A stretch of DNA of 64,000 nucleotides from an uncultured Parachlamydiaceae bacterium (GTDB lineage Bacteria; Chlamydiota; Chlamydiia; Chlamydiales; Parachlamydiaceae): contig CAVVXH010000015.1 of the NCBI GenBank assembly GCA_963752155.1, forward strand, positions 96,001 through 160,000, given 5' to 3'. The stretch's first letter is position 1; every line of letters starts with the position of its first letter. The notes below the pieces were generated by a model. The model was not told the origin of the DNA, ran no database searches, and saw only the letters and a program-made list of their open reading frames with translations. Both the position numbers and the translations under genes were made by a program. Below, piece by piece: positions 1 to 64,000 of this stretch.

Positions 1-2
1 GG

Positions 3-1595
3 ACAATGACCCTTCTAGAAGGAAGCGGATCAGATCTCCTTTTTCTAAAAGAAAAGCCTTCTTTGTTAATTGAAAGCAAAGAGGCCCTCGAACCTGAATT
101 CTATACCTTTAATCGAGATTTTTCCCGTCACAGCGTATTAACACCGCTAAGATCATATACAGAACCCAATGAAGACACTTTAACAATTACTTTACTTGAT
201 TATGCCCCAAATAGCTATGAAACAGTTGAAACATTGATCAAAGGTGACTATACATCTATTTTTAACCTTCAACCTAGCCCTGTCCACGCGTCAACCTTTA
301 CCTATGAAGAACTTCCACTCCCTTCAATCGTAAATCTTCCTCAATCTAAAGAAAATCCCTGGAACTTACTTGCACTAGCGACCGACTCACCTGAAAGCAT
401 TGCCAAAAAAGTCTACGCCGATATCATTACGGTCACACTACGAGAAATTCATTCTAGGGAACTTCTTTATCAAGGTTCATTAAATCAGCTTCTAAAAAAT
501 TCGGAAAAATTCAAAGCACGCTTAAATTTCTCATGGACTCCATTAAAAGGATTTGACCACCCCACACTTTACGTCGAACTGAGAGAACAAGAGAAAGAGG
601 ACAAGGTTGCTATTTCATTAGATGGGCACGAAGCATTGCTAAATCGGAATGCTTTCCCTTTTCTTGGGAAAGGTTTGATGACTGTCGATTTAAATGCGAC
701 TCCCACATTATTGCTATTGAAAGACCTACAGAATGATGTTCATGTATTTGCAATTTCAAGATATGGACAAGTCGCCTTTAAGAAATGCTGTCAAGGTGTT
801 TTGGATAATATTTTAGCTTATGATCATGGCTATCTGGGCTATAGCCAAGAAATACGAATCCCTTACGTAGAAAATGTTTTCAATAGACAAATGCGCGAAC
901 TTCTATTTTTAGATACGATGCAATCTGACAGAAAAAGAGAATTTTCACCTGAGGTTCTCTTGTCAGGCTATTTAAGAGCTTATGGTATGGGCCTCGATCT
1001 CGAACACAACTTTTCTTTACCTTCCCTGCTTGATCTTGAGACTCAAGATTCTCCTTTAGTCCTCGAAAGCCCATTATCTATACGTCATAAAGCAACTTCC
1101 CCTTCGAAAAAATTGGAAAACAATATTCCCTGCGTTTTTCTTCATTTTAAAAAAGGGTCTCGTGAAGAAGTGATTTCTTTGAGATACGATCCGACGGGAA
1201 GTGGTTTTAAGTGGCCTGTACTCAATGGAGAATACATTGTACGTTTTCAGCCTCTATTACAGAAAATCCCCTATCGTTTAAGATTAAGACAAGCGAGACA
1301 AATCAACTACCCAACTTCCTCACAACCTTTTAGTTACGAAAGTGATCTTATCATTACTGATAAGTCAAATAACCTAGCCATTGAAAGTCAAATCAGCATG
1401 AATCAAGTGCATGAAACCTTGGATGGGTATCGTTTCTACCTTACTGAGATCTTTCCTGCTGACAAGGGTTCCTTAAAAAGGATACACATTGTCGTTAATC
1501 AAGACCCTGCCAAATACTTGTTGACTTATCCTGGAGCCTTTTTAATGGTTTTAGGAATATTTATGTTGTTTTTCCGGCGAAAAAGTTATGAGTGA
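3..1595 (+). CDS. ResB/Ccs1-like cytochrome c biogenesis membrane protein (probably 5'-truncated by the window)
   Basis: C-terminus YESDL...ISMNQ...GYRFY...VNQDP..LTYPG followed by a TM helix resembles ResB-family C-termini; frame is open to the window edge. Confidence 0.6.
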   Translation, partial: TMTLLEGSGSDLLFLKEKPSLLIESKEALEPEFYTFNRDFSRHSVLTPLRSYTEPNEDTLTITLLDYAPNSYETVETLIKGDYTSIFNLQPSPVHASTFTYEELPLPSIVNLPQSKENPWNLLALATDSPESIAKKVYADIITVTLREIHSRELLYQGSLNQLLKNSEKFKARLNFSWTPLKGFDHPTLYVELREQEKEDKVAISLDGHEALLNRNAFPFLGKGLMTVDLNATPTLLLLKDLQNDVHVFAISRYGQVAFKKCCQGVLDNILAYDHGYLGYSQEIRIPYVENVFNRQMRELLFLDTMQSDRKREFSPEVLLSGYLRAYGMGLDLEHNFSLPSLLDLETQDSPLVLESPLSIRHKATSPSKKLENNIPCVFLHFKKGSREEVISLRYDPTGSGFKWPVLNGEYIVRFQPLLQKIPYRLRLRQARQINYPTSSQPFSYESDLIITDKSNNLAIESQISMNQVHETLDGYRFYLTEIFPADKGSLKRIHIVVNQDPAKYLLTYPGAFLMVLGIFMLFFRRKSYE

Positions 1596-1604
1596 ATGGG
1601 TGAA

Positions 1605-3085
1605 TTACACTTCAATTTTAAGAGATGGTTTTTGCTTGTTTAGCTCTTCGATGGCTCCTGCAGAGATATTTGTATGTGTTAAAATCACTTCCTGAAGTGA
1701 AGAAATTTTAAGCGCATTAACGATCCCTTGATCAGATAAATTTTGGCATCGGGTTAAATTCAAATGACTTAAAGAAGTTATTCGTTTGACTATTTCCAAC
1801 AATTCTTGATCTTCAATGGACGTACGACCAAGATCTAAGCTCACAAACTGCTGCTGACAAGTGGCCAATGCATGAAAGGCCGTATTATTTAGGCTGCGGC
1901 ATTCACTAATCGTTAATTCACGGAGTTGACGGGCCGAAAGTAATATCAATGAAAACTCTTCTTGACTTAGAAATTCACAACGGGAAAGATTTAATGTAAT
2001 TAAGCGTGTGAGCTTCGTCAATTCTCCCCAACTCACCAAAGTGATCCGAGAACAACTTGTTAGATTTAGCTTTTGAAGCGATGGAAAATTTATACAAATT
2101 TTTTTAAAATAAACATCATCAAGCACAAAAGATCCAGCAAAAATGAGCTCTGTGAGATGTTGAAGAAGATAAATATTTTCCGAGAAGACTCTCATTCTAC
2201 CCAGATCCATCGAGATCAATCTAGGACAATGTTGCAAAAGGGTTATCACCGCAGAATCTTCCATCACCCTTTCACCTGCAATGAAATGAGTCACATAAGG
2301 AGTCCATTTAGAAAATTGTTCTAATGAAAATTCAGATGAAACTTCAAGTTCAAGAGCTAATTGTTCAATATTTAAGGGGAAAAGGACAACGCCTCCTTGA
2401 AATGAGTTAAATAGCTCACAACATCTTTTTTTGACTCGTATTAAAGAGTTATTTTCAGAGATTTCGATATATTCAAAAAGGTTCTCTGGAGTTATATACC
2501 TTAGCATGAGCTCTTCACTCTCATCCTCAAGCTCTTTAAACTCACAACCTCGAGCCAAATGCAATATCCTAAGAATATCTTTTTCATCAAGTAAATGCAG
2601 CTCTTTAACTTTTCCCTTATAAGCATATTCTCTGAGAATCGAAAAATCTGCATAAGGAGCATTCGTAAAAGAAAAGCTTTTCTTGCCTTTTTCAAGACAA
2701 TTTGTTCGAATATAATTAGACCAATATGGAGAAGCTGTTTGAAAAAGTAGGCTGTTAATGCTAATTGTGCGATCTGAAAGTTCAACGATGAGGTTTAAAG
2801 GCAACCATTTATTGAAATTTTGAAAATGTTCACGGATAGCAGCCGCAACGCTGCGCACCGATTCGATACGCAAAATATCGTGGAAGGATTGTTGATTTAT
2901 CCATTCGAGAGCATTCTTTGAAAAATGGGGATGTCTATTGCACCAGGTCTCATCTTCACAGCTTGCAGCAAAGAAACTTAATAAATCTTGGGGATTTTTA
3001 TCAACATCTCAAGTAGCTGATCTTCAGTTTCAGCGACTTGATATCTTGTAAAAAGTTCATCTGGAAGGGTGTAGGGCATTAACAT
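1605..3085 (-). CDS. BTB/POZ + leucine-rich-repeat protein (effector candidate), split by one frameshift near 3001
   Basis: BTB-like segment (INSLLFQTASPYWSNYI...FSILREYAYKG) then LRRs (LQKLNLTSCSRIT, LITLNLSRCEFLS). Adding one base at ttg|ata joins MPYTLPDELF...EML to DKNPQDLLSFFAASCEDETW...LRIESV. Confidence 0.7.
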
Positions 3086-3131
3086 AGATCTATCCATTAT
3101 AATCCTGTATATACTATGAACGAGAAATAAA

Positions 3132-3488
3132 ATGAAAAATAAAATTATCCTTCCTGATAATGACGATGACCTATTAAACGAATGCACTGTCACAGCTTAT
3201 CGTGCAAGCGGATCTGGAGGTCAACATGTCAATGTAACAGATAGTGCTGTCCGCCTAAAACATATCCCCTCTGGGATAGTCGTCACTTGTCAAAAAGAAA
3301 GAAGTCAATATCTCAATAAAAGAGAATGTATCAAAAAATTGCGCCATCTCGTTGAAAAACTCAACTATGTAAAACCCAGAAGAATCCCTACAGCCATTTC
3401 AAAAACAACCAAAGCCAAAAATTTAGATAAGAAAAGTAAACATTCACTTAAAAAATTTTTAAGGAGGAATGTAAATGAGCCTAACTGA
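3132..3488 (+). CDS. ArfB/YaeJ-like peptidyl-tRNA hydrolase (RF-1 domain)
   Basis: SGSGGQHVN (GGQ) motif, ERSQYLN, basic C-terminal tail. Confidence 0.85.
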
Positions 3489-3585
3489 TAAGATAAACAC
3501 AACAGTAAATCAACAATATAAAACATTGAACTTATATCACAATTTTCTTATTATTGAAAGGAGAAAAAACTATATTTAAAGATAT

Positions 3586-3894
3586 ATGCCTTATCAAACG
3601 AACTTTGATCCAAGACTACCAATCAATACAAACTTTATTCCGCCTAAACAAAACCAAGAGGTTTCTCCTACAATTATATACGTTAATCCAACACTAAAAC
3701 AACCTAAGCCACTTTCACCTTATAAAAAAAATACATGGGGAAATAAATATTCGATAAGTAATCTTAGAAACTATTTGAGCAATGTCAAATCAGTAAAATT
3801 AAAAATCCTATTAGCTTTAAAAGAACAACCTCTTACCCTGAAAGACATTACATTAATTTTAAGTGAAGAAACATTGTACATGCTTGCAGACTAA
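3586..3894 (+). CDS. hypothetical protein
   Basis: 102-aa ORF with ATG start; no recognisable motif. Confidence 0.4.
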   Translation: MPYQTNFDPRLPINTNFIPPKQNQEVSPTIIYVNPTLKQPKPLSPYKKNTWGNKYSISNLRNYLSNVKSVKLKILLALKEQPLTLKDITLILSEETLYMLAD

Positions 3895-3918
3895 TCAGGG
3901 AAAAAAGTGTGCGGAGTA

Positions 3919-4154
3919 CAGCAATTCCCGCTAAACTTTGGTGCTCGGGTGCGCACGTGCGTGCCGTGCCCCTTACTTTCCGCAGGTAAAAGTGATGCAA
4001 GATTTTATCCGAAAAACATTTTATACTATTGTGTCGGGTTAGGTCTACACTTTTTTTTATTCATTTTTCGGAACATTTTTCAATTTGACCCCGAAATCAC
4101 CTCTCCTTCAATCAATCAATAAATAAATAAATAAATACGACCTTCCTTTTGAGC
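3919..4154 (+). repeat. family A left-end module (CAGCAATTCCCGCTAA...GACCTTCCTTTTGAGC)
   Basis: Colinear and highly similar to 22586..22825. Confidence 0.9.
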
Positions 4155-4390
4155 GATAAAACGATTAAGAACGATAAAAACGATAAAAACGATAAAAACG
4201 ATAAAAACGATAAGAACGATGGAAAAAGACTAGAAATTACCTCATCAAAATCTTTAGGAAAAGGCTGCAAAACAATGAGGACTTTTCGATTAGTCTAGAA
4301 GAAATCTTTAAGAAAAAGTATGCGCAAAATCGTTCTTATCGTTCCTATCGTTCTTATCGTTCCTATCGTTTTATCGTTCTTATCGTTTTT
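4154..4390. repeat. family B fold-back: (CGATAARAA)n - spacer - (TTYTTATCG)n
   Basis: 9-mer tandem arms in inverted orientation; spacer motif CAATGAGGACT shared with the copy near 36770. Confidence 0.9.
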
Positions 4391-5032
4391 TTAGATGATT
4401 TCCCATTGCTGTTGCAAACCAATACTATGTAATTTTCTCGTAGGATTTACGATCACTTTATTTCCACAACTGAGCAAAAAAGAAAGATCGAGAGAACTAT
4501 CGCTATAAGCAGTACTATTTTGATAGGCTATACCATTCTCTTGAAAGGCTTTAGATGCCCAAGCTGCCTTGACGTCCCCCTCAACTAAATGCTCAATATG
4601 TGAGAATAAACCTGCAGAGCTTACAGCATAGATGGAAGACTCAACGTGCAAAACACCGAGTTTCTGAGCAATCGTGCTAACAATAAATTTTGGAGAACTC
4701 GATAAAATAGCCACAAAATGACCTGCATTTTGAGCCCTTTTAAGCCGTTCAATGGCTGGGCTATAAAGAATAGTATTCAAATGACCCTCAACAAATTGAT
4801 TGGCATACATCTCAATCTGCTTCGCTGACCGCCCCTGAAAAAGCCTCTTAAAAATCGCATGATGAACGGATACAATCGAAATCAAACCCAGTTTATGCAA
4901 AAGATAAATGCTTAAAAGCTGCAAAAGACGAAAAAAAGAGAAAAAACCCTGTTGGTACAAGAACTTGCCAAAGTAAAAACTGCTATTTACCTTCAGCAAA
5001 GTTCCGTCTAGATCAAATAGGCTTGCATGCAT
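4391..5032 (-). CDS. HAD-IB family hydrolase (SerB-like)
   Basis: FDLDGTL, LSSS, conserved K and AYSDSSLDL motifs. Confidence 0.85.
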   Translation of the reverse strand: MHASLFDLDGTLLKVNSSFYFGKFLYQQGFFSFFRLLQLLSIYLLHKLGLISIVSVHHAIFKRLFQGRSAKQIEMYANQFVEGHLNTILYSPAIERLKRAQNAGHFVAILSSSPKFIVSTIAQKLGVLHVESSIYAVSSAGLFSHIEHLVEGDVKAAWASKAFQENGIAYQNSTAYSDSSLDLSFLLSCGNKVIVNPTRKLHSIGLQQQWEII

Positions 5033-5046
5033 AAACTCACAAGGGT

Positions 5047-6927
5047 TTATTGGCCATTATCCTTCATTTTTAATCGAATGGCAATCGTCTCTTCAATTTC
5101 CCTGATACCTTCTGAAATCTTATCCAGACGTTCTTTTTCAGCAGTGATTTGAATATTAAAGTTCATCGCTTTTTCGAAATCTAAGCCCGAATTACCACTT
5201 TCTTTTCGGAGATGCTCTAGTTGTTTTTTGATTTCTTGACGACGCTCTTTCCGCTGTTGTAAGACTTTTTTAAGTTGTTCAATAGCTTGACGGTCATCAT
5301 CTGAAAGGGACAATACATCCATCTCTTTCTTTTCGATGAGTGCATCTTTCACGGGTTTAAGCAAACGTTCTAGCTCTTGCTTTTCCAATTTTGTGGCTTG
5401 AAGTTCTGAAATTCTCTGAACGAATTCATCTCTCTTGGCTGTTAAGGAAGCAGCATTGTAGGCTTCCAGATCCAACAACAAAGCACTAATTTCATTTTTT
5501 ATTTCTTGAACTCGGAATTTTTTAAGCTTCTCTCGTTCTAAGACTTGATTGGCACGTTCTTGCTCTTCCAATTTAGCTTTATCAATCATTGGTTGGCGTA
5601 TTGAATTCACTTGATCACGCAAAGCCTTAATCTCATCGCGGCCAAGTTCCACATGACGCAATTCAGCAAGAACAGCATCCAAAGCAGTGTGCACCCCTTC
5701 ACAATCGAGAGTTCCTTCTTGCATTTGTTGTTCAATTTGAATGAGTTTGTCATGAAGAACCTGCGCATTCTCTTTATGAAGTGCTTTGTGCTGAGCTCGC
5801 TGCCTTTTGCGCTCTTTATCACCACTTTTCAATTTATCCCAACACTCGCTTAAACGCATGCGTGTATAAGTAAACGATTGAGTGTTAAGAGTGAGAAGCT
5901 TAGCAATAGCTTGCAATGTTTTGATCTCTTCCCGCAAATAGAAAAATGACTCATGAAAGGATTCGTTAGCAAAATATTGCTCCACAAAATGATCCACATC
6001 GGTACTAAAATTTTGGCTCAATTCTTTAATGAGTTCTTTGCGTCGAGGAAACGTTTTATCGCCTGCATTAGAGAGGCGCTGGAAAAATTTATTTTTCTGG
6101 CGAACGCGCATTTCGATGCGAATGAGCTCTTTACGCAAAGCTGTGATGCGGCTTGCATGGGCATTGAGAAGGTTTAATTCCCTCTGAGTGTTTACATAAT
6201 ATTCAGAATTTGACTTCAGAGATTGGCTACTTTTCAAAAGATCATGCCCAGATATATTTCCTAATGCTTGCTCGGTGTTTTCCTGCTCATTTTCGATGGC
6301 TTTAATGGCAATTTCAATTTGTTCAGAGGCAAAGGCACTTTGTTCATCTAGAGTTTCTTTCAGGCGTCGGGCTTCTTTAGAAAGTTCAGCATATGTATTC
6401 CAAAGCTCTGTACGTGAAACAGGATTGATATTTTCTTTAAAGAGTTGCAAAGCAATCGTACGAGCATCCCAGAAGCCTTTAAAGTAAGGAGTTCCTTGTT
6501 TTGTTGCTAAAGCGGTCGACATAAAAGAAATCACGTGCCGAAGCTTTCCTTCAGCATCGTTAATAGCTTCAAGTTTTGCTACAAAAGATTCATAGAGCTG
6601 CTTTCGATTCAATTCTTTGTTATCCACAGCTTTGCGATGAATCTCCTCATCACTGCCTATTACAGGATTAGCCGAATTTGAAGGCTCGCTTTCCACTCCG
6701 GAATCTTCTTCAGTTTGTAGATTTTCCGCATTTAAATGTTCTTCTTCAATGCGAATTTCCTCAGCGAGGCGCTCTTCTGAAAGGTGACTTTCCGTGGCAG
6801 GAGCTTCAAAAGACTCATGAGAGGCAGGTGAGGAGGTTTCGTCCAGGTTCTCTATGATATCATTAGCTGCAAAAATATTCTCGTGTAGCATTTCTTGATC
6901 ACCAAAATTTTGTTTATCATCATTCAT
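5047..6927 (-). CDS. long coiled-coil hypothetical protein
   Basis: 626-aa ORF, acidic N-terminus, E/K/L/Q-rich helical body. Confidence 0.75.
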   Translation of the reverse strand: MNDDKQNFGDQEMLHENIFAANDIIENLDETSSPASHESFEAPATESHLSEERLAEEIRIEEEHLNAENLQTEEDSGVESEPSNSANPVIGSDEEIHRKAVDNKELNRKQLYESFVAKLEAINDAEGKLRHVISFMSTALATKQGTPYFKGFWDARTIALQLFKENINPVSRTELWNTYAELSKEARRLKETLDEQSAFASEQIEIAIKAIENEQENTEQALGNISGHDLLKSSQSLKSNSEYYVNTQRELNLLNAHASRITALRKELIRIEMRVRQKNKFFQRLSNAGDKTFPRRKELIKELSQNFSTDVDHFVEQYFANESFHESFFYLREEIKTLQAIAKLLTLNTQSFTYTRMRLSECWDKLKSGDKERKRQRAQHKALHKENAQVLHDKLIQIEQQMQEGTLDCEGVHTALDAVLAELRHVELGRDEIKALRDQVNSIRQPMIDKAKLEEQERANQVLEREKLKKFRVQEIKNEISALLLDLEAYNAASLTAKRDEFVQRISELQATKLEKQELERLLKPVKDALIEKKEMDVLSLSDDDRQAIEQLKKVLQQRKERRQEIKKQLEHLRKESGNSGLDFEKAMNFNIQITAEKERLDKISEGIREIEETIAIRLKMKDNGQ

Positions 6928-7161
6928 GTTTCTCTAACTCTTTTTTAACTTTAAGGATGTCCCTTCGGGAACTTCATTTCAGAAGCCGTCTGTTGAATTT
7001 TTAATGCGATATACTTCAAACCCAAGGACAATAAATTTAAAGATGTTTTACAAGATGATTGTAGTAGATTTCTCATTTCTCGTAAAGTGTTAGATGCTCT
7101 CTTTCAGCAATTTCCGCTAAAAATAAAGAATATCTGAACGAGGTTCGTAGCCAACTAGTCT

Positions 7162-7920
7162 TTAATTTTTAGCAGGAATTACTGCACTTCCTGCATCCTT
7201 ATCAACAATCCAAAAGGCACGGTGTTGAGGAGTTCCTATTTTTTGTATCGGTAAATCATTAGGTCGATAAGGGCCTGTAAGAACTTCATTGAGCCTACTG
7301 CTTTTGCTCTTACCTAAAACATAAATGACTATTTCTTTGGCGTTATTGATGCACTCATATGTTAATGTGAGTCGCCAGGTTTCTAATGAAGGAATAAAAT
7401 TAGCGACAACTAGTCTTTCAGTAGGCTGAAGTCCATGGGTACGAGGAAAAAGAGAAGCTGTGTGTCCATCATCTCCCATGCCTAACATGATCAGATCAAA
7501 ACTCCCTTCAGGAACTTTTTCAAGAATAATTTTCTCATAGATTTGAGCATTTTGTTCTATCCTCGATTCCCCTACCATGCGGAAAATATTTTCACTGGGA
7601 ACGCCAATATGACTAAATGCTGCATCCATTGCCATTTTATAATTGCTGTCAGGGTGATCAGGCCCTACAGAGCGCTCATCGCTCCAAAAGAGCATCACTT
7701 TGCTCCAATCTACTCGAGAACGATTTTGTGGAGCAGCAAGCAAGGTATAAATGCCTTTTGGAGTGCTTCCTCCTGATAGAGCCACAGTAAAAAGACCTCG
7801 CTCTTTAATGGCATTAGTCGCAGTTCTGATGAAATGCTCTGCAGAATATTTCAATGTTTCATCGCGATCGCCTACAACAACAATATCGCGAGTTTCACCC
7901 AATGTTTGGATTTCCGGCAT
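7162..7920 (-). CDS. pgl: 6-phosphogluconolactonase
   Basis: VALSGGSTP, WSDER, LGMGDDGHTASLFP; directly downstream of zwf. Confidence 0.95.
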   Translation of the reverse strand: MPEIQTLGETRDIVVVGDRDETLKYSAEHFIRTATNAIKERGLFTVALSGGSTPKGIYTLLAAPQNRSRVDWSKVMLFWSDERSVGPDHPDSNYKMAMDAAFSHIGVPSENIFRMVGESRIEQNAQIYEKIILEKVPEGSFDLIMLGMGDDGHTASLFPRTHGLQPTERLVVANFIPSLETWRLTLTYECINNAKEIVIYVLGKSKSSRLNEVLTGPYRPNDLPIQKIGTPQHRAFWIVDKDAGSAVIPAKN

Positions 7921-7928
7921 GTTATCCC

Positions 7929-9467
7929 CTAAAGCCACTGTCGACCATTACGTTCAAGAAGCTGATCAGCTTCTTTGGGACCCCAAGTTCCCGCAGAATA
8001 ATTGGGAAAATTCGAATTAGAGCCTTGGCTCCATTTTTCTAATACAGGTGTTAACAGTCGCCAAGAGGCCATCACTTCATCAGCACGTGCAAACAGAGTA
8101 TTGTCGCCGATCATGCAATCATAGAGAAGTCTTTCATAGGCCTCTGGAGGAGTAGCTTTGAAATACGAATGATACTGGAAATCCATTTTGACGGGCTGCA
8201 AGCAAGTATACCCTGGTATTTTGCAGTTCATATTGAGAGAAATCCCCTCATCAGGTTGAATACGGATCACTAACACATTCTGCTCAACTTTCCCTCCATG
8301 GGTTTCAAATAGAAAACCAGGAACCTCTTTAAAAACGACAGCAATTTCAGTTGCTCTACGAGGCAAACGCTTACCTGCACGCAAATAAAAGGGCACGCCC
8401 GACCAACGCCAATTGTCAATGAAAAGCTCTAGGGCAACAAATGTTTCCACATTCGATGCAGGATTGACATTATCCTCTTGACGATACCCTTTAACATTTT
8501 CTTTATTAACCACCCCTTCCCCATATTGCCCTCGTACAGCATAGGTATCGATATTGTTTATATCAAAAGGGCGAATAGACTCTACAACTTTAACTTTTTC
8601 ATTGCGGATAGCATTCGCATTTAAGCTCGTAGGAGGTTCCATGGCAACTAATGAAAGGAGTTGCATCATGTGATTTTGTACAATATCCCGCAACATTCCA
8701 GCTTCTTCCCAAAACTTTCCTCGAGTCCCAACTCCCATATCCTCGCTGACGGTAATTTGAATGTTGTCGACATAACGATTATTCCAATTTGCTTCAAAAA
8801 AAGGATTGCTAAAGCGGAAAAGGAGAATATTTTGAACAGTCTCTTTACCTAAATAGTGGTCGATGCGGTAAATTTGATTTTCGTTAAGTCTAGAGGTCAT
8901 TTCTTCCTGAAGCTGCTCAGCTGATTGCAAATCATGACCAAAGGGCTTTTCAACGATAACACGCGACCACTTCTCTTCGACTGGATATTTGTATTGATAG
9001 AGTAAATTGTGCTCTTTTAACTTCTTCGTAACCAACGAAAAAAAGCTTGGCTGAGTCGAAAGATAATAAAGTCGATTTCCTTTTGTTCCAAACTTTTCAT
9101 CAAATTCCTTCATCCGAAGACCTAATTTTTCATATCCTTCATCTTCATGGAAATCTGACTGATGGTAAAAAAGTTTAGAGCTAAATGAATCCCACAACTG
9201 CATATCTACAGGCTTGGTGCGAGAAAAATTATTAACTGCATTGAACATCTCCTCTCGAAATTCCTGATCTGATTTATTCCTTCGAGCAAAAGCCACGAAA
9301 ACAAAATTCTCCGGCAGTTGCCCTTCAAGGTCCAAATTATACAAAGCCGGAAGTAATTTTCGACTTGTCAGATCACCTGTAGCACCAAAAATCACCAAAA
9401 CGCAAGGTTGAGGAGACTTACATTGACGATTCATATAAGCAACTGAGGCGGCATGAAGTACTGACAT
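7929..9467 (-). CDS. zwf: glucose-6-phosphate 1-dehydrogenase
   Basis: GATGDL, EKPFG, RIDHYLGKE. Confidence 0.98.
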   Translation of the reverse strand: MSVLHAASVAYMNRQCKSPQPCVLVIFGATGDLTSRKLLPALYNLDLEGQLPENFVFVAFARRNKSDQEFREEMFNAVNNFSRTKPVDMQLWDSFSSKLFYHQSDFHEDEGYEKLGLRMKEFDEKFGTKGNRLYYLSTQPSFFSLVTKKLKEHNLLYQYKYPVEEKWSRVIVEKPFGHDLQSAEQLQEEMTSRLNENQIYRIDHYLGKETVQNILLFRFSNPFFEANWNNRYVDNIQITVSEDMGVGTRGKFWEEAGMLRDIVQNHMMQLLSLVAMEPPTSLNANAIRNEKVKVVESIRPFDINNIDTYAVRGQYGEGVVNKENVKGYRQEDNVNPASNVETFVALELFIDNWRWSGVPFYLRAGKRLPRRATEIAVVFKEVPGFLFETHGGKVEQNVLVIRIQPDEGISLNMNCKIPGYTCLQPVKMDFQYHSYFKATPPEAYERLLYDCMIGDNTLFARADEVMASWRLLTPVLEKWSQGSNSNFPNYSAGTWGPKEADQLLERNGRQWL

Positions 9468-9669
9468 AATAATGCTCTTTTACAATCTTTAAAACTGAGA
9501 TGAGGGAGTCGAGAAAAAGAAACCGCTCACTTATTTGCCATGATATCTAAATCAAAAGAAAATTTCAATAGTCCAAATTTCATGTGCCCTGGAAAAAAGC
9601 AAGGTCGCTGGAATCTGGATTGAGATTGAATTTTTCGGAAAATTTTGTGCCATAGATACGACAATATTT

Positions 9670-10008
9670 CTATATGTTGGAGGCAAGAGAAGGTTTGGTT
9701 GCCTTTATTTTCTTATGCCTTGTTTGTGTGCGTCTCGGAGAGTGTTTTTTAGCTTGAACTACGGTTTCTTTTCCCATTTCATACAAAACGTCTGGGCATA
9801 TGTCTGCATCATTAGGCCACACAATACTTAATGGATGTTTTTCGTCATCTAAAGAAACCTGCTTGAAGAGTTCAATATCTTGCAATGGGGCAAAATAAAA
9901 TCCTCCTTTTTTAACCAAGCTAGAAAGATCGACAATTTTAGTTTTTTTATCGCTGAACAGAAGCTTTAGCTTGTATCCGTTTATGTACTCAACTTTCTTT
10001 ACTCTCAT
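9670..10008 (-). CDS. DUF2442-like protein (putative toxin-antitoxin partner)
   Basis: YKLKLLFSD...IVWPNDADICPDVLY pattern; adjacent to a DUF4160-like gene. Confidence 0.8.
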   Translation of the reverse strand: MRVKKVEYINGYKLKLLFSDKKTKIVDLSSLVKKGGFYFAPLQDIELFKQVSLDDEKHPLSIVWPNDADICPDVLYEMGKETVVQAKKHSPRRTQTRHKKIKATKPSLASNI

Positions 10009-10010
10009 GT

Positions 10011-10271
10011 CTAAACCAAAGGTTTAATTTTCTTTATTTGCTGATTATTTTGAAGGCTTTCCCAGTTACTCAAAAGTGACTTTTGATTGATAGAATCCCA
10101 TTCAATAACAATGCCATGTATCCTAGGAGGCAACTCTCCATTTATTATTTCTAAAGGATTTATCGAAATTTGTGCTTCATATTCATTATAAACAGCATGA
10201 AAATGCGGTGGATTGTGTTCTGCTGCAAACATCCGTATTACAATCCCTAAAAATCTGCTTATTTCTGGCAT
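10011..10271 (-). CDS. DUF4160-like protein (putative toxin-antitoxin partner)
   Basis: MPEISRFLGIVIRMF..EHNPPHFHA motif. Confidence 0.85.
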   Translation of the reverse strand: MPEISRFLGIVIRMFAAEHNPPHFHAVYNEYEAQISINPLEIINGELPPRIHGIVIEWDSINQKSLLSNWESLQNNQQIKKIKPLV

Positions 10272-10393
10272 TTTCCCTCTTTTCTCTAATTATAGTCCAT
10301 AAATCATTTTTGTGAAATCCTACAACTTCTTTTAACTTTGTGCGTAGAAGAGTCCTAAGCTCTTAAGGACATAATTTTCATGTGCCCTGTTCC

Positions 10394-10861
10394 TTAATTC
10401 AGCAAAATAAAGTCTAAATAATTTTGCAGAATAATGACAGCTGCCACGCTATCAACCTTTTGAGAACGTTTCTTACGGGATAATTGCCCTTCTCTCAAGA
10501 AACGATCTGCTTGAACTGAAGTGAGACGTTCATCCCAAATGATGATTGGAAACATTACTTTTTCTTTCATCAGTGAAACAAAATGAGTGACTTCATCAGC
10601 TAAAAGACCTTTTTTGCCACTCATCAGTAGTGGAAACCCAATGACAATTGATTCAATATTATAACCACGAGATTTCGCATGTTCCTCTAAGAGATCAATT
10701 AACTTAGTAACTGTCTTTTCCGATTGTTTTTCTGCCTTTAACGTTTCCAAAGGTGTAGCAATAATCTTACGTTCATCAGAGACAGCAAGGCCGATGCGTA
10801 CCATCCCATAGTCAATGGCGATAATACGAGTCGGTTGCTTCCAGTTTTCTTTTGTATTCAC
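10394..10861 (-). CDS. ruvX: Holliday junction resolvase-like / pre-16S rRNA nuclease YqgF
   Basis: IDYGMVRIGLAVSD, WDERLTS, VDSVAAVIILQ. Confidence 0.95.
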   Translation of the reverse strand: MNTKENWKQPTRIIAIDYGMVRIGLAVSDERKIIATPLETLKAEKQSEKTVTKLIDLLEEHAKSRGYNIESIVIGFPLLMSGKKGLLADEVTHFVSLMKEKVMFPIIIWDERLTSVQADRFLREGQLSRKKRSQKVDSVAAVIILQNYLDFILLN

Positions 10862-12492
10862 TTAACTTCCATAACCTTTTTTAGACGCTGTTGGGCCAAG
10901 CTAGCCCCAATAAAATCTCGAAAAAGAGGATGTGCTTGTGTGGGCTTCGATTTAAATTCAGGGTGAAATTGCACTCCAAGCATCCATGGATGTCCCTTTA
11001 CTTCAGCAATCTCGCAAAGCCCTCCTCCTTCTAACACCCCCGAAAAGGAAAAATTATTTTTCTCCATTTGTTCGCGGTATTTATTGTTAAATTCATAGCG
11101 ATGACGATGCCGTTCCAAAATCTTCTGAGAACCATAGGCTGCATACGCCTTAGAATTTGGTACGAGCTCACAGCTATAAGCCCCAAGGCGCATTGTTCCG
11201 CCTAAATCCTGAACAGTTCGCTGTTCACTCAGCAAAGAAATAACTGGATTTTTTGTATCTACATTGATTTCAGTTGAATTCGCATCAGCCAAACCCAACA
11301 CGTGGCGAGCAAATTCCACGGCCATCACTTGCATTCCCAAGCAAATTCCAAAATACGGAATATTGTTCTCTCGACAATATTTCGTTGCCATAATTTTTCC
11401 TAACCAACCCCTCTCTCCGAAACCACCAGGAACCAAGTAACCGTCACAACCCTGAATAGATTCGCTCACGGAATTTTGTTCTTCAATTTTATCTGCTTCA
11501 AAACGTTTGATGTTGACCTGTACTCCATGAGCAAGAGCTGCATGTTCGAGAGCTTCTACCACCGATTTATAAGCATCTTGATGATCAACATATTTACCAA
11601 TCAATCCAATCGTTACATTCCCCTTAGGATTTTTGATCGTCTCTATTAAGACTTCCCATTCCTTAAGATCTATCGGGCGATCCTGAAGTCCTAACAATTG
11701 GCAAATCATTCCATCTGCATTTTGAGCATGCAGCTCTAAAGGCACTTCATAAATGCTATTCTCCACATCGACTTCTTCGATGACGTACTTTCTTTGAACA
11801 TTGCAAAACAAGCTAATTTTATCTTTGACATCTTCTGAGAGCGGAGCTTCACTTCGACAAAGAATCATGTCAGGGAAAATTCCGATTCCACGCAAGGTTT
11901 GTACAGAATGCTGAGAAGGCTTAGTTTTAACTTCTCCGGCAGTTTTTAGATAAGGAACATAGGTCAAATGGATATTCATGCAATCGCCAGGATGATCATA
12001 GCGAAACTGTCGAATGGCTTCTAAAAACGGAAGAGATTCTATATCGCCGATTGTTCCCCCGATTTCAACGATCACCACATCGATCCCTTCTTGTTGTTTT
12101 GCACAGGCGACGATCTTATGCTTGATTTCATCGGTAATATGCGGAATCACTTGCACAGTCTTACCGAGGTAACCCCCTTCACGCTCACGCCTAATGACAG
12201 AGTTATAGATTTGCCCAGAAGTGATGTTTGAACAAGCAGACAGCGGAGAATTCGTATAACGAAAATAATGCCCTAAATCTAAATCCGTTTCTGCTCCATC
12301 GTCAGTCACATAAACTTCTCCATGTTGATAAGGACTCATCGTACCTGGATCCACATTGAGATATGGATCGCATTTTAACATTGCTATTTTGAGTCCTTTT
12401 TTCTCTAGAAGCATGCCAATAGAAGCTGCTGTCAGTCCTTTTCCTAAGGATGAACAGACTCCGCCTGTAACAAAGATGTATTTTGTGTGCAT
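10858..12492 (-). CDS. pyrG: CTP synthase
   Basis: GGVCSSLGKG, GICLGMQ, RHRHRYE, QFHPEF. Confidence 0.99.
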   Translation of the reverse strand: MHTKYIFVTGGVCSSLGKGLTAASIGMLLEKKGLKIAMLKCDPYLNVDPGTMSPYQHGEVYVTDDGAETDLDLGHYFRYTNSPLSACSNITSGQIYNSVIRREREGGYLGKTVQVIPHITDEIKHKIVACAKQQEGIDVVIVEIGGTIGDIESLPFLEAIRQFRYDHPGDCMNIHLTYVPYLKTAGEVKTKPSQHSVQTLRGIGIFPDMILCRSEAPLSEDVKDKISLFCNVQRKYVIEEVDVENSIYEVPLELHAQNADGMICQLLGLQDRPIDLKEWEVLIETIKNPKGNVTIGLIGKYVDHQDAYKSVVEALEHAALAHGVQVNIKRFEADKIEEQNSVSESIQGCDGYLVPGGFGERGWLGKIMATKYCRENNIPYFGICLGMQVMAVEFARHVLGLADANSTEINVDTKNPVISLLSEQRTVQDLGGTMRLGAYSCELVPNSKAYAAYGSQKILERHRHRYEFNNKYREQMEKNNFSFSGVLEGGGLCEIAEVKGHPWMLGVQFHPEFKSKPTQAHPLFRDFIGASLAQQRLKKVMEVK

Positions 12493-13235
12493 AATAGTGC
12501 CTCAATTTTTTGTATATCTTCAGGGAGGTCGACCCCCACTGCGCCGTTGTTTACAATAGCGACTTTAATTCTATAACCATGCTCCAGAGCTTTTAGCTGC
12601 TCTAAGTCTTCGATAGATTGAAGGGGTGTTTTGGGTAAAAGTGCATATTCCAAGAGAAAATTAGGACGATATCCATAAATTCCTAGATGCCGATAATACC
12701 GAGTTTTACAACAATACTTTCCATTTTTATTTGATGGAATTAACGTACGGCTAAAGTATAAAGCGTTGCCTTGTTGATCCATCGTGCATTTTACAATGCT
12801 AGGGTTTATGGCATCTTCTTCAACATCCAACAATACAGCAGCAGTTGACATTGAAGCCTGTGGATTGCCATGCAAAATATCGACGACAGCCTCGATTGTT
12901 TTTGGGTCAATACAGGGCTCATCACCTTGAATATTAACGACAATTGCGCTCCTTAAATGAGGATAACGCATGATGACTTCAGCAAGACGATCGGTTCCGG
13001 TATCGCAATCTTTGCTAGTCATGACGACTGTGCCGCCAAAACTTTTCACATGATCATAAATCCTCACATCGTCAGTCGCTACAACAACAAGTTTTAATCT
13101 TTCACAACGTAATGCATTTTCATAAGTGCGTTGCAACAAAGTTTTACCCATGATGATAGCCAAAGGCTTGCCGGGAAAGCGGGTACTTCCATATCTCGCA
13201 GGAATGATCCCTATACAGTCAATTTCATCAGACAT
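12444..13235 (-). CDS. kdsB: 3-deoxy-manno-octulosonate cytidylyltransferase
   Basis: IPARYGSTRFPGKPL, NIQGDEP, LEQLKALEHG. Confidence 0.97.
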   Translation of the reverse strand: MSDEIDCIGIIPARYGSTRFPGKPLAIIMGKTLLQRTYENALRCERLKLVVVATDDVRIYDHVKSFGGTVVMTSKDCDTGTDRLAEVIMRYPHLRSAIVVNIQGDEPCIDPKTIEAVVDILHGNPQASMSTAAVLLDVEEDAINPSIVKCTMDQQGNALYFSRTLIPSNKNGKYCCKTRYYRHLGIYGYRPNFLLEYALLPKTPLQSIEDLEQLKALEHGYRIKVAIVNNGAVGVDLPEDIQKIEALLCTQNTSLLQAESVHP

Positions 13236-13309
13236 ATTGTGCTTGTTGGTTTTTTATTATATGATATCCAACACATTATAAGCTAAAAATTTTCGCCATG
13301 CAAGATAAT

Positions 13310-13499
13310 AAGGACGGCAAGGACAGCAAGGACAAAAAGGACGAAAAGGACAACAAGGACAACAAGGACAACAATGACGTGGGACGCAAAGGATATATTT
13401 GATAAAATGTCTTTGCTGTACTATAACCTGTTACTGTCCTTGTTTGCTGTCCTTGTCGTCCTTGCTGTCCTTGCTGTCCTTGCTGTCCTTACCGTCCTT
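13310..13499. repeat. family C fold-back: (AGGACARCA)n - spacer - (TGYTGTCCT)n
   Basis: Inverted arms of 9-mer tandem units; same unit as 45830..45960. Confidence 0.9.
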
Positions 13500-13579
13500 C
13501 AAGAATTTCTCTTGCATCAATTAACAGCACACTATAAAATCAGCTACACGAATTAAACCTAAACAGGATAATTAAATTA

Positions 13580-14188
13580 ATGGATATGCTACCTGAAGTG
13601 TTCAATAATTGGTTATTGCACTATGGCAGTTTTGCACTTTTTGGACTCTTAGCTTTAGGGATTATTGCCTTACCTGTCCCAGAAGAAACACTACTAGTCT
13701 TTACCGGGTACCTCATTCAAAATGGAACTTTTAACCCTGTTTCCGCCTTTATCGCTGCCTACTTTGGTAGCATTGTAGGAATTACAGGCAGCTATCTAAT
13801 CGGGCATACCGGTGGACTGTACATCATCAAAAAATATGGATCTTACGTAGGCCTGTCCGAAGAAAAAATGAACAAGGCCCACAATTGGTTTGAACGCTAC
13901 GGAAAATGGGTCCTATTTATCGGATATTTTGTTCCAGGCGTACGCCACTTTACCGGAATATTTGCAGGCGTAGCAGATCTAGAATACCATCATTTTGCCT
14001 TATATGCCTATTCAGGCGCTTTTTTCTGGGTAACAACATTTATATCAATCGGATATTTCTTCGGCACTTACAATCAAGCCCTTTTTGAACTAGTCGAAAG
14101 CAATATGGAAACCATCCTAACCTGTTCGGTAGTCGCCATTCTATTATTTATCGGAATAAAGAAATGGAAAATTAACTCAACTCCGTAA
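13580..14188 (+). CDS. DedA family membrane protein
   Basis: LPVPEET, GYFVPGVRH, hydrophobic helices. Confidence 0.92.
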   Translation: MDMLPEVFNNWLLHYGSFALFGLLALGIIALPVPEETLLVFTGYLIQNGTFNPVSAFIAAYFGSIVGITGSYLIGHTGGLYIIKKYGSYVGLSEEKMNKAHNWFERYGKWVLFIGYFVPGVRHFTGIFAGVADLEYHHFALYAYSGAFFWVTTFISIGYFFGTYNQALFELVESNMETILTCSVVAILLFIGIKKWKINSTP

Positions 14189-14399
14189 AGGAGGAGCTAT
14201 CTAAACACTTTTCTATCATTGTATCTTCATCTATAATCGATTGGGCTCCATCCAACATATAGAGAGCTAAAACAGGATCCCCCTTATAACTCATCTTTAC
14301 TTCTTTTTGACCATTTTCTTTGTCATCACACGTTAAAAGCACATAACATGAATGATTCTTTTCAAGACGCGCCTTTATTGACTTATGAGCATCAGTCAT
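14172..14399 (-). CDS. small hypothetical protein
   Basis: MTDAHKSIK start preceded by AAGGA; the longer ORF call runs into a family F repeat. Confidence 0.6.
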   Translation of the reverse strand: MTDAHKSIKARLEKNHSCYVLLTCDDKENGQKEVKMSYKGDPVLALYMLDGAQSIIDEDTMIEKCLDSSSFTELS

Positions 14400-14481
14400 A
14401 TATTTTCCTTTTACTACTATAGATTTTCTTATACCAGACACAGTCATAGATGATATTTTTTTACAACCACACTCGGTGTAA

Positions 14482-14555
14482 GGGACCGGCAATAATAACT
14501 TGTACGATTGGGCTGCGCCAAAGCCCAATTGTGCAAGTTATTATTGCCCAGTCCC
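14482..14555. mobile_element. family F 74-bp palindromic MITE-like element (GGGAC...GTCCC) with TAA on both sides
   Basis: TAA at 14479-14481 and 14556-14558; long internal inverted repeat; relatives at 27033, 31424-31500, 33552, 33870, 41875. Confidence 0.75.
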
Positions 14556-14722
14556 TAAATCGCACCTTAACAATTCGATTCTTTTTTTACAAAGAAGGAA
14601 TTACAAAAACTTCTATAAAAAAACATTTGTCAGAGATTAAAATTCAATTTACACTCTATAACAGGTGCAGTCGTAAATTATATTTTCTGCTGCGCGAAAC
14701 TCCCGAGATTGGACGAGGTGCT

Positions 14723-15964
14723 ATGAATCCTTTTGAGATCTCTAACGTTGAAAAAGAGATGATGATCCACACACTCAAAGCATGGGCATCCATAAACACG
14801 CATTGCTCCAACTTAAAAGGGCTTGAAGCCATGCTAAGTACATTCGAATCAGCCTTTGCTCCATTGGGAGGAACTCAACAACGGATCAAATTACCAGACA
14901 GATTTGACATTGATTCTAGTGGTCAAAAGAAATATTATCCGGTCGGAGAGGCTCTTCACATCAAAAAGAATCCCAATGCCCCCTTCCAAATTCTCTTAGC
15001 AGGCCATATGGATACTGTTTTCGAAGAAACTTGCCCCTTTCAAAAAGTGATTCAAATCGATGAAAATCGCCTTTTAGGCCCTGGTGTAGCCGATATGAAA
15101 GGGGGAATTCAAGTCATGCTCAAAGGTTTAGAGCTTTTAGAACAATCTCAATTCGCTAAAAACATCGGATGGCAAATTTTACTGACTCCTGATGAAGAAA
15201 TCGGCTCCCCTAGTTCTGAATCCCTATACTCTCAAATCGCTAAAGATATTCATGTAGGCCTTGTTTTCGAACCCTCATTTCCAGATGGAAAATTTGTCAG
15301 TCAACGCAAAGGATCAATCAATCTCATCGCAATTGCTAAGGGAAAATCTGCTCATGCCGGAAGAGATTTCCACATAGGCCGCAATGCCATCGCTGCTTTA
15401 GCCTATTTTATAAGCGCAGCTCATTCTTTAAATCGGCAACACCAAACGATGACCCTCAACATTGGTAAAATATCCGGAGGAGAAGCTTCGAATATCGTTC
15501 CCGATCACGCCATTTGCCACATCAATATACGCTCAGACGACGAATTAGAATTAATCAGCGTCTCAGAAAAACTTAACTCCCTAGCTCAAGAAGCAGCTCT
15601 TGCTGTAGCTGAAGATGGAATTACGATTCAAACTTACCCGCTAACACAGCGAGCCCCAAAGCCTTTTGATTCAACCTCTGAGGCCCTCTATCGGATTGTG
15701 CAATACTGTGGCACAGAGCTCGGACTCAATCTTGATTGGAAACCTAGTGGCGGAGTCTGCGATGGAAATATCCTTGCACAAGCTGGAGTTCCGACGATTG
15801 ATACACTCGGCGTCATTGGTGGTAATTTGCATACTTTTCAAGAATACATGGAAATACACAGCCTAGTTGAACGTGCCAGCTTAACAGCTCATTTATTAAT
15901 CACATTTGCTTCACAAGAAAAATTGCGAAATACATTTATACATCCAGGAGAAAAAAAGCTATGA
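14723..15964 (+). CDS. M20 family metallo-hydrolase (carboxypeptidase G2-like), first gene of the ast operon
   Basis: LAGHMDTV, GVADMKGG, PDEEIGS, H near the C-terminus; GAGG RBS before MNPFE. Confidence 0.85.
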   Translation: MNPFEISNVEKEMMIHTLKAWASINTHCSNLKGLEAMLSTFESAFAPLGGTQQRIKLPDRFDIDSSGQKKYYPVGEALHIKKNPNAPFQILLAGHMDTVFEETCPFQKVIQIDENRLLGPGVADMKGGIQVMLKGLELLEQSQFAKNIGWQILLTPDEEIGSPSSESLYSQIAKDIHVGLVFEPSFPDGKFVSQRKGSINLIAIAKGKSAHAGRDFHIGRNAIAALAYFISAAHSLNRQHQTMTLNIGKISGGEASNIVPDHAICHINIRSDDELELISVSEKLNSLAQEAALAVAEDGITIQTYPLTQRAPKPFDSTSEALYRIVQYCGTELGLNLDWKPSGGVCDGNILAQAGVPTIDTLGVIGGNLHTFQEYMEIHSLVERASLTAHLLITFASQEKLRNTFIHPGEKKL

Positions 15965-17355
15965 ATCATCCAATCAGTCCACAAATCACTACGCTACTTT
16001 CCGATCCTCGCATCGTTCAAGCCAAAAAATTGCTTTTGGAAGTCATTGCCGAGAAACAAAAAAATATCACCGCTCCTCGACCGGCAAATCCGGAATTCAA
16101 ACAAGGCTATCAAGAAATCTTGGACAATTTTGCCCTGTATCGGAGCTTTCCTCTTTGGTATCCCTATTTAGGCAGTGGTTTCGGAAATGGTTCGTTAGTG
16201 GAACTGCTCGATGGCAGTATCAAGTATGACTTCATCTCTGGAATAGGTGTCCATTTATTTGGGCATAGCCATCCCTCCCTGATTGAAGCTAATCTGCATG
16301 CAGCTCTCTCTGACATCCCTATACAAGGACATCTACAACAAAATGTCGAATGCGTGGAACTCTCTGAACTCCTCATCAACGCATCCAAGATCCCTCATTG
16401 TTTTCTCACAACCTCTGGAGCCATGGCTTTAGAAAATGGATTAAAACTAGCCTTTCAGAAAAAATTTCCGGCTCGTCGTCTTTTTGCATTCGAACGTTGC
16501 TTTTCCGGACGCACGTTGGCCCTTGCCCAAGTGACAGATAAAGCTGCTTATCGTGACGGCCTTCCTGCTACTTTGCAAGTTGACTATGTTCCTTTTTACG
16601 ACCCCAAACATCCCGAAGAAAGTACAAAAAGGGCTTTGGATACAATCAAAAAACAGATGACACGCTACCCTAAAGACCATGCAGTCATGATCTTTGAACT
16701 CATTCAAGGAGAAGCAGGATTCTACGTGGGTTCGACCCAATTCTTTTCCGCGATCATGGATCTATTAAAAGAAAATCAAGTGACGATCCTTATAGACGAA
16801 GTGCAAAGTTTTGGGCGCACGTCACAATTATTTGCCTATCAACATTTTGATCTGCATAAGTATGTCGATATCTGTATTGTTGGAAAGCTGTCTCAAGTCT
16901 GCGCAACTCTCTTTACTGACGAATTTAAACCGAAGCCAGGACTCATTAGCCAGACATTTATTTCTAGCACAAGCGCCATCTATTGCAGCATCACCATCCT
17001 TAAAATGCTATTGAATTCAGACCTCTATGGTCCCAACGGTAAGAACAGTCGATTTCACTCCCTATTCTCCAAGTTGTTAACTGAAATTGCAGAACGTCAT
17101 CCTGGATGCCTCCAAGGACCTTTTGGGGTTGGATCCATGATTGCTTTCACTCCGTTTAATGGAGAAACCGCTTTAGTCACAAAAATTGCTCATGCTTTAT
17201 TTGAAGAAGGACTCATTTGTTTTATTGCCGGCAGTAATCCTACAAGAATCCGGATGCTTCCACCGGTACCGGTTCTTTCGGAAGATGAGATCAAGGCAGC
17301 ATGTGGTCTGATCGAAACGACCCTTAAAAAAAGTAAAGATTTATGTATATCATAA
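15961..17355 (+). CDS. class III PLP aminotransferase (probable succinylornithine transaminase role)
   Basis: ELIQGEAG, IDEVQSFGRT, GK; ast operon context. Confidence 0.8.
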   Translation: MNHPISPQITTLLSDPRIVQAKKLLLEVIAEKQKNITAPRPANPEFKQGYQEILDNFALYRSFPLWYPYLGSGFGNGSLVELLDGSIKYDFISGIGVHLFGHSHPSLIEANLHAALSDIPIQGHLQQNVECVELSELLINASKIPHCFLTTSGAMALENGLKLAFQKKFPARRLFAFERCFSGRTLALAQVTDKAAYRDGLPATLQVDYVPFYDPKHPEESTKRALDTIKKQMTRYPKDHAVMIFELIQGEAGFYVGSTQFFSAIMDLLKENQVTILIDEVQSFGRTSQLFAYQHFDLHKYVDICIVGKLSQVCATLFTDEFKPKPGLISQTFISSTSAIYCSITILKMLLNSDLYGPNGKNSRFHSLFSKLLTEIAERHPGCLQGPFGVGSMIAFTPFNGETALVTKIAHALFEEGLICFIAGSNPTRIRMLPPVPVLSEDEIKAACGLIETTLKKSKDLCIS

Positions 17356-18380
17356 GACCAATAGAATCTAAAGATGAAAAATTATTTCTTCAATTAGCCC
17401 TTTCTTCTCCACCGGGTATTTTAACTTTACCTCGGAATCCTCTACGGGTTAAACAAAAATTGATCGATTCACTTAAAGCTTTTGCGTCAGAGGCTTCAGA
17501 AAACGGCTGTTATCTTTTCGTTCTCGAAAATTTGGAAACGCATCAGCTTGAAGGATGCTCTGCAATCCTAAGTTCTGTCAATCTAGATTATCATTATAAA
17601 GTTGAACATCATCATCGTTTAGATGATACGATGGAGCAGATTCCCAAGGTACAAACATTGCTTTATCCTCAAATCAATCATAATAACGCTTCTGAAATCT
17701 GCACTCTATTTCTGACCAAATCAAATCGAAAAAGGGGGCTGGGTCGTTTATTATCATTAAGCCGCTTTCTTTTCGTTGCATCTCATCGAGAACGTTTTGA
17801 AAGCGAATTTATGGCTGAAATGCGAGGGGTTATTGACTCTGAAGGCAAATGCCCTTTTTGGGATGGTCTTGGACGCCATTTTTGTAATCTCGATCTTAAT
17901 GAAATTTTAGCTCTCTATGAAGCCAATATAGAAATCGCCGAAAAAATTCTGCCGGATCATCCTATTTACTGCAGCCTTTTACCACAAGAAGTTCAAGATG
18001 TCATTGGTAAGGTCCATCCAAGTACTGTTCCAGCACTAAAAATGTTAGAAAATCAAGGGTTTACTCTTCGTAATTGGATTGACATCCTCGATGGAGGCCC
18101 CCGTATCTATGCTGAGACTTCGGAAATTCAAATCATTAAAACAACCATTCACGCTCCAGTCACAAAAATCTCTTCCAATGCGTTAACCGAAAATGAAGAC
18201 AACATTAAATTAATTTCAAACCGAAAACTGAATTTCAGAGCCTGCTACGGGGTCGTCATTGTTGAGGAACAGGGCGTAACCATTGATGCTAGCACGGCAC
18301 GAAATTTAGAAGTCGAAACCGGGGAACTGATTTGTTTTGCCAATATCATACATTCAGAAAAGGAAAAAACAGATGGCTAA
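17343..18380 (+). CDS. astA: arginine N-succinyltransferase
   Basis: SEICTLFL, GRLLSLSRFLF, AEMRG, PFWDGLGRHF, DILDGGP. Confidence 0.93.
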   Translation: MYIIRPIESKDEKLFLQLALSSPPGILTLPRNPLRVKQKLIDSLKAFASEASENGCYLFVLENLETHQLEGCSAILSSVNLDYHYKVEHHHRLDDTMEQIPKVQTLLYPQINHNNASEICTLFLTKSNRKRGLGRLLSLSRFLFVASHRERFESEFMAEMRGVIDSEGKCPFWDGLGRHFCNLDLNEILALYEANIEIAEKILPDHPIYCSLLPQEVQDVIGKVHPSTVPALKMLENQGFTLRNWIDILDGGPRIYAETSEIQIIKTTIHAPVTKISSNALTENEDNIKLISNRKLNFRACYGVVIVEEQGVTIDASTARNLEVETGELICFANIIHSEKEKTDG

Positions 18381-19854
18381 TTCACTTTATATCAACAATC
18401 AATGGATTTCAGGAAACGGAACACAGCTAGTTTCCTACAATCCAGCAACTGGAACTCCAGTCTGGGAAGGAACTACAGCAAATGCTGAAGATGTCAATTT
18501 AGCTGTAGAATCTGCTCGAGCAGCATTTCCAAGCTGGTCAGAGACTCGAATAAAAACACGAATAAAATTTCTAAGAAAATTTCAAACGATCTTAGAAAAT
18601 AATAAATTTGAGTTCGCTGAAACGATCTCTTTAGAAAATGGGAAGCCAATATGGGATGCTGCTAACGAGGTCAATTCTATCTTAACTAAAGTCGATATCA
18701 GCATCGATGCCTACGAAATGCGTTGTTTGCATTTAGTCAAAGATGAAAAGGGAAAACACACTGTTTTACGCCATCGTCCACATGGGGTCATCGGTGTATT
18801 TGGTCCTTTTAATTTCCCTGCACACTTGCCAAATGGACATTTTATCCCTGCTCTCCTCGCAGGGAACACAATTGTTTTTAAACCCAGCGATCTAACTCCA
18901 CTCGTTGCAGAAAAAATGATTCGTTTTTGGAAAGAAGCAGGCCTTCCAGCTGGGGTCATCAATTTGCTTCAAGGAGGAGTCGCAACTGGCCAAGCTCTAG
19001 CAAATCATCACAATCTTGACGGCATCTTTTTCACTGGAAGCTGGGCTGTAGGAAAACATTTAACAGAACTTTACAGTCAAAGATCTGGGAAAATTCTTGC
19101 TCTGGAAATGGGTGGCAATAATCCCCTAATTTTTACCGAAGTCGACAATCTCAAAGCTGCTGCGTATACTACCATTCAATCTGCTTATTTGACTTCGGGT
19201 CAGAGGTGCACCTGCGCCCGCAGGCTGATTATTCCAGAGGGTTCCAAAGGTGACGCTTTCATCAACGAGCTTCTTTCCTTGACCAAAAATATTAAAATTG
19301 GACCCTACACAGATTCCCCGCAACCTTTTATGGGCCCATTGATTTCCCCTAATGCAGCAAAGAAGCTTCTAGAGACTCAAGATAAACTGATCGAACAAGG
19401 TGGACGTCCTCTTATGAAAATGTCCGCGCTGAAACAGGGTTCTGCGTTTCTATCGCCTGGTCTCATCGATGTCACAGCAGTAAAAAATCGCAATGACGAG
19501 GAGCATTTTGGGCCATTTTTGCAACTCATTCGCGTAAAAGACTTTCAAGCGGCGCTGCAAGAAGCTAATCAGACTGAATACGGCCTTACGGCGGGCCTTC
19601 TAAGTCGTCATAAAGATGAATTTAATCAGTTTTGCGCTAGCATTAAAGCTGGGATCATAGCATGGAACTCCCCTACAACAAATGTAGCTTCTTCACTTCC
19701 CTTTGGAGGAGTAGGGAAAAGCGGAAATTTCCGACCTACAGCCCTTTATGCCGCAGACTATTGCGCTTATCCTGTAACATATATAGAAAATAGCTCGTTA
19801 GAGCTTCCGGAGACACTTCTCCCCGGAATCCTACCCATAGGAGATTCATCATGA
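18373..19854 (+). CDS. astD: succinylglutamate-semialdehyde dehydrogenase
   Basis: GPFNFPAHLPNGH, LEMGGNNP, GQRCTCARR, SGNFRP..YAADYCAYP. Confidence 0.95.
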   Translation: MANSLYINNQWISGNGTQLVSYNPATGTPVWEGTTANAEDVNLAVESARAAFPSWSETRIKTRIKFLRKFQTILENNKFEFAETISLENGKPIWDAANEVNSILTKVDISIDAYEMRCLHLVKDEKGKHTVLRHRPHGVIGVFGPFNFPAHLPNGHFIPALLAGNTIVFKPSDLTPLVAEKMIRFWKEAGLPAGVINLLQGGVATGQALANHHNLDGIFFTGSWAVGKHLTELYSQRSGKILALEMGGNNPLIFTEVDNLKAAAYTTIQSAYLTSGQRCTCARRLIIPEGSKGDAFINELLSLTKNIKIGPYTDSPQPFMGPLISPNAAKKLLETQDKLIEQGGRPLMKMSALKQGSAFLSPGLIDVTAVKNRNDEEHFGPFLQLIRVKDFQAALQEANQTEYGLTAGLLSRHKDEFNQFCASIKAGIIAWNSPTTNVASSLPFGGVGKSGNFRPTALYAADYCAYPVTYIENSSLELPETLLPGILPIGDSS

Positions 19855-21178
19855 ATGCTGTTGAAGTCAATTTCGATACTTTAGTGGGTCCAACACATAA
19901 TACAAGCGTTATTTCTTTTGGAAATATCGCTTCGCAAACGCGTCACTTGGCTCCTTCAAATCCCAGAGCTGCAGCTCTTCAGGGCCTCGAAAAAATGTTT
20001 TTTCTCGACTCTTTGGGTCTTCGTCAGGGGATTTTTCCACCTCAGAGACGTCCCGATATTCCAACTCTCAGATTGCTAGGCTTTCATGGTACAGATCGAG
20101 AAGTTCTTAAAAGGACTTGGGAACAAAGTCCACTGATATTAATGAGCGTTTGTTCCTCAGCTTCTATGTGGACAGCCAACAGCTCCGTCATTACCCCTTC
20201 ATGTGATAACAAAGATAATCGCGTACATATTACACCTGCGAATTTAAGTAGCAAATTTCACCGATCGATCGAAGCACCACATACAGCAAGAACTTTAAAA
20301 CTAGTTTTTCCCGGAGCCACATTTTGAACACCATCCACCTCTACCCTATGGAAATTACTTCAGCGATGAAGGAACAAGTCAACCATACCTGCTTAGCAAA
20401 ATGCATGGCACACCTGGAGTACACCACTTTGTGTATGGACGCTCTAGCTTCAAAGAGAACTTGCTTGCTCCGAATCGATATCCGGCGCGTCAAGCGCTTG
20501 AAGCGAGTGAATCTGTGGCAAGATTTCACGGCTTAAACCCTTCCGCCGTTTGCTTTGTTCAGCAAAATCCAGAAGCGATAGATGGTGGAGTCTTCCATAA
20601 TGATGTGATTTCTGTCGGCAATAACAATCTATTTCTTTACCACGAAAAGGCCTTTTGCAATAGTGAAAATCATATTAACATCCTCAAAAATGCAGTGAAT
20701 GAAACATGTCAAACTCATCTAATTTGCATCAAAGTCCTTGAAAAGCAAGTTTCACTAAAAGACGCCGTCGAATCTTATCTTTTTAATTCTCAGCTTATTA
20801 CATTGAAAGACAATACCATGATGATCATACCCTATCGAATGCCCAGAAACGACTCCTTCGGTCTTCAAATATTTAACTGAATTAACAGAAGATCCCGACA
20901 ATCCTGTCGGCAGAATCCACTATTTTAACTTGAATGAGAGCATGCTCAGTGGCGGAGGACCTGCATGCTTGCGCATACGCGTCGTCCTGACACAAAATGA
21001 GTTGGCAACTGTCAATCCACGTTTTATGTTTACTAAGAACCTTTATGAGAAATTAGTCGAATGCGTCAATAAACACTATAGAACAGAACTTGTGCCGAAA
21101 GATTTTGCAGACCCTAAATTTTTTGATGAGTTAATGGAGGCTCAGGACGCGATTGAAAGAATCTTCGAAATTCAATAG
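19851..21178 (+). CDS. astB: N-succinylarginine dihydrolase, broken by several single-base frameshifts (likely assembly errors, otherwise a pseudogene)
   Basis: EVNFD..VGPTHN, SNPRAAALQGLEKM, SASMWTAN, GVFHNDVISV and ESM.SGGGPACLRIRV are spread over at least three frames. Confidence 0.88.
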
Positions 21179-21187
21179 AGTCATTTA

Positions 21188-21253
21188 AACACGTTATTCC
21201 ATGGAAAAACGTGTTCATCACCCACGTTTTTCCATGGAATAACGTGGAAATGT
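21188..21253. repeat. tandem pair of 24-bp palindromes (consensus CACGTTATTCCATGGAATAACGTG), 33-bp period
   Basis: Cores at 21190..21213 and 21223..21246, one mismatch each; perfect third copy at 25474..25497. Confidence 0.9.
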
Positions 21254-21254
21254 C

Positions 21255-21283
21255 TTGCTCTATCGACTCTATTTCGTTAGAAT
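21255..21283 (+). promoter_or_regulatory. sigma70/66-type promoter; likely leaderless mRNA
   Basis: TTGCTC-17 bp-TAGAAT, ATG 6 nt downstream, no Shine-Dalgarno. Confidence 0.55.
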
Positions 21284-21289
21284 AAAATT

Positions 21290-22588
21290 ATGAAACGCAA
21301 TATCTATCAGTCCCTTCAAGAGTGGAAAGAATCTCCTCGCCGCAAACCTCTTATTTTAAATGGAGTCAGACAATGTGGCAAAACCTATTCTCTCAAGTAT
21401 TTTGGTCATACATTTTACAAAAATATCGCCTATCTAAATTTTGAAAGAGATGAAAAACTTAGTCAATATTTTGAAGAGACCCTAGACCCAAAGCGACTCA
21501 TAAAGATCCTCAGCATACACTTAGAAGTTGAGATTGAAGCCGAAAAGACACTACTCATTTTTGATGAAATACAGAACTGCTCAAAAGCCCTCAATAGTTT
21601 AAAGTATTTTTGCGAAGAAGCCAATGAATATCACATAGCAGCTGCAGGTTCTCTCCTGGGTGTAACAACAGTCCGAGAAGCAGGGTTTTCCTGTAGGGAA
21701 AGTGAACTTCCTTCACCTTTATCCCTTAACATTTTTCGAATTTCTCACAGCTATAGGACAAGATAAAACGCGCTTGTTCCTAGAGGAATATCATTCATAT
21801 GATCCCATTCCAAATCCACTGCATGAAAAATTAATCCATTTTCTAAAAATTTATCTTTTTATTGGTGGAATGCCAGAAGCGGTAGCTGAATATGCAAAGA
21901 CAGAAAATCTGAACGTCGTTAGAGAAATTCAACTGGAAATTCTTTCGGCATACGAAAAAGACTTTTCAAAGCATGCCCCTCCTACAGAAATTATGAAGAT
22001 CATGACAGTCTGGACACAAATTCATCGCCAATTAGCAAAAGAAAACAAAAAATTCATTTTTGCAGCAATACGAAAAAGCGCTAGAGGCCGAGATTATGAA
22101 GAAGCCATTCAATGGCTTTCAGATGCAGGACTTATTCACAAAAGCTATCTAGTTGAAACTCCTAAATTTCCTCTTAAGCAGCCTATGCCGACAATTCGAC
22201 TTTTAAAGTCTTTCTATGCGATGTAGGATTGCTAGGAGCCCAAAGCAATCTTTCTCCTCAAACAATTATTGATGGAGATCGATTTATTTGCTGAATTCAA
22301 AGGAGCTCTTACAGAAAATTATGTAGCCCAGGAATTAATCGCAACTCAAAATAAAAAGCCTTATTACTGGACTAGCCAAGGCACAGCTGAAATTGACTTT
22401 TTGATTGAAAGTGACCATGAAATTTATCCGTTAGAAGTGAAAGCTGGCGAAAGCAGAAAAAAAAGAGTCTTCTTGTTTACGAACAGAAATACTCTCCTTC
22501 AAAGCTTCTTAGATCCACAACTATGAATTTAAAACATGATGGAAATATCTATAATTATCCACTTTATTTGGTGTCTCAGTTAACATAG
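21290..22588 (+). CDS. AAA_14-type ATPase with DUF4143-like C-terminal domain, frameshifted in several places
   Basis: GVRQCGKT Walker A, IFDEIQ Walker B, IGGMPEAV, ENYVAQEL, EIDFL...PLEVK; reading frame ends ...YPLYLVSQLT-TAG. Confidence 0.85.
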
Positions 22589-23501
22589 CAATTCCCGCTA
22601 AACTTTCGTGTGCGTGTGCGTGCCCGAAAAATTTCGTAGATTTTACTAATTTTCGGGCACGGGCACCTTACTTTCCGCAGGTAAAAGTGATGCAAGATTT
22701 TATCCGAAAAACATTGTATAGAGTTAGGTCTACACTTTTTTTTTATTCCTTTTTCGGAACATTTTTCAAATTTGACCCCGAAATCACTCTTCTTCAATCA
22801 AAAAATACCGACCTTCCTTTTGAGCTTTTTTGAATTAATTCTTTCTCATTCTCGTAAAAAAGATTTTTGACTTTCTTATCAATCTCATTTAATTCTCTAA
22901 GTATCTTCCGATATCTTCGATAATTAAATGTTCAATGATGTCACCACCTTCTTCAATTATCGTTCTTATCGTCTTTATCGTTTTTATCGTTCTTATCGTT
23001 TTTATCATTTTTATCGTTTTTATCGTTTTTATCGTTGCATCGTTGATTACGTCTACATATCCAACTCACAGGGTATTTTGAGCTTATTTTACTGCAATTT
23101 CATTGATGTTCACAGCTTGATACGTTCTGTTGCTACTGTAGATCAACGGTATAAACGATAGGAACGATAAGAACGATAAGAAGGATAGGAACGATAATAA
23201 GGATAAGAATGATAATTGAGGAAGGTGGTGACATCATTGAACATTATGAACTATCTGATTTGCATTTGAGCATACTTAAAATGCTAGGAATTGAAAAGAA
23301 ACATTATTGGCAGACCTCCGCAGGATAATTTAATATGATCATCTATTTTGCCAATCAAAAACAACCAGCTTGGCTATCCTCGCCAAGGGGGATCGTTTTC
23401 CATGGCGGTTGACATCAGTAAGGCATCACAAAATTGCATCACTTCTACCCGCGGAAAGTAGGGGGCACGCACACGGGCACGAAAATTAGCGGGAATTACT
23501 G
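22586..23501. mobile_element. 916-bp non-autonomous element (family A) with ~70-bp imperfect TIRs and a 9-bp TSD
   Basis: CAGTTAACA at 22577..22585 and 23502..23510; ends TAGCAATTCCCGCTAA / TTAGCGGGAATTACTG. Confidence 0.85.
22927..23245. repeat. family B fold-back with ~35-bp outer inverted arms, nested inside the family A element
   Basis: AATGTTCAATGATGTCACCACCTTCTTCAATTATC ... GATAATTGAGGAAGGTGGTGACATCATTGAACATT plus 9-mer arrays. Confidence 0.9.
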
Positions 23502-23587
23502 CAGTTAACATCTTGCTATTGACCAAAAAATTTTATTTTGATAAGATAAACATGCACAATTTAAAATTTTTAATTCAAGGAGTTAAA

Positions 23588-25459
23588 ATGTTTGTAAACA
23601 ATGCTCAGAATAGCATTTCTACACAGGTACCATTTAATGCTAAACAACCATTTGCAAACCTACCACAAGCTCTACCTTCTGTCCTGATCAACTTAATCTT
23701 AGATAAACTTGATGATTCATCATTCGTCCGAATGACAAACTTAACTAAATATTTGATAAGTTATTCTAAATCCAATCTAGAGACCAAACAACGCAAAGAT
23801 CAAATAAAATTGGCTAATTTTATGTCACTTGCATTTGGTACTCCTGCGGACCCCATTAATTTGATCGTTGGCGAAATGGATATTTTATCATTAATTAGAA
23901 TGAGTAAATTAAGTAAATTATGGGCTATAAATCCAGAAATTATGAGAAAGAAGTTATTCCTAAAAATTGAATATACATTTAAAAAAATTCCCCACCATAT
24001 AGACAAAAATCTCGAAATTGCTAAAATACAATTTAAACTAGCTCAAATTGATCCACTTTATTTAGACGAAGCTAAAAAAGCTGCTAAAGATTTTGCATAT
24101 GACCCAAACAATGAAAAATCTCAATTATTATTTGAAATAATAAAGTTCGAAGCTAAAATAATCGAAACTAAAATTGAAAATATGAGCAAAGTCAAAGATA
24201 AAGATAATCTTGATGAATTGACTATAGAAATTATTAATTCTTTTGACGCACTTAAAGAAACCATAAAATCTATTAAATCTGAAGAACTAAAAGATCAAGC
24301 ATTGCTTGAAATCGTTAAGGTCGAATCTAAATGGGATGTTGAAATAGCTAAAGTTACCGCACTATCTATTAAGTCTGAAGAATTAAAATGTAAAGCATTG
24401 CTTGAAATCGCTAAATTTGATCCTATGCATGATTTTACGGAACTTAAAAAGATTGCCACAGCTTCTCATTCAAGCAATTTGATGTTAGATATTGTGAAAC
24501 TTGAAGTTCAATATGATATTGAAGAAGCTAAAAGGACCGCCGAATTAATTCAAGATAAAGTCTTAAAAATTGATGCCTATCTTGAAATTGCTAAAGTAAG
24601 TCTTGCAAACGAATATGAGGTTCTGCTGGCAAAAATTCTAGAGATGGGTAAATCTTTGGACATTCATCAACGAGGAAATATGCTCCTTAAAATAGTAAAA
24701 ATGGAGATTAGGTTCCCAAGATTTTTCCCTAAAAGAGCTGATCAGTTTGCCAGGATGATTAAAGATCCTTCTACTAAAGCCAAAGCGCTACTTGAAGTCT
24801 TAACTTGCTACCGTACACACGGTAATTATCTTGAAACTAGACGAATGGTGGCTGATATTATAGATCTCCCCCTATACGAAAATATTAAAAAAGATGATTT
24901 ATTATTATATGAAATTGCAATAAATGTAGGAAAGAGTGATCTTCTTGCTGCTGAAGATATAATAAAAAATGTTAGTGATCCATTTCTAAAAATTCAATTT
25001 AATTTTGAACTTAGTAATGAAAGGCTTGCTGATAATATTCACTTTTTTGACAATTTCAATTACGATATTTTAGAAGAAGAAAATATAGTAATCGAAAAAG
25101 AGGTGAGAGGTGTTGAAATTACCTGTCCGCCTAGAAAGAATGATCTTAAGTACAGACGTGCCTGTGCGATGTTTGAATTGGCTAAGAATAGCTCTAAACC
25201 AGACTTCACGGAAGTTAAAATTGCAAATAAATCTCAAACTGCTAATCGCTTAAAACAAATATCAACGGGTAACCCTAGATATCCTTATAGTTTTAAATCT
25301 GAACAAATAGAGTATCCGAACGATCACCTTACTCTAAATATTGTAAAAGAAGAAATTAAATATGACATGATGACAGCTATTCAAACCGCCGATTCTATTA
25401 GAGATCCAGGCCTAAAAGCTCTCGCTTATCTTGAAATAGCAAAAGCAGTGCGTGATTAA
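23588..25459 (+). CDS. F-box-like protein with helical repeats (effector candidate)
   Basis: Two F-box-like segments (LPSVLINLILDKLD.., PADPINLIVGEMDILSLIRMSKLSKLW) then repeats IKSEELK..ALLEI; AAGGAG RBS. Confidence 0.65.
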   Translation: MFVNNAQNSISTQVPFNAKQPFANLPQALPSVLINLILDKLDDSSFVRMTNLTKYLISYSKSNLETKQRKDQIKLANFMSLAFGTPADPINLIVGEMDILSLIRMSKLSKLWAINPEIMRKKLFLKIEYTFKKIPHHIDKNLEIAKIQFKLAQIDPLYLDEAKKAAKDFAYDPNNEKSQLLFEIIKFEAKIIETKIENMSKVKDKDNLDELTIEIINSFDALKETIKSIKSEELKDQALLEIVKVESKWDVEIAKVTALSIKSEELKCKALLEIAKFDPMHDFTELKKIATASHSSNLMLDIVKLEVQYDIEEAKRTAELIQDKVLKIDAYLEIAKVSLANEYEVLLAKILEMGKSLDIHQRGNMLLKIVKMEIRFPRFFPKRADQFARMIKDPSTKAKALLEVLTCYRTHGNYLETRRMVADIIDLPLYENIKKDDLLLYEIAINVGKSDLLAAEDIIKNVSDPFLKIQFNFELSNERLADNIHFFDNFNYDILEEENIVIEKEVRGVEITCPPRKNDLKYRRACAMFELAKNSSKPDFTEVKIANKSQTANRLKQISTGNPRYPYSFKSEQIEYPNDHLTLNIVKEEIKYDMMTAIQTADSIRDPGLKALAYLEIAKAVRD

Positions 25460-25471
25460 TGCAATCCCATG

Positions 25472-25504
25472 AACACGTTATTCCATGGAATAACGTGGAA
25501 ATGT
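25472..25504. repeat. perfect 24-bp palindrome with flanks matching 21188..21253
   Basis: AACACGTTATTCCATGGAATAACGTGGAAATGT. Confidence 0.9.
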
Positions 25505-25508
25505 AAAT

Positions 25509-25795
25509 TGTAGCTCATCACTCCGATGCTGAGTGTAGCCACGTAGCCTCCATATGGTCTAAACCACTGTGTGAAATCGTAATAACCAAAAAATTGCGCA
25601 AATTTCTTAGCCGTTACGATCTCACGCAGTGGTTTAGACCATATGGAGGCTACGTGACTACACTCAACATCGGAATGATGAGCTACAGTTTGCTCAAATT
25701 TCTTAGCTGTTACGATATCAGTCGATTTTGTAATCTTCCCTAGACATCCGGTATAAGATGCGCACACGACCACGAAAGTTTAGCGGGAATTGCTG
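25509..25795. repeat. family G long hairpin (25509..25687) plus a family A right end
   Basis: TGTAGCTCATCA...GTAGCCACGTAGCCTCC / GGAGGCTACGTGACTAC...TGATGAGCTACA; second copy 33694..33842. Confidence 0.9.
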
Positions 25796-25902
25796 ACCGC
25801 TTCTCATATGCCTTCCCTTTAAATTGATATTTTGGTATAATTACTAGTAAAAATCTATTGTTTGAAAACTAGATGTTTTGTAACTAACTCAGGAGGTGAC
25901 TG

Positions 25903-27033
25903 ATGAATAATGCTAAAGGTATCAACTGGGGGACAGCGATTTTCTTGATCACTTATCAAGTCATCTTACTGTTTTCTTTGCCTTTTTATTTTTACTACTG
26001 CACTCCCCATATAGGGACCCTCATTAGTGCCTTTGTTTTGCTATGGTTAACAGGCCTCAGTATCACTGCAGGCTATCACCGTTGTTTTGCTCATCGTAGC
26101 TACAAGGCCCACCCTGTTCTTGAAGCCATATTAGTTTTTTTCGGAACAATGGCCGTCCAAGCAAGCGTCTTACGCTGGTCTTACGAACATCGCCTTCATC
26201 ATGCTTTCGTCGATACAGATAAAGATCCCTATTCCATTAAGAAGGGCTTCTGGTATGCACACTTTTTGTGGATGCTAGAAAAGCTTCAGCCCATTGATCC
26301 TAAAGTTGTTCCTGACCTAATCAACAAAAAGATGATCAGCTTTCAACACCGCTATTATAAATTTTTAATGGTTGCCGTCAATGCATTAGTATTTTTTGCG
26401 GTGGGAGCGGCTTTCCAAGATTACTGGGGCGCATTTTTTATAGCTGTGTGGCTGCGCATTTTCTGCTTACAACATTTTACATGGTTCATTAATTCTCTTG
26501 CTCATACTTGGGGCAGCAAACAATTCAGCCTTGAACAATCTGCTGTCGATAACTATGTGATCGCCTTGTTGACATTTGGAGAAGGTTATCACAACTTCCA
26601 TCATACGTTTGCAAACGACTATCGCAATGGAATTCGTTGGTTTCATTTTGATCCAACGAAATGGCTCATCTGGACACTCTCAAAAGTCGGCCTTGCACAT
26701 GGCCTAAAAAAGACCGACTCTTTGACAATAAAAAAACGATTGATCATAGAGCATAAAGCTTATCTAATGGAAAATCTTTCTAGCTACTGGGAAGACACAA
26801 AACACGAACTTGAAAAACAGGTTATCGATCTCTCGGAACGGATTTTATCAAGTATCACTGAATTTGCTAAGCTCAGAGAACTGCAATCAAAGAAAGAAAC
26901 TTCTGAACCTAGTTCTATAGAACAAATTCAGGGGAATATTCGTGAACTGCAGATGAAATTAAAAGAAGACTGGAATCAGTGGAAAGCGTTGTCACATAGT
27001 ATTTTACGACCTGAAAATCGACCAATAGCTTAG
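25903..27033 (+). CDS. membrane acyl-CoA (delta-9-type) fatty acid desaturase
   Basis: His boxes GYHRCFAH, HRLHH, GEGYHNFHH; GGAGG RBS. Confidence 0.93.
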   Translation: MNNAKGINWGTAIFLITYQVILLFSLPFYFYYCTPHIGTLISAFVLLWLTGLSITAGYHRCFAHRSYKAHPVLEAILVFFGTMAVQASVLRWSYEHRLHHAFVDTDKDPYSIKKGFWYAHFLWMLEKLQPIDPKVVPDLINKKMISFQHRYYKFLMVAVNALVFFAVGAAFQDYWGAFFIAVWLRIFCLQHFTWFINSLAHTWGSKQFSLEQSAVDNYVIALLTFGEGYHNFHHTFANDYRNGIRWFHFDPTKWLIWTLSKVGLAHGLKKTDSLTIKKRLIIEHKAYLMENLSSYWEDTKHELEKQVIDLSERILSSITEFAKLRELQSKKETSEPSSIEQIQGNIRELQMKLKEDWNQWKALSHSILRPENRPIA

Positions 27034-27122
27034 GGACTGGGCAAGGACGGGATGTCCTTGCCGCCCTAAAAACCCTCCTTCACCCCTCTCAGCGCCATCT
27101 TTTTATTTTTCTTATTTTTCTG

Positions 27123-27152
27123 TTGACTCAATATTTACAAGAATTGTATAAA
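27123..27152 (+). promoter_or_regulatory. promoter of tRNA-Cys
   Basis: TTGACT-18 bp-TATAAA, 10 nt upstream of the tRNA. Confidence 0.55.
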
Positions 27153-27162
27153 TAGCTTTTAC

Positions 27163-27234
27163 GGTGGCATGGCCAAGTGGTAAGGCAGAAGCCTGCAAAG
27201 CTTCCATTCCCCAGTTCGAATCTGGGTGCCACCT
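27163..27234 (+). tRNA. tRNA-Cys(GCA)
   Basis: GGTGGCA/TGCCACC acceptor stem, GAAGC-CTGCAAA-GCTTC anticodon arm, GTTCGAATC T-loop; no encoded CCA. Confidence 0.97.
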
Positions 27235-27274
27235 TACTTTCAATCAGTACAAGCAAACAAGCTAACCAATCCTG

Positions 27275-28102
27275 ATGCTCTATTTAGTAGCAACCCCTAT
27301 AGGAAATCTTTCGGACATCACCTTCAGAGCCGTCGAAACCCTCTCCATGTGCGACTATATCCTCTGTGAAGACACTCGATACAGCCTACGTCTATTACAA
27401 CACTATAAAATCCATAAACCTTGTCGCAGCTTTCATAAATTCAATGAAATCCAAAAAGAAAACAGTCTAATCGACGACCTAAAATCCGGAAAATCGATAG
27501 CTCTCATTTCTGACGCCGGAACTCCAGGCATCTCCGATCCTGGTGAACATTTAGTCAAACGATGCATCGAAGAAAACATCCCTGTAACAACCATCCCCGG
27601 ACCTTGTGCTGCTATTGCAGCGCTCTCTTGCTCAGGATTCACGACGCAAAAATTCCAATTTTATGGATTTTTACCCCGCACCGACAAGGCTTTAAAGAAT
27701 ACTCTCCTTGAACTCCTCGATTATAATGGTACATCTATCTGTTATGAGTCCCCTAAACGTCTTTCACATACACTACATGCAATAGAAAGCCTGGCTCCAA
27801 CAAGACAACTTGCCATTGCCCGCGAACTTACAAAAATACATGAAGAAATCATACGCGGAACCGCAACGAGTTTACTTCAAAGATATGAATCCGGAGTCAA
27901 AGGTGAAATCGTATTGCTGATTGAACCTAATCCTAATAGCGGAGAGACAAGCTGGCAGTCTCTATCTCCTGAAGAACACGTCAAAGAAGTCGAAAAAACC
28001 TATCATCTTTCACAACGTGATGCGATTAAAATGGTAGCTACGCTACGTGGTGAAAGCAAACGTAGCATCTACAACAAAATGGTTTTACAAAATACCCCTT
28101 AA
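27275..28102 (+). CDS. rsmI: 16S rRNA (cytidine1402-2'-O)-methyltransferase
   Basis: LYLVATPIGNLSDIT, SDAGTPGISDPG, ARELTKIHEE. Confidence 0.97.
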   Translation: MLYLVATPIGNLSDITFRAVETLSMCDYILCEDTRYSLRLLQHYKIHKPCRSFHKFNEIQKENSLIDDLKSGKSIALISDAGTPGISDPGEHLVKRCIEENIPVTTIPGPCAAIAALSCSGFTTQKFQFYGFLPRTDKALKNTLLELLDYNGTSICYESPKRLSHTLHAIESLAPTRQLAIARELTKIHEEIIRGTATSLLQRYESGVKGEIVLLIEPNPNSGETSWQSLSPEEHVKEVEKTYHLSQRDAIKMVATLRGESKRSIYNKMVLQNTP

Positions 28103-28152
28103 AACGTTATTCTCTCTTTTTTGCATAGCATACCCCAACAAGGAGCTCCACC

Positions 28153-29430
28153 ATGAATATTCACCAATGGATATCATTTACTACCACAGCACTTTTGTCA
28201 ATCCTTTGCATCTCTCAAAGCTCAGCTAGCACTTTCTCCCCCGGAGCCAAAGCTGCTGGAATGGGATCTACAGGTGTAGCCTATTCACAAGATTCCCTAG
28301 CCGGAGCCTATAATCCTGCAGGGATCGTCGATGTCGAAGATCGCATAGATTTTGGCTTTGGCTGGACAAGAGAAAGAGGAAATATAGAAATAAAGCCTCC
28401 TATAAAAAATAATACCGAAGACTCAGGCGATAGCTTTGAAAGCCCCGTTAACTTCTTTAATGGAGAATTCGGAATTAATAAAGTTTTTTCTACCTGTTTT
28501 TGTAATAACTACTGGGATTGGGCCATTGGGTTAGTTGGATATAACCAAGATTATCTAAAAACGTCCTATAAAAAGCCTATTTCCTTTCTTGGAACAACAA
28601 AAGCTGGTCTAGAATACATCCATGAAATCATTTCACCCGTTATTAGCTTACGTTTAAACCAATGCCACGCGATTGGAATATCCTTAGATGTTCATTTTCA
28701 AAGAATACGGGTAAATGGATTACAGGAATTAGCCAAAGATAACCTAAGTATTTTCCCTCAAGATGTGACAAATAAAGGCTACTGCTATTCTTCAGACATC
28801 GGAGTTTCTATTGGCTGGAAATGGGAAGTCATGGAAGCCTTAACAGTTGGTGCTACCTACCACAGCAAAACAAGCACACGTAAATTCAATAAATATAAAG
28901 GACTCTTTGCTGAAGAAGGTCAAATCCACATACCTGAACGTTATGCCCTCGGATTGGCTTATCAATATCTACCGAATTCCACATTCACTTTTGATGTAGA
29001 ATGGATCCAATGGCAGGAGATTAAGTCATTGCATAACTCCATTGAAAACCTCAAAAAAAAGCAAAAATTCGGCAGCAACGAAGGCCCAGGATTTGGTTTC
29101 CGCAATCAAATTTATTTTGGTCTTGGCCTTGATTATGGGATCAATGAAAACTGGACAATCAGAATGGGTTATAGACAGACCAATACATTTCTCAAGAATA
29201 CACAGACCACTTTAAACATCCTTACCTGCAACACTGTCGAAAGCTACCTCACGTTAGGAGCCACCTTTACGTGGAGATCTAATGAATTCACAGCATTCTT
29301 TGCCCACGGTTTTGAACATACCGTCAATGGTAAAAAAGAGATTCCAGAAATTCTTGACAAAGACAAAAATAAAGTAAATCTTACGGAGAGCAACAATACT
29401 CTAGGGATCTCATGGGGTTATCTATTCTAG
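28153..29430 (+). CDS. OmpP1/FadL-family outer membrane transporter
   Basis: Signal peptide, GAKAAGMG..GVA....YNPAG hatch motif, C-terminal aromatic YLF. Confidence 0.8.
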   Translation: MNIHQWISFTTTALLSILCISQSSASTFSPGAKAAGMGSTGVAYSQDSLAGAYNPAGIVDVEDRIDFGFGWTRERGNIEIKPPIKNNTEDSGDSFESPVNFFNGEFGINKVFSTCFCNNYWDWAIGLVGYNQDYLKTSYKKPISFLGTTKAGLEYIHEIISPVISLRLNQCHAIGISLDVHFQRIRVNGLQELAKDNLSIFPQDVTNKGYCYSSDIGVSIGWKWEVMEALTVGATYHSKTSTRKFNKYKGLFAEEGQIHIPERYALGLAYQYLPNSTFTFDVEWIQWQEIKSLHNSIENLKKKQKFGSNEGPGFGFRNQIYFGLGLDYGINENWTIRMGYRQTNTFLKNTQTTLNILTCNTVESYLTLGATFTWRSNEFTAFFAHGFEHTVNGKKEIPEILDKDKNKVNLTESNNTLGISWGYLF

Positions 29431-29435
29431 CCGGT

Positions 29436-29667
29436 AGGTGCTGCGCTTTAAATAACAAAATCGACTGATGCTGAATACTAAGAAAAATTAAACTCAAAGG
29501 GACGAAGGCACAAAGAGCACCAAGAGATCTTACGCGAAGAATCTTCAGTTTAAAGAGAAAATAGTAAATTTTATACTTTACATGTAAGATATCTTTGTGC
29601 TCTTTGTGCCTTCGTGCCTTTGTGTTTAATTTTTTCCTATACTTTATATCCTAATATCGCAGCATCT
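29436..29667. repeat. family D fold-back (AAAAATTAAACRCAAAGGCACGAAGGCACAAAGAG arms)
   Basis: Inverted arms and conserved core; similar to 42825..43038 and 47742..47913. Confidence 0.92.
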
Positions 29668-29720
29668 GGCCTCGTTACCTACCATTGCCCACTCTTTAAG
29701 ACTCTAAAAATACCAAAACT

Positions 29721-29902
29721 TAATTTTGTGGTATGAAAACCCACACGAAAATTCATACCACAAAATAAAGAAAAGCTAATTTTGTGGTATGAAAATATAA
29801 AGGAAATATCATACCATAAAAAGAAGAAAAGCTAATTTTGTGGTATGAAAACTCACACGAAAATTCATACCACAAAATAAAGAAAAGCTAATTTTGTGGT
29901 AT
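29721..29902. repeat. 56-bp-period array of alternating-orientation 15-mers (ATTTTGTGGTATGAA)
   Basis: Units start at 29721, 29777, 29833, 29889; ends at the RBS of the ATPase gene. Confidence 0.93.
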
Positions 29903-29913
29903 AAGGAAAACTC

Positions 29914-31342
29914 ATGCATTTTGTTGGTAGAAAAAAAAGAATTAGAAATCCTCGAACGCCTTAAATTGAAAAATTCTTCAAGCCTTGTCGTAGTATGGGG
30001 GAGAAGGCGAATCGGGAAAAGTAGGCTTATTTCGGAATACCTGAAAAAGAAAAAAAGTTGGAATTTTTCTGGCCTTCCTCCGTCGCCTCATGTAACCCAT
30101 CAAGAACAAATTAATGTCTTTATAAGTCAAATGGCCCGAAATATCGGCATGCCTGAACTTAAAACATCAGATTGGAGCGAAGTTTTTTGGCATCTAGGTA
30201 ATCAAGCTGAAAAAGAACCAGAACTCATCATTTTCTTTGATGAAATTTCATGGATGGGTTCAAAAGATTCAAATTTTTTGGGATATTTAAAAACAGAATG
30301 GGATAGAAGCTTCTCTAAACATCCAAAATTAATTTTAATTCTATGTGGTTCTGTTTCAAGTTGGATAGAAAAGAATATTCTTAGCAGCACTGGATTTCTA
30401 GGAAGAATCTCTATAAAATTAGAAGTAAAGGAATTACTATTGTCTGAATGTAATGAATTTTGGTCATTACAAAGTAAACGTATAAGTAGTTATGAAAAAT
30501 TAAAAGTTTTAAGTATAACAGGAGGAGTCCCCAAATATTTAGAAGAAATTGTGCCAGGTGAGTCAGCAGAAAAAAATATAAGCAATTTATGTTTTACACC
30601 CCAGGGACTCCTCTACAGAGAATATGATCAAATATTTTCGGATCTATTTTCTAGAAGAACTCCCACATTTGACAAAATAATTAAAACACTCGCTGATGGA
30701 CCAAAAAGTTTAACAGATATATCCAGTGAATTGACAATAGATAAAAGTAATTTAACTGATTATTTACATGAACTCGTTACAGCTGGATTTGTATCTGAAG
30801 ATTTCACTTGGAATATTAAAAATAAAAAAGAGTCAAATCTCAAAAAATTCCGTTTAAAAGATAATTACACTCGATTTTATTTAAATTTTATTTTACCTAA
30901 CAAAGGTAAAATACAGCTTGGAGTATTTTATAATAATTCTTTATCAAATCTTTCAGGTTGGGAAGTCATATTAGGGCTCCAATTTGAAAATCTAGTAGTC
31001 AATAATGTTGTTAAGTTGTGTCAGATCATAGGGATTGATATTCAACAAGTTGAACAAGCTGGGCCCTTTTTTCAAAAAAAGACAGAAGCAAGACCTGGAT
31101 GCCAAATTGATCTACTTGTACAAACAAAATTTGCAACACTTTATCTATGTGAAGTGAAATTTTGCATGGGAGAAGTCAATAAATCCGTGGTCCATGATGT
31201 AAAAATTAAATTAGATCGATTAAGTATTCCAAAAGGCTATTCCGTGCGCCCGATTTTAATTCATGTGAACGGAGTGACACAAGGAGTAGTTGAAAGCGGT
31301 ATTTTCGATAAGATAATAGATTTTAACGAGTTTTTGCAATAG
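29914..31342 (+). CDS. P-loop ATPase (archaeal-ATPase type) with probable winged helix and PD-(D/E)XK-like C-terminus; one extra A in an A8 run after codon 6
   Basis: AAGGA + ATG gives MHFVGRKK, which continues as ELEILERL if A8 (29931..29938) is A7; WGRRRIGKS, FFDEISW, TGGVPKYLE, IDLLV...LCEVK. Confidence 0.85.
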
Positions 31343-31423
31343 CTCAAGCGTGTGACTAAGGAATCATTCATCTATTTAATCTTTCTTTTTTTATGACAAC
31401 CTGCTATAATGATTTTAGAAACG

Positions 31424-31500
31424 TTTGTGCAAGTTATTATTGCACAGTCCCTTAGGGATTGTGCAATAATAACTTGTATGATTGGGCTGCGCCAAAGCCC
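31424..31500. repeat. two abutting family F half-elements sharing one TTA
   Basis: ...CAGTCCC-TTA-GGGATTGTGCAATAATAACTTG... Confidence 0.8.
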
Positions 31501-31918
31501 CGTGGTTAAGCGATCGAAAGTGACCCAATAGCCAAAAGGAAAAGCAAATGATCTCTTCAGACCAAAGAAAAGAAGAATCTAAAAATCAAGTTCCCCCGTT
31601 CCTTTTTGTACTTAAAGAAGGGCCAGAATTTGAGAAAAATTTACTCGATTATTCTCTATGCATGATGCAAATCAAACCGGAGAGCTTTAAAAATTCAAAT
31701 CAGAAAATAATCGTCTCTTCTCGAAATAAATATGACAGTCAAGTTGGCTAAAACTTGACTCCACACTGCTGAAAAAAAATGCAAAAGTACATATCTCTCT
31801 TGCATAATTCAATATGAATCATCTAAAATGATGACTTCAAGCATTCGTCATCCCTTCAAGGCTGACTCATACAATGCAGCCCAAGAAAATGAACTTTAAA
31901 TTTAAGGAGAATCATCAG

Positions 31919-33514
31919 ATGGCAAATTCTACAGCAAAGGAAATCATTTTTGAAGAAAAAGCACGCGAGCTTTTGCTTCTCGGAATAAAAAAACTCGCAG
32001 ATTCACTTGCATTTACTTTAGGACCCAAAGGTCGAAATGTTGCTCTAGAAAAAGGCTGGGGAGCTCCGACAATCACAAATGATGGTAGAAGCATCGTCAA
32101 AGACATTTCTCTTCAAGACCAATACGAAAATATGGGCGTTTCGATGGGAAAGGAAGTTGTTGAAAAGATGAAAGAAAAGTGTGGCGATGGGACTACCACA
32201 GTGGTACTTCTGTTACGCGCGTTGGTTGAAAGTGGAGTTAAATTTATTACTGCCGGTGCAAGCCCTATTACCGTCAAGCGCGGCATCGACAAGGCTGTAG
32301 ATGCTGTTGTTAAGGAAATTGAACGAACTGCCATTCCCATTAAAAATCGTAATGAAACATGCAATATAGCGACTGTCTCAGCCTCAGGCAACACTGAAAT
32401 TGGGAAATGGATTAGCGATGCCATGGAAAAAGTAGGCAAGGGTGGTGTGATTACTATTGAAGAGGCCAAAGGAACTGAAACAACGATTGAAATTGTAGAA
32501 GGAATGCAATTTGATCGCGGCTATATTAGCCCTTACTTCTGCACAAATACTGATAAAATGACCGCAGAGATGAGTCATCCTAAAATCCTTATTCTCGATA
32601 GCAAAGTCTCTACCATTCATGAAATCTTACCTATTCTTCAAAATATTGCAACAACTGGCAGTGAACTTCTCATCATCGCTGATGATATCGAAGGAGACAC
32701 GCTTTCAACACTCGTCATCAACCGAATTCGTGGTTCCCTAAAAGTGGTCGCAGTTAAGTCTCCCGGATTTGGTGATCGCAAAAAAGCCATGTTACAAGAT
32801 ATCGCTATCCTTACAGGGGCAACTGTTATTTCAGAAGAAACGGGGAATACTCTCAAAGATATTCAACCCGAAGCACTTGGCTCTGCGGACAAAGTCATCA
32901 TCACAAAAGAAAACACTTTAATCATTAATGGACACGGCAACCCAAAAAATATTGAAAATCGTAGCAAGCAAATCGAAAAAGAGATTGAACTTTCTGCTAA
33001 TCAATATGACAAGGAAAAGCTTGAAGAACGTAAAGCGAAGCTTAGCGGAGGAGTCGCTGTCATTCGTGTCGGTGCGGCCACTGAACCTGAATTAAAACAA
33101 AAGAAGCAAGTTTTTGAAGATAGTCTTAGTTCGACCAAAGCTGCTTTAGAAGAGGGTATCGTTGCTGGCGGTGGCGTCGCTTTATTAAAAGCTAGCCAAG
33201 TGATTGATAAGCTTAATCTTCAAGAGGATGAAGCCATCGGGGGTAAGATTGTTAAACAAGCTTGTGAGGCTCCATTAAAGCAGATAGCAACAAATACAGG
33301 CTTTGACGGTCCTGTGACATTGAAAGAAGTCCAGCAGGCTCCTGCAGACTTCGGATTTAATGCTCTGAGTGAAAAAGTTGAAAATCTTGTTGAAGCTGGG
33401 GTCATCGACCCTGCAAAAGTCATTAAAAATGCACTCACTTATGCAGCTTCTGTTGCGGGAATTATTCTTATCACAGAAGCACTGATCGGGGATGCTCCAG
33501 AAAAAGAAGAGTAA
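31919..33514 (+). CDS. groEL: chaperonin GroEL paralogue
   Basis: TLGPKGRNV, GDGTTT, GMQFDRGYISPYF, PGFGDR; AAGGAG RBS; no GGM tail and no adjacent groES. Confidence 0.95.
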   Translation: MANSTAKEIIFEEKARELLLLGIKKLADSLAFTLGPKGRNVALEKGWGAPTITNDGRSIVKDISLQDQYENMGVSMGKEVVEKMKEKCGDGTTTVVLLLRALVESGVKFITAGASPITVKRGIDKAVDAVVKEIERTAIPIKNRNETCNIATVSASGNTEIGKWISDAMEKVGKGGVITIEEAKGTETTIEIVEGMQFDRGYISPYFCTNTDKMTAEMSHPKILILDSKVSTIHEILPILQNIATTGSELLIIADDIEGDTLSTLVINRIRGSLKVVAVKSPGFGDRKKAMLQDIAILTGATVISEETGNTLKDIQPEALGSADKVIITKENTLIINGHGNPKNIENRSKQIEKEIELSANQYDKEKLEERKAKLSGGVAVIRVGAATEPELKQKKQVFEDSLSSTKAALEEGIVAGGGVALLKASQVIDKLNLQEDEAIGGKIVKQACEAPLKQIATNTGFDGPVTLKEVQQAPADFGFNALSEKVENLVEAGVIDPAKVIKNALTYAASVAGIILITEALIGDAPEKEE

Positions 33515-33526
33515 TCTTCAAGCATC

Positions 33527-33900
33527 TTCTGACATTTTGCCCTTCTCGTTTAGGGTCTGTAAAACTTGTGCGATTGAGCAAAGCGAAAGCCCAATCGCAC
33601 AAGTTATTGTTCTACAGAAATAAATGTCAGAATAGGAGAGAAACAAATCCTAAACCTCTTTGTGAAATCGTAACAACTAAAATGATTGCAGATTGTAGCT
33701 CATCATTCGTATGTTGAGTGTAGCCACGTAGCCTCCAAGTAGTTTAAACCACTACGTGAAATCGTAACAACTAAAAAGATTGTACAAAACAGTGGTTTAA
33801 ACTACTTGGAGGCTACGTGGCTACATTCAACATCGGGATGAATCAATACGGTCGATGAAAGGGCTCTTAGGGACCGTGCAAGTTATTGTTGCACAGTCCC
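33527..33900. repeat. composite repeat block: E arms enclosing an F-like hairpin, then a G hairpin, then a short F element
   Basis: TTCTGACATTT...AAATGTCAGAA around AACTTGTGCGATTG..CAATCGCACAAGTT; G at 33694..33842; F at 33870..33900. Confidence 0.85.
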
Positions 33901-33970
33901 TCAGCTTAACCTCTGTCCAGATCGTAGATTAAATTCGAGATTCAATGATGATGTTGAAGGTTAGCATCAC

Positions 33971-34564
33971 TCAAAATATATAACCTTCAGGATCGATGTC
34001 CATTGATCTATCGTCAAATGAAGTGTGGTTTCTGATTTCTGACTTAAATCCATTTAAAGGATAAGTAGAAATAAACTTTTGTAAGTCAGATCTTAAAATC
34101 CAATTTTCATCATCATAGTCAGATCTATTTAATTCATGGGATAAACAAAATGTAAATTCAAGTTTAAAATGTTCCTGAGTCATTCCAATGAGCTTGTTTA
34201 AGCTGACGTGAATAAATTTTTCACTTAATTCGACTGGGGTATAACTCCAATCATCACCTAAAGGAGCACAGCGGAAAACATATTGCCCAGTATGTTCTGC
34301 AGTTAATTTGTATCCAATCCCCAAAATTCCTATGCTCGTTTCCCTATCTGATTTTAGCACTAGAATATTATTAAATTTATTTTCATTCGTTTTATATCTT
34401 GGCATTTCATGAATTATAGCGTTCCATAATAAACAAACACGACTCAAAGTCACAATCGAAGCAAAATCAGATTTTTCATTCTTTTCATATATATATTCAA
34501 AAAGGGGTTCTATCACTCCTGTTGGAATTGTATTAATATTATTTAATGAATTCAAGTTATTCAT
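33971..34564 (-). CDS. F-box-like protein, tandem paralogue 1
   Basis: IPTGVIEPLFEYI...IVTLSRVCLLWNAII; GGAG RBS. Confidence 0.7.
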   Translation of the reverse strand: MNNLNSLNNINTIPTGVIEPLFEYIYEKNEKSDFASIVTLSRVCLLWNAIIHEMPRYKTNENKFNNILVLKSDRETSIGILGIGYKLTAEHTGQYVFRCAPLGDDWSYTPVELSEKFIHVSLNKLIGMTQEHFKLEFTFCLSHELNRSDYDDENWILRSDLQKFISTYPLNGFKSEIRNHTSFDDRSMDIDPEGYIF

Positions 34565-34709
34565 AGACTCTCCTTTTCATAAAAAACATAAAGACATTAT
34601 CCTAGATATTTCATTTTCGTGCAATTAAAAAACAGGCAAATTCCATAAGGGAGGCTCCAGACCTAACATTCTGACATTTACCCTTCGGATCCAATTATTC
34701 TTCGCCTAT

Positions 34710-35303
34710 TTATGTATCATCAAATCTAATTAATCTAAATTCTGACTTAAATCTATTAAAAGGATAAGTAGAAATAAACTTTTGTAAGTCAGAGCTTAAA
34801 ATCCAATTTTTATCATCATAGTCAGATCTATTTAATTCTCGGGATGAACACAATGGAAATTCTAAATAAAAATGTTCCTTAGTTATCCGAATGAGTTTGT
34901 TTTTGGAGTTTCCATCTGGGGTATAACTCCAATCATTACCTAAGGGAGCACAGCGGAAAACATGTTGCCCAATATGTTCTGCGGTTAATTTGTATCCAAT
35001 CCCCAAAATTCCTATGCTACATCCCTTATCCGATTTTAACACTCGAATATTATTAAATTTTACATTCGTTTTATATCTCGGCATATTTTGAATTTTAATT
35101 TTCCATAATGAACATACTCGTTCCAAAATCATAATCGAAGTAAAATCAAATTTTTCATTCTTTTCATATATATATTCCAAAAGAGGTTCTATCACTCCTG
35201 TTGGAATTGTAATAACATTCTTTTCATATTTATATGGCAAAAAAAGTGTCACCACTCCTGTTGGAATTATAATAACATTATTTAATGAGTTCAGGTTATT
35301 CAT
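34710..35303 (-). CDS. F-box-like protein, tandem paralogue 2
   Basis: Diverged copy with a duplicated 20-aa N-terminal segment. Confidence 0.7.
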   Translation of the reverse strand: MNNLNSLNNVIIIPTGVVTLFLPYKYEKNVITIPTGVIEPLLEYIYEKNEKFDFTSIMILERVCSLWKIKIQNMPRYKTNVKFNNIRVLKSDKGCSIGILGIGYKLTAEHIGQHVFRCAPLGNDWSYTPDGNSKNKLIRITKEHFYLEFPLCSSRELNRSDYDDKNWILSSDLQKFISTYPFNRFKSEFRLIRFDDT

Positions 35304-35404
35304 AGACTCTTCTTTTCATAAAAAACATAATGTCATTATCCTAGATGTTTCATTTTTGTGCAATTAAAAAACAAGCAAATTCCATTATGATCGGAATGAT
35401 GAAC

Positions 35405-36145
35405 TCAGAGGACATGAACTCGAGGAATTTGATTGAAACCAGAAATGAAAATTAATTGCAAATTCGAGAAAATTTCAAATTTTTGATATTCCCTCGGCAA
35501 TCTAATTTTTCTTTTAGAAATTAATAAATGATCAGGCTTTCGTCTGTTCATGAAATTAATCAACCGATAGGGGGTTCCAGGGTAGATTGTTTCAGTCTGG
35601 GAAGTGTGGTTTCTGATTTCTGACTTAAATCCATTTAAAGGATAAGTAGAAATAAACTTTTGTAAGTCAGAGCTTGAAATCCAATTTTCGTCATCATAGT
35701 CAGATCTATTTAATTCATGGGATAAACAAAATGTAAATTCAAGTTTAAAATGTTCCTGAGTCATTCCAATGAGCTTGTTTAAGCTGACGTGAATAAATTT
35801 TTCACTTAATTCGACTGGGGTATAACTCCAATCATCACCTAAAGGAGCACAGCGGAAAACATATTGCCCAATATGTTCTGCAGTTAATTTGTATCCAATC
35901 CCCAAAATTCCTCTGCTCGTTTCACTATCTGATTTTAGCACTAGAATATTATTAAATTTATTCTCATTCGTTTTATAGCTTGGTATTTCATGAATTATAG
36001 CGTTCCATAATAAACAGACACGACTCAAAGTCACAATCGAAGTAAAATCAGATTTTTCATTCTTTTCATATATATATTCAAAAAGGGGTTCTATCACTCC
36101 TGTTGGAATTGTATTAATATTATTTAATGAGTTCAAGTTATTCAT
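35405..36145 (-). CDS. F-box-like protein, tandem paralogue 3
   Basis: Nearly identical to paralogue 1 up to IRNHTS, then an unrelated C-terminus. Confidence 0.7.
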   Translation of the reverse strand: MNNLNSLNNINTIPTGVIEPLFEYIYEKNEKSDFTSIVTLSRVCLLWNAIIHEIPSYKTNENKFNNILVLKSDSETSRGILGIGYKLTAEHIGQYVFRCAPLGDDWSYTPVELSEKFIHVSLNKLIGMTQEHFKLEFTFCLSHELNRSDYDDENWISSSDLQKFISTYPLNGFKSEIRNHTSQTETIYPGTPYRLINFMNRRKPDHLLISKRKIRLPREYQKFEIFSNLQLIFISGFNQIPRVHVL

Positions 36146-36236
36146 AGACTCTCCTTTTCATAAAAAACATAAAGACATTATCCTAGATATTTCATTTTCG
36201 TGCAATTAAAAAACAGGCAAATTCCATAAGGGAGGC

Positions 36237-36330
36237 TCCAGACCTAACATTCTTACATTTGCACTTCTGAGAGGTCGTGTTATCGTTTAAGCAAATGTCA
36301 GAATATCAGGTCTGGCACGAATGGCAAGGC
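36237..36330. repeat. family E hairpin
   Basis: CCAGACCTAACATTCTTACATTTGC...GCAAATGTCAGAATATCAGGTCTGG. Confidence 0.85.
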
Positions 36331-36367
36331 ATAAAAAAAAGATTGAGTCAAAAGCATGATCGGAATG

Positions 36368-36959
36368 CATACGCATCAGGATAAGGATAAGGAATAAGAA
36401 AATTGAAATTTTATTTCCTTATCCTGAATCTTGATACGTATGCATTCCGAGTATACAGCTTGACACGTTCTGTTGCTACTTTGGATCAACGGTAAAAACG
36501 ATAAGAACGATAGAAACGATAGAAACGATAGAAACGATAAGAACGATAAAAACGATAAGAACGATAAGAACGATAGAAACGATAAGAACAATAAAAAACT
36601 ATAAAAACGATGGAAGAAGTCTGGTTGTAGGAAAAACGGTAATCGTGGAATTAAAATGTTGTAAAAGTTTGGTTCGCGAACATGAGACGCAATTATTCAA
36701 CTATTTAAAAGTTTCTCAACTTTAAATCGGTTTGTTAGTAAATTTCCGGCATAGGAAATTACTGCAAAGCAATGAGGACTCGACTAATCTCTAGAAATCT
36801 GGGACGTACTGAGTATCCCACACATTTTTATCGTTCTTATCGTTTTTATCGTTCTTATCGTTCTATCGTTTGCATCGTTGATTACGTCTACATAAAAAAC
36901 ATATCCCGACAACATCGTGAATGCGTGTTAATGTTAATTTCCTTATCCTGATGCGTATG
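36368..36959. mobile_element. 592-bp non-autonomous element (family H) with perfect 20-bp TIRs and a 10-bp TSD, carrying a family B fold-back (36455..36894)
   Basis: CATACGCATCAGGATAAGGA / TCCTTATCCTGATGCGTATG; GATCGGAATG at 36358..36367 and 36960..36969. Confidence 0.8.
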
Positions 36960-37101
36960 GATCGGAATGATGAGCCACAATCTGCGCAAAATTTTTAGTT
37001 ATTACGATGTCCCAGCGACATTGCGCCTCTGAAGCGATTTTGGCTCAAAAGATTGCGTCAATTTATCGTCTTTAACTGCCGTTTCTAGGTTTAACCTATC
37101 T

Positions 37102-37608
37102 TCAATCAACGCTTGACCACATAGGCCCCTGCTTAGAAGTCGAGTGATCATCAGGATGATTCACCCCAACAACCGTTCCACTTTTAATCTGTTCATAAGG
37201 TTCATAACTCTGTCCAAACAACATCCCCATATGAAAGCCAATCGCTGAAGGCAAAATATAAGGTGCAGCAGAAAAAAGAGCACAACAAAAAATGCCACCT
37301 GAAATAATCTGAAATTCTAGACTATAATTATAAATAAGCTCTAGAAATTCATTTTCAACTTTAGTGACTTTCTTATTAAAAAAGGCTCCTGCTAGAGCTG
37401 AGCCCGCTGTTAAAATTGGCGAATAATACAATGAACTAAGAATAATTAAAGCAACGGAAATAGTTTTATAATGAGCTGTAAAAAAATCTTTTGGATTACG
37501 TTTTACCTCACAAAATACTTTCCTAACTTCTGAAGCTATAGGGTTATTAAAAACTCGTTCTTTAAAAGGAATAGCCATTGGAAGGGCTGATGCACCTGAA
37601 TAAGCCAT
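37102..37608 (-). CDS. hypothetical membrane protein (Inc-like hydrophobic hairpins)
   Basis: Two long hydrophobic segments; GGAG RBS. Confidence 0.6.
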   Translation of the reverse strand: MAYSGASALPMAIPFKERVFNNPIASEVRKVFCEVKRNPKDFFTAHYKTISVALIILSSLYYSPILTAGSALAGAFFNKKVTKVENEFLELIYNYSLEFQIISGGIFCCALFSAAPYILPSAIGFHMGMLFGQSYEPYEQIKSGTVVGVNHPDDHSTSKQGPMWSSVD

Positions 37609-37637
37609 AAATTATCTCCATTTTTACGTTATATATA

Positions 37638-37669
37638 TTTTTTCACCAATTATTTATTTGGTGAAAAAA
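37638..37669. terminator. possible intrinsic terminator hairpin
   Basis: TTTTTTCACCA-10 nt-TGGTGAAAAAA just after the stop of 37678..38082. Confidence 0.4.
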
Positions 37670-37677
37670 TAACAAGA

Positions 37678-38082
37678 TTAAGCGCGCAAGTTAGCCACAA
37701 GAACACCTGTTAAACCACCTATAACAATGGCTGATATGCTCGCCACAGCTTTAAATGAAAGCTTCTTGGAAAGGATCAAAAATGCAACGGTACTTACCCC
37801 TAGAAATAGAACTCCAGGATGATCACTAAGTAGATCAACAGCTTTGCCTGATAGCAAAGTGACTTTGTCCTTGAAAAAAAAGCCTAGTCCGCTTGAAATA
37901 GCAGTTTGCCAAGGACAGGTCACAAGAGATGTAAAAAAAGCCGCACCAACCAACAACGTTGTCTGTGTTTCAGTACCATTTTTATTAAAATCTTGAAACA
38001 CATTTACAGCCTTAGATGTGACTGTGTCATAGAACGAACTCAACTGAGCTCTTGCTGCAGATAAATCAAAAATAGACGACAT
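37678..38082 (-). CDS. hypothetical membrane protein (Inc-like)
   Basis: Two hydrophobic hairpins; GGAG RBS. Confidence 0.6.
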   Translation of the reverse strand: MSSIFDLSAARAQLSSFYDTVTSKAVNVFQDFNKNGTETQTTLLVGAAFFTSLVTCPWQTAISSGLGFFFKDKVTLLSGKAVDLLSDHPGVLFLGVSTVAFLILSKKLSFKAVASISAIVIGGLTGVLVANLRA

Positions 38083-38115
38083 AATACTTCTCCAATGTTA
38101 AAAAAATTATCACCC

Positions 38116-39582
38116 TTAGCTACCAATTTTTTGGTGCAAAAGAGCGTTGACTACTTGTGGGGCAGCCTTCCCGCGTGATAGCTTCATCACTTGGCCTACC
38201 AAGAAAGCAAACGCCTTCTCGCGACCCACACGATAATCAGCAATGGACTGAGGATTTTCAGCCAGAACCTTATCGACTAACAATTCAATTTCTGCCTGAT
38301 CATGTACTGGATTATAATCAGGATTTTCAGCAATAATAGATTCTGGTTCTCGAGATGGCTGCAAAACCATATCGTCAGCAACAGCTTTAGCAATTCTACC
38401 GGTAATCGTTCCTTTTTCAATCAGTTCAACAAGAATGCCTATATGCTTTGCAGGAATACCAGAATTTACAATATTTTTACCAGAATTTTTTAACCGACCT
38501 GAAAATTCGACAATTAACCAGTTACATAAGTTTCGAGCGTTACTACAATGTTTTAAAGCCAATTCAAAATAATCGGCTAACGCTTTTTCGCTTGTAATAA
38601 CAAATGCACTGTGAGTCGAAAGACCAAGCTCAGCTATGTAACGTCGTTCTCGTTGCAATGGCAGCTCGGGCAGAGCTTGACAAATTTCTTTAATGTATTG
38701 TTCAGTCAAAATAATCGGCACAAGATCCGGCTCTGGAAAATAACGATAATCTTCTGCATCTTCCTTGCTCCGCATAACGACAACTTCTTTTTTTTCAGGA
38801 TCCCAACGGCAAGTCGTCTGTTTTATGACTTGACTGAAAGGAAGATCAGGATTTTGCGTATATTCTTTGATTTGCCTTTTGATTTCGGATTCTAAAGCCA
38901 TTTCCATAAAACTGAATGAATTCATGTTCTTTATTTCGATCCGATTGCGAAATCCCTTTTCCCCATGCTTCCGGACAGACACGTTAACATCCATTCGAAA
39001 AGACCCTTCTTCCATATTACAATCTGAAGCATCGATATATTCTAAAATTGCTTTGACAGCCATAGCATAAGCAACAGCTTCTTTAGGTGAGTGGATGCAA
39101 GGCTCTGAAACAATTTCAATCAAGGGAACTCCAGCGCGATTATAATCGACTCCAGCAAAATTAGAAAAATGCTTAAGCATTCCTGCATCGTCTTCTAAGT
39201 GGACGCGAGTCACCTCAAAACTGTGCTCATTGCCATCGACTTCAGCAATCACTTTGCCACCGAGAATAATCGGCTCCTCATACTGTGTAATCTGAAAGTT
39301 ACGCGGACTGTCAGGATAAAAATAGGATTTGCGATCAAATTTACTAAATTTAGCTATATTTCCCTCAATTGCACAACCGAATTGCACAGCTTTTCGCACA
39401 GCTTCACGATTCAAGACCGGCAAAGAACCTGGCATTCCTGTGCAAACTTCAGTAATATTTACATTAGGTTCATCTCCAAAACGATTGGGAGCAACGCTAA
39501 ATAATTTAGATCGTGTATTGAGTTCAGCATGGATCTCTAAGCCTATAATCGTTTGCCATGTTTGAGAAGATTGATTTGTCAT
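38116..39582 (-). CDS. gatB: Asp/Glu-tRNA amidotransferase subunit B
   Basis: IGLEIHAEL, FDRKSYFYPD, DYNRAGVPLIEIVSEP, YRYFPEPDL. Confidence 0.99.
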   Translation of the reverse strand: MTNQSSQTWQTIIGLEIHAELNTRSKLFSVAPNRFGDEPNVNITEVCTGMPGSLPVLNREAVRKAVQFGCAIEGNIAKFSKFDRKSYFYPDSPRNFQITQYEEPIILGGKVIAEVDGNEHSFEVTRVHLEDDAGMLKHFSNFAGVDYNRAGVPLIEIVSEPCIHSPKEAVAYAMAVKAILEYIDASDCNMEEGSFRMDVNVSVRKHGEKGFRNRIEIKNMNSFSFMEMALESEIKRQIKEYTQNPDLPFSQVIKQTTCRWDPEKKEVVVMRSKEDAEDYRYFPEPDLVPIILTEQYIKEICQALPELPLQRERRYIAELGLSTHSAFVITSEKALADYFELALKHCSNARNLCNWLIVEFSGRLKNSGKNIVNSGIPAKHIGILVELIEKGTITGRIAKAVADDMVLQPSREPESIIAENPDYNPVHDQAEIELLVDKVLAENPQSIADYRVGREKAFAFLVGQVMKLSRGKAAPQVVNALLHQKIGS

Positions 39583-41063
39583 AGAGGTTCTCCTAGAGAT
39601 TTTTTTACAAGATCGGGGATTCTTAATTCATCTTTCGTGGCTTGTTCTAAAGCATGGGCTGCATGAAATACTGCGACGTCATGTTTTTGAGGACCAATCA
39701 ACTGAAATCCAATCGGTTTGCCTTGCGTCGAATACCCTTGGGGAATGCTAATAGCAGGCAAGCCTGCCAAATTGATCCCGATTGTATAGACATCTGCTAG
39801 ATACATTTGCAAAGGATCTTTGATCTCTCCAATTTCAAACGCTGGGATCGGTGACACAGGTGTAGCAATTAAATTGCATTGCGTAAAAGCCTTTTTGTAC
39901 TGGTTAATAACCAATCTACGCATCTTTTGCGCCTTCCGATAATAAGCGTCTTGATATCCCGACGAAAGTACAAAAGTGCCGAGAAGAATGCGACGCTTTA
40001 CCTCTGGCCCAAAACCTTCTTCCTTAGTAAAATCATAAATTTCATCTAATGTTTTAGCGGCCTTAGACCGATATCCATATCGAATTCCATCAAAGCGAGC
40101 CAAATTAGTGGACGCCTCAGCTGTAGCTAAAATATAATAAATGGCAATCGAATATTTCAAGAGACTTAAATCAACATCGACAATCTCAGCACCTAAGGCC
40201 TTGAAATCGGAAAGAGATTTGTCAAAATGTTTACGAGCTTCAGGGTTGAGATCCTCAAGGAATTGATAAGGTACTCCAATTTTTAACCCATTTACTTTTC
40301 CATCTAACGTATTCAAGTAATTCTCTTGAGCTATGGGAAGGCTCGTTGAATCTAAGTCACATCTTTTCCCTATGACCTCCATCAACAACGCCGCATCTTC
40401 TGTACATGTTGCGAGAGGGCCAATCTGATCTAATGAAGAAGCATACGCAACTAATCCATAACGTGAAACACGTCCATAGGTAGGTTTAAAACCTGTAATC
40501 CCACAAAAAGAAGCAGGTTGTCGAATGGATCCTCCTGTATCACTTCCAAGGGCCAAAGGAACTAATCGTGCCGCCACTGCCGCCGCAGAGCCTCCTGAAG
40601 AGCCTCCTGGAGTGCACTTTAGATTCCAGGGGTTTCGAGTCAATTGAATAGCTGAATTTTCAGTCGAGGACCCCATAGCAAATTCATCCATGTTTGTTTT
40701 GCCAATCAGAAGAGCATCTTCTTCTTCTAATAGACGCACAACAGTGGAATCAAATGGAGCCCGAAACCCTGTAAGGATTTTTGAAGAACATTGAGTGAAT
40801 TCACCTTTAACATGGATATTATCTTTAATGGCTATTGGAATAGCAGCCAATCTCCCTAACTTTTGTCCTGAAGCCCGCTTTTTATCTAGCTGATCCGCTT
40901 GAGCATAGACGCGATCATTCCAAACTGCCACAAAGGCCTCTATTTGAGAATCATATTTTTGAATTCGATCCAAGAAGTAAGAAGCGATCTCTCGGGCAGA
41001 GAGTTCTCCATTGATAAACTTTTCGCGAATTTGAATGGCAGTAAGAGTGTGAAGAGAATGCAT
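39579..41063 (-). CDS. gatA: Asp/Glu-tRNA amidotransferase subunit A
   Basis: GGSSGGSAAAV, GSDTGGSIRQPA. Confidence 0.99.
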   Translation of the reverse strand: MHSLHTLTAIQIREKFINGELSAREIASYFLDRIQKYDSQIEAFVAVWNDRVYAQADQLDKKRASGQKLGRLAAIPIAIKDNIHVKGEFTQCSSKILTGFRAPFDSTVVRLLEEEDALLIGKTNMDEFAMGSSTENSAIQLTRNPWNLKCTPGGSSGGSAAAVAARLVPLALGSDTGGSIRQPASFCGITGFKPTYGRVSRYGLVAYASSLDQIGPLATCTEDAALLMEVIGKRCDLDSTSLPIAQENYLNTLDGKVNGLKIGVPYQFLEDLNPEARKHFDKSLSDFKALGAEIVDVDLSLLKYSIAIYYILATAEASTNLARFDGIRYGYRSKAAKTLDEIYDFTKEEGFGPEVKRRILLGTFVLSSGYQDAYYRKAQKMRRLVINQYKKAFTQCNLIATPVSPIPAFEIGEIKDPLQMYLADVYTIGINLAGLPAISIPQGYSTQGKPIGFQLIGPQKHDVAVFHAAHALEQATKDELRIPDLVKKSLGEPL

Positions 41064-41072
41064 AAACTGACC

Positions 41073-41378
41073 CTAGTTAGCAGATTTTATTACCGAAGGC
41101 ACACGAATCATTCCACCGATCTTATCCGGAGCATTTGCCAAGAAGATCTCTCTTGGAAGCACCTCTCCGACAACATCCTCTCGCTCAACATTGCACATCT
41201 CTTCGAGAACATGATTGCAAGGCTTCACATTTTCTGTGTCCACGGCGTTCATCAATTCAACATAGCTTAAAATGCTCTGTAAATCGGCCAATAATTTAAT
41301 TTCTTCTTCTTCAGTACACTGAATTCTACTGAGCTTTGTTAATTTTTTTACTGTTTCTCGATCTACTAAAGTTGACAT
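41073..41378 (-). CDS. gatC: Asp/Glu-tRNA amidotransferase subunit C
   Basis: TVKKLTKLSRI...REDVV...LANAP....IRVPSVI; start at MSTLVD. Confidence 0.93.
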   Translation of the reverse strand: MSTLVDRETVKKLTKLSRIQCTEEEEIKLLADLQSILSYVELMNAVDTENVKPCNHVLEEMCNVEREDVVGEVLPREIFLANAPDKIGGMIRVPSVIKSAN

Positions 41379-41491
41379 AAATGGTGAGTTCTCCTCAATG
41401 CGTTGTAGGACTTTTTGGTCGATTTTATATGAAATGGAAATCAATTGCAATTGAAAAATTCTTGCGAAGCTTAGAAGCTTAGTGAGAAAGA

Positions 41492-41909
41492 AAGATGCTA
41501 CGATATTAGGTACAAAGTATAGGAAAAAATTAAACGCAAAGCGAGACAGTTGCCTGCGGCGCCCCCTATTGGGAAATAACAAATTTTTAAAGCGCCTTGC
41601 CATTGGTGCCTGACCTGATATTCTGACATTTGACTACAATGATGACATAACCTCCCAGGAGGGCAAATGTCAGAATGTCAGGTCTGGAACCAATGGCAAG
41701 GCGCGAACTTGTTATTTAGGAGGCACGAAGGCACAAAGATCATAAAGAGATCTTACATGTAAAGTGTAATATTTTTCTTTAAATTGAAGATTCTTCGTGA
41801 AGGAGAATTCATCCAATCTAAATTAAATGAACAATATAAGTCGATTTAAGCAATAATTCCCGCTAATTTTCGTGCAGCCCAAACGTGCAAGTTATTGTTG
41901 AACAGTCCC
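41492..41909. repeat. composite D::E element (E at 41542..41722), followed by A and F fragments
   Basis: D arm interrupted after AAACGCAAAG by E; near-identical to 60361..60672. Confidence 0.9.
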
Positions 41910-42764
41910 TAATTCATACCAACAATGTTCAGATCGGTTAATAAACTGGGTAGTATATCTAAATGCTAGCCCAGGAATATCCTTAAAATCGCAGGTTTTG
42001 CTTCCTAAACAAAAGAAAGCCGAACCTGACCCTGAAAGCAATGGATACTCAAAATCCAATGCTTCAAGGCTCTTTTTAAAATGATACAGAGAAGGAAGTA
42101 ATTCGAAGGCTGATTCTTCTAAATCATTAAAGAAGATCGATTGCCCTTCCATAAATTGTTTCAAACATATCATTGGATCTCGTTTTATTAATTTGTCTAA
42201 CTTAAGATTTCGATAGACTAATGGAGTCGACAATCCTTGAACTGGCTTAAAAATCTGGAGATCTTGCTTAGGAAGCCGTGGAAGAGATTCTATCTGTTCT
42301 CCACGCCCCGTGCAGTAGGCGGTACCGCTGGAAAAGAAAAAAGGAACATCGGCTCCTATTTCTGCTGCCCAAGATGTAAGCTCCTGAATGGAAACAGGAC
42401 TCTCCGCTAAACGATTCACAGCCCACAAAGCTGTTGCAGCATTACTACTGCCCCCTCCTAGGCCTGCTTCAACTGGAATACGCTTTTCGAGCTCAACTTT
42501 TACAGAGAAATGGTATCCTGTTTTATTACGATAAAGCTCTATTGCTTTCCAAATTAGATTTGTAGGACCGGTAGGAAGATGTGGATTGGTTGAGACCAGT
42601 TGATCTGTATCGCTTTTAGTCACATGTAGAGTATCGCAAAGGGCAATTGCCTGAAAAAGAGAAGCTAGCTCATGGTAGCCATCGGGACGTTTATGTAGAA
42701 TGCGCAAAAAAAGGTTAACTTTTGCTGGGGATAATAGGGAAATGGAATTGAAAGAATGTGGCAT
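41892..42764 (-). CDS. ispE: 4-diphosphocytidyl-2-C-methyl-D-erythritol kinase
   Basis: SPAKVNLFL, DGYHEL, IPVEAGLGGGSSNAA, LSGSGS. Confidence 0.97.
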   Translation of the reverse strand: MPHSFNSISLLSPAKVNLFLRILHKRPDGYHELASLFQAIALCDTLHVTKSDTDQLVSTNPHLPTGPTNLIWKAIELYRNKTGYHFSVKVELEKRIPVEAGLGGGSSNAATALWAVNRLAESPVSIQELTSWAAEIGADVPFFFSSGTAYCTGRGEQIESLPRLPKQDLQIFKPVQGLSTPLVYRNLKLDKLIKRDPMICLKQFMEGQSIFFNDLEESAFELLPSLYHFKKSLEALDFEYPLLSGSGSAFFCLGSKTCDFKDIPGLAFRYTTQFINRSEHCWYELGTVQQ

Positions 42765-42824
42765 GATTCATAAATGATTAAATTACAGAGTTTATAAGCA
42801 AAGCCTCCGATAATAGCCAATTTG

Positions 42825-43038
42825 CTCCTAAATAACAAAATCGACTGATGGATATAAAGTATAGGAAAAATTAAACGCAAAGGCACGAAGGCCCAAAGAG
42901 ATTTTACGCGAAGAATCTTCAGTTTAAAGAAAATAAGTAACTTTTATACTTTACCTGTAAAATCTCTTTGTGCTCTTTGTGCCTTCGTGCCTTTGCGTTT
43001 AATTTTTCCTATACTTTATACCCTAATATCGCAGCACC
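42825..43038. repeat. family D fold-back
   Basis: Same arms and core as 29436..29667. Confidence 0.92.
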
Positions 43039-43061
43039 TTTCTCACCTATTAAACAACATG

Positions 43062-43550
43062 TTATTTTTCCTCAGGAGCCTCTGGCTCTTCCGTAGCACC
43101 TTCAGCAACGACCTTCACTTGGAACGATGCAGTAACACCTTCAGGAAGTTTCACAATCACATTTGTCGTTCCAGTCTTCTTAATAGGATGAGGAAGCTGA
43201 ATATGACGTTTTTCAAGCTTGATTGAAAGTTGTTCTTCAAGAAGATGAACAATATCTGTAGCAGATACAGATCCGTACATATGTCCATCGTGATCAACCT
43301 TGACAATTGTCGTCAGAATTTTTCCTTCAAGAGGAGCTGCAATTGCTTCAGCTTCTTTTTTATCGTCTGCAGCTTTTTTAAGACGCTCTTCTTTAAGACG
43401 CGCCTGCCTTCGCAAAGCATTTTTATCTGCAAATACCGCAGAACCCATTGGAACAAGGCGATTGCGCGCATATCCAGGCTTTACACTGACGATGTCGCCA
43501 CTGCGACCTAGATCATCAACATCTTCGATGAGTAGCAATTTCGTTGCCAT
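43062..43550 (-). CDS. rplI: 50S ribosomal protein L9
   Basis: LGRSGDIVSVKPGYARN, MYGSV. Confidence 0.97.
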   Translation of the reverse strand: MATKLLLIEDVDDLGRSGDIVSVKPGYARNRLVPMGSAVFADKNALRRQARLKEERLKKAADDKKEAEAIAAPLEGKILTTIVKVDHDGHMYGSVSATDIVHLLEEQLSIKLEKRHIQLPHPIKKTGTTNVIVKLPEGVTASFQVKVVAEGATEEPEAPEEK

Positions 43551-43570
43551 AATATTTCTCCTTCTCGATC

Positions 43571-43831
43571 TTAAACTTCAGAAACAAATGGCAAAAGAGC
43601 CATATGTCTAGCACGTTTGATAGCCACGGTTAACAGCTTTTGGAAATGTGCAGAGACCCCTGTGATGCGCCGCGGCAAAATCTTACCACGTTCTGTAATA
43701 AACTTTGTCAACGTATTCGTGTCTTTATAATCGATTTCCTTGACACCTGCTTGAGTAAACGGACAACGCTTTCTTTTTTTTCCTCGATCACCCGCATCAG
43801 GCAAAGAAGGTTTGGTTCTCTTTACAAACAT
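43571..43831 (-). CDS. rpsR: 30S ribosomal protein S18
   Basis: IDYKD...[14 protein letters not shown]...[13 protein letters not shown]. Confidence 0.98.
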
Positions 43832-43844
43832 ATTAACTTTCTCC

Positions 43845-44189
43845 TTATTCAACGGGTTCTAAAGCTTTAAATTCGATTTTTTCCATGACTTTATCAGTCG
43901 TGAGCGTAATAAAACGAACAAGATTTTCATTTAAGTGATATTCTTGCCAAAGTTCAGAAATGGCATCAGGTCGAACTTTGAAATAGATAACATAGTAGTA
44001 TCCTTCACGATGCTTCTCAATTTCATACGCTAAACGACGGCGTCCTTGTTCATGAATTTTTACGATTTCACCCGTACGTGAGGTAATCCCCTCTTGAATT
44101 TTCTCCAAAACCTTACGTCGTGCATCATCGCCAATTGTAGCGCTAATGACGTACATCCCTTCATACAGATTTTGCTTTGTTTGACTCAT
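43845..44189 (-). CDS. rpsF: 30S ribosomal protein S6
   Basis: [16 protein letters not shown]...EGYY. Confidence 0.97.
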
Positions 44190-44198
44190 ACTTTGCTC

Positions 44199-44789
44199 CT
44201 AGCCGTTTCTATTCATTACTTTTTCAATCGACTCAGTCATTACGTTTTTAATAACGACTGACCCTTGCTCTAAAAAGCCCTCTAACTTTTCCAATTCTTC
44301 CGGCTTAAAAAGGTCGAGGACATACTCCGCAAGAGTTGCCGTTCCTAATTCTTTGCCAATCCCCATTCTCAAACGCACATATTCCCGCGTTCCCAAATGA
44401 GCTTCTATGCTTTTAAGGCCGTTGTGGCCACCAGGGCTCCCTTGAGCACGAAGCCGCAGTTGTCCAAAAGGCAATGCTACATCGTCACACACAACCATGA
44501 GGGCATTGACCTTAAAATTAAAAAAATCCAAGTACGCTCTTACCGAGCGTCCACTCTCATTCATATATGTTAGCGGCAGTAGGAGATGAAGAGTCTTCGT
44601 CTGATATCTCCCTTTAGCCACCAGTGCGTGAAACCGCTTTTCCTCCTTGAAGGTAAAACCTAACTGGCGGGCTAGCATCTTAGCGAGGAGAAATCCGATA
44701 TTATGCCGTGTATACTCATACTGTCGACCTGGATTTCCCAGACCGACTAAAACATAATGTTCGGAGTGCTCTTCTTCAGCGTGGTTCAC
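44199..44789 (-). CDS. pth: peptidyl-tRNA hydrolase
   Basis: GLGNPG, TRHNIGF, TYMNESG, GGHNGLKS. Confidence 0.98.
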   Translation of the reverse strand: MNHAEEEHSEHYVLVGLGNPGRQYEYTRHNIGFLLAKMLARQLGFTFKEEKRFHALVAKGRYQTKTLHLLLPLTYMNESGRSVRAYLDFFNFKVNALMVVCDDVALPFGQLRLRAQGSPGGHNGLKSIEAHLGTREYVRLRMGIGKELGTATLAEYVLDLFKPEELEKLEGFLEQGSVVIKNVMTESIEKVMNRNG

Positions 44790-44802
44790 CTATAGGCCTA
44801 TC

Positions 44803-45363
44803 TTAACGCTTCGCAACGACAACTACGACCTCTTCAAGATTGGTCAAAGGTCTGACTGTTTCAGGAATATCCAAATCTTTTAAACGTCTCGAATCGCGAG
44901 GCCCTAAGTCCTTAACATCAAGTTGAAATGCTGTTGGAATATGTTCCGGCAAGCACGAAACGCGTATTGAGCGAATGACTGAACGTAGAACAAATCCCAA
45001 TTTTACTCCGACACAATCTGCTACATTAATCCATTCAATCGGCACTTTAATGTTAACTTTATGACCATCAACTAACTCTTCAAAATCCAAGTGGATCACT
45101 TGATAATTTGTCGGATGATATTGAATATCTTTTATAATTGCACGCTTGGAAACTCCCGCTTCATCGACAAGGTCAAAGATTTGATTTGACAAATGACCGG
45201 ACTTTACATTTCGCAGGAATGCGGTAAATTCGCTTTCGTTAATTGCGATATTTGTGGAATTATTTCCACGTGAGTAGATGATCGAAGGGATCGAGCCTTC
45301 ATGACGAAGACGCTTGGAATCGTTTTTGCGTTGACGATTTCTTGAAAAATATTTCAGCTTCAT
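44803..45363 (-). CDS. rplY: 50S ribosomal protein L25/Ctc
   Basis: LRHEGSIPSIIY, IKDIQYHP...HLDF; GGAGG RBS. Confidence 0.95.
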   Translation of the reverse strand: MKLKYFSRNRQRKNDSKRLRHEGSIPSIIYSRGNNSTNIAINESEFTAFLRNVKSGHLSNQIFDLVDEAGVSKRAIIKDIQYHPTNYQVIHLDFEELVDGHKVNIKVPIEWINVADCVGVKLGFVLRSVIRSIRVSCLPEHIPTAFQLDVKDLGPRDSRRLKDLDIPETVRPLTNLEEVVVVVAKR

Positions 45364-45453
45364 GTAATCCTCCACATGCTGGTCACTTTTAAGCACTGGG
45401 ACGAAATTGACGCTCTAAGAGCAGCATCGATAACGTCTGTATAAATTATAAAC

Positions 45454-45642
45454 ACTGTAGATGACACGACGAGACACCACCAAAATCAGGAATGGAAGGT
45501 CGAAAGGAATGCACTTCATAAAGTGCATAGACTAAGAAGCTAAAACTTAGCTTTGCATAGCTCTTCCCTCGGCATGCTTTCGCTGCTGACACCCAAGTAT
45601 CAGCGAGAAGAACATCTATTTGTAAACCCATAGATTTACAGT
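45454..45642 (-). ncRNA. candidate structured RNA or leader between tRNA-Gln and rplY
   Basis: Closing stem UAGAUG/CAUCUA enclosing several hairpins whose wobble pairs are G-U on the minus strand. Confidence 0.45.
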
Positions 45643-45714
45643 TTGGGGTGGAAGGATTCGAACCTCCGCATGGCGGTACCAAAAACCGCTGCCTTACCGC
45701 TTGGCGACACCCCA
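45643..45714 (-). tRNA. tRNA-Gln(TTG)
   Basis: TGGGGTG/CACCCCA acceptor stem, GCGGT-TTTTGGT-ACCGC anticodon arm, GGTTCGAATCC. Confidence 0.97.
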
Positions 45715-45829
45715 TTAGCACGCGACCTTAGTCGGCTTGCTTTGATGTCATCATGATAGCAAGCCTCTATTTTTCACGCAATCGGATTTTTTATTTTTTT
45801 TTATTTTTTCCAAAATGACCTTCAGGTAA

Positions 45830-45960
45830 GGGCAAGGACAGCAAGGACGACAGGGACAACAAGGACTACAACAAAGACAATCGTCAATCATTAGTCTTGT
45901 TATATATAATCCCTGTTGTCCTTGCTGTCCTTGTTGTCCTTGTTGTCCTTGCTGTCCTTG
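45830..45960. repeat. family C fold-back
   Basis: (AAGGACARC)n ... (GYTGTCCTT)n. Confidence 0.9.
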
Positions 45961-45961
45961 A

Positions 45962-47569
45962 TCAGCCTACAGATAAGGGAGGTAAACCTTGAACCTGTGG
46001 AGGATTTCCCCTCCCACATAAAATTATCATCCCTCGACAACCTTCATATTCACCGATAAGAGCATTGAGCTGAATATTAATACTAGAAAATAAACTACGG
46101 ATTTGAGCTTGTAAATATGAATGTCCCCTTGAATTTTGCAACAAACTACTGATTTGTTTATTATAAGTTTCTCTCATTGCGTTCAATCCTTCACTTTCTT
46201 TACAATAATCATCTTCGCTATTCATTTTAATTTTCGTTTTTAACAATGTTTCATAAAATGCTCTAGCCTCTTTCATTTGTGATTCAATAGGCCGAAGCTG
46301 TTCTTTATTGTCAAACCAATCTTTAGTGTACCCTACAAACCATCTGATATCACTTGCTGTTTTCTGATCCAAATCATCAAAATGCTCTAGCTTTGCAATT
46401 TCCAAAGCAAGTGCTGCCCGATATGTTTCCAAATCGTCAATGTCCTGCAATGCAATAAATGCCTTCTTCACTTCTACAAGTTGCCTTTTCGCATATTCAG
46501 AACGCATTTCTTTAATGCCAGTTTCAATTTTATATTTATTCATCGGATCATAAGCAATAAATTCTTGAAGTTTTTTGATTACACTTTCACAAAGTTCTCT
46601 AAACGATTCAAACTGGTCAATCTTTTTGATCTCTTCAAATATTAGATGTGATTGATAGAGTTGCCTTGATGCACATTCAGTATGAACTTCTCTAATAAAT
46701 TCTTTAATCTTGTCATTGATTTGCCCTCTTGAAAAAGGTGATGCACAGTCAAACAACGCCTTTTTAAGGTTGCTAATCTCATCTTTACAAGCAATCATAA
46801 ATGATTCAAATGGAACAATCTCTTTAATTTCATCAAATTTTTTCTTAGAGTGTGGTAATTGTCTTGACGCATATTCATATTGAATATTTTCAATAGCATT
46901 ATTGCAGTGACTTATAGATAATGCAAATTCAATAAATTTTAAAGACTTTGCATATGTTACACAATCTTTAAATTTCTGAATTTCCTCATTGCATTTAGCG
47001 TAAAGTTCATCCAAATTAGGAAAATTATCGTATTCAATATTCGAATTTTTTATTAATTTTTCGACCAATTCTTTCAAAATAGAAAAAATAACCGAATCAA
47101 TTTTAGAATTAATTTCTTGAGCTATCTCAAAATCTCTATTAAGCCTTAAATTTACTAATCTAGTAATTTCATTTATACTTTTTTCTTTATAATTAGGATC
47201 TTCTGTAACCTTTAACTGACTTAAAAAATCTCGAGAACATTTAATCATAGAATTATAATTTTCCAAGATATTATTTGATGACGCTGAAATATCCGAAGAT
47301 GATTTTGTGTGAATTGCAATAGCACCTTGACGTTGACGATAAGAAAAATAATAGAAGCTTACTGCAGAGGCCAAGAGAAGGAGGGGGATTCCTGCAGATA
47401 TAGAAAACATCTTCGACACAGCAACCATGCTACCTACTGTCAATAGGGTTTTTCCAACAATAGAAATACGTTGCAAAAGGTTCAGCTTTCCACTCACCGT
47501 CCTACCATCGATTCGACATTGATATTGAAACGGATTCACAAAACTATTTAGTATTTTCAAAGAATTCAT
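45962..47569 (-). CDS. hypothetical protein with N-terminal bilobed hydrophobic segment and helical repeats (Inc-like)
   Basis: Hydrophobic stretch at ~aa 35-76; repeated EYA.RQL...F.EIK.I..FESF. Confidence 0.7.
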   Translation of the reverse strand: MNSLKILNSFVNPFQYQCRIDGRTVSGKLNLLQRISIVGKTLLTVGSMVAVSKMFSISAGIPLLLLASAVSFYYFSYRQRQGAIAIHTKSSSDISASSNNILENYNSMIKCSRDFLSQLKVTEDPNYKEKSINEITRLVNLRLNRDFEIAQEINSKIDSVIFSILKELVEKLIKNSNIEYDNFPNLDELYAKCNEEIQKFKDCVTYAKSLKFIEFALSISHCNNAIENIQYEYASRQLPHSKKKFDEIKEIVPFESFMIACKDEISNLKKALFDCASPFSRGQINDKIKEFIREVHTECASRQLYQSHLIFEEIKKIDQFESFRELCESVIKKLQEFIAYDPMNKYKIETGIKEMRSEYAKRQLVEVKKAFIALQDIDDLETYRAALALEIAKLEHFDDLDQKTASDIRWFVGYTKDWFDNKEQLRPIESQMKEARAFYETLLKTKIKMNSEDDYCKESEGLNAMRETYNKQISSLLQNSRGHSYLQAQIRSLFSSINIQLNALIGEYEGCRGMIILCGRGNPPQVQGLPPLSVG

Positions 47570-47741
47570 TCCTTATGTTCCTCTTTATATATTACGTTTG
47601 ATTTATATTTTTCGACACCTAAACATACTTTATCACAAGCGTGAAATATTAAACAATTAATTTCTCTAGCATCTAATGAAATTATAACGATTTTTTGAAA
47701 AATATTTCGTGCCCGTGCCCATACGCATTAAGCTAAGACCT

Positions 47742-47913
47742 TATAGGAAAAATTAAACACAAAGGCACGAAGGCACAAAGAGCACAAAGAGATCTTACAT
47801 GTAAAGATCGTACTAACCAAAAAATTCAGCAATTTTTTAAAACTGAAGATACTTCGTGTAAGACCTCTTTGTGCTCTTTGCGCCTTCGTGCCTTTGTGTT
47901 TAATTTTTCTTAG
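47742..47913. repeat. family D fold-back (core inverted relative to 29436)
   Basis: Same arms; flanked by A-type (CGTGCCCGTGCCC) and TTCATGTGCCCTG fragments. Confidence 0.9.
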
Positions 47914-48033
47914 TTAACTTCATGTGCCCTGATTCCCAAAAAGTTTAATGTTGCACAAAAAAAGTTCATCGTTATATACTCAAACTTTTACGCGCTACAA
48001 AAAAATCACTAAAGATTAATTTGAGGTAAATTT

Positions 48034-51000
48034 ATGCAAAGTAGTTCTGTAGAAAGAATCAATCACTCCACATACAAAATAACATGCAACGATCAAATTT
48101 ATCTTGTAAAAATCGGTAGATCTATGCCCAGCTTCCTCCGAGGAAGGGATTCTGAAGCTAAGCAAATTCGTCGACAAGAATTTTTTTACAATTTAGTTAC
48201 AGAATTGGCAGAAGGAATTAAAAAAAATCAACGCGCAACGTCTTTTACGGTTGGATATAAAACTTGGAATGTTAGTGAATATGAAAAAAAATCCCCTTTG
48301 CTTGGGAGAATTTCTTCCTTTTTTCACAATGCGGGGTCGAGTAATGTTATTCGTCTGAAAATTACAGATAATTTTAGAATTCCTTATGAAAAATGGATCC
48401 CTATTCAAGGTTACTGGAATGCTAACGAACTTGCCGAAAATGCCTTTAACCAGCGTCATGCCCAAAGATCTTTCAATCCGGATAGGATTCTCAAAAATCG
48501 TTTTCAAGGTGTTTTAGAGGCAGAACGGTGCGGTGAATTAATTACCAGTGAGCAACTTCTTACTCCAACCTTTTCCTCCCCCTTTACAACCCTTTCTGCA
48601 AAGGCTTTTCAAAAATACGAAAAAGAATACTCAGGTAGCGACTATTTTTGCCCAGAAGCCACCCTTACCTGCCTACAATTACATGAAAATGAACTGCAGC
48701 TCATTAAAAAATCGACTTTAAAAGACAAAAATCAAATTGAGCAAACAAGGATCAATAAAAAAACAATTGATCGCTACGTCTCTCAAATTATCCAAGAGAA
48801 TGGAGAGGAAAAATTCAAATACATCTCCTATCTTTATAAGCTCGACTTCAAAGCATTATCCGATAACGGAATGCCATTGACACCAGAGCACGTTTACCGA
48901 ATGAATATTGGGTTGCAAAATATCGAAGTCGATGAGGTAAAACAACTCTTCACATCACTTAAAGACCTCTATTTGATTATAGCTTGCCAAGATCCTCGAG
49001 AGCCTCTAATCAATGCCCTCTCTCAAATTTCAAGCCGAACATTCCCCATCAACCCATTGCGTGGAATTATTCAAATTCTTCAGAGAGAGAAAAAAAATAG
49101 CAATGTTCCCTTAAGAGTAGAAGATTTGCAAAAATGGCTTCAAACTTTTGAACAATACAACACGAAATCCATTTCTCAATTACCCCCCCACCCTCTTAAC
49201 CTTTTGACAGAAGTTTTAACATTATCAAAAGAAGATCAAGCAAGGAATTTTACTGGAAGAAGAATTGATAAAGTGATCAAAGCCGGGGGCTACACCCTAG
49301 CAGAAGGAATTGAACAAAAACCCTGGATAGATCAACAAGAACTCTTGCATTTTTTTTCTGAACTAGAAGAGGCCTCCAGTTTTCACAGCTATTACGAAAA
49401 ATTAGCTCACGTCCTATGCAAAAAGCATCTATTTCGGCAGCACCCCATTTTGGGTTGCAAGACCGGCGCTATCATTCCAGCCCCTAGAGATCTCAATGGA
49501 AACAAACGTTGGTATCAGGTTGAGGAAAGCATTTACAATGGATACGGAAAAGTTTGTTATTCATTGACTCCATTAGGTAATGATAAATCTCTTCCTCACA
49601 TTAAACTCTACAGAAGTACAGCATCTAATAAAGCGAATGCATTTAATGCTAAAAGTGTACGCAATGATGCTAATCCTTTAAATTGTGCGGGTTATGAAGG
49701 AAAAAATAGATCTGAACAATACGAAAATCCTTTTATCCACAAGCGAACACTTCTCGTATGGGTTGCCTATCTCATGCAAGCCCAAAAATGTTTAAATGAA
49801 TTCGGGGGAAGTCCCAGCCAAGAGCAGCTTGCTAAAGTTCATTCCTTGCTAACCAAAGCCAATCATGAGCTCAAAGCCACTGAAAGTGATTCCACTAAAA
49901 TCCTGACTTTGGGCGATATTATGCGAAAACATGATGGTATTTTAAATACATTTTTTTCGATTAAACAATTTGATGCAACTTTTTTTAATAAACTTCGATC
50001 CAACCATATCCTCTCTAAAACTACCGATAAAGAAAAAATTAAGGCCGATGCAAAAGCTATGTTGAATCTTCTTCCTGACTTTGATTCTGAATTAGTACGT
50101 ACAGGGCTCATAAAGAAATACAACACAAAACTCATCGACCAATGGACACTCGAAGTTAAAGCTTTACGTAAAGAAATAAATGATCATCTATTATCAAACG
50201 CAGCAGAAGTAAAAAGAAATGAAATACTCGATAATTTAAATGATGAGATTTTTTCAAAATCTCATTCAATGAATGTTCATTCAAATTATCTAGAAGTAAC
50301 AAATTTGATTAAATGGTCAAATATTCTACATATGCATGCTGAAAAACTTAAGGAAACGATTGAATTTAAAAATCCTGGAGATTTGGTCTATCTTGGTCAT
50401 AGCTTAGGAGGAGGACTTGCACAAGTGGGCGCCAGTGACCTTATCAAAAGCCACAGAGTCCCCTGTCCATCTCATAAATTCTCTACAATTGCTTTTGACG
50501 CTCCAGGGATCCATCAAGAAGATAACATCCTGTACAATGAGTTCATCAAAAAGCATCATGAACTCTTTGTTGAACAAGACATTAAGTTTGAAATTTATCA
50601 TCAACACGAGGCTCATGATCCCGTTCCTGCCGGAGGCATTCACCTTGGTGGTGCTAACAGCAAAGAAGAAGCCAATATTTTGAAAAATTTAACTCATTTT
50701 AAATTTACTGGTCTTGTGATGTCACGCATGAAAAATGTTAATCATCCCGACATTCGCGATGTAAAGACTGTCCACGAAACTCGGTTTCTTGAAGGCATTG
50801 AAGGGCTAGACTATGAGGCTAAACGTTTTTGTCCTAAAAAACTTGGTATTTTGGAGCTAGGAAATCAATTTAAAGGAATCACTCCTCATAAAGCAGAAGA
50901 TAAATCTGGAAAGTTGAGTGACAAATTCTGGCAATATCCCTTGAGACCCTCTACAGCCAATAGATTACAAAAAAGCACTTGGGTTTACTGGGCTTTGTAC

Positions 51001-51102
51001 TGTTGGTTTGGAGAAGAATGGGTTATACAGGACCCTCGCTACACAAATGAAATAGATTCTGCAGGGATGCTATGTGCTAGAAACGATGGTCTGGCTAAAT
51101 AG
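48034..51102 (+). CDS. 1022-aa protein with C-terminal alpha/beta-hydrolase (class-3 lipase-like) motifs
   Basis: LGHSLGGGLAQ nucleophile elbow, FDAPG, HDPVP, distal His. Confidence 0.7.
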   Translation: MQSSSVERINHSTYKITCNDQIYLVKIGRSMPSFLRGRDSEAKQIRRQEFFYNLVTELAEGIKKNQRATSFTVGYKTWNVSEYEKKSPLLGRISSFFHNAGSSNVIRLKITDNFRIPYEKWIPIQGYWNANELAENAFNQRHAQRSFNPDRILKNRFQGVLEAERCGELITSEQLLTPTFSSPFTTLSAKAFQKYEKEYSGSDYFCPEATLTCLQLHENELQLIKKSTLKDKNQIEQTRINKKTIDRYVSQIIQENGEEKFKYISYLYKLDFKALSDNGMPLTPEHVYRMNIGLQNIEVDEVKQLFTSLKDLYLIIACQDPREPLINALSQISSRTFPINPLRGIIQILQREKKNSNVPLRVEDLQKWLQTFEQYNTKSISQLPPHPLNLLTEVLTLSKEDQARNFTGRRIDKVIKAGGYTLAEGIEQKPWIDQQELLHFFSELEEASSFHSYYEKLAHVLCKKHLFRQHPILGCKTGAIIPAPRDLNGNKRWYQVEESIYNGYGKVCYSLTPLGNDKSLPHIKLYRSTASNKANAFNAKSVRNDANPLNCAGYEGKNRSEQYENPFIHKRTLLVWVAYLMQAQKCLNEFGGSPSQEQLAKVHSLLTKANHELKATESDSTKILTLGDIMRKHDGILNTFFSIKQFDATFFNKLRSNHILSKTTDKEKIKADAKAMLNLLPDFDSELVRTGLIKKYNTKLIDQWTLEVKALRKEINDHLLSNAAEVKRNEILDNLNDEIFSKSHSMNVHSNYLEVTNLIKWSNILHMHAEKLKETIEFKNPGDLVYLGHSLGGGLAQVGASDLIKSHRVPCPSHKFSTIAFDAPGIHQEDNILYNEFIKKHHELFVEQDIKFEIYHQHEAHDPVPAGGIHLGGANSKEEANILKNLTHFKFTGLVMSRMKNVNHPDIRDVKTVHETRFLEGIEGLDYEAKRFCPKKLGILELGNQFKGITPHKAEDKSGKLSDKFWQYPLRPSTANRLQKSTWVYWALYCWFGEEWVIQDPRYTNEIDSAGMLCARNDGLAK

Positions 51103-51106
51103 GCGT

Positions 51107-51181
51107 TCACGGGGTAAAGCAAAAAGGCCATTGCCATTCTGCTGCGCAGAATGGCAATGGCCTTTTTGCTTCACCCCGTGA
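51107..51181. repeat. 36-bp-stem near-perfect hairpin
   Basis: TCACGGGGTAAAGCAAAAAGGCCATTGCCATTCTGC-TGC-reverse complement with one mismatch. Confidence 0.9.
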
Positions 51182-51364
51182 CGTAATTTAAAAACACGCA
51201 TCTAGGGGTTACTCAGGCAACTCAACTGCCTGTCAGATATGGGGGGAAGAAAGGGAAGTTTTAATTTATATTTTCGTGAACGCTTCCATTTTCTTCTTTT
51301 CGATTAAAAAAGAATGAGGTAACATCCAATATGCAGCTTCCGTGCAAGAAAACTAGCGAGAAGT

Positions 51365-51460
51365 CAGCAATTCCCGCTAATTTTTGTGCCCGTGCCCGTG
51401 ACCGAAAATTTGTAAAATCTACGAAATTTTTCGGGCACGGGCACGAAAGTTTAGCGGGAA
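51365..51460. repeat. short palindromic family A element
   Basis: CAGCAATTCCCGCTAA...CACGAAAGTTTAGCGGGAA. Confidence 0.85.
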
Positions 51461-51491
51461 GTAGCGGGATTATCTGTAATTAAGGATTATT

Positions 51492-52991
51492 ATGCATATT
51501 ATCCACATAGCTGCGGAACTTGCTCCGATAGCAAAAGTCGGAGGGCTTGCCGATGTTGTTCTGGGTCTCTGCCGAGAATTATCTTGGAAGGGACATGACA
51601 TCGACATCATTATCCCTTACTACGATTGTATGGATATTAATCAAATCCGTGAACTTTCTCTTATAGTCTCCGATCTTCACTCTTTTTATGAAGGTGAGTG
51701 GATCTCCAACTTTGTTTGGATGGGCTGGGTTGAAAATCTAAAAGTCTATTTTATTGATCCTCACCATAAACGGTATTTCTTTAATAGAAGCTGTTTTTAT
51801 GGCTGTGAGGACGACATCGATCGGTATCTCTATTTTTCTCGTGCGGCTTTGGAATTTATTCATTCCTCCGACCTTACTCCGGACATCATTCATTTACACG
51901 ACTGGCAAACAGCAGCTATAGCTCCGCTTTATTATAACGTTTATCGAAAGAAAGGTCTAACCAAACCAAAAATCGTTTTTACAATTCACAATATTGAATA
52001 CCAGGGTAAATGCAGTCCTAAAAATATCGAAGACATTGGACTTGATAGCAAAGTCGAACTCACCCCAGCTAAACTTCAAGACCCCTTTCAACCTGATACA
52101 CTTAACTTACTCAAGGGCGGCATTGTTTATTCAGATTTCATTACCACAGTTTCACCAACCTATGCCAAAGAAGTGTTAACTTCTGCAGGAGGAAGGGGTC
52201 TTGAAACCACTTTAAACGAAAATTTATCAAAATTTTGCGGCGTTTTAAATGGTATTGACTATTCTTATTGGAATCCCGAAATCGATCGTCATTTACCTTG
52301 TCATTATGCGTCGAGAGAAATCCCTAAGAACAAAAAAGATCATAATATTCTCAATCAAAAAGCTTTTATCAAGCATTTAGTGCGAGAAAAATTAATGCTC
52401 GATGAAGTTCACCGTCCTATTATCGGCTGCATTGCACGCCTCGTGCCTCAAAAAGGAATTGATCTGATTGAATTTGCTCTGAAATATGCTATATCCCACA
52501 ATGGACAATTTCTTTTACTGGGTTCTAGCCCTATTCCAGAAATCCAAGATCACTTTCAACATCTCCAGCAGCAATTTAATGACAGTCCTCACGTTCATCT
52601 GACTCTCCACCATCAAGAGGAACTCGCTCATCTGATCTATGCTGCCTCAGATATGTTCATTGTTCCTTCACTTTTTGAGCCTTGTGGACTCACCCAAATG
52701 ATTGCATTAAAATATGGATCCATTCCAATTGTACGTAAAACTGGAGGATTGGCTGATACCATTATCGACGTAGACTCCGGAAGACCTTTTGAAGAGACCA
52801 ATGGCTATGTTTTCGAATCTCCTACATGTGAAGGGCTTCAATCGGCCTTGGATCGCGCTTTTGATGCCTGGTACCATAAACAAGACTTCTGGAGGCAGCT
52901 ATTGATTCATGGAATGAATATCGATTTTAGCTGGAACTACCCTTCAAATGCCTATTTAAACATCTATAACAAACTCTGTGGAAAAATTTGA
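51492..52991 (+). CDS. glgA: glycogen synthase
   Basis: KVGGLADV, HLHDWQT, PSLFEPCGLTQM, RKTGGLADT. Confidence 0.97.
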   Translation: MHIIHIAAELAPIAKVGGLADVVLGLCRELSWKGHDIDIIIPYYDCMDINQIRELSLIVSDLHSFYEGEWISNFVWMGWVENLKVYFIDPHHKRYFFNRSCFYGCEDDIDRYLYFSRAALEFIHSSDLTPDIIHLHDWQTAAIAPLYYNVYRKKGLTKPKIVFTIHNIEYQGKCSPKNIEDIGLDSKVELTPAKLQDPFQPDTLNLLKGGIVYSDFITTVSPTYAKEVLTSAGGRGLETTLNENLSKFCGVLNGIDYSYWNPEIDRHLPCHYASREIPKNKKDHNILNQKAFIKHLVREKLMLDEVHRPIIGCIARLVPQKGIDLIEFALKYAISHNGQFLLLGSSPIPEIQDHFQHLQQQFNDSPHVHLTLHHQEELAHLIYAASDMFIVPSLFEPCGLTQMIALKYGSIPIVRKTGGLADTIIDVDSGRPFEETNGYVFESPTCEGLQSALDRAFDAWYHKQDFWRQLLIHGMNIDFSWNYPSNAYLNIYNKLCGKI

Positions 52992-53000
52992 GGAAATTAA

Positions 53001-53597
53001 GTGGGCATAGCCAATTACATTACATTTATTCGAGTTTTGATCAGTCCTCTTTTTATGCTCGTCTATATTTATCCTGATTTCTTTAAAGTAAGCGAAGCGC
53101 AACTGCCTTATATTCTACTTTGCTTATTAAGTATTTCAGAATTATCTGACGCTTTGGATGGTTACTTTGCCCGTAGGTATAATCAAATCTCTGAGTTTGG
53201 TAAAATTTTCGATCCCATGGCTGACAGCATTTCCAGAATATCCGTTTTTCTAACATTCACCTACCCTCCGGTCAGCTTGCCACTTCCCCTTATCTTTATT
53301 TTCATGTATCGCGATTCTGTCACAAGTACATTGAGAACGGTTTGTGCTTTGCGAGGTTTCGCTTTAGCTGCTCGACCTAGCGGTAAAATAAAAGCAATTA
53401 TCCAAGCTGTCGCTTCTTTTGCAGTTTTATTTTTGATGATTCCCTTTTCGATGGGGCTGCTTACTCAAACAAGCCTCCAAACTTACAGCACATGGATTGT
53501 TCTTACTGCTGCTATTTACGCTCTTCTATCTGGTGTAGATTACATCTACTCTATTCGTCACGATGTCGTTAACTTACTTCAGCCCAAAAGGACTTGA
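53001..53597 (+). CDS. pgsA: CDP-diacylglycerol--glycerol-3-phosphate phosphatidyltransferase
   Basis: SDALDGYFARR.NQ.SEFGKIFDPMAD. Confidence 0.92.
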   Translation: MGIANYITFIRVLISPLFMLVYIYPDFFKVSEAQLPYILLCLLSISELSDALDGYFARRYNQISEFGKIFDPMADSISRISVFLTFTYPPVSLPLPLIFIFMYRDSVTSTLRTVCALRGFALAARPSGKIKAIIQAVASFAVLFLMIPFSMGLLTQTSLQTYSTWIVLTAAIYALLSGVDYIYSIRHDVVNLLQPKRT

Positions 53598-53606
53598 ACA
53601 TAGCCT

Positions 53607-54608
53607 GTGAAAAAGAATATCATTCAGACGGCTTCTCATCTCGATGTTTTAGGTATTGGCGCTCCTCTGGTCGATCAAATATTCCACGTGTCAGAGGAAC
53701 GCTTAGCTAAAATGCCTGGAAACAAGGGGGGGATGGAACCTGTAGATTTTCCGACCTTCACTAAACTTCTTCATGAATCTTCTGGAGAGTCAAAAATTAT
53801 TCCTGGAGGAAGTTGTGCCAACACGTTGCGAGGCCTACGACAACTGGGTCACACATGTGGCTTTATAGGAAAAATCGGCAATGATTCCATTGGAGATTTC
53901 TATCTCAAAGACCTTCAAAATCTTGGCATAGAGTATCTCTGCAAACCCTCTGCAACACCAACAGGACAAGTTCTCTCTTTTGTTACTCCAGATGGAGAAC
54001 GCACTTTCTACGTCTATCTAGGGGCTAGCCTAGAGATCAGCACCAAAGATTTGAATCCGACAGACTTTAATCAAGTCCGACTTGTCCATCTTGAAGGATA
54101 CTCTCTAGTCTACCCTGGGTTAGTACAACGCGCGATGGAGTATGCTAAAAAGGGCGGATCGATAGTTTCATTAGATCTTGCTAATTTTGAGATTGTTGCG
54201 GCCTCTAGAGAAGTCTTTATTGACCTCATCAAAACTTACGTTGACATCTGTTTTGGAAACGAAAAAGAAATTCAAGCACTCACGGGCCTCTCAGCTCATG
54301 AAGGTTGCAAATTACTCAGAAGCCTTTGCCCAATTGCTATAGCCACAATGGGCAAAAAGGGATGCTGGGTTAGCCAAAAAGAGGATTGTACTTTTGTTCC
54401 TACGACACCGATTGACCATCCTCTTGATACTACCGGTGCTGGAGACCTATTCTTGAGCGGATTCCTCCATGGGTATCTAACAGGTGAACCTATCGAAATA
54501 TGCGCTCGTTATGGTGTTCACGCAGGAACTGCTATTGTTCAAGTCGAAGGAGCTTATCTTAACGAAATGCAATGGCAAAAGCTGAAAATGGAATTAAATA
54601 TTAAGTGA
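53607..54608 (+). CDS. PfkB-family carbohydrate/nucleoside kinase
   Basis: PGGSCANT, GNEKE, DTTGAGDLF. Confidence 0.92.
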   Translation: MKKNIIQTASHLDVLGIGAPLVDQIFHVSEERLAKMPGNKGGMEPVDFPTFTKLLHESSGESKIIPGGSCANTLRGLRQLGHTCGFIGKIGNDSIGDFYLKDLQNLGIEYLCKPSATPTGQVLSFVTPDGERTFYVYLGASLEISTKDLNPTDFNQVRLVHLEGYSLVYPGLVQRAMEYAKKGGSIVSLDLANFEIVAASREVFIDLIKTYVDICFGNEKEIQALTGLSAHEGCKLLRSLCPIAIATMGKKGCWVSQKEDCTFVPTTPIDHPLDTTGAGDLFLSGFLHGYLTGEPIEICARYGVHAGTAIVQVEGAYLNEMQWQKLKMELNIK

Positions 54609-54613
54609 TACCC

Positions 54614-56170
54614 ATGAAAAAGTTACCGATCGGCATTCAACATTTCCCCACGCTGATTCACGATGGATTTCTCTATGTCGATAAGACGCAACTTATTCAT
54701 CGTCTCATCAATGAACAACGAGGACATTTCCTTGCTCGTCCGAGACGTTTTGGAAAATCCCTACTTTGTTCTACATTGTTAACGATCTTTCAAGGAAAAA
54801 AAGAACTTTTTAAAGAATGTTGGATCTCAACTTCAGAATATCAATGGCCTTGTCACCCGGTCCTCTGGTTTGATTTTTCCACTCTAATAGGTCGTGATAA
54901 AAAAACCGTAGAGCGCTCATTGCAAAATGCTCTTATATACGCTGCTACTGATATCGGCATTACACTCACACCTGAAGCGTCTCCTGTAGATACTTTTATT
55001 TCTCTAGTGCGACAAGCTTCATTAGAAGGAGAAGTCGTCATCATTATCGACGAATATGATCATCCCCTATTAAAATTGCTCGACAATAAGCAAGAGTTAA
55101 TTCAAATTCGAGACTTATTGAGCGAATTTTATACAGCAATCAAATCATGCAGTCGATTTATACGATATGTATTTATCACAGGCGTCAGCAAATTTTCTAA
55201 GGTATCTCTTTTTTCCGGTATGAATAATATTCAAGATATCACGTTGAATCCTAACTATGCCACTTTGACCGGCGTTACAGAAATAGAATTACGCAAGAAC
55301 TATGTGGAGTGGATCGAGACGGTCGCAGCGAAAAGAGAAGAACCGATCACTCAAACCTATGATTTAATGCGTAAATGGTATAATGGCTACTGCTTTTCGA
55401 CTTTAAATGATACTGAAAAGGTTTATAACCCTGTTTCACTGCACAACTTTCTTGAAAGTGGACGTTTATCCAATTTTTGGTTTGGAACCGCAACCCCAAC
55501 ATTTGCAATAGACTTAATCCGTCGACAAAATTATCCGATCATGAATTTAGAAGGAGAAGTTACCATCGGAGCTTCCTTAGATGAACATCATGAGGTGACA
55601 CAAATTAGCTTGATTCCCCTTCTATTTCAAACCGGTTACCTCACTATTCAACACTTTGATGAAATAAACCAAACCTACAAACTCACCTTTCCAAATGAAG
55701 AAGTTCGTCGTTCTTTCTTTGATCATCTATTGACCGAGTTAACTAAGTTGAACGAAACACAGTTAGAATCACATTTTCTAGAATTAGATAGTGCACTACA
55801 TTCAAAGGACTTGAAAAATTTTTTTGACAGTCTAAACATCCTTTTAGCTGAAATACCTTATTCGATTCACATTGCAAAAGAAGCCTATTATCATTCTTTA
55901 ATCTATCTGATCATACGAGCACTAAAAGTCAAAGTTCAACCTGAAGTACTCACAAGTAGAGGAAGGATGGATCTTGTTGCCGAGGTAGACAACATCTTCT
56001 ACATCTTTGAGTTTAAATTTGGGCCAACTGCTAAAGAGGCCCTAGAACAAATTATTCAAAAAGGATATGCGGATCGTTATAAAAACTTAAAGAAAAAAGT
56101 TATCCTAGTGGGCATCTCTATATCGCGCAAAAAGCGCAAGATCGATGACTGGATAGAACAAGAGTTGTAA
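54614..56170 (+). CDS. AAA-ATPase-like protein with C-terminal PD-(D/E)XK nuclease domain
   Basis: KLPIGIQ.F, RPRRFGKSL, IIDEYD, GRMDL...IFEFK, ALEQI..KGY. Confidence 0.9.
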   Translation: MKKLPIGIQHFPTLIHDGFLYVDKTQLIHRLINEQRGHFLARPRRFGKSLLCSTLLTIFQGKKELFKECWISTSEYQWPCHPVLWFDFSTLIGRDKKTVERSLQNALIYAATDIGITLTPEASPVDTFISLVRQASLEGEVVIIIDEYDHPLLKLLDNKQELIQIRDLLSEFYTAIKSCSRFIRYVFITGVSKFSKVSLFSGMNNIQDITLNPNYATLTGVTEIELRKNYVEWIETVAAKREEPITQTYDLMRKWYNGYCFSTLNDTEKVYNPVSLHNFLESGRLSNFWFGTATPTFAIDLIRRQNYPIMNLEGEVTIGASLDEHHEVTQISLIPLLFQTGYLTIQHFDEINQTYKLTFPNEEVRRSFFDHLLTELTKLNETQLESHFLELDSALHSKDLKNFFDSLNILLAEIPYSIHIAKEAYYHSLIYLIIRALKVKVQPEVLTSRGRMDLVAEVDNIFYIFEFKFGPTAKEALEQIIQKGYADRYKNLKKKVILVGISISRKKRKIDDWIEQEL

Positions 56171-56287
56171 CGATGTTGGGTTTAGCATTAATGACATCGG
56201 CTATGTGTTTCTTATGTCCTCCATTCCCAAAGCTAAATATTCTACAAAATATCCAGGATAATGCTGAATCAATTTTTCACATTTCGA

Positions 56288-56530
56288 TTATCTTTTCAAA
56301 TTTAACGCAGCCCGTAAAGCGATTTGCGCACTTTGAAGTCCAGCTAAAATACCTTCTTCATAACGGAAATAGGGATGATTTTCTAAAGCCGGAAAATCAT
56401 TGGGTTGCAGAATATCGTCACTCGTTACATTTGGAACGATGCGTCTCGCACATTGCAAGAGGGTCTTTTGCTGAGCATCAATTAATTCTTGTAAAAGTTG
56501 ATCCGTCTCTGTAACTTGTTCACGCATCAT
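56288..56530 (-). CDS. small hypothetical protein
   Basis: Overlaps the tadA stop; DDILQPNDFP.LENHP.FRYEEG. Confidence 0.7.
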   Translation of the reverse strand: MMREQVTETDQLLQELIDAQQKTLLQCARRIVPNVTSDDILQPNDFPALENHPYFRYEEGILAGLQSAQIALRAALNLKR

Positions 56531-57029
56531 TTTCAGCTCCCTTCTGTAGTCTTCTACGTTGAAAAAAATCGCGCATTAATGTTGCAGAATATTCTTTAAG
56601 AACTCCTGAGGAGATTTCAATACTGTGGGTAGGGTGGGGCGACTTAAATAAATCCACCCAACTGCCATTTGCCCCATGACGAATATCCGGAGCCCCCCAA
56701 ACAAGGCGTGAAACCCGAGTCAATAACATTGCTCCGGCACACATGCTGCAAGGCTCGATCGTGCAGTATAAGGTTGCACCTGTTAACCGCCAGTTTTCCA
56801 TGGCTGCTTCCCCTGCTGTTAAACAAAGCATCTCAGCGTGAGCAGTTGCATCGTTTAGCATTTCAACTTGATTAGAACCTCTTGAAATAACCTCTGAATT
56901 GTGAACCAAGACAGCCCCAACAGGCACTTCATCGGCACAAAAGGCTTTCCATGCTTCTTTTAGAGCCAACAGCATATATTTTTCATCATCATTGGTGGAA
57001 ACAATTGTAAATGGAAATGGGTTTTTCAT
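56520..57029 (-). CDS. tadA: tRNA adenosine deaminase
   Basis: EVPVGAV, DATAHAE, EPCSMCAGA. Confidence 0.93.
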   Translation of the reverse strand: MKNPFPFTIVSTNDDEKYMLLALKEAWKAFCADEVPVGAVLVHNSEVISRGSNQVEMLNDATAHAEMLCLTAGEAAMENWRLTGATLYCTIEPCSMCAGAMLLTRVSRLVWGAPDIRHGANGSWVDLFKSPHPTHSIEISSGVLKEYSATLMRDFFQRRRLQKGAENDA

Positions 57030-57112
57030 GTGAGAGACCTTTATTCGAAATGGACAGTGTAATCAAGTCATACTATACAGCAATATAGCCCTATATACTA
57101 CATTATTTTTTT

Positions 57113-57470
57113 TTAACGCAAAGAAACAAAAGACGCGAAGGCGCAAAGAAAATAGGCCATGATCTTTGCGCCAAATACTTGCTTCTCCTAAATAACAAGT
57201 TCGCGCCTTGCCATTGGTGCCTGACCAGATATTACTGACATTTGCCGATGCGATAACATTGCTTCCTAAAGGGCAAATGTCAGAATATCAGGTCAGGCAC
57301 CAATGGCAAGGCGCTTTAAAAATCTGTTATTTCCCGATAGGGGGCGCCGCAGGCAACTGTCTCGCTTTGCGTTAAAAAAAAATTAAACTTTTCTGTTTTA
57401 GCATTTCGTTGTTCTTGATATCACAACACGGCTAAGTGGGCAAGGGCACGAAAATTAGCGAGAATTGCTA
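57113..57470. repeat. D::E composite (E reversed, 57185..57364) plus a family A right end
   Basis: Reverse complement of the E blocks at 41542 and 60403. Confidence 0.9.
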
Positions 57471-57487
57471 TAAATCTAACTTACCCC

Positions 57488-57516
57488 TTGATTTATAATT
57501 CCCAGTCAGGTATTCT
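57488..57516 (+). promoter_or_regulatory. probable rpsO promoter
   Basis: TTGATT-17 bp-TATTCT. Confidence 0.5.
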
Positions 57517-57584
57517 TAGCAGTAAGTATTGTAGCATCGAAATAAATCGGCCACATCTAGGCTCTTAAACTACGGGGGATTCGA

Positions 57585-57854
57585 ATGTCTCTAGACAAAG
57601 GCACAAAAGAAGAAATAACTAAAAAGTTCCAACTCCACGAGAAGGATACTGGTTCAGCAGATGTGCAAATCGCCATCTTGACAGAGCGCATTGTTGAGCT
57701 CACAGAGCACCTCAAGCGAACACCCAAAGATCATAATTCACGTTTAGCCCTACTTAAACTTGTTGGTCAACGGCGTAGACTTTTGGACTATCTAAACTCT
57801 ACCGACACAAAACGATATCAAGGACTCATTAGCAAACTGAAACTGCGTAGATAA
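57585..57854 (+). CDS. rpsO: 30S ribosomal protein S15
   Basis: [31 protein letters not shown]. Confidence 0.99.
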
Positions 57855-57938
57855 CCCCCCATCCAAGTCACAAATTTTCAAATGAGGATATCAATTTCAA
57901 TCAAACTGCCACACATTTCAGTTGTTGGCCATAAAATT

Positions 57939-58098
57939 GGCCTCATTCTCCTTTTGGGTCAAAAATACGGTCGACTGCGAAACGCCGACTGCGCAGCTTT
58001 GCTCCTCGGCAATAGCTTAGGCTATTACCTCGTCGCAAATCAGCACATTCGGCATTTCTCGTCTGACCGTATTTTCGACCGAAAAGGTGAACGAGGCC
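57939..58098. mobile_element. 160-bp palindromic MITE-like element (family I) with an 8-bp TSD
   Basis: GGCCTC...GAGGCC ends; ATAAAATT at 57931..57938 and 58099..58106; whole element folds back on itself. Confidence 0.8.
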
Positions 58099-58259
58099 AT
58101 AAAATTCACGTTTATTTGGTTGATATTGATGTTCTCACCTTATACAATGCTATTAATTTGCACAGAATGGAATACACCTGTGCAAACTCTCTAAACTCTA
58201 CACAAGCCTTTCATCAGGCTATCATCAAACAATGCTGAAATAGGAGCACCTAAAATACT

Positions 58260-60354
58260 ATGTCGCACGAATCCATCACAGTGACCATTGGAGAACAAAA
58301 TATTACTTTTGAAACAGGGAAAATTGCACGTCAAGCCAATGGAGCTGTCATTGTACGATGCGGCGAGACGCTGATATTCAGCACGGCCTGCGCGACAACT
58401 AAGCCTGGTGAAGAAACAGATTTCCTTCCTTTAAAAGTAGACTACCAAGAGCCTTTATCCGCTTCCGGAAAAACCAACAGCGGCTTTGTTAAACGTCAAG
58501 GTCGACCTACCGAAAGAGAAGTTTTAGTCTCTCGTTTAATAGATAGACCTTTACGTCCTATGTTTGAAGAGGGCTATTTCTGTGAAGTGCAGTTGCTTTC
58601 TTATGTCTGGTCCTATGACGGTGTTCATCTTCCCGACCCATTAGCCATTTGCGGCTGTTCTGCCGCCTTAGTGATTTCTGACATTCCCCTCATCAAACCT
58701 GTAGCAGGAGTACGTGTAGGACTTGTTGAAGGTCATTTCATTTTAAACCCGACAATGGCCCAGCAAAAGGTTTCCAAACTCGATTTATCGCTTGCTGGGA
58801 CCGAAGACGGCATTCTCATGATCGAAGGCTTCTGCGACTTTTTAACAGAAGATCAAATCATCGAGGCCATTGCCTTAGGTCACGCAGGGATTAAAAAGAT
58901 CTGTTCAGCGTTGCTCGAATGGCAAAAGAGAATAGGAAAACCAAAAAATCGTTCTTCCCTTCGAATACTCCCACCAGAAGTACTTGCTGCTGTAGATGCG
59001 ATTGCTTCCCCATTGCTGCCGAATGCTCTACGCATCGTTGAAAAGCAAAAAAGAGAAGAAGCTCTTTCTGCAATCGATGCTAAAGTCATCGAGCAATTGT
59101 GTCCTACTCATGGAGAAGGTAAATATAAAGAACTTGACGTACGCAATGGGATTAAACAAACAACCGCACGTCATATGCGTCAAATGATCGTCAATACTAA
59201 TGTTCGTAGCGACGGAAGAAACACTACCCAGATTCGCCCGATTACAATCGAACAAGGTTTACTTCCACGCGCACATGGCAGCACTCTTTTTACTCGTGGA
59301 GAAACACAAGCTGTTGCTGTGTGTACCCTCGGCGGGGAAAGCATGGCTCAACGGTTTGAAGATTTAGAAGGAGAAAGCGCTTCTCGCTTCTATCTACACT
59401 ATTTCTTCCCTCCTTTTTCTGTGGGTGAAGTGGGAAGGGTAGGAGCTCCGGGCCGTCGCGAACTAGGTCACGGCAAACTTGCAGAGCGCGCCTTAGCTGC
59501 TATTATTCCTTCCAAAGAAAAATTCCCCTACACAATCCGCATCGAATCAAACATCACCGAATCGAATGGGTCTTCCTCGATGGCGTCAGTCTGTGGAGGA
59601 TGCTTAGCTCTCATGGATGCGGGTGTTCCTATCGACCGCCCTGTTGCCGGTATTGCTATGGGTCTTATCCAGGAAGGGACTCATTACTCAGTTCTGTCTG
59701 ATATTCTTGGAATCGAAGATGCTCTCGGCGATATGGACTTCAAAATTACCGGCGATGATAAAGCGATTACTGCCTTTCAGATGGATATCAAGATTGAAGG
59801 GATCCCGCCGGAAATCATGAAAGTAGCACTCGCTCAGGCAAAAGAAGGTCGTATACACATCCTTAAAGAAATGTTGAAAGCCTGCCCACCGTTACCGTGA
59901 ACAGATGTCAGTTCATGCCCCTCGCATTGAAACAATGCGTATCAGATCTAATATGATCGCAAAAGTTATTGGCCCTGGGGGTAAACAAATCCGCGCCATT
60001 ACTGATGAAACGGGAGTAAAGATCGACATTGATGATTCTGGTGGTTATGGCTTAATCAGTATCTCTTCTTCGAATATGAAGGCTATCGAAAAAGCTATGA
60101 ACATCATCGAAGGACTCACCGCTGAAATTGAGATCGGAAAGGTCTACAAAGGCAAGGTTATAGCTGTTAAAACTTTTGGGATGTTCGTAGAAGTCCTTCC
60201 TGGAAAAGAAGGCCTTTGTCACATTTCTGAATTCGATCATATGCGTATTGAAAATCTTGAAGAACTTGTCAAAGTCGGGGATGTCGTTTCTGTGAAAGTC
60301 ACTGAAATTAACGAACGCGGACTCATTAAATTGAGTCGAAAAGCTGCTCTGTAG
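58260..60354 (+). CDS. pnp: polyribonucleotide nucleotidyltransferase, with one frameshift near 59890
   Basis: ETGKIARQANG, FTRGETQ, ESNGSSSMAS, GDMDFK, KH and S1 domains; deleting one C gives ACPRYREQMSVHAPRI. Confidence 0.97.
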
Positions 60355-60360
60355 TTTATA

Positions 60361-60672
60361 ACGATATTAGGGTATAAAGTATAGGAAAAATTAAACGCAA
60401 AGCGAGACAGTTGCCTACGGCGCCCCCTATTGGGAAATAACAAATTTTTAAAGCGCCTTGCCATTGGTGCCTGACCTGATATTCTGACATTTGCCTACAA
60501 TGATAACGTAACCTCCTAGGAGGGCAAATGTCAGAATATCAGGTCAGGCACCAATGGCAAGAGGCGCGAACTTGTTATTTAGGAGACACGAAGCCACAAA
60601 GAGCACTTACGATACTTTACATGTAAGAACTCTTTCTGCCTTCGTGTCTTTGCGTTTAATTTTCCTATACTT
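60361..60672. repeat. D::E composite (E at 60403..60585)
   Basis: Near-identical to 41500..41765. Confidence 0.92.
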
Positions 60673-60676
60673 CAAA

Positions 60677-61084
60677 TCACTTAACAAATATTGGAAGTAA
60701 GTCATGCTTGTCATGTTCTTCTAAATACAAACGCCATTCATCAGCTTGCCAACTAAATTCCTCCAATAAGTCTTTGATCGTATGTTTATTAAATCGACCC
60801 ATTAGACCTAAATATTTTAATTTAATTTGAAAGCGATCTTCATCAACAACTAACGTTGTATGAATCCATTCCCCTGAAAACGGAGGGTTTCCTACCAAGC
60901 ATCGGCGCACACTCTTTGGAATATAATTGCCACCCTCGTAGACAGAAGTGGTAAGTGAAATCTTGGTTTCATGTTCTAATAAGCTGATATCAACATCAGA
61001 TCCACCTATATGAACTTGTATTAAATCGTTATGAAACAAACGATTAAATAATTTACTTAAATCTTTTTCGAGAATCATATCCAC
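60677..61084 (-). CDS. hypothetical protein
   Basis: 135-aa ORF; no motif I can name. Confidence 0.65.
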   Translation of the reverse strand: MDMILEKDLSKLFNRLFHNDLIQVHIGGSDVDISLLEHETKISLTTSVYEGGNYIPKSVRRCLVGNPPFSGEWIHTTLVVDEDRFQIKLKYLGLMGRFNKHTIKDLLEEFSWQADEWRLYLEEHDKHDLLPIFVK

Positions 61085-61497
61085 CCCTATCTATTTGAGC
61101 GATAGATTAAAAAAAACCCACTCTTTCCAATGAAAGAGTAGTCTAATAAAAAATAAACAAATTATTCAAAACCTAGTTAATTAACATCCCCCATAACTTT
61201 ATTATACAAAAATACAATATTCATGAAAAGGAAAATAACAAATCAACAAACATTATTTTTTAATAATTTAAATCTATAAGACTCCTATAATTACGCCGTA
61301 TAGAGGTTATGTGGTCTAAATGTATATTAATAGATGCAAGTGACGTGCCAAACTTGTCAGAACCAGAAGGACAGCAAGAGACTGGCCAAAAAGATGAATA
61401 AAGCCAAGAATTTAGACTTTGAATATCAGTAACTTATGAAATTAAATTTGAAAAGCCCATAGCCGGGCTCGCTATAGGCTCAGGCCAACCTTTCTCT

Positions 61498-62928
61498 TCA
61501 ATAATATGGCCTAAATGAAGAAGATGGATGGGGTTTATCTTTAAGCAAACCAACAGCCGAGTATTTATCTTCATACATTCTCCAAGAAAATAATGAAGCA
61601 TATATACCTTCTGGAATAGATTCTCTAAGCTTTTCTACAGACGAAGGTTGGGTCCAGAAATTTGCTTTACAATGCTTTATTTCTGCGATGTATTGAGAAT
61701 GCGTTTGGCCTTCAGGGATCCGAGAACAATAGATTAAATTTGGAAAACAAGTGGGGGCATTTTTGGAAGAAACATCAGAACCATTAATGATAATATTCTC
61801 AATGTTAGGAAAATGCTTTGCAAATTTATTAAGATCACCCTCAAAACCGGGAAAAACCAAAGTCTTAATGTTCTTTCGCATACTTTCATCTAACACAACA
61901 CAAACAAACAATTTTTCTAAATCATCTCTATTCTTAACATATAATCCAGTGACATAAGTTTTCAATAATGTACAAAGAGTTCCTTCTTTTGTGAGCAATT
62001 CAGCGGAATCAACATCTAAGGCGATTTCATTATTTCCAGAAAACAAAAAGGAAATCTTATTGTTTTTTAAATAAGAAATGAGCGCTCTCGATTCTATGTT
62101 TGGAATAACTCCTTTTTTTCCTTCATTGATGAAAGTTCTCAACTGATCAAGCTTACTTATCTCTGCTATTGACCTAGAAAGAGCGTTATGAGTATCCTCA
62201 AGAAGTTGAGAATGAGATATCAATTTTGCAAAATGATAAAGAGAAAATAGGGTATCATTATCGATTTGAGCGCCATACATAATAGTTCTGATAGGACTAT
62301 AGATCCCTTTTTGAAAAATCTTCAAAACTTCTACAGATTTAACATCATCCAATACAATTTCATATTTTACCTCTGAATTTTGTACTATTGCAATCGGATT
62401 GATCCTCTCTGCTAAGTAAGGATAACCAAGCTCTAAAACAGTCTTATTACTCAAAACTGATCCTTGCTTTTCGGCGCAATAAATCTGAACATTCTTCTTA
62501 AGTGAAGCATTTTGGTAAACAAGGCTATTCATAAAACAATCATGAACGTTTTCAAGCAATGTCTTATCAATTTGAGTTTTGAGTTTAAGTCCAAGTTTTA
62601 TGCAACGAAAAGCTATGTCAGGTTGCTTATTTAAAAAAGGGTGCGGTATCTTATAAGTGAAAAAAGTCAATATATCAACCAAGAGATCAAATTTGCCTTT
62701 CTTACACATCATCTCTATTTCTTTCATTTTGCTATGCCCAAATAAAGAAACTTTTGATGATGGTTCAGAATCGTCAGAATCATCTGATTCATTTTCAGAT
62801 TTACTGGATTCGCCAAATACGCGAGGTGTATTTAACGAAACCTTTGATGACTCATCTGATTCATTTAGAAGATTAGATAAACCTAACGAAACTTTTGGTG
62901 TTGTTTCAAACATAATAACCTCGTTCAA
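61498..62928 (-). CDS. BTB-like + degenerate LRR protein (effector candidate)
   Basis: Ser/acidic N-terminus with KVSL x3; NKTVLELGYPYL...IVLDDV...IYS...LFSLYHFAKLI; FPNIENIII/FPNL. Confidence 0.55.
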   Translation of the reverse strand: MNEVIMFETTPKVSLGLSNLLNESDESSKVSLNTPRVFGESSKSENESDDSDDSEPSSKVSLFGHSKMKEIEMMCKKGKFDLLVDILTFFTYKIPHPFLNKQPDIAFRCIKLGLKLKTQIDKTLLENVHDCFMNSLVYQNASLKKNVQIYCAEKQGSVLSNKTVLELGYPYLAERINPIAIVQNSEVKYEIVLDDVKSVEVLKIFQKGIYSPIRTIMYGAQIDNDTLFSLYHFAKLISHSQLLEDTHNALSRSIAEISKLDQLRTFINEGKKGVIPNIESRALISYLKNNKISFLFSGNNEIALDVDSAELLTKEGTLCTLLKTYVTGLYVKNRDDLEKLFVCVVLDESMRKNIKTLVFPGFEGDLNKFAKHFPNIENIIINGSDVSSKNAPTCFPNLIYCSRIPEGQTHSQYIAEIKHCKANFWTQPSSVEKLRESIPEGIYASLFSWRMYEDKYSAVGLLKDKPHPSSSFRPYY

Positions 62929-62995
62929 TTGTTTAATGTTTCAGATTCTAAATCCAGCTGCAGAAAAAATCAAGAAAAATTATGAAGAAAAATTG

Positions 62996-64000
62996 TTACC
63001 AAGGCTTAACCACTCCAGTATGGATCTGAGTGGGTTTTGAAGGTGACCGATCTTCCGATTCCATTTTTAACAAAGAGGTCAAACTCTCCAACTGAGATGT
63101 AGAACCCGCATCTTTTGATTCATCTTTATAACAAGAAGAATGCTGTGTGGTGGGATTTTTTATTTCAGTTAAAGCTTTTTCCCATTCTTGTACTGCCTTA
63201 GTTTGAATGGATAGAATTTGAGAAAGTTTTTCAGATGAACGAAGAAGCCTATTTGCCTCAGCAGCAGCCACTCTGCCTTCATCAAAAAGCGGAAATGCGG
63301 TTGCCCAAGGAATAGCTTGGCAATGCCCTTTTTGATAATTCACCTTTTGTTCGGCATAGACGTCAAGAGAAAATAGATTTGCAAGCTGCATAACCTCCGC
63401 TTGACTTGCTATGACGATTTCTAACCATTTAGATAAAAATCTGGGTGAATTCTTTATTTCCAGATAGCTTTTCAATTGATTCTCAGCGTGTCTCTGTTGT
63501 TGGATCAGAGTAGTTAAAGCATGAAGGGTATTTACAGGACGCAGGGTTCTCGCTAAAGCCAATTCAATCCACTGTAAACCATCCTGAGCCAACAGATTCG
63601 CAAGTGGAATTTGATCATCTTGACGCATTTTTACAGAGTCTTGAAAGCCCTGCTGACTTTTTTCAAGTTCTGTTTGAAAACCTGAATATCCCTCAACTTC
63701 TTTAAATGATTCATAAAGCTGATTGATTTTATCAACGCTCTCTTCACTCCATTTTCTATGCTCTAACAAACGTTGATAGGTATTGATGAGTTGCTCTAAA
63801 CGAACCTTAACAACGTTGCCTCCTGCGAGTTCAACCAAAAAAGAATCGAGAACAGTTTCAGCAGAATTTGCTGCCTGAAGGGCAAGCTCAATATCTTCAT
63901 TTTGTGTGGCCTTCATCATCTGTAGATATGACTTGTTGGCCTCCTGAAATAATTGAAGAATCGAGCCATCTTTAATCTTTTTTTCTTGTTCTTTCCACTC
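62996..64000 (-). CDS. helical protein with a Bat-operon-like C-terminus (5'-truncated by the window)
   Basis: Frame open to the window end; ends LLKMESEDR...VVKPW, resembling BatB/BatC-type tails. Confidence 0.5.
   Translation of the reverse strand, partial: EWKEQEKKIKDGSILQLFQEANKSYLQMMKATQNEDIELALQAANSAETVLDSFLVELAGGNVVKVRLEQLINTYQRLLEHRKWSEESVDKINQLYESFKEVEGYSGFQTELEKSQQGFQDSVKMRQDDQIPLANLLAQDGLQWIELALARTLRPVNTLHALTTLIQQQRHAENQLKSYLEIKNSPRFLSKWLEIVIASQAEVMQLANLFSLDVYAEQKVNYQKGHCQAIPWATAFPLFDEGRVAAAEANRLLRSSEKLSQILSIQTKAVQEWEKALTEIKNPTTQHSSCYKDESKDAGSTSQLESLTSLLKMESEDRSPSKPTQIHTGVVKPW

Follow-up and report, generated by a model that had tools for sequence, protein, structure and literature searches.

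Hairpin cores and insertion sequence (IS) ends together probably account for the intergenic repeats of an uncultured Parachlamydiaceae bacterium (GCA_963752155.1), as two layers with transposases supplied from elsewhere. The first layer would consist of cores that match the inverted arms flanking genes for GxxExxY nucleases, four-helix-bundle proteins and tyrosine transposases, and the IS ends of the second layer likely carry these cores to new sites. The window, i.e. the whole stretch of DNA analysed, comprised 64,000 nucleotides (CAVVXH010000015.1, positions 96,001-160,000, forward strand), in an assembly of 80% completeness. All nine repeat families (A to I) proposed in an earlier note were present in the sequence, at or a few bases from their reported positions (Table 1), several of which were single ends or halves (3919, 25770, 41851, 57443 and 41875).

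A genome-wide census using modules seeded from the window, with hits at most 120 bp apart merged, yielded 567 clusters covering 80,794 bp, so the families extend beyond the window, and ~2.6% of an environmental chlamydial genome can be taken up by such elements. Clusters contained E (164), D (120), A (86), C (60), G (57), B (50), F (42), H (9) and I (6), and an additional family, r2, absent from the window, was found in 118 clusters. At the Rfam gathering score, the only matches in the window were two tRNAs, with none for the repeats. The proposal of non-autonomous elements of several unrelated origins, arranged in BIME- or REPIN-like mosaics, was supported.

Table 1. Repeat features of the window (positions counted from its first nucleotide).
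Feature	Position	Strand	Remarks
A left end and body joined to B relic	3919..4390	+	no right A end; B 9-mer arms 4151-4236 and 4329-4390 around short GxxExxY fragment
C: inverted 9-mer arrays around unique spacer	13300..13499		arms match four-helix-bundle gene arms at C1:43174
F: palindromic MITE	14482..14555		TAA at either side
A[B] composite, 916 bp	22586..23501	+	A ends with perfect 9-bp target duplication
G hairpin, then single A end	25505..25795		G 25505-25691; A end 25780-25795 (minus)
F-like end around C-like mini hairpin	27030..27069		lone degenerate case, not recovered by census
D hairpin without IS110-ended unit	29436..29665		empty target arms
F remnants	31424..31500		adjoining archaeal-type ATPase gene
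E, F and G fragments in decayed mosaic	33527..33900
E arm, H hairpin, B cassette relic, G end	36291..37011	+	deletion type common to ~9 loci
GxxExxY C-terminal remnant	36618..36761	+	one stop; between B arms
181-bp unit: IS110-family left and right ends, E (TIRYT) hairpin core	41542..41722	+	at fixed base of D arm; host D 41501-41797
Chimera: right half of F joined to A left end	41851..41910	+
D hairpin	42829..43036		missing from orthologous ispE-rplI spacer of G001
C element	45831..45960
D hairpin with different spacer	47742..47912
A end with 6-mer core	51365..51460		core of type flanking chlamydial four-helix-bundle genes
Second IS110-ended unit	57185..57364	-	different D subtype, host 57113-57385
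Single A end	57440-57470
I: 160-bp palindromic MITE	57939..58098		8-bp target duplication; missing from orthologous rpsO-pnp spacer of G001 and G002
Third IS110-ended unit in D arm	60403..60585	+	host 60362-60663

That no transposase is in sight, as first claimed, held for the intact open reading frames of the window only. The genome encodes two tyrosine transposases, and coding partners were found in the same genome for E (TIRYT), B and D (GxxExxY) and C (four-helix bundle), with further ones, DDE and IS110 transposases, in relatives. At the sequence level, B, D, C and the inner core of A match the inverted arms that flank nuclease genes of the GxxExxY type and four-helix-bundle genes. B arms flanked an intact GxxExxY gene (C10:276728), D arms flanked GxxExxY genes of a second clade, C arms a four-helix gene, and the 6-mer core of A was present at 8 of 26 chlamydial four-helix loci. 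Both flanks were available for 70 of 80 metagenomic GxxExxY homologues, with inverted repeats in 62 and direct repeats in six. GxxExxY and four-helix proteins are candidate movers of B, C, stand-alone D and G.

Apparent four-helix remnants in 30 C clusters were discarded, as the search module had included the C arm, and coding sequence was present at one locus only. The spacers of C were also rejected as captured DNA, the 53 paired elements falling into 30 spacer groups with long matches solely to other C-like repeats. Relatives of the four-helix and IS110 proteins were looked for in viral contigs and none was found, and a sequencing-run search with one stretch of a B cassette listed no run containing half of its words and no RNA run. 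No description of GxxExxY cassettes, of B or of the IS110 mini-element was found in the literature searched; Bertels 2017 as a source for tandem inverted repeats and MacGregor 2015 as a source for four-helix genes each gave 0 matches.

For E, copies of the hairpin were located on both sides of an intact Y1 tyrosine transposase (C10:596682), which possessed the HUH motif, the catalytic tyrosine and the flanking inverted repeats that define TIRtrons/TIRYT. Among its 22 homologues, all 20 that were testable had inverted repeats across the gene; the GGGGWSAS motif was clear in the repeats of many of them and degenerate in the genome's own E, whose unit folded with z = -15.3. As regards classical REPIN/RAYT systems of the GTAG type, the E partner scored 71.7 with the RAYT model NF047646 (cut-off 80), and the second tyrosine transposase, with family r2 upstream, scored 98.

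The nesting described as E in D corresponded to a 181-bp unit that has IS110-family ends, lacks transposase and guide RNA, and occupies a single fixed position in D arms. Its ends are shared with whole IS110 elements, and it has a fixed target, a two-base core and no target duplication. Five copies of a whole IS110 (NF033542) in genome G153 were all inserted at one base of a 9-mer arm, equivalent to the unit's base in D arms, and the left end of the G115 IS110 was nearly identical to that of the unit. In G153, G051 and G005, whose guide words are mutually different, the predicted word was identical to the 7 bases on the left side of the insertion, and in G115 it matched the target at 6/7 positions; donor words were likewise present in the four relatives, and both kinds of word were missing from this genome. 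The guide is a prediction from four genomes, the non-coding core having been present at 8 of 34 loci, and its right-hand match was imperfect. The sequence AAC(G/A)CAAAG preceded 77 of the 112 left ends of this genome. Membership of the IS1111 subgroup was rejected: subterminal repeats of 11-13 bp, 7 and 3 bp from the ends, and a downstream non-coding region were expected, whereas the observed repeat was 7-8 bp long, ~30 bp from the left end, and the non-coding region was upstream. In addition, 28 IS110-type right ends enclosed D or G sequence with unrelated flanks, a pattern unaccounted for by guided insertion. Neither an IS110 nor an A-type transposase turned up in the assembly (80% complete), so that enzymes acting in trans stay putative, and no close IS110 homologue was found in the two genomes of the same genus. 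One genome, G151, was left unscored in two of the searches of this study.

Removal of the unit restored a site known to be empty elsewhere for 12 of 16 units. Across the units used to assess independence, namely 16 complete single units and 2 in the second host class, unit divergence was unrelated to host class (0.098 within and 0.097 between; r = -0.10). Gene conversion would yield the same pattern of unit and host divergence. It could be argued that all nesting was inherited from a few founder composites, including D[E], which one enzyme such as the resident TIRYT then spread with the IS110 ends as passengers, since TIRYT is intact and present and IS110 was not found in the assembly, D/E junctions are mainly of two types (43 and 23), and one GxxExxY cassette of G005 (L049) has E-like repeats on both sides. 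We consider this unlikely: the unit occurs in either arm of D and in two or more D subtypes, the base it occupies is also that used by whole IS110 copies in another genome, and the uncorrelated divergence has already weakened it. The unit was more likely inserted at one D-arm base repeatedly, by a recombinase guided by RNA and supplied in trans.

A, F and I are MITEs with target duplications. A 9-bp duplication was present in 22 of 48 A pairs (0.0 in permuted pairs), an identical 3-mer stood on either side of F in 29 of 37 pairs (compared with 14.8), and both complete copies of I had an 8-bp duplication. F, with its 3-bp duplication TAA/TTA, presumably belongs to an IS5/PIF-like family. A-type ends with perfect duplications bounded five 1.6-1.8 kb elements in other genomes, three of which can be read as encoding DDE transposases of 436-449 aa, and the ends of A are those of a DDE insertion sequence, as demonstrated in these other genomes. 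Homologues of this transposase were found in 24 of 60 family genomes, with A-like ends at 10 of 16 loci; it matched PF01609 above the cut-off and the NCBIfam IS4/IS701 models far below it, and its "ISNCY" tag is an automatic cluster name only. The interior of A is made of swapped hairpin cores and not of a transposase remnant; A ends enclosed unrelated cores in other genomes, and the same IS end was present with and without a GxxExxY relic in one genome. As partners of A, a remnant at C8:36638 that we take to be ISAs1 and one at C4:63529 assumed to be IS1182-like were rejected, their ends differing from A, as was an IS4-like gene (C5:688) in a high-GC, foreign-looking stretch. No transposase bounded by F ends was found, and the partner search for F, G, H and I returned none. 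Complete G..G brackets were present on other contigs, and at 36960 G was present on one side only.

These duplications also bear on whether the arrays and chimeras arose without dedicated mobilisers, through recombination, slippage or gene conversion among hairpins, or through long-read assembly error. B interiors were deleted and flipped between arms with array lengths varying up to ~470 bp, the astB and pnp genes were split, suggesting assembly indel errors, no excess of target duplication was detected for B, C, D or r2, and the ends of the GxxExxY and four-helix cassettes were ragged. A frameshift in a GxxExxY gene and a stop in a four-helix gene might likewise be errors of the assembly. 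However, besides the duplications of A, F and I, identical architectures were found in independent genomes and metagenomes and elements were missing from orthologous spacers of relatives, and this reading, the least probable of those weighed, is refuted for A, F, I and the IS110 unit. The relatives used shared 70-75% identity and were therefore too distant for base-exact empty sites.

Mixed-family clusters were more frequent than random, at 91 compared with 60 ± 6 when elements were placed at random in intergenic space 1000 times, the highest value being 79; the "touching" excess (51, 11 expected) is overstated, as this null ignores nested insertion. The nested pairs were E in D (24 loci), F in E (14), B in A (8), B in H (5) and H in G (1), while the reported C in F was a single 40-bp hairpin (27030-27069), degenerate and of a junction type that the census did not contain. 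A general version of the proposal in the earlier note would have every family accumulating in, or targeting, hairpins already in place, which would be in line with the excess of mixed clusters, with the 42 of 136 mixed clusters having unique junctions only, and with REPINs adjoining unrelated REPINs, as the consulted part of PMC3116915 describes. Targeting was supported for E in D, but A and F showed no preference for hairpins: of 128 A ends, one had its outer flank inside another family (19 expected), as did 16 of 101 F ends (16.6 expected), and 15 of these 16 were one junction. Moreover, the 231 junctions collapsed to 94 types, many with gaps of 30-110 bp, and targeting by all families appears very unlikely. 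Most of the other nestings regarded as repeated were copies of a few composites with shared junctions. F-in-E comprised two junction types with 15 copies each, and the A[B] composite had its own duplication at four loci in one check and at a fifth in another. F-in-E, B-in-A and B-in-H each likely originated once and were then copied as a block under the ends of the outer element; separate target duplications demonstrate block spread for B-in-A, and F-in-E and B-in-H may have spread likewise.

The two-layer model turns a repeat mosaic into testable enzyme-substrate pairs. It links GxxExxY nuclease genes, which belong to a little-studied kind of cassette, to the arms that match them, and brings out a gene-less IS110 module amplified above 100 copies as well as an IS110 recombinase whose predicted guide would be naturally reprogrammed, with an AG core and a target in a repeat class unnamed in the literature searched. 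Counts of nested copies overstate nesting unless shared junctions are collapsed. A wider proposal, possible though short of an even chance, is that GxxExxY and four-helix genes with tandem-array arms are undescribed self-moving cassettes, whose gene-less hairpins would have filled the genome, become the programmed target of an RNA-guided IS110 lineage of their own and been exchanged as cores between unrelated IS ends, forming a multi-level parasite system in environmental chlamydiae.

Among known systems, 23S rRNA intervening sequences with an open reading frame (PF05635) also carry a four-helix-bundle gene inside a stem-forming inverted repeat; the present loci differ in their tandem 6- or 9-mer arms, intergenic position and abundant gene-less derivatives. 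REP-targeting IS110 elements include IS621, ISPa11 and ISPpu9 with the gene-less ssr9 module (PMC11208160, PMC11187229, PMC12288879). As far as the consulted parts of these papers extend, the likenesses are a DEDD recombinase (here in the whole relatives), a two-base core, no target duplication, insertion at a single base of a genomic hairpin repeat, guide words (here predicted) at the non-coding end and, as for ISPpu9/ssr9, a gene-less module presumably moved in trans. Here, however, insertion is into the 9-mer arm of GxxExxY cassettes and not into REP, the core is AG and not CT, and the mini-element has lost the guide RNA, carries a TIRYT hairpin and has over 100 left ends in this assembly, where no transposase was found. 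Like TIRtrons (TIRYT, TnpA-Y1 subclass 2.1) in the excerpts of PMC3733652 and PMC6006769, E has a Y1 transposase with a long C-terminal tail (weak DnaA match) and flanking inverted repeats, GGGGWSAS in homologues, and repeats as dimers and clusters. Unlike them, it is a large family (164 clusters), its own repeats have drifted from GGGGWSAS, and most copies travel within IS110 ends. By their short terminal inverted repeats, target duplications and non-coding nature, A, F and I resemble the bacterial MITEs listed in the same portion of PMC3733652 (RUP, NEMIS/Correia, Nezha, ERIC), from which A differs by its swapped cores. Finally, as in the BIMEs and REPIN clusters covered by the excerpt of PMC3116915, palindromic units form intergenic mosaics with unrelated units inside or beside one another, whereas here the units come from at least four unrelated enzyme families.

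Families A to I, the nine intergenic inverted-repeat families named in the earlier note, were all found at the places claimed for them. In the genome as a whole (G000; 3.13 Mb in 22 contigs, 80% complete; the window is C15:96001-160000), a BLAST census with modules taken from the window and the genome as queries recovered 567 clusters covering 80,794 bp (2.6% of the genome), hits at most 120 bp apart being joined and the counts varying with seeds and merging. The orthologous spacers of two same-genus genomes (identity 70-75%) lacked I between rpsO and pnp and D/E between tadA and rpsO in both genomes, and D between ispE and rplI in G001, the one of the two with coverage there. Rfam matches in the window were limited to two tRNAs.

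Repeat families and other features of the window and its genome (G000). Cluster counts are from the BLAST census.
Feature	Coordinates	Clusters in G000	Remark
E (TIRYT hairpin)		164
D (cassette arm)		120
IS110-end modules		119
r2		118	none in window
A (MITE)		86
C (cassette arm)		60
G		57
B (cassette arm)		50
F (MITE)		42
H		9
I (MITE)		6
Palindrome family outside A-I	window 51104-51182		5 loci in genome
astB-like gene	window 19851-20880		split, two ORFs
AAA_14/DUF4143 ATPase gene	window 21190-22560		split; two short palindromes ahead, third copy at 25474
B nested in A	window 23036-23150		right outer end of B meets its left outer end head to tail, shared AC; resembles a circle junction; arms face outward
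Three 56-bp tandem hairpins	window 29705-31342		unique in genome; immediately ahead of archaeal-type ATPase with HTH
groEL paralog	window 31874-33514		no groES neighbour in view
Three tandem paralogs	window 33971-36227		unknown protein, 197-246 aa
GxxExxY remnant	window 36618-36761
pnp	window 58260-60354		split, two ORFs
High-GC stretch	C5:1-4400		IS4-like transposase; opens a 40%-GC contig
GxxExxY gene	C10:276728		intact, bounded by B arms
Second tyrosine transposase (L015)	C11:40444-41348		above RAYT cut-off; r2 upstream

The splits of the astB-like gene and pnp, as named from their translations, suggest assembly indel errors or real frameshifts. With the third palindrome copy beyond the ATPase gene, the A[B] composite (B nested in A) and an F-box gene lie between palindromes. 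Each unit of the three tandem paralogs ends at an E or G/H arm, and the repeats may thus mark duplication joints.

Mixed-family clusters were more numerous than expected (91 against 60 ± 6), but many nestings recur as shared junctions, 231 junctions reducing to 94 types. F in E comprised two junction types in 15 copies each, A[B] was present at about eight loci (with its own 9-bp duplication at five), and one internal deletion of B in H was common to about nine loci. Counting against inheritance alone, 42 of 136 mixed clusters had unique junctions only. Targeting of existing repeats, as had been proposed, did not hold for A and F, neither of which showed a preference for other repeats: of 128 A ends, a single one had another family on its outer side (19 expected), and of 101 F ends, 16 did (16.6 expected), 15 of these sharing one junction type.

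For E in D, a 181-bp unit with asymmetric IS110-family ends, targeting was favoured. Searching with its left motif identified an IS110-type ORF in another genome, G115, whose left end nearly equals that of the unit, and, in G153, five complete copies (448 aa counted from the match start; NF033542), all of which shared a single insertion base in a 9-mer arm, the core being AG. The upstream non-coding region, found at 8 of 34 loci, from four genomes, held a word identical to the 7 nt that adjoin the insertion on its left (CGCAGAG in G153, CACAAAG in G051, CACAGAG in G005; 6/7 matching in G115) and a second word identical to the element's right end. A bridge or seek RNA would be expected to carry words of both kinds (PMC11208160, PMC11187229), and a guide is predicted here. 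In G000, 77 of 112 left ends directly followed AAC(G/A)CAAAG, and 77 empty target-like sites were left. Among 16 complete single units, divergence was 0.098 within and 0.097 between host classes (unit against host, r = -0.10, n = 12), and removal of the unit restored junctions found empty elsewhere in 12 of 16. These comparisons favour repeated guided insertion; gene conversion is a possible source of the divergence pattern. Guided insertion does not account for 28 right ends whose enclosed sequence is D or G and whose flanks are unrelated. Neither an IS110 recombinase nor the guide RNA region was found in the 80% complete assembly.

Target duplications characterized the MITEs: 9 bp for A in 22 of 48 pairs (0.0 in permuted pairs), identical TAA/TTA on both sides of F in 29 of 37 (14.8 permuted), presumably IS5/PIF-like, and 8 bp for I in 2 of 2. 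A scan for A ends gave 113 loci, five of them 1.6-1.8 kb elements with perfect duplications; the three translated encoded transposases of 436-449 aa. The one protein scanned contained PF01609, and no NCBIfam model scored above cut-off, 'ISNCY' being an automatic name only. Homologs occurred in 24 of 60 family genomes, including both same-genus genomes, and 10 of 16 loci bore A-like ends; no homolog was found in the 80% complete G000 assembly, nor was a partner transposase found for F or I. The high-GC stretch with an IS4-like transposase is likely contamination or a chimeric join.

G000 encoded two tyrosine transposases, one of which (341 aa) had E hairpins on each side. Inverted repeats spanned the gene in all 20 of its 22 homologs with both flanks, and the repeats of many contained GGGGWSAS, the TIRYT repeat motif (PMC3733652, PMC6006769).

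The arms B, C and D enclosed genes. TIGR04256 had 14 matches in G000; the B copies of the window are deletions relative to the intact B-armed gene. D arms surrounded a second GxxExxY clade (one copy frameshifted near its start, another cut by an A end), and a four-helix-bundle gene, interrupted by a premature stop, lay between C arms; these lesions may be assembly errors. Among 80 metagenome loci homologous to B's gene, 62 of the 70 with both flanks had inverted and 6 direct repeats. GxxExxY and four-helix genes of relatives each carried arrays of their own, the four-helix loci having inverted repeats at 16/26 and A's 6-mer core at 8/26; the association of arms and genes is general. Two G005 loci (L049, L054) shared one GxxExxY cassette with differing outer flanks and, around one copy, E-like repeats on both sides. 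No excess of target duplications was detected for B, C or D, and the 53 paired copies of C formed 30 spacer groups. For H, an origin taken from its 6-mer form is a guess; none was found for G.

A-type ends in other genomes held 9-mer arrays, 6-mer arrays, REP-like doublets or the I core, and A copies in G000 divided into a group with the 6-mer core (26), an I-like subfamily (9), B composites (4) and a remainder (15). In one genome, a single A-type IS end occurred both with a GxxExxY relic and lacking one, and different arms adjoined the IS110 end across four genomes. We propose that cassettes would insert within IS ends, the transposase would then be lost, and the ends could thereafter transport the hairpin.

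In the literature searched, which lacks most subscription journals, no account of such repeats in Chlamydiae or of repeat arms at GxxExxY or four-helix genes was found, 'GxxExxY' returning unrelated papers only. Two parts were not found there, the cassettes with repeat arms and the IS110 lineage directed at them; the mosaics themselves are real, and known element classes explain most of them.
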